From: Seison nebaliae
Lineage: Eukaryota
Assembly (NCBI GenBank): GCA_023231475.1
Contig: JALJEE010002231.1
Coordinates: forward strand, 1 to 64,000
Length of the DNA stretch: 64,000 nt
Direction of reading: 5' to 3'
In this document: positions 1 through 64,000 of the stretch, in pieces
How positions within the stretch are numbered: position 1 is the stretch's first letter
Layout of the letters: every line of letters starts with the position of its first letter
Translations under genes and position numbers: made by a program
The notes under the pieces: model-generated
The model's input: the letters and a program-made list of their open reading frames with translations, nothing else
Database searches by the model: none
What the model was told of the DNA's origin: nothing

Positions 1-433
1 CAAACGACGAAAACGTCCAAAAAAGTCGTATGTCATTTTTATGTGGAATCGTCGGAGATGTGCAAGATATTGGATATGCATTTGAAGAAAGTGGCAGCGA
101 AACATGTTGAAGCGAAATTCGTGAAATTGAATGCGGAGAAACCACATTTTTTAGTGAAACGTTTGAATATTAAAGTTTATAGTTTTTGTGTTGTTGTTGG
201 GAAGAATATGAAATTTATTAGAATAGGTGATCCCAACAATGGCGGTAGTGATTGACTCTATAATAAAAGATTATATAATCGGATTTAGTGACTTGGGAAA
301 TACAAAAGAGTTTTCCACCTCTGCTCTGGAATGGCGTTTAGCACCATCACAAATGATCGACAGTGACGGGGATGAACTGAAATCAACGATGAGTAATGTG
401 GAATCGTTCCCTTTCCAGATACATCAATACTAA
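1..433 (+). CDS. TXNDC9: Thioredoxin domain-containing protein 9 / phosducin-like PhLP3 (5' partial)
   Basis: Frame from base 1 reads KKVVCHFY..CKILDMHL..FVKLNAEKPHFLVKRLNIK, then intron 175-226 (GTTTAT..TAG), then VIPTMAVV..IIGFSDLGNTKEFSTSALEWRL, matching the family motifs. The 3' end is ambiguous (see findings). Confidence 0.88.
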
Positions 434-1080
434 AAGTAATTTACGAAGGAATGAAGGTGAAGATGCAAATTATCATGAATGGCCACCATCAAAATGGACA
501 AGGAGAGAAGTTTCATCATTATTTCATCTTCTTCATTTAATTTTTTTTTTCGCTCTTCCATATTTCAATAAGATTAATCGACAACTTTGTCAATGTGCAA
601 TCATTCGCACATTCTCTTATCTTTTCGATGAAATACATTTCGTGACATGATCAATTCAGTGCAATCATATATGGATATATTTCCTTAATCGATCTTCCTC
701 TCAAAAAATATGAGAAATATGAGACATCTTCAAAAAGAAATATAACTAAATCTCTAATAGTCAGCGAGTTGTTATAACAATTAAAATTGTTTCGTTATTC
801 GATTTATTCGATTATCACTTTCAATTTCTCGGTGGATTACATAGAATTGCTGCGGAATAATTCGATGAATAAATCGAAACTGAATAATTCGATCTTTATT
901 CCGTATCATTCCTTGATATTTGTCAATAATTCTTCAATGAATAAATCCTTTTTAATGATCAACTCCACATCATTCTTATTTGTATATATCGAATAGGAAG
1001 ACATTTCTTTCAGTTCTTACTAATTGCATTAATTCAGCATCAATGCAATTTCGACAATATAACAATCATTAATTTGATAA

Positions 1081-1614
1081 GTAGTGAGAAGGTGTGCCCG
1101 TGCACCAAAAAGAAGAAGTTCGACTTCTTCTCACCCAAATTAAGAGGATGTGGCGAGAATTGTCTCCTCTTTCACTCAACTACGAAAGAATTTATCAACC
1201 AAACTCATACCAATGATACATTCTCCTGTCTAATTAAAGGAAATTGATCACTTACTTAGTCGATGGAGCGAAACCATGCTTCATTCCGTCGAAATTCAAG
1301 GATTAAGTGATGAATCCCATAATAATCAATCTCACTTTCCTCACCATAAATATCATCATCGTGTCAAGCAAATTATCACAAATTACGAATAATTACTTTA
1401 CTTTATTCAGATCGTAAAAATAAAAAGTTCTGATGAAAATCATTGTTTGCTCTTTGGCAATATTCTCACTTCAATACATTTCTCTTCAATTCTAATTTGG
1501 GATTTGCGTCGAATCGTTTCTCTTTCATCTCTCCTCTTACATGTCTGGTCATTGTCGATTCCCTGTGAAGTTTTCATGGATTTCATGAGAAAACATTTCG
1601 TCGAATCTAAATAG
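1081..1614 (+). pseudogene. Possible decayed coding sequence, product unknown
   Basis: About 178 codons in one frame interrupted by only three TAA stops (1141, 1231, 1390), with protein-like composition (EDVARIVSSFTQLRKNL.., LKEIDHLLSRWSETML..). No homolog recognised. Confidence 0.3.
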
Positions 1615-1960
1615 CCAATTTAACTCCACACGTCAAAATGAAAGTTCGGAAGAAAACAATCGGAAATAATTTTATTGGTCTTCACAACTCCCTTTTATTA
1701 TCTTCGACTAATTTGGCCGGAGGAGAAGTTCGTTTCATTTAATCATTCCATTTCCCAGAAGAAGTCGATCATTAAAATTTTTCATATTTATCAAATTGCC
1801 TTCTCTCTCTCCTCTCTTTTCTTAGAGAAGGAAGAGAAAATGTTTATTTTTAACGCAATTCCTTTTGTTAACTCACGGAGCAATTTATGTCGTTAAAAAA
1901 AATGAAAGAAATTGAAATTTTCGTTCGGGAAAAGAAAAAATTCATTTTTGAAATGTTTCG

Positions 1961-2391
1961 TTATCTTCTCGATTCATGTCGTCCATCTCTTCTATATATG
2001 CACGTTCCAATTCGTATTTTGAGGAAGTAATATTGAAGAATGATGCCAATTTACCACCCGTCCAATTGAAAGCTGGAATAAATGAAAATCTTTCAAAAAT
2101 AATTGAAAAAACCTTCAAGAATATTTATCGTGAAATTCGCCATTTTATACCAGACAAACTGAGTGAACTAAACAGAATATTTATTCGAACTTCCATAAAT
2201 AAAAATGAAACAGATGTCGTATTCTGATTAAAAGACTTCTTGAAACTTCTTAATTGATCATCCTCTTTTTCTGATTCATCTGAATCATTGTATGATTCGA
2301 AGTAAACACCATCACTATAATATACCCATTTTCCATCCACCTCCTCTTCCTGCGGTTTGTCATGCAAATCGGTTTGACAAATATTATTCAT
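1961..2391 (-). CDS. FAM177A1: FAM177 family protein
   Basis: Reads WVYYSDGVYFESYNDSDESE and, after introns 2159-2190 (GTTCGA..CAG, 32 nt) and 2073-2112 (GTTTTT..CAG), FNWTGGKLASFFNITSSKYE, resembling the FAM177 motifs HFSDG..EEYSTDEE and GEKLA.FFGIT.PKYQ. Confidence 0.75.
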
Positions 2392-3136
2392 CTTGTAACA
2401 TTACCAGACAATAGACAATGGAAACGGAAATATTCCAATTTTTTCAGATAATATTATTTGTGAAGAGGAAAATTCCAAAGAAAATTTAATGAACAATTTT
2501 TTTAAAAACTCAAGCTCGGAAAATAGTAACTTCCATTCCCGTTTTATGAATGGGTACTATGGGTAAATGTTTCACCAGAGAACCATAATTCTTTAATGAT
2601 TCATCATCATAATTGGCTAATAACAAATCTTTCCCCATTTCTTTTGTTTCTAAATGATATTTTTGATGATATGTTTCTCATTGAAAAAAAAAGGAATGTT
2701 TCTAATGATTCTCATGTTCATTAGAAACTTCTCCTTTATATTCTCTTAAGAGGGGAAATGTGCACTACACAAATGACACATCAATTTACTGTATATCTTC
2801 CTCTCATGTAGCAGATGGTATTTTGTAGTTAGCAATCAAATAAAACATAGTGTAACTTAATGAAATTCCTTTTTAAATTGGCACGTACACCTCAACATTT
2901 TAATTCATTATAATCAATTAGTTTAAAATCTTCTAATATCGTTCCAAAAATGAAAATCGTCGATTGGAACCGAGTTATCCAGCTGTAGATAATAGAAATG
3001 AAAACAAAAATTAATTTGGAAAGAAATAGATAAAATTGAAGAATCAATATTTTTTTTAAAATTTTTATATTCAAACCTTAAGCTTTAGTAATTACAACAA
3101 CAACAATTTCGATTTGTTGAACAAACCATTTTATAT

Positions 3137-3215
3137 CTTTCTTTTAAGTAAAATTTTCAGTGAAACGGTTTCAACGTGAAACGAATTGATAATTTCTTTC
3201 GTATTTTTCTCCTAG
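3137..3215 (+). promoter_or_regulatory. Pyrimidine (TCT/TOP-like) start motif and probable 5'UTR intron of RPL27
   Basis: CTTTCTTTT at 3137-3145, followed by a 48-nt GTTTCA..TTCTCCTAG segment (3168-3215) upstream of the ATG. TCT/TOP starts are typical of ribosomal protein genes. Confidence 0.45.
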
Positions 3216-3257
3216 GCAGATAATTTCAATTGTGATTTATTTGAAAATCTTATCGAA

Positions 3258-3768
3258 ATGGGTAAAATATTGAAACCGATGAAGGGAGTGATTATGTTGA
3301 ATGGGAAATATGCAGGAAAGAAGGGAATCATTCTCAAACTACATGAAGATCCGACTGATGCAGTTCATCCTTATGGATGTGCGTTAGTCGCGGGAATTAA
3401 GAAGTGTCCTCTACGAGTAACGAAGAAGATGCCAATGACCAAGATTCGTCGACGAACAACAATCAAAGCATTTGTCAAAGTCGTCAATTATTCTCATTTG
3501 ATGGTCACGAGGTTTGTACCATAATCATATTTGTTATAAACATCATCTGTTTACAGACATACTTTCGATACGAAACTCATGTTCCCCAATTGGAAGAAAC
3601 TAATGATTTCTCCGGAAAGCAAGAAGAAATTCTCCAATGAATTAGGAAAACTATTCACAGAAAAGTTAATTTTTTCTCATTGAAAAACTCACTTTTTTCA
3701 TTCGTCACATAATGAATAGGTATCGTAAAGGTGACAGTTCGTGGTTGTTTCAAAAGTTGCGATTCTAA
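3258..3768 (+). CDS. RPL27: 60S ribosomal protein L27 (eL27)
   Basis: MGKILKPMK..GKYAGKK..PYGCALVAGI..IKAFVKVVNYSHLMVTR; introns 3512-3556 and 3665-3719 (both GTT..AG) restore the conserved C-terminus YRKGDSSWLFQKLRF*. Confidence 0.96.
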
Positions 3769-4139
3769 TTGAAATTACTTTCTTCTGTTTTTTTCTTATT
3801 TCTAATAAAAACAAATCTTGTGATTATTCACCTTTTCACAATAATTTCCGAAGAATAATAAAATGATATTTTAATAAAATTTTAAATAGTTTAATTGAGA
3901 AGACATGTTTTTTAGTATTCAATTTTTAATAATTATCAGGAATTATTTCTTTAATTAATTATTTTTTATGTTTAAATTATTTGGTGAATAAGCTTAAATT
4001 TCAAAAAAAACAGAAATTTTTTGAATATTTTTTCTAAGAAAATTCAAATTTTAAGCTTTTAAATTCGAGGGGAATTTCTCGATGTTTTCGTCCTTCAACC
4101 TTGCCATCTCACATAAATTTTAACGATTAAAAGGAGGAG

Positions 4140-6380
4140 ATGCATTTGCGTAAACAAATTCAGAATAGTATCAAGGATGCATCGAATACGATGAGGAAAC
4201 GTTTTAATTTAATCGAACGAAGTATCGATTGGTTCAATAATCGGAAAGGTGAAGAATGTGACATTGTGATTATTTGGAATAAGAATGAACCGATCGAGAA
4301 TTTGCTTTGGTTGTCTTATCGTCTTCAATTCCATTCGGATGATATGAAGGACAATACGGGACTTTTAATTGGTATTAAGGAACATGAGATGACACGTGCT
4401 CTCTGTCTCTATTGTACGGCAACGGAGGAGGCGTTCGAGAAAGGAAGAAAATTATTAAATATTCAATCAGATCGCGATTTGACATCTGGTGAGAGACAAG
4501 AGATAGTGATGATGTTATTGAATGAAATGAAAAATGATTCGGAAGAAGATTGGAAATTGAGTGAATTGGTGACGATTAAACGTCATCAAAAAATCATCGG
4601 AAAATTGAGAAGGAAGAAAGCTATCACTGGTATCTTTCCATTGCACAATATGGAAGAGTTGAAATTAATTGGACATGAATGGATTCATTCATCACTTTGG
4701 GATGTACCACTTGATCATTTGAATAGTTATTATGGAAATTCTATCGCTCTTTATTACGATTGGTTGTCTTATCTCGTCAAATGGTTAAGTGGACCAGCTG
4801 TTTGTGGAGTAATTTTGTATTTGTATACTAATTATATTTTGGGTGTCTCCCTTCCTAAAATGTATTCGCTTCTTCTCCAAACTGACCAAGAAGAGATTGA
4901 TCGGGAGAAAATTGAGAATTTCTGTCTCTCATATGTTTTCTATTCGATCTTTCTCGTTTTCTGGTGTATCGTCCATCAACGACTTTGGAGACGACGTGAA
5001 TGGGATCATGCTATCAATTGGGGAACTATTGATATGAAAGAGAAATTATTACAAGATGCACGTCCTGAATATTATGGAATAGCAGAACGATCAGAAATTA
5101 CAGGAGAAATTGAATTAGTTTATCCAAGATGGAAACGACATATCTTCCGTCTTTTCGTATCAATTCCATCTACTATTATTCTTCTTCTATTTCTATTTTA
5201 TATTCAAATAAGTATGCAAACACTCGTTCACAAAACGAATGAAGAGAGTAATTCATTAATTGGTAGTCTAATAAAAATGATCGGGAGTCAAATCACAAAA
5301 TTAATTTTGGGATCATTAATTTCATTCGGTAATCGAATTTATAGAAATTTAGCATATTGGCTAAACAAGAAAGAGAACTATCGAGAACAATCCACTTACG
5401 ACAATCAATTGACAATAAAATTATTGTTGTTCTATTCACTCAATTCTTATACGAGTCTCTTCTACACTTTCTTCTATTTGAATGATTATCAGTTGTTGTA
5501 TGAACAAATTTCTGCTTTGCTAATCTATCAACCGTTAGTTGATAATTTTAATGAAGCTATTCTCCCACTCATTAAATGGAATGCGAAACATTATCAACGG
5601 CAAATGATGGAGAAAGCGAAAGATCATTTAAAATCGATGACAAAGAATATCAAAAAAGAAATTTTTCATTTTTCTTCATCATCTTCTCATTCTTCTTCCA
5701 CCACCGATCTATCCAAAAATGCTGATTCCATAACTATCGATGTTATGTTAGATCGATGTCGAAGTCATTTCAATTCGATTGAAACATTAAACCGAGATGT
5801 TGATTCTGAAGAATTTGAAAAATTTCTCGTTCAATTTTACATCGAAGATGAACAACTTCATTTGACGGAAAAGTCGAAAAACGACGAACCGAGTCAAGTA
5901 GAAATCGAAATGCAAATGAAAGAATCGAAAGACATTCTTTATGACTTCATTCAAATGTATATCCGATATGGACATATTTGTCTATTTGGGGCATTCTATC
6001 CATTAACTTGTTTCTTCGCTTTCCTTCACAACATTGTCGAATTGAGAAGTGATGGATTTAAAATGTCTTTCTCTTTCCGACGACCTCTTTGCAAGAGAGC
6101 GAACAGTATCGGAGAATGGAATTCAGCGTTTAGTCTTCTCTCTTACATCAGTATCTGTCATTGTCTCATATTAATTTATCGATGTGGTATCGCTAAGAAT
6201 CTCCTCACAAATTATTCTCTTTACAATCTTATTCTTCTTCTCGTTTATTCGGAGAAAATTCTATTTCTTCTCAAATATTTATTCGAACGAACAATTGGAA
6301 TTGTTCCTTATCGTGTTAAAGTTCTCTTAGCCAAACGGGAATATGAGAGAAAACAACAATATTTCTTATTGAATCAATAA
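4140..6380 (+). CDS. Anoctamin/TMEM16, ANO8/ANO10-like, single exon
   Basis: 746-aa ORF with IFPLH, PLDHLNSYYGNSIALYY, RPEY, ENYR, NSYTSLFY, ELRSDGFK and RRP..SIGEW motifs and multiple hydrophobic segments. Confidence 0.9.
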   Translation: MHLRKQIQNSIKDASNTMRKRFNLIERSIDWFNNRKGEECDIVIIWNKNEPIENLLWLSYRLQFHSDDMKDNTGLLIGIKEHEMTRALCLYCTATEEAFEKGRKLLNIQSDRDLTSGERQEIVMMLLNEMKNDSEEDWKLSELVTIKRHQKIIGKLRRKKAITGIFPLHNMEELKLIGHEWIHSSLWDVPLDHLNSYYGNSIALYYDWLSYLVKWLSGPAVCGVILYLYTNYILGVSLPKMYSLLLQTDQEEIDREKIENFCLSYVFYSIFLVFWCIVHQRLWRRREWDHAINWGTIDMKEKLLQDARPEYYGIAERSEITGEIELVYPRWKRHIFRLFVSIPSTIILLLFLFYIQISMQTLVHKTNEESNSLIGSLIKMIGSQITKLILGSLISFGNRIYRNLAYWLNKKENYREQSTYDNQLTIKLLLFYSLNSYTSLFYTFFYLNDYQLLYEQISALLIYQPLVDNFNEAILPLIKWNAKHYQRQMMEKAKDHLKSMTKNIKKEIFHFSSSSSHSSSTTDLSKNADSITIDVMLDRCRSHFNSIETLNRDVDSEEFEKFLVQFYIEDEQLHLTEKSKNDEPSQVEIEMQMKESKDILYDFIQMYIRYGHICLFGAFYPLTCFFAFLHNIVELRSDGFKMSFSFRRPLCKRANSIGEWNSAFSLLSYISICHCLILIYRCGIAKNLLTNYSLYNLILLLVYSEKILFLLKYLFERTIGIVPYRVKVLLAKREYERKQQYFLLNQ

Positions 6381-6845
6381 CACATTTCATCTGACAACTC
6401 TAACTCTCTAAACATATTTCTCTCTTTCTCTCTTTTAAATTATTATCTTTATTAAATTATTGCTTTTCAACAACTAATTTTCATGTGCTAACTTGATGCA
6501 TTATTATTCTCTTTTACTCTTTATATAACATTTCGGTGCGGAAAAAATTTGAAAAAAAAATACAAATTTTTTCTAATTCTTTCCAATTTTTCTTCCCAGA
6601 TTTCATTTTTATTGTCTCTTTTGAGATGAGAAGTCAACTGAATTGTTGTAGTGATTAAAGTGAAAGTGATTTCATTTCATTGTCTCAAAAATTGTCATTC
6701 ACAAAATTAAAAAAAAAATCTTCCTCCTCATAAATATCACAAATAAAAAAACAGCAGAATCACAAAGAAAAAAGTTTTTTCCTTTAAATTTTTCTGGATA
6801 TTCATTTTAACCACAATACGATTCAAATTAGATTTATTGAATAAA

Positions 6846-8069
6846 TTATGCTTTCGCTAAATTCTTGAACATATTCATCTCCATTTTCAACAAATCTTGA
6901 TTGACGTCCTTGAACGATTGATTTACCGATTCCATTTTCTCTGGTGCTTTACCTTGACTATTGGACATTGGTGATGATGATGTAGATTTGGTGACAGAGA
7001 GAGCGTTCTTCATTTTTTTGATAAAGAATTCTACTGCAGCAAAGTTGACGTCCATCAAGACGATGGTGAATAGAATGGTTCCGAGAACGATATAAGCCAC
7101 ATATCCCAAAGATGAAGATGTTTCGATTTCCGTTTTGTATTTGATGAGAATCTGTTGAATGATCTTCTCCGTTTCCTTCTGTAGTTCTTCGATATGTTTC
7201 TTCACCTTTTCTGTTCTTTCGTAAAGAATGACTTGAACATCATTCGTATCCAACGAATCTAATAGGAATAATAAAATATTTTTCCAAAATGGAAAACTAT
7301 CACCTGAATTACATGTCATATTTGGCAACACTTCCACCACCGGAGTGTTCGATCCATCAACTGTCTTTTGTCGACGCACTGTACACAAAGCTTTATTTAG
7401 AACAAAATGAGCTTCGCCTTTCTTAGGTGGTACAAATACAGAGGGAGTAATTTCTTCATTAGAAATTGCTGTAGCTTCACTTCCTGTTGATCCACTCTCA
7501 TCGTTAGTAGTAGTAGTAGCCTCCGTATCAGCTTCAGTAGTTGCTGCTTCTGTTGTTGGTGATTCAGTCGTTATTGAATCGTCAATCGTAATCACAGAAC
7601 AATCTGATATGACATTTATTAAATTTCATCAGAAATTAACTTTTAACCCTCTGTGGTGACAATATTGGTTTCTTCTACAGTGGTAGTCGTTTCTTCAGTA
7701 GTGGTAGTCGCTTCTTCAGTAGTGGTAGTCGCTTCTTCAGTTGTGGTAGTCGCTTCTTCAGTAGTGGTAGTCGATGCCGTTGTTGTGGCTTCGTCGGTAG
7801 TCGGCGAACCAGTAGTTGGAATAATACACTGCTCATTGTTATATTCAATATTAGAAACTTGTCTTGAGTTGAAGAAAATTAATAAGAAAATTAATTTAAC
7901 TTTCCTGGTCTACGTCGCTATTGTTGATGGTGAATGTCTGGTCTGGACTATCATTCGTTTTTATAACGACCTGGCTGGTATCATCTCCAACTGTCACAAT
8001 TATTTCATCCAAACAACGATAGTGTTCAAATGAAACGCAAAGGATGAGAAAAAGGAAAATTTTCGTCAT
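6846..8069 (-). CDS. Orphan type-I membrane mucin-like protein
   Basis: Signal-like MTKIFLFLILCVSF; introns 7858-7900 and 7604-7647 (GTTAAA donors) join Thr/Glu-rich TTTTEEA repeats to a Cys-containing region, a TM segment (LGYVAYIVLGTILFTIVLM) and a cytoplasmic tail. Confidence 0.7.
7680..7773. repeat. 21-bp coding tandem repeat, about 4.5 copies
   Basis: GTGGTAGTCGCTTCTTCAGTA units starting at 7680, 7701, 7722, 7743 and 7764 encode TTTTEEA on the minus strand. Confidence 0.9.
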
Positions 8070-8451
8070 TTCTTATATGCCTAAGTTGACAGAAGAAATT
8101 GAAAAAGTTCTTTCAAATTGGAAATGACTGCCAGTTTTCTTTTGAAAAGAACATGCCTATTTAAAGAGGAAAAATCGATATCTCATCGATTCGTCGTTGC
8201 TAAGGTATACATTCCGGAAAGTGAATTTGACATTGCAAGTAACGAAAAAAATCAATAACGGAGTTTGATAGTGGAATAGGAAAAACAATAATAAATTTTT
8301 CAAATTACAGCTAATTACTGCGTATGATATTGCCGTAGTTCCATTTGACCATAACAGAACGATAAATGTCAAAAGGGGACGAACGAATTTATTAATATAG
8401 TAAAATAGATTTAAAGACATTATTTAAAATTTATCGAATATTCGAGATTAA

Positions 8452-9998
8452 TTAAGACCAAATTAAAGTTGAATAATGTTGCTGAAGAACGTGACGTAAT
8501 TCGTCAGCATGCGATCGACCTGTAGTTTCGACGACACATTTCACCTGAACAGAATGAATATCAGATTTCAACCAAGCTCTCTCATGATACATGTCCTTCA
8601 CACTGGAGTGTATGAGAAGAAGAATAAGGGAAATCCATTAAAACTAATTGAAGTTAGTTAAAGAGAACCTTATTCCTACTTCCGTCATTCGATGAGTCAA
8701 TTCTTCGAGACTACCTGGTCGATCCGATATAATAACATGGAAACGAACTAATCGTCCATCTTCCGCCAATCCTCTTTCGATGACTCGACCTAATACCGTC
8801 GTATCTATGTTACCTCCACACAACGGAATGACCACATTCTTTCCTTTTAATTCCGGAAGGAGATTTTGTAATAATGCTGCAACACCAGCCGCCCCTGCCC
8901 CTTCCACCACCGTCTTTTCCACTTCCATCAATCTTAATACTGCCAAAGCTATAAATTCTTCTTCCACTACTACCACTTTGTCCACATATTGCTTAGCGGT
9001 AGCGAAAGCATTATATCCCACCACCGACACAGCTAGACCATCAGCTAAACTACTTTCTGATGGACAATATACCGGACCATCATTCTCTAACGCCTTCATA
9101 TAACTAGCACATCTGACAGATTCTACTCCGATAACTTGAACTTCAGGACGTACTTGTTTAATTGCCAATGAGATACCTGCAATCAAACCGGCACCACCAA
9201 TTGGCACAATAACAGCATCTAAATTTTCCACTTGATCTAACATTTCTAAGCCTACAGTACCTTGGCCTTGAAGGATGTGCGGATGATCATAACTGAATGA
9301 ACAGTAAGAGTTTGCGGAGGACAATGGACAAAGAAGCCAACCCGTTTAAGTATCGAAGTTGAACATATTTCCGTAATTTTAATGCGATTCTTCGAGAACT
9401 TTCCAAATTTTTCCCCTTTACTAAAACTATTGCTCCATGTGAACGACATAATTGAATCTGAGAAAAACTTTTAAAGAAATAGTTCCAAATGAAGAAACTT
9501 TCATAATTGGTGCCATTGTTGGCATAATTACGACTACTGGAATATTTAATTGTTTTGCATGGTAACAAAGCGCTTGAGCATGATTTCCAGCACTCGCAGC
9601 AATAATTCCATTTTCCTTCTCCTTCTTCGACAACAAAAGAAGAGCATTTCTTGCACCTCTTTCTTTGAAACTCCCCGTGTATTGGAGATTCTCCTTCTTT
9701 AGATAGAGATCCAGACCTAACATTGATCCCAAATGAGATTTCTAAAATTATCACAATACATCCTCTTACAAACTAATCACTTTCCAACTTTACAAGGCGT
9801 TCGAACAATGTGACTTCGACAACGTATAGCAGCCGCCGAAATGTCATGGAAGTAAATGGATTTCGGTTGTTTCGGGTCGCAAAATTCATCGAATAAATCA
9901 TTAGCATCATCCATTTCTAGATCAATCTCATTTAAATCTATTTTTCCCAGAGCTACCATAATTTCTTCCATTCTTTTATCATATTGCTCGTCATTCAT
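8452..9998 (-). CDS. L-threonine/serine ammonia-lyase (PLP-dependent) with C-terminal ACT domain
   Basis: KKENLQYTGSFKERGA, AASAGNHAQ, GQGTVGLE, VPIGGAGLIAG, LADGLAV, VEGAGA, LCGGNID and ACT motif ISDRPGSL. Introns 9742-9788, 9458-9498, 9293-9341 and 8603-8668 are all GTT..AG. Confidence 0.93.
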
Positions 9999-10839
9999 CT
10001 TCCTCCAAAATCTTTTTCGATTCTTTATATTCCGATTAAGCAATGGAATTTGATGCTACGTACCTAATTGTTTATTAGGATATTAAACAAATGTAGACGA
10101 CTAATCTTAAATTACTGGAAAACATTGCCAACTGGTCAAAATGAAGGATGTCGATGAAAAGATGGTTAATTGAAAAATTGGCCATCGAACAATTTATCGG
10201 ATATTCTCATTCGTCATTTTCCTTTTACTTCTTAATTCTTCTGGTTTTTACTCCTTCTAAAGATAAGAATAGTATATTTCTCTCTCAAATCTTTCTAATA
10301 TTGTGTCAATTATTTACTTGATATCTCTTTCTCACATGATAATTATTTCTAAATTTTAAGATATAGAACATCGAAATAGATGAATTATATGTTACGAGAA
10401 CTTGAAACTTAATGTCATTTTATTTAACAATGGAGAATGTCAATTTCATGTTTCCATAAAAGTTGAATTCTGAAGATTTAGAGATAGATTGAATAAAACT
10501 TGAGATCAACATTTGAGAACTTGAGAACTGTTTAACAATAATAAAACCATTAAAAATTAATTTCATACGATAATTTTAATTTCATTATTTTATTATTTTC
10601 ATTAAATTTATTTCTGAAATTGTAAAATATTCGTTTCAAACGAATTTGAAGCAAAATGAATTTCGATTAAGAAGTTCACATATTGGAAGTTCACATCATC
10701 ACTTTCATCATTTCAGTTTTAGGAAAATTTGAAAATTCCAAAGTTTCAAAATTTAGGTTCAATGAATTAAAGTCGTTGAGTACAATAAGAAATTCTTCGA
10801 AGGACTTCAATTTCCATTGAACAATTTTGGGGAATAAAG

Positions 10840-11213
10840 ATGAATTTCCATCAGAAGTTTCCAATTGTTCAATTAATTCGTTGGAATTCGAATAGAACGT
10901 TGGTCGGACGTTATTCTCGAATTCAATCGAAAATGTATGAAACGAATTTAGTGGAAGCGAATGGTTCTGTTACTCGAATCCGATATGAAAGTCCACGTCG
11001 AATAATTTTCGTTAATTCATTTCTTCAATTTCTCGTCAATGTCGATTTCAGTTGCCGTTGGATGTGAATGAATTGAATGAGAAGGAGAAGAAGGATTGGA
11101 TTCGAATGAAGACACCAAAACATGAAACTGAAAAATTTGTAGAGACGGAAGATGTGATGATTCGGAATGAGAGAAAGAAACGATTATCATCATACAGAAA
11201 TTTAATAAAATAA
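10840..11213 (+). CDS. MRPL55: Mitochondrial ribosomal protein L55 (bL31m)
   Basis: RWNSNRT..YETNLVEANGSVTRIRYESPRRIIF, then intron 11011-11051, then LPLDVNELNEKEK, matching the L55 pattern. Confidence 0.82.
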
Positions 11214-11257
11214 ATTGTATTTCTTCTTCAGATTTTATTTCGTAGATTAAATCAAAT

Positions 11258-13060
11258 ATGGATGGAAGATTGCAAAAGATGGAAATCGATTATCGAGAGA
11301 TGACCGACGAGAAAATCGAGAAAAGTGAAAAATTGGTAAATGAGAAAGGGAAAGAAGGTTTAAAGGAATCATTGGAAATGTTGGTACCTTTGGAGAAATT
11401 ATGTCGAATTGGGAATGATGTCAATTCATTGAATCGAATCATTGTTGCCATCGTACAATGTTGTTGTGCATGTAACGATTGGCAAGAATGTATGGAACAG
11501 ATGACGGTTTTGACAAAACGACGAAATCAAACGAAAGCGGCAGTGATTAATTTGATTCAGGAGGTAATAAAGAATTTAAAAAGTAAATTATATGAAAAGA
11601 AAGAAGAAGAAGAATTATTATTGAAAGTGATCGATGTAATTCGGACGGTGACTAAAGGAAAGATTTATGTAGAGAATGAACGAGCCGAAGTAACGAAGAA
11701 AATGGCGGAGATCGAAGAAAAGAATGATAATTTAGAGAAAGCGAATGAAGTAATGCAAGAATTACAAGTGGAGACTTATGGAAGTATGGAACGAAAAGAG
11801 AAAGTTCATTTCATTCTCGAACAAATGAGATTAGCTCTTCTTCGACATGATTATATTCGGGCACAAGTCATTTCGAAGAAAATCTCGAAACGATTCTTCA
11901 CCACCGAAGATGATACGGATGAATTGAAATTAACTTTCTATCGACAAATGATTCAAATGGATTGTCATTTCGAGAATTATTTCAACGTCTTTCAACATTA
12001 TCAACAGATCTATATGACCGATTCTATCAAACAAATCAAAGATAAGACGAGAGAAATTCTCATGCCAATGACCACATTCCTCTTACTCGCCTCATTCGAT
12101 AATCAGCAAACGGAAATGATTCATTATCTCACCAAAGACAAACATATGTCACTCGTTCCAACTTATAAGTTTTCTTTTTCTTTTTCTCCATTCTTCATTT
12201 GATTCTTTCTTAGGAATTTATTATCGAAATTTCGTCGAAGTGAAATTATCGATTGGAAGAAATTGTGTGAAGAATTGGAAGATCAATTGAAGAACGGTCA
12301 TAAGAAGGAGAAAGCGACAGGAATTTTCACAAATGAGAAAATTTATGAGACAATTTCCACCACCAACGCTCCAATAACAGCCGTTCCATCTCAATCACAG
12401 AATAAAAAGAATGGAGAAATGACGGTGGGAGAGTATCGATGGAATTTGTTGAAACATCGAGTCGTTGAACATGTTAGGAATTTTTTTATTTTAAATTTAA
12501 TTTAAAAGATTCTTCATTAATCGACCTAATATGGTCATTTTCCGATTGAATTTTAATATTCTCATTCTAAACAGAACTTACGATGTGTGGCGAAATATTA
12601 TTCGAATATCACTATACGTCGTTTATCGGAATTGTTGGATGTGGATGAGGAGAGTAGTGAGAAGGCATTGGCAGAATTAGTAATAAGTGGCGTATTAGCC
12701 GCAAAAATTAATCGATCGGAAAAAAATATAAAATTTTTGAGACATGAAGCACAAGCGCCCGAAACTACCAACGATGTCTCCCATATTAATGGTTCATATT
12801 TTTCAAATTATTTCTCCAAAATAATTATTTCATAATCAACAGATGAGACCAGTATTAAACAATTACATCAAATTCACGTATTGAGATCTGATCTGAATGG
12901 AGAAGGAGATGGAGGAAATTCGTTGAAGAACATTCGAGAACAAGAAACTCCCAAACAAATTTTGGAGGGTTGGAACAGGAATCTCCAAAATCTTATGGCG
13001 TATGTCAATGAGACGCGTCATCTCATCAACAAAGAGGAAATGATTCATACAGTCCGATAA
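11258..13060 (+). CDS. PSMD12: 26S proteasome lid subunit Rpn5
   Basis: GKIYVENERA, ELQVETYGSMERKEKVHFILEQMRL, RVVEH|NLRCVAKYY and C-terminal HLINKEEMIH. Introns 12169-12213, 12473-12574 and 12792-12842 are all GTT. Confidence 0.96.
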
Positions 13061-13244
13061 GAATAAATTGAAATTTTGAATGAAATTTAAGAAGATTGAT
13101 ATTGAAATTCCTCTTTTTTTCTTGACGTGAATTTAAAAAATAAAATTTTATTTCATTAAAATTCTGAATAGAATCTTCTCAATAAAGATTTCATTTATAG
13201 ATTTTAAGAGTCTCATAAAGAAGTTTGAATTAGTAAGCATGGTT

Positions 13245-13258
13245 GTTGTCATGGTAAC
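13245..13258. promoter_or_regulatory. RFX X-box
   Basis: GTTGTCATGGTAAC, a near-palindromic X-box 15 bp upstream of the ATG of the coiled-coil (CCDC83-like) gene. Confidence 0.7.
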
Positions 13259-13273
13259 GACGTGATTAAGATA

Positions 13274-14615
13274 ATGGGTAAAAAAAGTAAAGAGAAAAAA
13301 TCAGAAAGTACACAGAAGAGTAATGATTCGAAAACGACGATATTTCAAGCTCGATTGCTTATGGAGTTCTCAATTGTCTAATTGAAATTTTCATCAATAT
13401 CAATTATTTTCATTTAGAACGAATCATCTAAAAAGTCTTCAGTCAAGAAAGGAAGACGATTTGAGTAAGTTGAGGAAGGAATTGGAGGAAGTGGAGAAGG
13501 AGTGGAGATATTTGGAGAATGAGAGAAAGAATGGATTGGAAAGATTATTAGAAGAGAAACGGAAGAATGATCAGAATAAAAACGACACAACTCAAAAAGA
13601 TGTTAATGATTCAAATGAAATTGAATTACATTAAATTTCCATTCAGGTTCTCGAAGCAATCGAAAGAAAGAAATTGATATTCGATCAATTTAATTTACAA
13701 TACGAAAGTTCCATCCTTGATTGATTTCCGATATATTTATTGTTTGATATCCAGATGAAATATCAAAAGAGAAAAAGAAAAAGAAATCAGCAATGGAACT
13801 ATTAAAGAAGATTGAGCATGATCGAACATTCCGTGACAAAATGAAAAAGGAGAACGAGAATATGATTGAACAACTTGAGAAGGAGAAAGAAGAATCGATA
13901 AATCGATTCTCAGTAATTTCCGGTTTTCATCATTCATTATCATCTTCTTCACCAATTCTCATTCGTTTAAAAGATTATTTAAAAAAATTAATGAAGAAGA
14001 ATAAAGACGAAGAAAAGGTGAAAGCAGAAAATATCATTTATGAGAAACAAACGAAAGAGGCCGATGTTTAAATTAATTCTTCTTTTTCTTCTTCTTCATT
14101 TTTCTCTCGTAGAAAGTTCTCCAATTCGTCGATAAAGAAACGATGAAGAAGATGACAGATAATATTTGGATTGAAAAAGAATGTGAAATTCATCGGAAAG
14201 AACAAAAGAATATTTTGGAAGATATCAAAAAAGAGAAAGAAGAGATTGAAAATCTTTTGAGAAATTTGTTCTCATCAGTCTCTAACAGTTTCCAACGTGA
14301 CACGTTTCTACTTTTCACTTTCATCATTCTCTCACCATCTTCATTTCTATTAGATATTTAGACAAAACTTATTTTGATGACGACACAATTAATAGTAAAA
14401 AGAGTAAACTACTTCTATTGACGATGTCGTCGGAGAATATCGGACGTCATTTGGAAGAGTTGACGGCAGCAAATATTCCCAGTCCAACAAATCAGAAATG
14501 TGAAGATGAATTGATTGAGAATGATATGGAAATCAAATACTCTCAAATTGAATGGCCAATAACAACAGATATGTTGAATGAAATATTGGAAGAGAAGAAG
14601 AAAGAGGAAAATTAA
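13274..14615 (+). CDS. CCDC83: Coiled-coil protein, CCDC83-like (probably ciliary)
   Basis: Seven exons, with GTT introns at 13366-13417, 13602-13646, 13708-13754, 13923-13973, 14066-14112 and 14304-14353. Segments TQKDVLEAIERK and FVDKETMKKMTDNIWIEKECEIHRKE resemble CCDC83 as I recall it; an X-box lies upstream. Confidence 0.6.
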
Positions 14616-14815
14616 AGGAAATTAAAAAAATAAAGAAATTCTATGAAGAAATTTATATGGAAATGAGAATTTCCTCATTATTTCTCCTTTATTCAAATTT
14701 CCCCAATTTGATTATTGCCAAAAATGAAGATTTTCAGAGAATTTATAAAATTTTTAAGGACTAGTAAAAATAATTGAGTCGAAAAAAAAAAGAAAAGAAA
14801 AAACATAATAGGCTC

Positions 14816-15755
14816 TTAATAAATGGCGATAATGTGGAGGAAGTTATCTGGTGAACTCAGATGTTCGCACATGTATTGGATTGGAACGTTGAAAGATGGG
14901 ACGATACCTTGAACGATAAATTGTCCTTCAGAAATGATTTGTTGAACGTTTTCTTTCATTTCGAATTTTTCTAGAATCCATTCGAGCAAATCTCGAAATC
15001 GTCGTTTGTTCCCCTCACCATCTATCGGAGAGAAGAGTGCTTGATAGAAATTGAAATTGTTCATCTTTTCATTCTTCTTCCTGTAATAATAACGAAAAGG
15101 AATGTTGTGGAAGCAATTCGTCAATTTATTCTTCCTCATCAGAAGTCGATTAATCTCCCAAAACTGTTTGAAATTATTGGTTGATAATGACGTCCATAAT
15201 TGTTTGTGTTGTTGAGCGGTCATTGTTTGAAGTATTTCGCCATGATGTTTCAATTCATCCGCTTCTTTTAACGTCGACATAAAATAATTTTCTAATGGAA
15301 GTAAATCGTCGTTGGACATTTGAAGGATTTGTTCGAAAGGAAATTTTCCATATTTCGCCCGAATTACCCACGGGACTGGTTTGGGTGATATGTGAACTGT
15401 ATGTAAATCATATAAGAGACCGATGGGTAATTGCCATCTTAATGGTTCGTCTTGGAATTCGAACCAAATACTATCATTCCTCATAGGATCGAGAAAAGAA
15501 GTGAAATATCGATCAAATTTCCTCATGATTATTGGGAAATATGTGTTACGATGAACAGATATCTAAAAATAGATTTTATTATAATTAGATTTTTAAAAAA
15601 ATATTAACATAAACGGGATCGGGAGATTCACTCGACAGAAAGACGGAAGATTCGTCTAATTCGATTCGAATGGTAACGGTACCATTCCATAATTCTTCCA
15701 ACAATTCGTCATCAAAATGATGATCGACATTTTCCAATTTCTTCTCTTCACTCAT
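14816..15755 (-). CDS. ATG5: Autophagy protein 5
   Basis: ELWNGTV.., intron 15563-15608, then IWFEFQDEPLRWQLPIGLLYDL, PWVI, KEADELKH, IPFR and HLSSPDNFLHI. Confidence 0.95.
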
Positions 15756-16027
15756 TCTTCGCTCATTCTCCTTCTGATCGATGAATCTTTTCTCAGAAAA
15801 TCAAGAAGTTTTTATTTACGAAATCTTCATCTTAACTTCTCCCCCTCCAATCTCGAAGTGAATCGAATGGAAATTATTTGATTGTTTTAATGGAAAAATT
15901 TCAAATTTCAAATTTTTCGGCTTATCAATCCAAATTCGAATACAATGCCATGAAGAGGAGTGGAGAAAGATTAAAATTATTTTTCACGGACATGTATCTG
16001 AAGAAAATTGAGAAATTAAATTGAAAA

Positions 16028-17092
16028 ATGAAATTGGGACGAATTATTTGGAATAAATGGAAAGAGATCGGTCGAATTCAAGATGTCAATTCCATCAGCA
16101 AACCATATGAAACGGGTCAATTATTTTTCCATCGCATTTTCGGTTATCGTGGCGTTCTCCTGTTTTCATGGAAAGCGAAATCATTTGATCGATCATTAAA
16201 TAAACAACCGAAAGATTTATATTCATGTTCGAAATCTGATAAAAATAATCCATCTCATAAGAAAGATGAAGAGGATAATTTAACGAAAAATTATTTCAAT
16301 AAATTCATATTGACAGATAATGTGGAGAATGGAAAAGAAGATAAATTGAATGATGAAGATAATGGAATAAATCATGATTTGTGTTATCAAGCATTGGTAG
16401 ACGCGAGAGATTTACCATCTATCCGATCTCAAGTGGAAACCGTCACTTTCTTAAGTAAACAAAGTCGATCATTATATGTCATTCCAGGAATGGATTATGT
16501 GAATCATGAAGATATTATTCCTTATGGAATGGATAAATTGAAATCGGAAGAAAACGGTAATCAAATCACAAATATTCCAATTAAACATGATCTTTATCCA
16601 AAATTTCTTCATCATCAAGATGACGGTTCGGTTATTGGAAGGAGAGCATTATCTGCTTGGAAAGATCGCAATTATCCATGGTTACATTTGAGTGACATTT
16701 ATCGAGATGAAACAGCTGGTGTTCGTATCACTGTCATTCCATTCTATATGGGAGAACGCGATTCGACAAGATGGTGGAGATATTGTGTCCGAATAGAAAA
16801 CTTCTCTTCAACACCATTCATTGTTCGTGAACGTCATTGGAGAATCTTCTCCATATCTGGCACATTAGAGACAGTGCGAGGAAAAGGAGTTATTGGAACA
16901 GAACCAATTTTGGATTCAAATCAACCTGTTTTTCAATATTCATCTCATGTATCACTAGAAGCACCATCTGGTCATATGTGGGGAACATATCGAATGGAAT
17001 CGAATGTGGGACGATCGTTCGATGTACGAATTCCTGCCTTCAATCTAGTTAGTCAATTAGAAACGGAAAATTCTCAAAATGATGGAAAATGA
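16028..17092 (+). CDS. POLDIP2: Polymerase delta-interacting protein 2 (YccV + ApaG domains), single exon
   Basis: YETGQLFFHRIFGYRGV, RITVIPFYMG, WWRYCVRIEN, RERHWRIFSISGTLETVRGKGVIG, FQYSSHVSLEAPSGHMWGTY. Confidence 0.95.
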   Translation: MKLGRIIWNKWKEIGRIQDVNSISKPYETGQLFFHRIFGYRGVLLFSWKAKSFDRSLNKQPKDLYSCSKSDKNNPSHKKDEEDNLTKNYFNKFILTDNVENGKEDKLNDEDNGINHDLCYQALVDARDLPSIRSQVETVTFLSKQSRSLYVIPGMDYVNHEDIIPYGMDKLKSEENGNQITNIPIKHDLYPKFLHHQDDGSVIGRRALSAWKDRNYPWLHLSDIYRDETAGVRITVIPFYMGERDSTRWWRYCVRIENFSSTPFIVRERHWRIFSISGTLETVRGKGVIGTEPILDSNQPVFQYSSHVSLEAPSGHMWGTYRMESNVGRSFDVRIPAFNLVSQLETENSQNDGK

Positions 17093-17191
17093 ATTTGTTT
17101 TTTGTTGTTCAAATAAAAAATTTTATTTTTCCTTTTAATTTCAATATCTCAATAAAATTTCACAATTATTTACAGTCAGACGAAGATCATC

Positions 17192-18822
17192 TTATTCTTC
17201 TTTCCTTCTCATTTTCGATGAATGATTCCGTAAATTCCATTTCTTTGTGAATTTCTCCGGTTTTCGTCGTCGTTTTCTCTCATGTTCTCCTTCCAATTTA
17301 GCACGTCTCTGACGTTCTAAATCAAGTCAAAATAATAAGAGATATGATATTGAGAAATGAAATTGAATGACTAACTGAACATTTTCCATTTAACGGGTGC
17401 AATCGATTGACTGAAATCCACATGAATTCGTCGATCATCAATAAGAGAATTATTCATTTTGAAATAAGCTCTCTCACAATCCTCTTTCTAACAATGTAAA
17501 TGAGAATGAATATTAGAAATTTTAGAAGAAAATGAAAAAAGAAAGAGAGAAACTTTGTCATATTCGATGAATCCATATCCCAATGAATTGCCCGAATTCT
17601 CATCTTTGATGATATTGCAACTGATTGGAAAAATAAATTATTTATAAATTAAAGTCAATAATAAAATGAACCTGATAATACGACCGTATTTTGAGAAGAT
17701 AATCTCCAAATCATCTTCATCTGTTATCGAATTCAATTTACAAACAAACAAAATATTCTCCGGTGGTTTAATATCCGCATATGGTAAGTCACCCATCTTA
17801 AAGAAGTGAATTAATAAATGAATGGAAAGAAGAACTAACAATTTCTAATAAAGTTCCATGAGCTTTCTCTTCTTTGACTTGTTTGATCTGTTCCAATTCT
17901 TCATCATTCTTCCCTTCTAACAGATTATCATTTTCATCCACACAAATCATTCCATTCTATTATCATATTATTATTCAATTATCAATAAGAAAAAAAGAAT
18001 GATGAAGAATAAACTTCGACGTCAGAAATCGTTGGAGGTGGTGATTTCCTTCCGAATCGTTTATGTTCATCATCAGTCCATTGGAATGGATCTTGAATGA
18101 CGACTATGTGATAAATCCTGTTGAGAATGAGATTCAAATAAGAATAATTTAAATAATTCTCACATGATGTCTTGTAGAGGTCGACCGTTTTTATCACAAA
18201 AAACATCATTGATACTTGAAAGAACTTCCATTGATTTTGATGTTTTTGAGTGATCATCCTCTTCTTCTACCACATGTCCAATGACTCGATGATTCATATC
18301 ATCCAATCGATCACCGTCACGATCGAGACTAATGAAAAACTATGGAGAAATATGTTGAAATTTTTCCCAAAAACAAGTTGGAGGAACTTGTGAACCAAAT
18401 TGATTTTGTCCGACATTCACTAACGATACTGTTCCATAAGTATGTTTCTTCTTCTCCGAATGAGGTGCCAACCATAATAAATCTCGTTTACTCTTCCCGA
18501 TGAAACTAGAAAATTACAAAGAAAGAATAAAGAAAGAAACTGTTGATATGATTCACCCATTGTCCATTGACGATTCTTATTCGCACCAACTTGACATAGA
18601 AAATTTCTCTAAATTCATATAATTAGAAAAAAAAATTTTAAGAAAAAATTAATTCGAACTATATTATACAGATAATTATCTAACTTGAACGTTGTTGAAG
18701 ATGGTGAAATTATAATATTTCGTTCGACATAATCCAAGGAAATTCTTCACTGCTTTCGCCTCCTCGTCGACGAGCAGATCGATCGTCATACAACCGATGG
18801 AACTTTCGATGACGACTGACAT
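17192..18822 (-). CDS. PPIL4: Cyclophilin-RRM protein
   Basis: [74 protein letters not shown]. Nine introns: 18609-18684, 18506-18540, 18340-18387, 18118-18163 (GTG), 17957-18014, 17797-17839, 17621-17671, 17488-17553, 17317-17375. Confidence 0.93.
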
Positions 18823-19069
18823 AATTCAATTGAAAAACTTTTTCCAACTTTCTCACAATGCTGACGACAACTAACGGTAATCAGACGTAGATGCGAATAT
18901 ACGCGAACATATATGAATAGAATGAAAAATTATATCGAATTAAAATCAACTTCCCAATTTATTCAAATGACAGGCCGTCCTCAATTTAACAATTTTCTCG
19001 TGTTTTTTCTTTTTACCGCCAATTATCTCCACGCCAATTTTATCTGCAAATCCGTTCCCAAGTACCAGA

Positions 19070-20691
19070 ATGGGAAAGTTTCAGAATGATGATCGTTTCA
19101 AAAAAATTAAAAAAGATAAACGTTTTCGTCTCTTTCAACAAAATGAGTCGAAAGTAAAAGTGGATGATCGATTCTCTTCCATGTTCACGAAAAAACAATT
19201 CCAGAAACAATTCCAAATAGACAAACGAGGTAAATCAGTCACTAAATCTTCGTTGGATGAATTGAAAAATTTTTTCGTTGTCGATAAAGAGAATAAAAAT
19301 GTAAGTCCTGATGATGATGATGATGATGATGAAGAAAAAACTGAGGAAGAAGAAGAAAATGATGATGATGAAGATGGTAATGAGGAGGAGGAGGAAGAAG
19401 AAGAAGAAGAAGAAGTGAATGATGAAATAAAAATCGAAGGAAGTTTTTTGGATTTAGTGGATGAGAATAATATTGAGATGGATGAAATGACATCACGGTT
19501 TTTAGCAATTTGTAATTGTAAATGGGATGTGGTGAAATCAGTGGATTTATTTGCTCTCTTTACCTCATTTATTGAGAGTGAGAAGTTGTTATCAATTTCC
19601 GTTTATCGAAGTAGTTATGGAATAAAAGAATTGGAGAAAGAAGCAGAAAACGGACCAACACCATTCAGCAAATCCAATAAAGATCCTTATGAATTGAGAC
19701 AATTGAAATATTATTTCGCTGTCGCCATCTTCGCCGACGATGAGACAGCTATCCAACTCTACAATGAATGTGACGGATTAGAATTCGAAACATCAGGAAA
19801 TCGATTAGATCTTCGATTTATCAATAATGATGACATGTATTTCGATGAATCGAATCTCGATAATCGTATTACAATGACAGATTGGAAATCACAGAATTTA
19901 TCAGAATCATATGAAGCACCTCCAACTTTCTATTGTCAATCGTTGTCCAATACGATTTTAGATAATTCTTTAAATAATTGGGATTGTAACGATTTGCGAC
20001 GACAGAAAATTTTCGAGAAAATTTTTGACGATGATTCGTGGAAGAAAAGTTTCTTCTTCTTTTCTCCTCCTCTTCCTCCTCATCATCATCATATCCTCAT
20101 CACTTAGATAAGAAGAAAAGACGTAAATTGGAAGAAGATGACGAACTTGACAATTTAACAAATTCATTATCCGCTTATATTGCTCCACCATCATCCGATG
20201 AAGAATCGGAGGAACTCCAAACCGATATCAACGATATGAATGAGGTGAAGAAGAAAGTGGCAATTCTCTCCAAACAAACCCAACAAAGAAAACCACCAGA
20301 GAAAAAGAGAAATATTGAAAGAAAAGAAAAATCTCCAATTCACGTTCAACCAGACAATTCAAATGATAAGACGAATAATGAAGAACCCGAAGAGAAAAAT
20401 CATTTTCTGGTGACGGATCTCGTGAAATTCGAGAAATTGTTGAAGAAGAAAAAGAAATCGAAGAAACAACAAAAAGTTTTCGAACGACTACAAAAGAAAT
20501 ATAAGAACGATAAATTTGAAGTTTTTTTCCCATTTGATTTTTTTTGAATTTTAAATTTTTTTTCTTTTCAGTTCAATTCAGAAGACAATCGTTTCATGAA
20601 GGAACTGAATAATAATCATTTGTTTCATATCGATCCTACATCTTCCCAATATCATGCAACGCCAGCGATGAAAAATTTAATGAAACGATAA
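19070..20691 (+). CDS. ESF1: Pre-rRNA processing protein ESF1
   Basis: DDRF..KVKVDDRFSSMF..DKRG, acidic tract, TSRFLAICNCKWD, YELRQLKYYFAV, YNECDGLEFE..LDLRFI and a NUC153-like FNSEDNRF..FHIDPT. Introns 20049-20107 and 20521-20571. Confidence 0.92.
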
Positions 20692-21608
20692 AATTTATTT
20701 TTAATTTTCTTTTCAATTTTATTTCTGTAATTTCTTCTCACGACATTTCTCCATTGTCGATTTCCATGTTTCATTATTAAATTCAAAAGTTAATAAAAAA
20801 TACGAATGTCATTAAATTACAGAGAGGGGAGGAAGGAAGTAAGAATAATGGAATGAACTTCCCATTTTGAGAAGACGAGTAATTTCATATCGAATATGTC
20901 TCGGTTGGGGACAAGTTCGTTTCGTTGTGATTGTTGGTAGGAAACAGTTGAATTCTTATGATTTCACTGAAATTTTTTTATTGTTCAGTTGTTATTTTTT
21001 GAAAAGAATGGTTGTGGAGAGAAGAGTTATTGTGGAACGTATTTCTTTCGAAATCATTAGCACCTAAAGACGTTTGATTGAATAAAATTATTAAATTGAA
21101 TGACATACATGATGGAGAATGGAAAGAGTATGTATGTGAAGATAATTAAGTTCATCTATTCATGAATCGTAGTCAATTGTCATTATTGTTTGAGTTGGTA
21201 ATGATTGGAACTTTTGTTCAATTCAATTTCTCCATTCCTCATTTTAGGTTGCCTTCTCCTCCTCAAACTCCAGTGGTAGACGAAATTGAGTTGATTATTT
21301 ATTGAACAAACAAGATGAGACTGAATGTAATGACTCTCTTCTTCTTATGAAACAATTGGGTTCCGACCGAATTATTCTAATATAGAATTCCCATTCTCTA
21401 CTTATATTGAGAGGAAGGAAAGGTGTTTGTTGTTAACTAACACAATATTTAACTTTTAATGCTCTTCCATCATTCACGTCCTTCTTTATAGCTCATCGCA
21501 ATATATGTGATCATAGAAATAGAACGGAAATATTAATTTAAAAAATTTTATTCAATCGATTTCTCACGAAATTCCTTTTAAACGTTCTATCAAATTCTTC
21601 ATCGCTTG

Positions 21609-21621
21609 GTTACCTAGCAAC
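21609..21621. promoter_or_regulatory. RFX X-box-like motif with no obvious target gene
   Basis: GTTACCTAGCAAC matches the RFX consensus GTTRCC-N-RGYAAC. Confidence 0.45.
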
Positions 21622-21895
21622 GTGACTTGATAAGCCCAAGAATGATTCATGTCAATTCTATTACTGTCACTTTTCTACGATAACCAAACAATGCAGATTT
21701 AGTTATCATCCTAATTACGATTGTATAAATGATCTATGACTCCAAAGTAATAGAACTCTGGCATTTGGAAAATAGAAAGTACCAACTCCAAATCTGTTAG
21801 ATTTGAAAATCCAGACATGTTTTCACTTCTCATCATTATGTGAGTATCGAATCACCATTTCAATCTCGTTTTTATAGAGACTTTAAGTAATCATA

Positions 21896-24113
21896 AAATT
21901 CGGGTGTATATTACGGGACGTATTTTTTCTGTCTTACTTATTTAGAGAAACGATTTATTTTCCGTTACTTTTGTTTTTCCTACACACTAATTGTCTTGTT
22001 TTCTTCTCAGAAGTCGATAACTGGCTAATCCAATTTCATTATTAAATAAAATTATAATAATTATTATTATCAAAGAGAAAAAACTCAAAGAAATATGCAA
22101 AATGGTACGCTCCTCAACAATGAACAAAACAATAATCAATCAAGTCCTCCCAATGATCCTTCCAATCAAGGAAGAATCCACCGTTTACCGTCATCAAAAC
22201 AACGACCCTTCCACCCGCTCAAAACGGGATAGATCAGGGCTCCCAACAGTCCATCGAAAAAATGAGGAAATTGAAAGAATCTCAAACGTGCAAATCATGT
22301 CACAATTAAAGGAGTCAATGTCATCTTTGGCTAGCTCCTTCATCCTCTCCGACAAATCTTACGAACTTATGGAAGAGATCGCTACGTCGTTAAGGATCAT
22401 AATAGCAAACCAAAAAATTATTATCGAGAATAGTGGAAAACAGAACACTTCCCACACCTGTGATAAAGGTACGAATTCTCGAGAACAAAAAATCACCTCA
22501 TATCGAGACGCTCTTAATTCGAGAACGAATGACTCTTCGTCTGCAACCTCCACTCTTCTCAACGCTAGTGTTCAGCCAATTCACTCGGATGTTTCTTCGT
22601 CCAAACTAACCAAGAATAAATCGCCAGATAAGAAACCTGAAACGACGAAGCGACAGAAAAGAAAGAACGCCGCCGCTCAATCTGGGACACGTACCTCCTG
22701 TATTGTGCACGGTGCGCAATTCCGCCCCCCGAAGCCCATTTTCCGCTCCGTACTGGTCACCAAGTTCGTACCTTCCACTACTCCGAGTGACGTTGACAAC
22801 CTCATCTCCGATTCTAACGTGGTCCCATTCTCCGACGAAGTTGCAACTACTCCTCGCTCCTTTATCATCTGAACCGAACATTTGGCCGCATAATACGTTC
22901 GTGCGTCCGTTCTATTTCTCCTCAACCATCAATAATTTCCTCCGCGATCGGTGAATTGAATTTATCAATCAATCTACCACTATCAAGAAAGGCGCTCCTT
23001 CAGCAGCTGCACCAAAAAACTCTTCTTCGACTGATTCTTTAATGTACGATCCCGTCACCTCTTTATGACATAATTCCTCTCCTACCACAAAAAAATCTTC
23101 ATCTTTGGACATTTCTATCGATATTCGATACCTCACTTTCCTCTCTCTCAATACGCATGGTTCTACCAACCTCCGATCCTCTATTTCATTTTTCTCTGGT
23201 TTTGACATCATCTTCTGCCAAGAGACCTGGCTCGTTGGCTCGAAACCATCTTGGTTTGAAGTGGCCCACCATCTATGCTTCAACACCACCGCTTTTTCAC
23301 CCGATTAGCATAATGGCCCTGGTAGACCATCTGGTTGCCTATGTACTCTGATTTCTAAGTATGTCCATCCTTTTCTTACCCAACTATCGATGGATGTAGT
23401 TTGCTTTTTCGTTCGTAATATCTTATGTTTCAATATCTACCTTCGATCCAGTGATTTTTCAGGTTTCTGTTCCTCTCTCTTAGTCATTGAATCTACTATC
23501 TCTAACAGTAAGTATCAATCGACCGATTTTATCGACTGCATTCCTCTCATCCATATCTTCCCAATTCATCGACTACAAAATGTGTGCGGAAAATTCTATC
23601 ACTTTCACATCACATACGGGTAGTTCATGGATAGATCATTTCATCATCATCGACAACCTAAGTTCTTCTGCTGTCGCCTGAGAAATTATTGTGGATTCTT
23701 TCCTTTCATCTCTTTCCGACCACCTTCTTATTTCCCTCACAATCTCCAATCCTTCCTGCCCAACTCCAATGGCCCTGGGTTCTCCGAATCCCGCTCCACG
23801 TAACAATACCTGCAAGCACTATTGTAAACTCCCAATACCTAGTGCTACCATTGTACTCTTTGGAGACCATTTTTCTCTGTTCCCACCGGTCTTTTCTCTC
23901 CATGGACCGAGCCTACAATCGGCTCATTAGGAGTGTGATCTGCTGCTTTCATAGATGTAATCGCTCACTTCTTTTCGCCACTGCGAGTTTCTCACCACTT
24001 TCAATTCTTTTATGCCGTCGTATTTTTTCGCTCGTGGACATTATCATTTGTTAAATGTGTCACACAATTCATCAATTTGTTCAATAGACGAATATAAACG
24101 TACAAATACAAAA
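21896..24113 (+). mobile_element. Decayed, internally deleted non-LTR retrotransposon (CR1/L2/Jockey-group-like): ORF1 plus AP-endonuclease, no reverse transcriptase
   Basis: Higher GC than the flanks. ORF1 from 22102 with VTKFVPSTT and a frameshifted WP.NTFVRPF. APE motifs LSLNTHG, DIIFCQETW, GRPSG, NIYL, FTS..GSSWIDHF and SDH, with an in-frame TAG at 23306-23308 and frameshifts. 3' end GACGAATATAAACG(TACAAA)2. The 5' boundary is approximate. Confidence 0.75.
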
Positions 24114-24425
24114 TAATTATCATAGACTATAGTAAATATTGGTCTACTGTACGGTTCTCTAGGACATTCGTTCTGATGAATGAAAGTTCTAGAATTTTTT
24201 CTTTCAACTGAATTCTACAGTTTTATCTTATTATATCAATGAATACCAGTTCCAGTTCGGATGGATATGAAAACGATGTCGAAGGGAAAACTAATATAAT
24301 AACTGCCAAGTACTCGATGTATCTGTCATTAATTTAAGATTAATTACTACAGTGTCTTTGTGGAGTTGAATGGAATGAAAAGAAAAATCATTTTGACAAA
24401 TAATTAGAACAAATATTTTATGTTA

Positions 24426-24445
24426 ATATATATATATATATATAT
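24426..24445. repeat. (AT)n microsatellite
   Basis: About 10 AT units. Confidence 0.9.
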
Positions 24446-24762
24446 TTATTTCATACAACAAATATATGGAACAAATTAAATATACAATTTTAATCCATGC
24501 AATATTTTAATGCTTTTAAACAAATTCTTATTATTTCATTTGGTGTCGATCATAATTTATAAGTAACAATATTGGAATGAAACTGGAGAATTATATTTGA
24601 AATGATTTATTCAGAATAATAAACTAGGATTAAATTGGGAAATAATCCGAGGGAAGTAACATCAGTTGATGGTATAAGAGAAATGGAATGATTGATGGCA
24701 ATGAGGAGAAGAATGAGGAGAACGGAAATAGAAACTTTATGAAGAAATCTTTAATTTTCCCA

Positions 24763-25626
24763 TCACCATTTCGGATAGGAAACCTCAAATTTATTGTAAG
24801 TGGCTTGTAAGTTGTAAGGATATAATTGATAAGATTCGGGTGTGTCTATACTTCCTGGTAATAGAGGCGTATAATATGAATATTCGTTCTTGATATTCTC
24901 CGTTCGTTTTGCATAGACATAAGAAGAAGAAGAATCTTTGTTAGCTAATGCCATTGCCGTTACATGAGATGCTGGAATGAACATATCGGAATACATACTA
25001 ATTGCATCATTAGTTGTGGCAGTATAGGATGATTGACTAGATAAATTTTGATTCGTCCTTTCCGTTAAATGTTTCGTTAATTGTTCGATATCTTCTTTGC
25101 TTTTCTCCTGCAATTGATTCGCTAAAGATAATTCATAATTCTCATTATTCTTCATCGTTCTCAATGATTGAGTGACTTCGGAGAATTCGAGTGTCGTATT
25201 CGATGAGATGTTACATTTCTCATGAACATTCTTCAGAACATCAATCCCAATAAAATCAGAGATCTCTTTCAATGACGATCTGAGTTCTTTGATATAATTT
25301 ATGGTTCGTTTCAATGTCTCGATTTTGGAGAGTCGTCGATCAGCTTCGATGGAATTAAGTGATTCGTTGGACGAAGGCGAATTTGCTGATTTATTGGGAG
25401 GATATGATCGATGATTGGTTATGTATTTGTTCGGTTCAACATTTTCCAATGGCAACTCGTCTTGTAAACGGATGAAATATTCATTAATTGCACGAACACG
25501 TCTTCTTTCTCGTTCATTTCTACGGACGTTCGTCCTCTGATTCTCGTCAATTAGACATCGTTTCGCTGCAGATGAAGTATCTGAGTTATTGGTTGGTCTT
25601 CGTTTTCGTTGATCAGTCGAATGCAT
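24763..25626 (-). CDS. Achaete-scute family bHLH transcription factor, single exon
   Basis: RRNERERRRVRAINEYFIRLQDELP..long loop..RLSKIETLKRTINYIKEL; first ATG at 25626. Confidence 0.85.
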   Translation of the reverse strand: MHSTDQRKRRPTNNSDTSSAAKRCLIDENQRTNVRRNERERRRVRAINEYFIRLQDELPLENVEPNKYITNHRSYPPNKSANSPSSNESLNSIEADRRLSKIETLKRTINYIKELRSSLKEISDFIGIDVLKNVHEKCNISSNTTLEFSEVTQSLRTMKNNENYELSLANQLQEKSKEDIEQLTKHLTERTNQNLSSQSSYTATTNDAISMYSDMFIPASHVTAMALANKDSSSSYVYAKRTENIKNEYSYYTPLLPGSIDTPESYQLYPYNLQATYNKFEVSYPKW

Positions 25627-28600
25627 TTCCAATTTGAAATAATGTGAGGGAGTAATAAAAAGTAAATTCTGGTCAAGAAGAAAATGATGATTTAGATGAA
25701 GGAGCGTTGGTTAGAGGAAAGAAAGGAATAATTATAAGATCATTCGTGTGATGAAGTTAACGTCAACACCATAATTATCTACTTTCGAACACATTTCCAA
25801 ACAATAGGAATAATTTTGTTGGGTTAAATTAACTTTTCGTGAACACGAGTCAATAAAGAAAGTTTTGTTGCACAACTGTCAAAAAGTTGAAGATCGAACA
25901 ATAATATGAATAGAATACACATTCCATTATTAGTAGTAGCACTAGGGAAATAGAAAGGATTTTAGTAGCCTACATCGAACTACTTTTCAAAATGAATAGA
26001 CAAATAGAAGATTTATTTATGTTTCATTTTTCCTCGAAAAACATGACGATGATTATTGACAAGAAATCATTCATCATCATCCTAAGTCGATGAGTCAATA
26101 AGCGCGGAAATGGATAGTCATTTGTTAACTTGTTTGTGAGCATTCGATTCTAATTCGAATATCGACATATATCTATCAATTTCCGAACAATAATAATCCC
26201 TAATAAATTTTCGCACAATTCTCTAATAATAAATTGTGATCTCTTCACAAAATTTCGTTTTAATTCTCATAATTCACTAAATCTACTTATCATCTAAACT
26301 CCTCCATCTTCTTCATTATCACTGGAGAATTTTAGTCATACCATGAAACTTTTGGATGATGTTTCCATTAAATGAACGAGTACATTTATTGAAAGAAAAC
26401 AACTATAATTAATCCAACAAAACAATTTGCTCATTCTCAAATTGACTACTTAAAACGAATAATAAATCAAATTTATCAATTAATTTAAAACTTTGCTAAG
26501 GGCTAACGATCCTCTTAGAACTACTCGATAAAATTTAACTTTCAGAATTTTCTTGTCACTGAAAGAAATGATTAATGTGAAAGAGATTTGAAAGAATTGG
26601 AAGAGAAAGTATTGAGAGAAGACGAATATGATGACTCACCTAAAATACTATCGAATGGAGAATTATGGAAAACATTTTGGTGAGTGAAGATAAAAGTTTC
26701 TCGGTGAGTAAATGGAAATTAATAAAAGAAAACGTGTTGAAAGATATGTTATTTCGTATTTCCGGATTATTGTTTGAGGTTGAGCGGCGTTTCTCCGCAT
26801 CAGCTCCAGTTTCGGCGCGCACGTCGACATTTTATACGTTTGATAATTGAATATTGGCGAAAAAACATTTTAAATATTATTCAACAATATAAACGATGAA
26901 AATGATCAGAGGAGAGAAACATTTATACAAATAGATTCGATGGTCGCTTCAGAAAGAAAGAAGGTGTGCATGTAGAAGAAGAAATGAAAAGTTTATTAGA
27001 ATAACAAATTGTTATTTGGAAGTAGTGTAATTAAAGGAGTAGTTTGTGGAAATAGAACTGGAGAATAGTGGGTACTTCATTGAATGGAGTCGGAAGATTG
27101 ACGAATATCCGTTTGAACTGGACACCGAAAAGATAATTGAATTTAATTCAATAAAAATTAAAATGTTCTTCAAGACGTTGTGTATTTATGGGGGTGGTCG
27201 GCATGCCGATCGCACTCGACAACACTTCATTAGCCTTTCCTTCTTCCAATGATGAATATCAGATCGATAATATGCACGGTCGTCGAAGATGAGGTGCACG
27301 ATTGTCTTCTTTCTTCTACTCGAACACTACTCATTTCCTTAACACGTGTCTCTTACATAAGCGATGATCGGCAATCTAATAAATAAGAAAGACGCCGATT
27401 CTCTTCAAAACAAATCGTTTATTATTATTAGTTCACATTTCATGTCTATCCATTCGGACATTACTATTCTTTCATTAATTATTAGTTGGCACATCACGTT
27501 TATCACATAGTTCCGCACACTTCCCAATTCCTTCCTCTAGAATTATCCGCAACTAATAAAAGAGAATTGTTCGGAGATTTAATAAAGCTGAACTATGAAC
27601 CGTCGTTTATGAATCGTCGTTTGAAAAGCGAATTCGGAAAAATGTCTGATATCTCTCCATTAATGGGATTTATTTGTGGAGAAGATATGTTGTCAATTTC
27701 AACATATTCGGCAGATGCTTCTACTGAAGATTTACTGTCTTAAAGTTTCCGTTAACATTTGAGAGGAAATGATAACGGAAATCATAATTAAACGAAAACA
27801 ATGAAAACTTTAGAAAGTTTGGCAGTTGACAAGTAGTTCTGATTGAATTGGACCAATTTACAGGAAGTTGACGAGTAACCAATAATTTTAGTGGGAAAGA
27901 TGCAAATAATTTAATGTCGACAAGATCCTCATCTTTTCATAGCTACTGGTTATACTAATTATCTTTCATTAATTCCACCTTGAGGCTAACAACAACTTGA
28001 CTGTATAAAAATAATGCGCACATTCTGATCACAATTATCAGGAAATCATTCTTTCCATTCTTATTCTTCAATTGATCGATTTAAATAAATCAATTCCACA
28101 TCTCATAGTCGAGTCATCATTCTCATATTTATTCAGATAAAAACAAATAAAATTTAAAACAAAAAAGAAATCTCAATTTCTCAATTTTTAGTAAAATTTT
28201 TTTAATCAAATCGAAAAGTATTTAGTAAGTTCATAGATTAACGAATGTAGGTCTCTTCTAAATATTTTTTTTCCTCATACCTACAGACTCTATACAAACC
28301 TATCATAGTGTTTGAATAATAGCGGCGAATTGCATTTTTTCCTCACATTTTTAAATGACTACACATAATGACTCACATACTTTCAAAATTGAAAATAATT
28401 CGTCGATTATCATTATTGTGTAATGATTTCTTATGAAAGGAGGAACCGTGTCTACAGATCACCTTGATGTGAATCATATTCATGTGAAAAATAATAACGT
28501 TAATTCTCTTCACGAAATGGTGACCGCAGAGATTGTATAAACATTTGGTAGGGGACAATTTTCAATCCATTTTAAAAATTTTTTACGTTTATATTATTAT

Positions 28601-29089
28601 TTATATTTTAAAATTTTTCGTATAGTTCTCAACCTTTCATGAGTTTCTGTTTCGTTAGAGTTACGTCATAACTACTATCAAATGTAAAGAATTCCCGATT
28701 AAAATGATCTATTGAGGCATTGTTGTGAATATGATTCCTATGGTTCGATAACTAAAAACTAATATAAGGTTCAACTTGTAAGTTCAACTATAAGTTCAAA
28801 TTAACTTTAAAATTTCAAATCAAGTTTTTTTCTGAAATGTTCTTCTCTTTACCCACAGGAACTAGATTTTTAGGAAATAACTTACAGTTTAAGATTGAAT
28901 TTTATCCAAAAACAAACTTTAAAGGATAAGGATTTCGAATCCAAGTTTTCCAAACTCGAGAGTTTGAGATATTGGTGATTTTTTTTAGGATAAAATTAGG
29001 ACAAGAAAGATAGGACATGATTGACTTGGAGGTTTGAAAAGTTTAGCTTTGAAGCAATAAAATTTGTTTTATCTTGAAAATTGAATGAA

Positions 29090-29843
29090 ATGAATAATGT
29101 TTTTCTTCTTCTCCTCTATTGTCTCATTTTCTGTTGTGACATAAACTCAAGTTAAATTTAAAGTTTTTTGTCAATTTAAATTTGTTTTCTGAATAAAAGT
29201 GAAGAGATCCGAAGATTTTTTCAAAAAGAAATTCAAAGATTTCGATGACAATGTGAATGCGTATCAGAATCAAGAACATATTATAGAGAGAAGAAATATT
29301 TACGATCGATTCGGTAGGAATGATCCTGATGATTTGTTACGTGGTTTCTTTCCAATTTGGCCTCTTTATTTGTTTGCCATGGGCATTGGTGCATTATTCG
29401 TGAGTTTATTAGGTTTCTGTTGTTATGCTGCTGGTATCGTTTCTCCACAATTCGATGAAGATAATGAAGAATTACCAAATCTTCCATTATCATTAATTAA
29501 TGAAAAGAATCCAACAGCATCTTGGGTACAACAACAACAACTCTTTCAACAACAACAGTTTAATAATACAAATATTCAACAACAACAACAACAACAACAA
29601 CAATTTATTAATAATAATAATATACAACAACAACAATTTAATAATGTTCAAGAACAATATCCGATATCAGCATCTATACCATTACCGATGGAAGAGATGA
29701 ATAGTCAAGTAAATATAATGAACGCCGACAATAATGGACAAGTGGAGACGAATTTAGTTGAGAATAATTACTCTTATATACCGACTTATCGACGTAACAT
29801 GCAATCAAGAAAGGCAAGAGAAGAGGAGGAAGTGTACGTGTAA
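29090..29843 (+). CDS. Orphan single-pass membrane protein with Q/N-rich cytoplasmic tail
   Basis: Signal-like exon MNNVFLLLLYCLIFCC; intron 29151-29199 (GTTAAA..AAG); TM segment IWPLYLFAMGIGALFVSLLGFCCYAAG; poly-Q/N tail. Confidence 0.65.
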
Positions 29844-30090
29844 ATTGAAATTAGTTTGTTCGACTTCACCTCCCGTAAATATGTGCGACATAAGAAGTCT
29901 GTGTGAACGTAAGGATTCATCTTTCCTCCATTCGATTATTCATTCTTTATTATGTGCTTATTCATTCCATTTTTTAATTCGTATATATTTTCATCTTTTA
30001 ATCTTTTTTCTATTTCGATCGATAGTCAAAAATGAATAAAATTCAAATTTTAAGTTTAAAACTTTTTCTAAATTCTTTTTTTTGTTGGAG

Positions 30091-30852
30091 ATGTATTCGA
30101 CGAAAAAGAAGGATGACATCGATCTAGTCGGTGAACTGGAATTACATTCCAATTGTCTGAAGAGTGCCGCCAAAGACGAATTGGAAGCGATCGACAACGA
30201 CGAATGGCGCGATTCATTTATCGAGAATTTACCATCATTCCGATCACTCATTATTGAGAGAGACACTCTCCGCAACAATTGTTACATGTTGGCAGAAGGT
30301 AATATGAAGTACAAGAAGGAGATCGAAGATTTAGATTTGGAGTTGAGGAATGTGGCGGAGAAGAATGAAATGATAACAAACGAATATGATTCGATCGAGA
30401 AATCGTATCAATCGATGATGAACCGTTTGGAACCATTGTCGATGTATAATCGTCTATTGAACCAGTACGAGGAAGTGAATGAGCAATCGGAGAAATTATC
30501 GGACGAAATGGTCAACATAAAATTTTCGAATGAAAAAATGAAAAAATATTTGGATAGTCGATCCATATTATATCGTTTAAGAATAAAGATCGATTGGTTC
30601 AAACAATGGATCAATACTAAATATAATGATTCTGATGCATTCAATTCACATTTAAATATAGCTCATCCAATCTCCAACAACAACAACCACAACAACAACA
30701 ATAACAATAATATTGATTATTTTAATCATTTGAATGAAGTGAATGATTCGAGAAATTGGGAAATTATTAATCATCAATCAATTCCATACAACGGCAAAAA
30801 CAACAACAACAACGAGAGAATTAATAGAAATTGGATTTTTAAAGATTTCTGA
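30091..30852 (+). CDS. VPS37: ESCRT-I subunit VPS37 (Mod_r domain)
   Basis: DELEAIDND..NLPSFRSL..RDTLRNNCYMLAEGNM..coiled coil..EQSEKLSDEM..YLDSRSILYRLRIKID, matching the Mod_r pattern. Confidence 0.7.
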   Translation: MYSTKKKDDIDLVGELELHSNCLKSAAKDELEAIDNDEWRDSFIENLPSFRSLIIERDTLRNNCYMLAEGNMKYKKEIEDLDLELRNVAEKNEMITNEYDSIEKSYQSMMNRLEPLSMYNRLLNQYEEVNEQSEKLSDEMVNIKFSNEKMKKYLDSRSILYRLRIKIDWFKQWINTKYNDSDAFNSHLNIAHPISNNNNHNNNNNNNIDYFNHLNEVNDSRNWEIINHQSIPYNGKNNNNNERINRNWIFKDF

Positions 30853-31218
30853 TATTGACATTTCTCATGTTCTTTCATACTCTTCCATCGTCAATTGTCG
30901 TTCACGATAAATATTATGAAAATAATTTCGAAAAAAAAAGTTTTAAGAAGAAACTCGGAAAATGTTTCCTTCAAAAAAATTGTTGTGGTCGTTGTTCTTC
31001 TGAAATTCTTTTAATGATTCTTCTCACCATTTAATTTTAATTTTTCATCAAATTATTTATTTGTAAATATTTTCTTTCCAATAATTTTTCTCTTTTTCTT
31101 TTTCTCCTCCTCAAACGATTTTAATGATAATGGAAAATTCTATAAAAATAGAATTCAATTTCTCATTATTGTATAGAAGAAAATTATATCGATTAGAAAA
31201 ACATCAGGAATTGGAAAA

Positions 31219-32311
31219 ATGAATGAAGAATTGGAGAGACTTCTCAACTCTTCATCAACACCATCAGCTGCATTTCGTGCATATTTGTTGCACTACTCTT
31301 ACTTCGTACTCTTCAGTCTGATATCATGCATTTTCTCATACGCGATCCAATTGATGGTGTGGTGGATGATGTTCAAATTGATTTTCAAATACTCTTACCG
31401 ATATTCCACCGTCTTCCTCTCTTTTCTCAAATGTAAATGGCGAAATTCGTCACAATCATTCAATACCTTCCTCTCAATGCATTTGACGGATGAATTGAAG
31501 AATTTGAAACGTCAACCGAAACATATTTTGATTTCATTAGAGACATCCATCGATTATCGATTGTTATCCAATTGTATAACGACGGCCATTTTTTATCTGT
31601 CTCATGTGAAGTCATTGAAAGAATTGACATTCATTTGTTCTCCTCATTTGTCGGAGGAGTCGATGAATCAATTACTTCGTCTCATCGGTTTTCTTTCTTT
31701 TTTTTATTGATAATAAATCTCTTTCTTTCCCGAAAATAATAAAGACGAGAAAGATGGTCCCTTATTAACGATCAAATTATTCCACAGTAATCGAGGAAGA
31801 GACGAGTTAATGAAGTTACTGATGAAGGAGAAGGAAGTATCGGGGGGAAGACGAAAAAATTCGTCAGAAGAAATAATGGAAAGTTAATTAATTTATTGTC
31901 CTATTTCCTGTCACGATGAAAATGGGGAAATAAAATTCCCTATTCCCCTCAAACAGAATGGAAGAGTCAACGATTAGATATTAATCTCATGTTATTACCT
32001 CGATGGTCAATGCAAGATAGTTGCGCATTATCATTCAGTCCACCTCATATCCATCTATGCGAGTTTATGTTAGTGAAGATGTTGTTTTCTATTCAATTAA
32101 TTTTCTATCCAAATTACCATTCCCTTCCTTCATACCCATTACCGTCTTCCTCTGATTTCTTCAACAAATTCTAATTCGTTTAATTATTAATTTTATCTCA
32201 TTTCTTTTTCTCTCTAGACATTATCATTCCATCGATGAGTTAAGATACGGCGAACGATATATGGAATTCCTTCATTCCTTCAACAATAAATCCCAACGAC
32301 TCGGTAAATAA
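31219..32311 (+). CDS. NUS1: Dehydrodolichyl diphosphate synthase subunit NUS1/NgBR, divergent
   Basis: N-terminal TM, LKRQPKHI, GRDEL, FSPPHIHLCEF and the hallmark C-terminus SQRLGK*. Introns 31688-31744, 31883-31956 and 32069-32217. Confidence 0.78.
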
Positions 32312-34039
32312 TTGACGAACTCATTGGATAACTTACAGAAATTTCTAAATTAATTTTTATTTATATCATCATTTCTCCTCCAGTTCTACGTTAATGGCGA
32401 TTGACATAAATATAATGAATTGTATATTCCAATTAAATTTAAGAGGAAATTAGGCACTTCTCATTGTGACGCAGATGTGATGCAGTTTTACCTCACGAAC
32501 TCTTATCAATCGAGGGAAGTTCAATGAAATTCTTATTCAATAAATCGATTTATTCTCATGATACTTTTAGCTGTACATACTCTCATTTTGAAACTTTCTT
32601 ATTGACATCATAATCGATGTGCACATTTCTATTCTCGTGAACATGTGCGATCTCGGTGGAGCAATGAGAGAATTCACTTATTTATTTACTTCACTCTCCT
32701 CGCCCTCTTCCAATAACACTCATATTCTTTCTTTAAGATCCTTTCGAATTATATCAATTTCTTTCTTTATTTATCTTCTCGCTAATTCAATTGATAAATT
32801 CTTTTATGTTTCTCCTTCCAACTCTAACACACATGGTGTTGTCTGCTCCTTTTGTCCGAGCATAATATAAATTCTCGAAACTTTCTACTCTAACTGATCA
32901 AGAGATATTGTCATTATCCACCTGATTAGATAAACACAAAGGAATTTGAATGAAAGGGGAGAGTTAGAGAGGTCTAATGTTATATCATTTTATACGATCG
33001 ATGTGAGGGAGTAAGAATGGACTTTGTTGTTAACTAGGAAATCAGAAGGATTGCTACGACTTCCGCTCGAACGATACCGACTGGTTGTTGTCCATTCCCA
33101 TAATATGGAGTTGGTTCTTAATTGAAACTAATGATGATTATAATTTAGAAGTTAGAAGGAAGTGAATAGAAATGTAGAAATAATTAGGAGTATATTCTAA
33201 CTAACCATTTGCTCGTTATTGAGAAGGGAATTATCCTTCTTTCCGTTTTCTTTCTCCCTTCTTATTTAACGTTACACATCGATCAATAAAAACATCTGTT
33301 ACTCATCTTCATCATGCAAACAGCTCCTTATGTGCACTTGGCCATTGACTGATTGGGGGAGGGGGGTTCCACCAAATATCGAAATAACATAAAAGAACGA
33401 AATTATAATAATATTTTAGATCCAACACTTTTACGCTCATTGCCACCTATTCATTAAAAGGAATTTCTGGGACACTTAAAATTGGCAGTTTGTCAGCATT
33501 AGTCTTTATCAATTTGTCCCAATTCTTTCATATTTATTTATTTTCGATTAATCAAAATATTCTTTGACCAGAATGATATTCTTCATTATTCTCATTTCCA
33601 TGCAATATGTTTCTTTTCATGTAAGTTCCGGGACCATTGTCAACATTGATAATGAAGAATCGTAGAGAGGTTGGGACAGAAAGAGCGGAAGTTTACCTCT
33701 TCATCGTCCTACTCAAATAAGGAATTTTGTTTATTGAACCTTTGTATCAATTGGCATTGGTAGCCGTCAAATGTTCACCAAAAGAATATATGCATATGAT
33801 GATGATCGACTAGTTGTCGTCCAAAAGAATGTGCGAACCTTGATGAGATTTATAGTCTTTGTAATTATTGTGACAACGTGCTTGTCCCCCAATAGATTTA
33901 TGTTCTTTTTTTCTTTCTTTTTCACTAATTTAATTATTCCCAATAATTATTTCATGTTGTTCAAACAACACTTATTGTGCACGGGCACAATAAAATCGAA
34001 TCAAATCTCTTCACCGCACACACACATACCCATACACTG

Positions 34040-34061
34040 ATATATATATATATATATATAT
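34040..34061. repeat. (AT)n microsatellite
   Basis: About 11 AT units. Confidence 0.9.
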
Positions 34062-34920
34062 TATGTATATATATGTAGACAGACACACGTACACACTCCA
34101 ATCCACAAAACATAGGAAGAATAGAATTAATTGCGAGAAGATTTTGCACAATCACTTGCACAATCTGCCCAGTCACGTATAACATCTATATGGAATGAAA
34201 GAGCTATATTCATGATTCTTACGTGGAGGAAAGTCGTATTATAATTAGAAATTAATTTTATAAACTTTCATGAATTCGTTTGTTATTAATGAAGACACAT
34301 GCGAAAACTAAGATGTCCATTCTCCATATGTCATGATTTGAGAAAAGTCATTGAGATGTGCATTTAATTCGGGCAAAATGAATACATGACCAATTTATGC
34401 AACATAATACGTCAATGCATGCTAAAGATACATTTATAAAATGTGCACACCAATCTTTATCCTTATCACTTCTATTAAAGAGTATATTAATGATAATATG
34501 CACGATATTCCTCAATAGTTCAATGATTGGTAGAATGTTTCAAATTAAAAAAAAAAAAGAACTATAATAAACTTCAACATTCATTTGCTTCCGTTTATTT
34601 CTCTATTTAGACGGAGGGTAAATAATCTTAATTAACTAAAAGAAATAAACAACCTTTTCATTACACATAATTCATAACTTGAAAAACAACCGAAATAAAT
34701 TCACGTTTGATCATGCGAGAATTATTCGTGAGAATGTTCATCAATAAGGAAAATACTAATTTCTTCCAAACCGATTGCTAATAAGAGAGACTACCCATAA
34801 TATTTCTCCGTCAATGACGAATCTATTCACCATCCTTTTCTTCATTTCCATTTTTCTCCTTTTATCTACTTCATTATCATATTAATTATGCGACACTTTT
34901 CTCTTCTAGTCTATTAGCAG

Positions 34921-37900
34921 ATGACCGAAGAGCAACAATTAGTTGGCTGGAAAGAGGTTTTCTTTCCCATTTCCTATCTCTCATACTCATTTTTTACTCA
35001 GCGTACTATACCGGATGTCGGCTACAACTTTTTTTCAGATGGAAAGACGAAAATCGATTTTGTTCTCGTCTACTCCGAACATCGACTGAAATCCAATACC
35101 AAATTACAAGTGCCAAACAATGGTACTGAAGTGAATTCGAATGATGTTTTTCTTTCGGACGAAGGTGAAACGAAATTGGTCAAGGGAGATCGAGACGAAC
35201 TCGCCCAAGAACGAATTCCATTAAAGAGAAAAGCCAAACAAAATCGATGGAGGAAAGATTTCCTTCAGAATCTGGAAGATATGGGAATTCTAGTCGAAGA
35301 AGTTGTAACTTCATCCTTTTTCTGATTCTCCTACATTATTCCATATCATCAGAGAGTAGAATCATCGAAAAAGAGGAATCTCCATTTCCTTTTACTACAT
35401 TTGCCAGAAAAGTTGTTGTTGGAAACGGCGGAGAAATTATGTATTCGTGCTCCCATCGACGTTTCTCTTAAATTTCACATTTCATTTCATTCTCCTCATT
35501 CAGTTTGTTACTCGAGACGATTTGGATGAGAGTGCAAGAATATTCGACCGATTTAATATTACAAATATGATGAAGATTAATGTGCCAACCGACGCAGTCA
35601 GTTGTTGCACTTGTACTTTTAAAGAGACGAAAAAATATGTCTTCCTAAAAGGAACGACAACATCCGTTTATTTCTCGAATGCTCAGCGTTCATTCATGTT
35701 ACATGATATTCTCCAATCGATACCGTTCGGCGATGAAGCGAAAGCCGAAGTTGGAATTGATCGATTAATTGCAGAGAACGTCTTCACAGCAGCTTATTCA
35801 TTACACGAAGGAGATTTTGAAGATCATCAAATGAAAGAAAAGGATGTGGATAAAAAGAAACATGCGGCACAACAATTAGTCGCCATCAACAATGATGGGG
35901 AGACTAAAACGAAATTTGATGATAAAAATTCTGACAACAATTGTGGTCGACGACGAATATTATTTGATTTTTGGGCGAATTATGTCATGTGGTATAAATA
36001 TCAGCCACTCGATCATATTCGAGAATATTTAGGAGAGAAAATCGCCTTTTATTTCGCTTATCTCGGTCTCTATACCGCTTGGTTATTACCGGCAGCCTTC
36101 GTAGGTGTACTGGTGTTTCTATTCGGTTTTCTTGGAATGAAAGATAATACGCCAGCGTTCTATTCTTTTTAAAATTCTTCTTCTCTAAAGCATTTTCTTC
36201 TTGATAAAACGAAAGTGTGGAGATCTGTGGAAAAAGCGGAAATATCTCCATGTGTCCAGCATGCGACGAAAAATTCGGTTGCGAATATTGGAAATTGAAT
36301 GAAGCATGTACGTCATCGAGAATCTCCTATTTATTCGATAATCCTGGAACGGTCTTCTATTCCATTTTCATGAGTTTTTGGGGTTTTCATTTTTTTTTCT
36401 TTTCATCATAAAATTTTCGCTTTTCCTTTTAGCTGTGGCATTTCTGGAGTTTTGGAAGCGAAAGAACGTCAGTTTAGCCCATCGATGGGATTGCTTAGAT
36501 TATGAGGAAGAAGAAGCGAGACCCCGACCCGAATTTGCTTTAAAAGCGAAACATTTGGAGAAGAATCCAATAACGGGTATACTCGAACCCAGTTTCCCGG
36601 AGAAGACACGTACAATGAGAATAGCTGTCGGGATGCTTGCTATCAGTTCAATGGTTGAATTTCTTATGTTCTATTCGAATAATAATTATTAATTTTTCAA
36701 TCTTCCTTCTTACAGATAGTTCTTGTAATCATTTTCATATTTACTGTAATTGTTTATCGAATCCTTATAAGCATTCCATTATTTCTCGGTTCTAATACAC
36801 AGTTCATTTTTTAGTTTTTCAATCAATCGATTTTATATAATTCTCTCAATTCGCAGTAAATATGCGAAGAATATCGCTTCATTAAGTGGAGCTATTCTCA
36901 ATCTTATCATCATTCTATTACTTGGGAGAATATATCAGGCACTGGCAAAGAAATTAACTGCTTGGGGTTCAATCTCTTTCTTTTATTCAACCACAAACAA
37001 TTCCAATTTCTTCCGACTTCTTTACAGAAATGCATCGAACACAAACTGACTATGACAATAATTATACGATGAAAGTGTTCTGTTTCCAATTTTTGAATTT
37101 TTATTCATCTTTAATATATGTGGCATTCGCTAAAGGAAGGTAAGAATTATTCTTTCTCGAATAAACGGAATAAATTATATTTTCCACTTTTTAAGGTTCA
37201 TAGGTTATCCGGGAAAATACATCAGAATTTTCGGTTTACGTCAAGAAGAAGTTTGGAAATTTTTTTCTTATTTGTTTTAAAATTTTAATGAAAAACCATC
37301 CAAATTAGTGTTCACCGACGGGTTGTATGGCAGAATTAACACAACAACTAGCCGTGATCATGATCGGGAAACAATTGATTAATAATGTTCAAGAAGTAAT
37401 GCTTCCGTTCGTCATTTATTATATGAACTATTAAGAAAATCCGATTTATTATTTGATTGATTCAGAAAAGCGAAAGCGGCTTTCCATCATTTTCGAAGTG
37501 GAGTGAAGAATTCAAAGAAAACGTTCGAACAATATTATAAGGATTATAAATTGATAGATAATGAAGGATTATTTGAAGAATATTTAGAAATGGGTTTGCT
37601 TTTTTCCTTAACAGTTTTCCAAAATTTCTCTTTTTCAAAAAACAGTTCTACAATTTGGTTTCATCACAATTTTTGTGGCGGCATTTCCATTAGCGCCATT
37701 GTTTGCTCTAATCAATAATTGGATTGAAATTAGATTGGATGCACAAAAATTTATTTGTGAAACAAGGTGGACAATTTTTTCATTCTCTCGAATAATAATT
37801 TATTTTCAAAGACGATCGTTGGCACATCGAGCACAAGATATTGGCGTTTGGTTCAATATATTGGAAGCGATTGCTCAGATCGCCGTCATTTCAAATGTTT

Positions 37901-38545
37901 CCTCCTCCAAATCATTTTTCGTTATTCTTATTCCTCATTCATTTCAGGCATTTCTCATCGCATTTACATCTAATTTCCTTCCGAAATTACTTTACCAATT
38001 CGAACATAATGGAAGTCTTGCCGGATATATCGACTCCACTCTTTCAACATCTGCGACGAACACGACTGTGTTGGAATGTCGGTTAGGATAATTATAGAAA
38101 AATATTGAAAATAATTTCTTTTTTTCAGCTATCGAGATTATCGTCATTTGAATGGAACTTATACGCCGACCTTCTGGAAACTATTAGCATTACGACTGGT
38201 TTTCATCATTGTTTTCGAAGTTAATTCTCCCTCATTAAACTTAACTAATTTGTTCCTTTTCTTTCTTACTTTCTTTCTTTTATTCGTTATCAACAATTCG
38301 AATTTTGATGATGATATAAATCTGATTTGGGGATGGGAAATCAGCATACGGTCTTTGGGATAACACGATTAATCGAAGTTTTAGTACCGGACGTACCGAA
38401 GAAATTGGAAGTTCTAATCAAAAGAGAAAGATATTTAGCGAAGCAAGCTTTGGCAGATAGTTCGATTCATTCGAAAACGAGAGGAATTCACAAATCACAA
38501 CGAAGTGTTACTTATAACTGCGAACTGAACGTTGAAGCGAAATAG
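34921..38545 (+). CDS. Anoctamin/TMEM16, ANO7/ANO4-like, 17 exons (5' end uncertain)
   Basis: [95 protein letters not shown]. Sixteen introns between 34957 and 38344: 14 GTT, one GTAAGA (37140) and one GTGGAC (37767). Confidence 0.94.
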
Positions 38546-38683
38546 ATAAGGAATTTATTTATTTAATTTTCACACTGAATGAAAATCATGTTCACAAAAC
38601 AAACAACAACATTAATAATATAATAATAATAATAATAATAATAATATTCTTATTCCGGTTGAGATAATAATAAATTATTCTTT

Positions 38684-49957: not shown

Positions 49958-51481
49958 ATGGAGAATTTCGAGACACCACGTAGCAGAGAGTTACAGTTCT
50001 CCGACATACGCCACAAGTCGTATGATCAAGAATATTTTGACATCAACTTAATGCAAACAGTCGATTATAAGAGACAGATGCAATTGGAGCGTCTACTGCA
50101 GCGAACGAGAGTGTATCTATTGCAACTCATATCAACAGCTGAGCAGATGAAGATAGATTATGGGGAAACTGTTGAGGAGGATACTTATGATTCATTAAAA
50201 GATCGTTATGAACTACTCAAATCGACTTATTTCGATAGTTTGTCCAAAATTGTGCAGGGTGGTCAAACACGTTATCCCTCATTACTTTACGAACATATCC
50301 AAACTCTCGTTTCCAATGATGAGTTGAAACGAGATATCAATATTCTTGAACGAACAGCAACGCCCAGACCAGGATGGAATCGTGTTGCTCCAATTCTCGG
50401 TTACTCTCCCGAAGAATGGAATCGGGAGAGTAATGGAAAGACATCGGAACAATTGAGACGTTTAGTCATGAACAGATATAGTGGTGGTGAATTCGATTTC
50501 TTTGACGGCGATCCCTCCCAATTACAACAAGAACAATCAGTCATTAAGGCTTTGGGAACGGATTCGGATATATTGCCTTGCTTGAGAACGGAAGGTCAAT
50601 TCGTTCATCGTCATTTGAGTAAGGCGCAATTGATTCGCTACATTCACAGTATTATGAAAGCGAAAAAGCGATATAATCTCGCTCATTGGTCTGCACTCAC
50701 CGGCAGTTATGTACAACCGGCAGCTCTTAAAATATTCATTTTCGATCATTTCCTTCACATGTTCGGCAAAGAACAAGTTGCATTTGAAATCTGCTACAAC
50801 ATTTGGGAGGCGACAAATCGATATTTTCAAACACCGGTCGTCGATCTCTTTCGGAAGATGTTAGTGACGGATTTCGACGAAGAAATCTATTTTCGTCCAC
50901 GTGACGATCTGGCTCAATTACTCTATTTTCTCAACGAAGAAACTGGAAAAGACAAACGGATAAAAGATCAAGTGAAAATTTATGATTTCTATTCCGCCCT
51001 CTACACCATGTATCCGACACGTGAACCAGCCAAATTGGTCGCTTTATGTAAGGCCGCATTAATTGTAAGTGATCGTCATTTGAGACATCCTCAACAGGAC
51101 ATTGTTTACGTACCGGCATTGTTGGTGGACACAGCAGAGTTGGATTCAAATCGATTTTTGAAACGTTTCCGCGATGATCTTTATGAGGAACGTGAAATGA
51201 TGGTGAATTATCTGATACATCAATTGTCATACGGATTTGAATTACGATGGGCAATTGTGAGTCAGACACTTGTCCAAATCGATCCTTACATCAGTACTCT
51301 TCAGTTGAATCGACTGCTCTGTAACATATTTCAGGTGAAGCAACCAAATGCGAAAGCTCGAGTATCACGAAGTGATTTCATAACTCGCATCCAATCATTA
51401 GCTCTATTTCGACATCATAAAGACAATGCGAAAACAGCAAGACAAAATGATGGTAGTACTTTAGGTGATTCGCGTGCATAG
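49958..51481 (+). CDS. TSNAXIP1: Translin-associated factor X-interacting protein 1-like (start uncertain)
   Basis: ATPRPGW, LGTDSDILPCLRTEG, HRHLSK and FIFDHFLHMFG..AFEICYNI resemble TSNAXIP1 family motifs as I recall them. Long single ORF; upstream exons are possible. Confidence 0.6.
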   Translation: MENFETPRSRELQFSDIRHKSYDQEYFDINLMQTVDYKRQMQLERLLQRTRVYLLQLISTAEQMKIDYGETVEEDTYDSLKDRYELLKSTYFDSLSKIVQGGQTRYPSLLYEHIQTLVSNDELKRDINILERTATPRPGWNRVAPILGYSPEEWNRESNGKTSEQLRRLVMNRYSGGEFDFFDGDPSQLQQEQSVIKALGTDSDILPCLRTEGQFVHRHLSKAQLIRYIHSIMKAKKRYNLAHWSALTGSYVQPAALKIFIFDHFLHMFGKEQVAFEICYNIWEATNRYFQTPVVDLFRKMLVTDFDEEIYFRPRDDLAQLLYFLNEETGKDKRIKDQVKIYDFYSALYTMYPTREPAKLVALCKAALIVSDRHLRHPQQDIVYVPALLVDTAELDSNRFLKRFRDDLYEEREMMVNYLIHQLSYGFELRWAIVSQTLVQIDPYISTLQLNRLLCNIFQVKQPNAKARVSRSDFITRIQSLALFRHHKDNAKTARQNDGSTLGDSRA

Positions 51482-52594
51482 GCAAGTAAATAAAGATTTT
51501 GATCCGTTACTAATGATCGTCTGATTGATGTCAATTTTCTATTATCTTCCCATCTTTCATTCCATCTTCTTTCTCCTCCTCATTTCTTTTCTGTCATGAA
51601 GAACACTTGAATATGTCTGTCTGAATGACATTCTCTTAATATCTTTCCTCCCTCCACACTCACTTTGATAATAGCTCAATCAAATAAGCAAAATAGATAA
51701 TCAGAAACAAGTAGGAGAATTGATAGAAGAAGATGGAGTGGAAATATTAGTCGAATAATATATCAGATGTATAAAAGAAGGAAAGGAGAAAGATCTCTCT
51801 AGAATAATTAGGAAGATAATCTCGACAATTTCTTTCGTTTATTTTCAACAACACATCGTTCTCATCAATTTCTATTTTCATTTCCATCCAACAACCAACT
51901 CTTTATTGATCGATTGTTGTTGATTTTAAAATCGTCATCTTTCAATCACTAGAGGGCATTCTCGATTACAACTCACTTCATTTAAATATTATGACACTTC
52001 ATACTCCGTTTCCGTTTAAGCCATAGTAAAATTTTAATCATTTCATGTTAACGGATTTGTTTTTATTCCATTTCGATACCTGTTCTCTCACATACAAATG
52101 TAGATATGAGAGAGTGTCGACATTTGACGGATATAAAAGGAAAGATAGTTTCATACTTTTTAAGACTATTCATTAGTCTCACGAATTCCCATCACTCTGC
52201 TAAATCAAGTGAAAAGGCGATTTATTCTCAAAAAAAGATTGAGTATTTCTCTAAAGAAAATTTCCTGATTCTCGTTTTTATAGCCAATGGGTGAGATAAC
52301 TGTTCGTGTGGAACTTATCTGTTTCCTTTTCTTTCTTTCTTTTCTTTTTTGTTTTGTCGAAAATATTTTATGAAAACAACTTGTTCTCTTAAACGTTCAA
52401 CATTCTCATAATGAACAAGGCGAATTGTTTCCCGTAAATCTAATTGTTGAACGATGTTGACAAACGAATTATCATTAGAAGAAGGACAACACAATACTTA
52501 CTTAAACATTCTCCTTCCTTATCCACATAGATTATCCATTTCTTCATCACCTTCGATTTTCTCAGTTAGGTCGAAATAGTTTCAAATTAATAAG

Positions 52595-54376
52595 ATGTTG
52601 GAAGTGGATTGTCGAGAGAATTTATCGTTGAACGATCAATTTGATGAAGATACGTCACTTGATAAGAATGTTAATGGAAACGATAGTGGTCATGATGACG
52701 AAAAAGATGAATTATCATTCTCAATTAACCGAGTCCTCCAACAACCCATTTCACGAAAACGACGTTTAGAAGATGACCATCAACAATCATCATCATCTTC
52801 CTCATCCTCCTTATTATCAACAAAAACGAACGATCTGGAAATGATTCCGAGTGAATCAATAAAAAATTTCTTTAACAACTTTTTCCATCTCTTCAATCAA
52901 CTTCAACGACAACAGGAGCATGATCAGAATGAAATTGTCGAAACATCAAATCGTAAACGGAATTCTTCGTTTCTTATCGGAAGTCTCACCGAATCCTCTT
53001 CACTTCCCATCAAACAACGTCGAATCACTAATAATCTGATGGATATTTCGATTTCAAGTCATGATAAAATTGAAGATGATGTTACCACGGTAACAACTAC
53101 AACTACTACATCATCATCGTCTGAAGTGAATTCGTCGTATTCGGAACCGTTATTAAATTCGATTGATTCGGATGGAGAGCCTGTACAACTGAAGGTGAAT
53201 CCATGTAACAATGTCGTCACGTTATCGGATGAGAATGAGAATGGAATAAAAGTTCGTTTAGATTCACGTGAGTTGTGGATGCAATTCTCGAAGATTGGAA
53301 CGGAAATGGTCATCACTAAATCGGGAAGGTTTGAATATTCAACTTTCTTATTTATTTAAAATAGAAATTTTTTATCATTTTTAATTATCAGACGAATGTT
53401 CCCGTCATTCAAAGTGAAAGTGAATAATCTTATTCCTGACAAGAAGTATGCTATGTTAATCGATATAGTTCCATCAGATAGTTGTCGATATAAATTCCAT
53501 GGTTCTAAATGGATTGCGACAGGAAAGGCTGATCCAGAAATGTCAAAACGAATGTATATCCATCCCGATTCTCCTGCTACTGGTGCGCATTGGATGTCGA
53601 GATCTGTATCATTTCACAAATTGAAATTGACGAATAATATCAGTGACAAACATGGATTCGTTCGTCTATTTCTCTCATTTCTTCATCTTAATTTCTTCTT
53701 TCCTTTCTTCAAGACAATTCTTAATTCTATGCATAAATATCAACCTCGATTCCATATCGTCCAAACTGACGACTTATCAAAATTGTCATGGATGACGTTG
53801 AATACATTCATCTTTCGCGAAACTGAATTTATTGCCGTGACAGCATATCAGAATGAAAAAGTTCTAATAATTTTAAATTTTTCTTCTGTAATTTTAATTA
53901 ATTAATTCTCAATCTAATTGAATAGATAACCAAATTGAAGATTGATAATAATCCGTTTGCGAAAGGTTTCCGGCACAATGCTTCAGGTAAGCGAGAGAGG
54001 AAGTTAATTAGTTTTTTTTAAATTCAAATGGTCGATGGTGTAACGTTTTCCATTTTGTAGGAGGTTACTTTTGACTAAGAATGAAGAAGATGATACGTCA
54101 AACAATTTCCAATATAAGATGAATGAAATGTCAAATGAAACGAATAATGAGAAGACATTATTCGATTATATGCAATTGGCCTCACTAACGAAGAAATTAC
54201 GTGGACAAAATGAGCCAAATGAGAGTGGAATTCACATGGACACATCTCGTCCCACTTCAAATATTCTGAACAGAACCATCTTGGAGAATACGATGTTGTC
54301 AACGATAACGAATTTCCTTCAAAGGAAAATGGAGAATTCGTTGGCGTCGGAGAAGGTAATGGAGAATGAAGATTAG
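52595..54376 (+). CDS. T-box factor Tbx2/3 (omb-like)
   Basis: eh1-like FSINRVL; T-box [85 protein letters not shown]. Introns 53329-53391, 53660-53713, 53861-53925 and 54003-54060. Confidence 0.94.
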
Positions 54377-54671
54377 AAGAAGATAAATGTTTCATATGAT
54401 TTATTTATTGTTCGGATATGGATAACAATCAGAAAGAGAAATCTATTTAAGTTTTGCTTCATTTTATTAATTTATTTTACTTTTTGGTATGCACATTTTT
54501 AATAATAAAGTTCATTTTAAAACATTTAAATTTTCAAAATTGTATTCACTTGTTCTCACAAAGTTCGATGATTAGAATCCAAACATGTTTTCAACAATAA
54601 GAGATAATGACGATAAGATGATATTCATTACGATTATCGCTTTGGAAGAATGCTTTGATTTGTAGTTGAGT

Positions 54672-55220
54672 TTATTTCAACTCTCCACAATCAGAAATTT
54701 TTACTTTACCTTTCGGTTTTCCTTCAGACGATCCAAATGTTTCTATCAGTTTCACCAATTCTTGACCTTTTGTTACTTCTCCAAATACCACATGTTTCTC
54801 GTCCAGCCAATCGGTAGTGATCGTGGTTATGAAGAATTGAGATCCGTTCGTATTTGGACCGCTGTTTGCCATCGATAGTTGAAACGGTTTCGTATGTTTC
54901 ACATTGAAATTTTCATCAGGGAACTTTGTCCCATAAATACTCTTTCCACCAGTTCCATTATTTTTGGTGAAATCACCACCTTGCAGCATGAATTCGGGAA
55001 TTATTCGGTGAAAGAACGAACCTTTATAGCCATATCCTTTTTCACCAGTGCAAAGTGCTCGGAAATTCTCAGCAGTTTTCGGAACTACTTCGTTGAATAA
55101 GACGAATTCTATTCTTCCTTGACTTTTACCATCGATTTCTATGTCGAAGAAACATCTAAAAACAATGAAATTGTGGAAAGGAGAAATGTTTGAGAATGGT
55201 AACCTTGAACGATCGGACAT
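54672..55220 (-). CDS. Cyclophilin A-type peptidyl-prolyl isomerase
   Basis: MSDRSR|CFFDI (intron 55156-55203), [62 protein letters not shown]-like TATATAAA near 55321-55328. Confidence 0.95.
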
Positions 55221-55672
55221 TTTTCAGAAGAATCTTTGTAAGAATGATGAAGGAGAGGGGAAGTAAATAATAAGTAAAAAAAAAGAAAAATATTATGAAT
55301 GATAATTTCACTTATTGTTCTTTATATAGTACTTGGATATGAGATCGAGATGGAATCGAAGCGCAAAATAAACAATGTATATTTCACCTTGACTTTTCAC
55401 TAATTCTCTTTATGATCATTAACATTATGGATTTCATCAAACGAGACTTATGGATGCATGTGACTGAAAATTAGTTGAGTTCTAATCATTATGGTACTTC
55501 AAAGGATGGATGTTTTATGGTTAGGTGTTAGAGAAGAAGAATAAAATGTAAATATATTAAAACTCATCTAATATAATTACCGGGCAATATAATATATTTT
55601 TGTAAATCACACAGATATAGAGAAAGCAGTTCCATCTAAATTATTTTTTCTAAATTTATTCTTCACGAGCAT

Positions 55673-58601
55673 TTATTGTATTTGGTCGGAAATATCCTTC
55701 CGTTTGACCTCACCAGTCTCATGATCAACAACTTCCAAAATAATCGGAGGCGATTTACTGCCCGAATATTGTGTAGTCATCGGTTGCATCGATGATGTAA
55801 TTATGATCGATCGATTATCATCATTCTCCATATTCGTACTATGACCGGAGTATATTGATGATTGTGCATTGCTCTCTTCGTATTGTCGAACACTCGCCAA
55901 ATATTGATCTTGTTGTTGTTGTTGCCTTTGCTTGCAATTCTCCAAGGTCATCTTTTGCAACTGTATTTGCAGTTCAGCATTTTTCCTTGCCATCTCTTCA
56001 TTGATCTGCTGAGTTTTCTGTAAATATTCGTTGTTCTGTTGGAATTGTTGACGGATGTGATGTTGATCGACGGACGGAGGAACTGGTGAGGGTTGATTTG
56101 GTGGAATGTTCACCGTAATGTGAGGCTGAACAATAATCTGATGTGACGATAAATCCTGAGATGATGATTGAATGAAAAATGTGAAAAAAATTCTTTTTAA
56201 ACTTTATCCGTTTTCTTCTCACTTTCCATCTTTTCACTTCTTTTCGTCATCTCTTCATTCACTACAGTCGTACCAATACTACTGATTGGTGAACTACTAG
56301 AAAATTTGGGTGGCGAATCTCTCTTATTCTTCTCACTATTGTTCCTACTGCTACTACTACTGCTGCTGCTGCTACTACTTGATGAAGATGATTTTTCACG
56401 TATTTTTCTTTCTTCAGGTCCTATTGGGTGAAAATCGTCAAAATCATAACTGGTTTGTTCGGAGACTGCTGTAAATTCTGATTCCGTATGTTCCGAATGA
56501 TATTTCGCATCAGCCGACAATCGGCTAGCCATCTCATTTATTCGTCTCACTTCCAAATCATTCGAGTCAGTTTCAGAAGTATCAATTCGATATTTTTCAC
56601 GATGATGTTTATTCCTGCTTTAAAAATTATAGAAAATATTTAATGAATTTCAAATAAAAATATTCTTTTCTTAAAGAAAATTCAGAAATTTTTTAGAAAA
56701 ATTTCCAATTAAAAATTTAGAGGGATAAAAATCATTTTAAGTCTTTAACATCCCACAGCCTTGAATGACGACTTGACTCTTTGGTTTTCCATCATCCGTA
56801 CCATATTTTTCAATCTCCTTTACAAGATTCATTCCGTTTGTTACTTCACCAAACACTACATGTTTGTCATCCAGCCAATCTGTTTTTACCGTTGTAATGA
56901 AGAACTGAGAGCCGTTTGTATTTGGACCACTATTTGCCATAGATAACTGGAATGGTTTCGTATGTTTTGTCTTAAAATTTTCATCTTCAAATTCTTCACC
57001 ATAAATACTCTTCCCACCCGTCCCGTCATGATGAGTGAAATCACCACCTTGGATCATGAAATCGGGGATGATTCGATGGAAAGTACATCCCTTAAAACCA
57101 AAACCTTTCTCTCCAGTACATAAACAACGGAAATTTTCCGCTGTCTTAGGCACAATGTCATCGTATAACTGAATATAAATAGTTCCAACATTCTTTTGAT
57201 CGATGGCAATATGCAAATAACATCTTTTTTGTACAATTCAATCAATTTTAACAATTTAAAAAAATTTCCATTTTTTAAAAAAATGACTTCAACTAAGGGA
57301 GAATAAGAAATCTAACTGAGTTCTTCGTTTACTATCCTCTTTCACATAACGAGGAGCACCTGGAGGTGGTGCGATATCATTTCCATTTTCATCAACATAA
57401 ACATATTCGGTGAAGACTTCCGGTTGTTTCTGCTGTCCTTCGAATTGATCAGGAGACATCATTTGATTTTGTGGTGGTAATTTTCTTCGATGATCTCTTC
57501 GATCTAAATTTGAAATAAATATTATTTTTATTTTCATCCAAAATTAAAACTTTCCATCATTGGAGGAGCTGTCGGTGGTGGGAAAGGTTGTGGTTCATTT
57601 CTTTGAATATATTCCTGTGGTGGTGGTTGCTGTTGTTGTTGGTGTTGGTGTCGATGATCATAGTGTGCTAATAAATATATTAATTTTATTTGTTTATTAA
57701 AAGGATAAATTATAATAATTGTGAAACCATTCGGCTGATAAATGTCACCTCCATATTGATCAATTGACATTTGTCGTGTAGGTTCGGGTGGTGGCGGTTG
57801 TCGATGTTTTCTATGTCGTCTTTTTTCTTTCATCTGCTGATTATATTCGTCGTAAATTACCGTTGAACCTGGTGGTAGACCATGTAAAGGATTTCTGATT
57901 TCTGGTGGTACTACACCTTGGATTGGTTGGAAATTTTGTGGAGGTGGACTTTTTGGAGGTGCGGGATATATGGATTGTGTAGGTGGTGGCATATTCATCG
58001 GTGGTGGTGATATAGCACGAGGTGGAACTGGTGCAAAATTAGAGGGCGGATTGATTGGTGGTTGGTTCATAGGAGGAGCTGGTGGGAAATGTTGCATTGG
58101 TGGCGGTGAAATGGCTCTGGGTCGTACTGGTTGAAATTGTGCTGTTGGTGGAGGTGAGATTACTCTGTGCATTGGTTGCATAACAGGAGGAGGAGAAATT
58201 ATTCGACCCATTGGAGGTCCCAAATTCGGTAGCGGTTGAATCATTGGTGGTGGCGACATCGTTCGTTGCATTGATGGCTGTTGTGGCATTAATTGAACGG
58301 GCACAGGTGAAATTGGCGGTTGCATGTTCATTACTGGAGATAAAGCTCTGTTGTCGAATGTGGGTGAAACGATTTGTCTTTGTGGTGCCATTTGAGTTAT
58401 GATTGGTGGTTGTTGATAATTTTGCATTTTTTGCATCGGATTATAATAACCCATTTGGTGTTGGGGTGGCTGCGGCGATACCATGTGTTGATGGTACGCA
58501 TTCTGAATCTGACTCTGTTGTAATTGACAATAGGATTGTTGGGAAGAGTTTAGACAAACATTCGAATTCGTTGGAATACAATGTTGTTGATGAGGATGCA
58601 T
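55673..58601 (-). CDS. Multidomain cyclophilin: Pro/Gln-rich N-terminus, PPIase domain, Ser/Gln-rich coiled-coil tail
   Basis: GTT introns 57668-57727, 57504-57550, 57224-57316, 56615-56749 and 56156-56202 join four separately listed ORFs and the PPIase ORF (56737-57216) into one continuous frame. Confidence 0.75.
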
Positions 58602-59331
58602 TATTCATAAAATGAAATAAGGAAAAAAATATAATGTCATAAAATACAAATTATCATGGAGGATATTGTCGATCAATAATCTGACGTCATTCATTTTAAT
58701 TTCAACATCATAATAATTTTGTATATAATCCTTTTTTATTCACTTTTTTCAATTTTTCTTCACATCCAATTATACGACACAAATCGACATCTTTCTAAAA
58801 GATGATTATAAAGTAAAACTCTCCAAATGATCTTTCTCATTATATAATCATTTTACATAATAAATTACTAATTATCCAATTATATTTCAATTGACTATTT
58901 TCTTATTTGTCTTCTCCATCTTCGATTTGTTCCTAAATTTAATTTTTTCTAATCATCTAAATTATAATCATCTATTGAAACTACGATTAAGAAATGTTCA
59001 TATTATGCGAATAATATGAAAAATTCTGTTCTTCTCAATTTAGAATATAAATGTTTTGATAAATGGTTTAATTTCAAGATAAACCGATATGATTTCAACT
59101 GATTAAGAAGTGAAGTCAGAGAAATGAGAAACGATGATGAATGGGAAATGATGTTGGATTAAAATAAGAATGTAAATGGAAATTGATTTGGGCGGTAATT
59201 TAACTTTATAAATAACGAATGATATTTTGAAAATAAAATTAATTAAAAATTTCCTCACCACATTTTAGTTAAGTATTGATTTAGAATCGTTTAGTTTCTT
59301 CAAATTCTAATTTTTGATTAGAGATAACATA

Positions 59332-61641
59332 ATGAAAGGTTTAAATCATCCTCTAACTAAACCATAAGAGTTCCATCCTAGTAACTTCCATTTTCTTAAT
59401 TATCTTCTTCTTAATTGAACGAGATGTGACTATTCCGGCACATATATTTTCTTTGCCTCCCAAGGAATGTTTACCGACAAATCTATATTTCTATTCCGAA
59501 AAATGTAACCACATGTTTAGTAATTGAATATTTAAAATTAATGTTTAATAAATATATCAGACTATTCTTTGACTACAATGATGTGGAACCATTTGGGACC
59601 ATGATTTATTACGAATTATTGCGAGTTTTATTTTTAATAAACCAACCCTTCCATAAAATTGTTAGATGCAGCATGTCAATTGTTTAATTTGGTCGACTAC
59701 ACGCAAGAATGTAAAACGCATACTTTTGAAGCACCGTGTAAGTTACGGACCATCGTTCAAAAGTTCCATCAAACAATTCTTTCTTTCAATAATCATCTTT
59801 TATTTGATCCTTAGAACATTTGAGATTTCAAATTAGGTGGTTTCTCAATCAAGAATTTACAATATTACCTTGTCGAATAGTTGTCCGTATTCCACCAAAT
59901 TATTCTAGTTATCGTTTTGACGAAATTAAGATAATTTCCAATATGACGAATAATAATTGTTAGCATTTAACTCGACTTTACCTATTCTCAATAAGTTGCA
60001 TAAACATCAATCAGCTCATAAAACTAATGATATTAAAGTTAGATACATTACTCTCATTCTTCATTTGATGGCAGTTGAGGACTTCACCATGTATTTCTAT
60101 GTTGTTGTTTGTCTTATATGATTTTGTTTGTAGAGAAGCCGTTAAACTTTGATTTCAAGTGTAACATCAAATTATTTATCATTTCAAAAAATAAAATAAA
60201 ATTTCATATGGTCCTATTCAAATTTTTCCTTTCTATTATTCAGAATGAAACTATTTCAACGGAACTTCAAACTATCCTAACAAATGAAACTACTTCACTT
60301 CAATACATTACAAACTTTGCAAACCGACAACAAACTATTGAATTTTCACAACCAAACGACACAGACGTACCTCATAAAACCACAAATTTACCGAAATACA
60401 TTACTGATTCGCTACCAGAAGACTTAGAACTTAACACTACAAACTTACAGCAGAACGTTACAAATTCATCGTTAGTCTTTACAGACTTAGAATTTAACAC
60501 GTCCGAATTCCAAACAATATTGCCAGTTAGTGTTTCTGCCTTGTAACTTTCTTCCAACCAGAATTGGGTTGAATGGAACAATTCACAAGAAAAATAATAG
60601 ATCGTAAGTAATCTCATAAATTATAATGAGTATTCCTGATTATTTATCTAATCTCATTTTCACATCTTTCAACTCATCTATCTGCTGCCCAAAATTCAAT
60701 TTATTCTCAAATTATTCCTATAATTTTCATGTGATGTCGTTTATAATTTAGGATTCATCAATGAATTGGGCTGAAACAAATTTAACGCTATCAACAAATT
60801 TCTCCAATCAAGAAAATGCGTCTCAGAGAATGTACACGGAAAGGAATTTCATTTTAATCTCTAATATTTCGACAAACAAACTTCATGTTAATTTTCTTTA
60901 AAAATTTTAATTTTGGAAGATCGATTAAGGTCGATGAATTCCATAAACATCTCCTCCAGATCAAGCAGAAAGGTGTTCTTGATTATCGGAATAAGAAGAA
61001 TATTCGTGCTAAAGAAATTGTTTGTATTTCTTCTTCTCACATGCATACTAACTTCCTTTAGCTCAGGAATGCTTTAACTAAAACGTATAACGAAATAATT
61101 GAGGGTGAAGGAGGAATGTTGAATGTTCAAATAAATAAGGAGAAAATTGATGAAGATCGAAAGATAATAGATTATGAATATCTGTTCGAAACAGAAGTCA
61201 CAAATATAAAAAATTTAATGAAAATCGGAACGGATGGAATGCAAGAATTATTATTCCCATCTGAATTAGTGGAAGAAAAAATGACAACTGAATTAATGAA
61301 AGAAATAGACGTTGTTTCTCATAGTTCTAATATTCTTTTCCACATGTCACATAACATTTATGATATTAGCATTATCCACGCCTGAAATACAATTCGCAAA
61401 GAAATTACCGTCGAATATACCAAAAAAATATACTTTCATCGGATTTGTTGCATTATTCCTGCTTGTGATGATTGGAACACTGATACTATACCATATCAGT
61501 TATCATCAAATTTCTGTGTTCATTTCACTTTCAACCATTCTAGTTCGAGAACAAAGAGAAGTTCAGAAAAAAAATAACGAAAAACTTAAACGTGCATGTT
61601 CCTTATCGCAAACATCAATAAAATATGTAAGGAGTATTTGA
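59332..61641 (+). CDS. Orphan multi-exon membrane protein (exon chain only partly resolved)
   Basis: MK|VTSIFLIIFFLI signal-like start via GTT intron 59339-59381, a Thr/Asn-rich exon near 60244-60530, and a C-terminal TM segment YTFIGFVALFLLVMIGTLILY. Confidence 0.45.
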
Positions 61642-62051
61642 AATAAGAAAAGGAATTTATAAATAAAAAATTTTCGTCAATTGCAAATAAAATTATTTTT
61701 TTCTTTTAAATAATTTATTCTTATAATTTCCGATAAGACAAAAAAACTTCCTTTAAAACCATTTACGTCTTCTTTCATATTTGTAAGGTTATTCGGAGAA
61801 TATGATGACCCATTTTCCCAATATTCCGGCAAATTATCAAGACCAAATAAGAAGAAAGTACTTGAAGAATAAAGTGAAAAATTGAGAATTTTTCAGAAAA
61901 TGGAATAATTAAAAAAAACTGGAATGAACACAAATTAAATGATTTCCAAAAAATAGAAACACAAAAATTTTAATTTAAAATACTTTAATTCGACTATTAG
62001 GTATTCGATTTCAAACTAATAAAAATCTTCCGTTTATTTCTGTCCAGATCT

Positions 62052-63088
62052 TTATCCAACTCCAGATACTGTAAGAGCATCGGCGAAAATAAAATCATCT
62101 GAAAAGAATGAATGTAAAATGAACGAGAGAAAAGAAGAAAACCTTTGGATGCTAACAATGGACCGTTGGAGTAAATGATGAAATATTTGGAAGATGTATA
62201 ATCATCCATATAAACATCTTTACAATAATCTGTATTTGCAATTATTCCTATGAGATATGGATCACAAGAACATCCACAAACACCTCCTCCCCAAGCCATA
62301 TGACGATGATATCGATAATCTACGTGCACATATCTGAAAACGTCGAATATTTTAGAACAGATAATAAAAAAAAAACTTATAAAAAGATTGGAATTGAATA
62401 TGTTCGTCAATAACGTTATCGAGAATATAAGGAACACCTCCAGAATGTAACGGCCCAGTAATTGATACTAAGTTAGAAACTTTGAACCAATCATTATTAT
62501 TTGACAAATCCGCGTATCCGAATAATAAACTTAACGTGACTACATTCTCAATATAATATTCGACTTTTATCTGATAAACGAGAAATTTTCAAAGAAAAAC
62601 AAAATGAGGAATTGAAACATTAGAGAACTGAGGTTGTTGTATGACGACTTCTGACATATACGACTTGTTACTAAAATCAGCCACATCGGATGGGTCAGGA
62701 TTTAGTAAAGATTTCCATCTATCGTCCAAACTAATTTCATCTCCTTTCACCATACGTCCAAGCAAAGTCGCTATCATAATTTGAAATTTAAAAGAAATTT
62801 ATTTGATTAAGAAGGAAAACTTTCGAATATTTTAAATTTATTATTTGCTATTTCGATACATGTGAACTTTTCATTTGGTGGTTTACTGAACGGCTCTTTC
62901 GCATATCGTTCATAACAGAATGACTGATATTTATAAGCTTCTGTTAATTCCATTTTATCCATCACATCCTCCAAAGAAAGATGAATACTGTTCTTCCCAA
63001 TCTTGGTGAAATCGAGAACAGCATCTCTCACTAAACTTCCATATAAATGGATGAAATAAAATTGGATTGTAAAAAGAATAATTTTCAT
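62052..63088 (-). CDS. Secreted uncharacterised protein
   Basis: Signal-like MKIILFTIQFYFIHLYG; four GTT introns (e.g. 62771-62820, 62571-62618) give ..IKVEYYIENVVTLSLLF..NDWFKVSNLV..WGGGVCGCSCD..FIIYS..FIFADALTVSGVG*. Confidence 0.6.
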
Positions 63089-64000
63089 TTTTCTAAAGAA
63101 CTTTTCCGGCAACAGAACGAATAAAATTAAAAGAAAAAATAAGTTTAGAGAAATAGTTGAATCTCCACAAGTACCGTAAACCTATCAAGAAATATTTGTT
63201 TAATTGAAACTTTTTTTCGGTGACTATTATAAAAATGAGAAAATATCTTTTTGATATTTCGAGAAATTAATTAAACGGCAATGGAAAATAGATCAAAATA
63301 TGTTACACCCCCTTTTATAAATCATCTAATAATAAAACATCTAACTTATCTAATCTCACTTACATGTTAGACAAACAAAAATAATTGATCTTTAAATTTT
63401 CTTAAACGTAATTTCGTGAGTTTCTAAAGATATCTTAAATCGTTTATTCTGCTTATTTATTTCGCATCCATTTACAGAAAAGAGTCGGGAGAAATGTAAA
63501 ACCAATTAAAAGACTGTTAATGGCAACTACTTCATCGAACGTCGACGAAAACGACAAAAGATTAGTATTATTATTATCAAATTGATGTTGACGATTATAA
63601 TAATTTTGAATAATAGTTAGTTCGATATGTGAGAATTGGAAACTGGACTGTCCTTCTTTGAAAAGATTAGAAGAATCCCAATTACTTCGTTTTCTCATTA
63701 TTTTATTAATCTACTTATCGGGAAAAAATAGTGGAAATGAAACTTATTCTTAATTTACTAAATCGTTTTCGAATAAAATGCCTATCAACTTAAAAAAACA
63801 GTAAGTTGAATGTTGATAAAATAACACAGAGTTTTCTAGGTTTAACTGAACGAGTAAGAAAGGAAAATATTTTGAAAAACATTTTCCAACAAATTTAATG
63901 GTTTAATTGGACGCAGTACTGGTATAATTCGATATTGGATTCCAATAAACGATAGGACCTGCAATTTTATTACCAAAAAAGTCAATTAGCCAATTAATTT

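Follow-up and report, generated by a model that had tools for sequence, protein, structure and literature searches.

Few features of animal genes are as stable as the purine at the third intron position (+3). The standard animal U2-type donor is CAG|GUAAGU (PMC9311317). Roy and Bowser report that transformed donors are concentrated in intron-poor lineages, and that matching changes in the machinery are elusive; Entamoeba combines GUUUGU donors with a U1 that carries ACAAAC, Mastigamoeba shows another matched change, and a standard U1 is retained despite atypical donors in yeasts, Giardia, Trichomonas, Thecamonas and Micromonas (bioRxiv 10.1101/2022.06.08.495308).

The case described here, from the marine rotifer Seison nebaliae, resembles Entamoeba in that nearly all its GT-AG spliceosomal introns have U at +3 (59/62 in Seison). 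Entamoeba is intron-poor, with a strict donor (87.9–89.5% GUUUGU) and a positioned branch point, whereas Seison is an animal in which one gene carries 16 introns, +4 and +6 are free, G at +5 is weak and the search for a branch-point motif was negative; the co-evolved U1 of Entamoeba is reported, whereas Seison is known from its donors. The tunicate Fritillaria borealis is likewise an animal with a changed splice-site code, genome-wide in its case and known here from one window in Seison; its terminal dinucleotides change and its U1 5' end is conserved (bioRxiv 10.1101/2025.08.15.670264), whereas Seison keeps GT-AG and changes +3. We found no earlier report in the literature of a GTT donor switch in an animal.

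The window—the whole 64,000 nt stretch of S. nebaliae DNA analysed, two of whose proteins match S. nebaliae records at 100%—has donors that begin with GTT, rather than with GTA or GTG as animal introns usually do, and at the DNA level this is confirmed. GTT opens 59 of 62 curated introns (~95%) in 18 genes, the remainder being two GTG (18163, 37767) and one GTA (37140). Junctions were placed by protein homology, deposited gene models and reading frame, and the median intron length is 51 nt (n=62). The initial annotation had counted 68 GTT donors among 71 introns; our own set agrees, and contains the identical three exceptions (GTGAGA, GTAAGA and GTGGAC). All ten of its coordinates that were checked (nine cited donors plus 62820) read as given, on the strand stated or on the minus strand. 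Genes and introns with support beyond the gene finder are as follows.

175..226, plus strand: intron of a thioredoxin-fold gene that we take to be TXNDC9-like; donor GTTTAT; frame continuity, weak Pfam Thioredoxin match
3258..3768, plus strand: RPL27; introns 3512-3556 and 3665-3719, both GTT; Pfam Ribosomal_L27e, three-frame reading
8452..9959, minus strand: threonine dehydratase-like gene; introns 9788-9742, 9498-9458, 9341-9293 and 8668-8603, all GTT; Pfam PALP
11258..13060, plus strand: PSMD12; introns 12169-12213, 12473-12574 and 12792-12842, all GTT; other-species profile
15563..15608, minus strand: ATG5 intron; GTTAAT; Pfam ATG5, gene finder
17192..18822, minus strand: PPIL4-like cyclophilin-RRM gene; GTT donors 18684, 18540, 18387, 18014, 17839, 17671, 17553 and 17375; P0361 mapping, other-species profile, Pfam
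18118..18163, minus strand: exception intron of the PPIL4-like gene; GTGAGA; next-best cut 36 bits lower
34921..38545, plus strand: anoctamin (ANO7-like); 16 introns, 14 of them GTT (donors 34957, 35302, 35461, 36157, 36383, 36654, 36802, 36967, 37251, 37407, 37594, 37897, 38082 and 38220); P0121 exact mapping, other-species profile, divergent contigs
37140..37195, plus strand: anoctamin exception intron; AAG|GTAAGA; exact mapping, profile
37767..37811, plus strand: anoctamin exception intron; AAG|GTGGAC; exact mapping, profile
38684..39754, minus strand: SP/KLF-like zinc-finger gene; introns 39282-39232 and 38844-38776, GTT; Pfam zf-C2H2
52595..54376, plus strand: TBX2/3-like T-box gene; introns 53329-53391, 53660-53713, 53861-53925 and 54003-54060, all GTT; P0243 exact mapping, other-species profile
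55156..55203, minus strand: cyclophilin intron; GTTACC; Pfam, gene finder
56737..58601, minus strand: proline-rich gene with a terminal cyclophilin domain; GTT donors 57727, 57550 and 57316; domain match, gene finder

In ATG5, the gene finder prefers another GTT, at 15614, 6 nt upstream; we take 15608 as the probable donor, given how the family aligns. Further introns, in every case GTT, were placed by the gene finder alone:

7604..7647, minus strand: intron of a mucin-like membrane gene
13274..14615, plus strand: unnamed coiled-coil gene; donors 13366, 13602, 13708, 14066 and 14304
19070..20691, plus strand: ESF1 (gene by Pfam RRM_ESF1); donors 20049 and 20521
31688..31744, plus strand: intron of a gene that has no Pfam match and is presumably NUS1-like
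41088..43884, plus strand: EGF-repeat gene; donors 41163 and 41485
56156..56202, minus strand: intron of an unnamed gene
62052..62962, minus strand: unnamed gene; donors 62820, 62618, 62376 and 62142

In curating the set, 12 finder introns were dropped as unsupported, nine GTT (11011, 29133, 31883, 32020, 32081, 56749, 55021, 14856 and 14804) and three non-GTT (29838, 29901 and 7913); seven introns were added manually, all GTT (175, 3512, 3665, 9788, 9498, 9341 and 38844).

Could the junctions be miscalled, the true donors being nearby GTA or GTG sites? Placement drew on proteins, gene models and reading frame, the profile test covered 32 of the 62 junctions, and deposited proteins are fallible gene models (P0361 includes an intron, 18472-18429, whose score falls short of our own model by 15.5 bits). 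Against this, profiles from other species ranked the chosen donor top at 32 of 32 junctions tested, 29 of them GTT, and 19 of 23 profile-tested junctions have no alternative frame-keeping GTA or GTG donor within 36 nt. A gene finder blind to +3 returned GTT in 61 of 67 window introns, versus GTA in 67 of 81 at bdelloid-like loci, so it does yield GTA where given bdelloid-like DNA. We consider miscalling very improbable. GT...AG ends occur in 62/62 curated introns; GT or GC plus AG ends were a prerequisite in the finder and profile tests, and in the exact protein mappings exactly one GT-AG cut exists per junction among 1–7 possible cuts.

A second deflationary reading is that +3 was freed from constraint and, the introns being T-rich, drifted to T. 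Intron bodies are indeed 50% T and 5.7% G, and +4 and +6 both follow that composition (T in 26/62 and A in 17/62 at +4, T in 25/62 at +6). T follows GT at 39.4% of the 5725 GT sites in the whole window, and at 34 of 58 (59%) inside intron bodies; the 59/62 seen at +3 exceeds both the intron-body GT-site rate (p 6e-11) and the 50% T of intron bodies (p 1e-14). Bdelloid-like introns of similar length, from loci of 21–35% GC, are still GTA in 49 of 49 cases, and drift is scarcely credible. Together with the profile and gene-finder results, these comparisons support GUU as a required donor signal in Seison.

The direction of change can be judged from PSMD12, the gene covered by the comparison with relatives' donors that the initial annotation had suggested. 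The 12 comparison loci (L001–L012) are bdelloid-like and 83–98% identical to Adineta PSMD12; their PSMD12 introns are GTA in 49/49 cases, with A at +4 in 39/49 and G at +5 in 21/49, whereas the Seison gene is GTT. Two intron positions (P0032 residues 297 and 356; window introns 12169-12213 and 12473-12574) are common to both, and at these the bdelloid-like introns are GTA in 18/18 cases. GTT and GTA introns at shared positions indicate that old introns switched from A to T at +3, a change that base composition fails to account for. The same shared positions make an introner-type invasion unlikely. Both lineages are strict at +3, each with its own letter: T in Seison (59/62) and A in the bdelloid-like loci (49/49). 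Since the bdelloid-like donor is already strict at +3 with a loose +5, the Seison change consists of the +3 letter switch plus loss of A at +4 (39/49 versus 17/62); GT-AG ends, A at −2, residual G at +5 and introns of ~50–60 nt are common to both. That the window is GTT while bdelloid-like relatives are GTA makes it likely that the Seison splicing machinery was altered to read a different start signal.

At the remaining donor positions, the purine of the GTRAGT consensus is present at +3 in 3/62, A at +4 in 17/62, G at +5 in 16/62 and T at +6 in 25/62. The claim that the +4 to +6 consensus is lost thus holds for +4 and +6, which sit at intron background, and fails for +5, where G is 4.5 times the intron-body frequency (p 3e-7; previously counted as 18/71). 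Similarly, the donor is GUU as proposed, although "collapsed" is too strong a word: A at −2 (41/62, p 5e-7), a purine at −1 (G in 21/62) and the weak +5 G persist. More than 30 different hexamers occur among the 62 donors, GTTTGT once. In the shifted-register donors of Roca and Krainer 2009 (as relayed in PMC9311317), U1 pairs one base further downstream and the donors begin with GTT; they predict G at +6, seen in 3/62 at the 5.7% background, while it is +5 G that is enriched, and this register was rejected. U12-type donors have an invariant RTATCCTT, and a GTATC start was found in 0/62.

Our favoured explanation, to which we assign a probability of roughly 0.5, is that the Seison U1 snRNA gained an A opposite +3, with Entamoeba and Mastigamoeba as precedents for a matched U1. 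By complementarity to the U1 5' end (PMC9311317), a single change at position 6 of U1 makes GUU the match and GUA a mismatch. U1 would then pair chiefly with −2 to +3, helped occasionally by +5 G, and the remaining definition would come from across the intron, through a short, U-rich, G-poor body plus the YAG end; the rare GTA and GTG donors may persist thanks to strong pairing of their flanks or to a standard U1 copy that was retained. What signal remains outside +3 does follow the usual U1 register (A at −2, G at −1 and G at +5), and in divergent low-depth contigs all five covered donors align through +3 or beyond and differ further on. Pairing calculations stand against a changed U1: median duplex energies show no preference (−1.8 kcal/mol changed, −1.7 standard), donor-versus-decoy AUC is 0.67 for the changed and 0.72 for the standard U1, and the three exceptions pair well with standard U1 (−9.5, −6.1 and −4.5 kcal/mol), the GTGAGA donor barely pairing with the changed form (−0.3 kcal/mol). 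Nor does the position 6 change by itself explain the loss of +4 A, and the lineages that keep a standard U1 despite atypical donors, F. borealis among them, also count against it. An Rfam search for snRNA genes in the window gave no match at gathering score and, at E up to 5, six weak matches, none to a spliceosomal snRNA.

The exceptions' fit to standard U1, together with the poor pairing of most true donors under either model, would suit a tentative alternative: a standard U1 acts weakly or is bypassed, and +3 U is inspected at a later step by the U6 ACAGAGA box (through a G-U wobble or a changed box), by U5 loop 1 on the A-rich exon end (−2 A), and by PRP8. U6 A51 pairs with +2 in a yeast structure. 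ACAGA faces intron positions 2–6, such that GUU could lengthen the pairing, but a changed box has no precedent that we found in the literature, and Entamoeba retains it (bioRxiv 10.1101/2022.06.08.495308). An unchanged U6 should prefer U at +4 and +6 (Watson-Crick) over +3 (wobble), yet +4 and +6 show 26/62 and 25/62 against the 50% background.

A third and distinctly doubtful possibility leaves all snRNA sequences standard, with +3 U read by diverged proteins (U1C, LUC7 or a TIA-1-type U-binding factor) or through altered snRNA modification. F. borealis offers a parallel, since its U1 5' end stayed conserved although its splice sites changed, and m6A is altered on its U1 and U6 (bioRxiv 10.1101/2025.08.15.670264), as does the strongly diverged U1C of Entamoeba (bioRxiv 10.1101/2022.06.08.495308). 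Window proteins are also fast-evolving, PSMD12 reaching at most 49% identity to the 120 matches listed. A general U-rich binder is inadequate, because intron bodies are only 50% T and 95% T at one position would go unexplained.

Returning to an altered U1, we give about even odds to the broader proposition that a donor-reading snRNA was recoded in Seison, the first such case in an animal, in which the U1 5' end (or the U6 box) changed and swept through during a GUA to GUU switch of ancestral introns in an intron-rich genome, perhaps alongside another, standard U1 that serves the few GUR donors. The switch took place at inherited intron positions, in an animal whose genes hold up to 16 introns, while its bdelloid-like relatives stayed strictly GTA, making Seison a natural experiment on the joint recoding of spliceosome and introns. 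A practical consequence is that gene finders will mis-model genes of this group when their training set comes from other animals.

The acceptor has a pyrimidine at −3 in 53/62 introns (counted before two end corrections), downstream of a U-rich body. The branch-point motifs YTNAY, YTRAY and CTNA do not exceed shuffles in the curated introns (YTNAY 52, 52.4 expected); TCAT occurs 28 times versus 15.5 in shuffles that preserved base counts only. Decoy GTTs are not avoided near donors (29/91 versus 197/630 in long exons, p 0.9). RGTT is slightly depleted in coding exons (z −2.4, 14 patterns compared), and low GTA reflects a general TA deficit, ATA, CTA and TTA being equally low.

The window is a stretch of animal contig, A+T-rich (GC mostly 29–38%) and dense in genes. 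Seisonidea are epizoic rotifers with compact genes and a genome of ~46 Mb (accessible parts of PMC8351084). Several regions are referred to below or were observed alongside:

4140–6380, 16028–17092 and 44997–46382: an anoctamin, a POLDIP2-like ApaG-domain gene and a tubulin, all conserved and all intronless; another anoctamin of the window has 16 introns
11258–13060: PSMD12; at 535 residues it exceeds most homologues (~455) by about 80
17192–18822: PPIL4-like gene (protein record P0361), with a third cyclophilin domain
22021–24050: GC-richer island (42.5% over 22001–24000) with broken reading frames; by eye it looks like a decayed non-LTR retrotransposon, and a Pfam scan of two pieces gave zero matches
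54672–58601, minus strand: two cyclophilin domains near each other, one ending a long proline-rich protein

Nearly all introns in the window begin GTT, as the initial annotation claimed. In the curated set of 62 introns from 18 genes, 59 are GTT, 2 GTG and 1 GTA; 32 of these junctions were profile-tested (GTT at 29), the others rest on reading frame, on Pfam context, on family alignments or on the gene finder alone, and curation removed 12 finder introns (9 GTT, 3 non-GTT) and added 7 by hand, all GTT. Judged from DNA and proteins, the basis of all window junctions, the GTT donor is a real, strong feature of these introns and a variant of the major-spliceosome donor; its cause is putative.

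Deposited proteins, which are predictions and were weighed as supporting only, were mapped codon by codon without any splice-site requirement. The anoctamin P0121 and the T-box protein P0243, both recorded as Seison nebaliae, are identical to the window across the whole query (single-exon search). P0121 leaves 16 gaps with one GT-AG cut apiece, 14 of them GTT; the remaining two are AAG/GTAAGA at 37140 and AAG/GTGGAC at 37767. P0243 gives GTT at 4/4 gaps, and P0361 at nine of ten, the tenth being GTGAGA at 18163. The P0361 gap at 18472 probably reflects a faulty gene model: comparison with homologues points to a 35-nt intron at 18506–18540 (minus strand; the shortest in the curated set), while the record uses a different acceptor and an extra intron, 18472–18429, that removes conserved cyclophilin sequence. 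Against an other-species profile the nine-intron model scores 401.5 bits, versus 386.0 for P0361.

Miscalled junctions, the explanation that would dissolve the pattern altogether, are scarcely credible. For anoctamin, T-box and PSMD12, every frame-keeping GT/GC donor and AG acceptor within 36 nt of each junction was scored with profiles of 45 homologues each, the window's organism excluded. The mapped donor was top-ranked at 23/23 junctions, with a different acceptor preferred at one. The margin fell below 1 bit at three (34957, 36802, 12792), never against a GTA/GTG donor; an alternative in-frame GTA/GTG donor was present at only 4 of the 23, scoring 3.5–38.6 bits lower. In the PPIL4-like gene, 9/9 donors were top-ranked (profile of 20 homologues).

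A Viterbi gene finder requiring only GT at the donor, with +3 to +8 neutral, returned 67 introns in the window, 61 of them GTT (43/47 with two training genes set aside). With anoctamin held out of training, it regained 13 of 16 donors, plus five others. On 12 bdelloid-like loci the same finder returned 81 introns (67 GTA, 7 GTT, 4 GTC, 3 GTG) even though T is the base that most often follows GT in these loci, and thus it carries no GTT bias.

Curated introns are short (median 51 nt, range 35–125). T follows 39.4% of GT sites in the window and 34/58 of those in intron bodies; the excess of GTT at curated donors over the intron-body rate has p 6e-11, and drift of the third base is a far-fetched account. 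Flanking signal is modest: A at -2 in 41/62 (exon background 35%), G in 21 and A in 28 at -1, A in 17 and T in 26 at +4, T in 25 and G in 3 at +6, and weakly A at +7 (25/62, p 0.03). G at +5 occurs in 16/62, versus 5.7% in intron bodies (p 3e-7), and is unevenly spread (15/41 better-anchored introns, 1/21 finder-only introns). No prominent branch-point motif was found in the curated introns. Because 20 of 58 short introns offer a second GTT 35–68 nt from the same acceptor, and no GTT depletion was found near donors, GTT is insufficient alone to fix the donor.

The initial annotation also proposed a comparison with relatives, whose donors differ. The Adineta steineri PSMD12 protein (P0032) retrieved 12 metagenome loci, termed bdelloid-like solely for their 83–98% identity after spliced alignment. 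Eleven bear introns (44–194 nt; loci 21–35% GC), with GTA at 49/49, representing seven independent positions, +4 A in 39 and +5 G in 21. Such uniformity at +3 (zero GTG) is itself unusual, and +5 is loose. Window introns 12169 (GTTTTC) and 12473 (GTTAGG) coincide with relatives' positions, where the relatives have GTA in 18/18; at least these introns were therefore inherited and their third base changed, GTA being taken as ancestral because it is the general animal consensus. Window PSMD12 lacks five of the seven introns of the bdelloid-like loci and has an additional one, 12792. This sample of relatives covers bdelloid-like loci only.

Sequencing runs X1, X2 and X3 (a single sample) and X5 (probably DNA) contain the window sequence over 36900–38251 without differences. 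They also contain low-depth contigs (depth 2–3.5) differing at ~12–20% of exon bases, which recur at 3616–3812, 4938–5134, 7105–7345, 12890–13049 and 36900–38250. Recurrence over many genes hints that the sequenced DNA includes a second related genome; a paralogue is the alternative origin. The divergent contigs match through +3, +4, +5 and +6, respectively, of donors 37251, 37594, 38082 and 38220 and diverge after, GTT at these four of five donors being deduced from the point where alignment ends. One contig crosses intron 37897–37947, with no difference recorded at +1 to +3 or in the AG and 20 substitutions and one deletion between. The contigs reach neither exception donor of this stretch; these thin data fit selection on +3. 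At the contig end (window 1–495), X1 and X5 contigs have ~2x depth and differences at 220 and 232 (in X1 additionally 142 and 353), which suggests a collapsed duplicate or other haplotype.

The U1 5' end pairs with CAG/GUAAGU (PMC9311317, in part), which sets U1 position 6 opposite +3. We give a changed U1 as reader of the +3 U a probability of about one half. A single base change in the reader would be expected to yield strict A in relatives and strict T in Seison, and the residual donor signal here does lie in the normal register; a second, standard U1 copy could serve the exception donors (18163, 37140, 37767). However, calculated pairing is weak for the standard and the changed U1 alike (medians -1.7 and -1.8 kcal/mol), the three exception donors pair best with standard U1, and a U1 change leaves the loss of +4 A unexplained. 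Altered donors also occur with the U1 5' end kept, in yeasts, Giardia, Trichomonas, Thecamonas and Micromonas (Roy and Bowser, bioRxiv 10.1101/2022.06.08.495308, in part) and in Fritillaria (bioRxiv 10.1101/2025.08.15.670264, in part). At a later step U6 ACAGA faces +2 to +6 (Roy and Bowser), and in a yeast structure U6 A51 is paired with +2 (bioRxiv 10.1101/212811, in part); checking of +3 U at the U6/U5/PRP8 step is a possible but distinctly weaker candidate, and reading by proteins or via RNA modification is unlikelier still.

Among published +3 U lineages, the accessible parts of these sources yielded only Entamoeba, whose U1 5' end is altered to match its donors (Roy and Bowser). Seison shares the U at +3; unlike Entamoeba, it is an intron-rich animal and +4 to +6 are not fixed. 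No report of GTT donors for Seison or any other animal was found in literature that mostly excluded subscription journals, nor anything on splice-site sequence or snRNA in the accessible parts of PMC8351084 and its supplement 1. In the window's ATG5 (minus strand), GTT donors stand in tandem at 15608 and 15614, with 6 nt between, and may permit two-residue alternative splicing.
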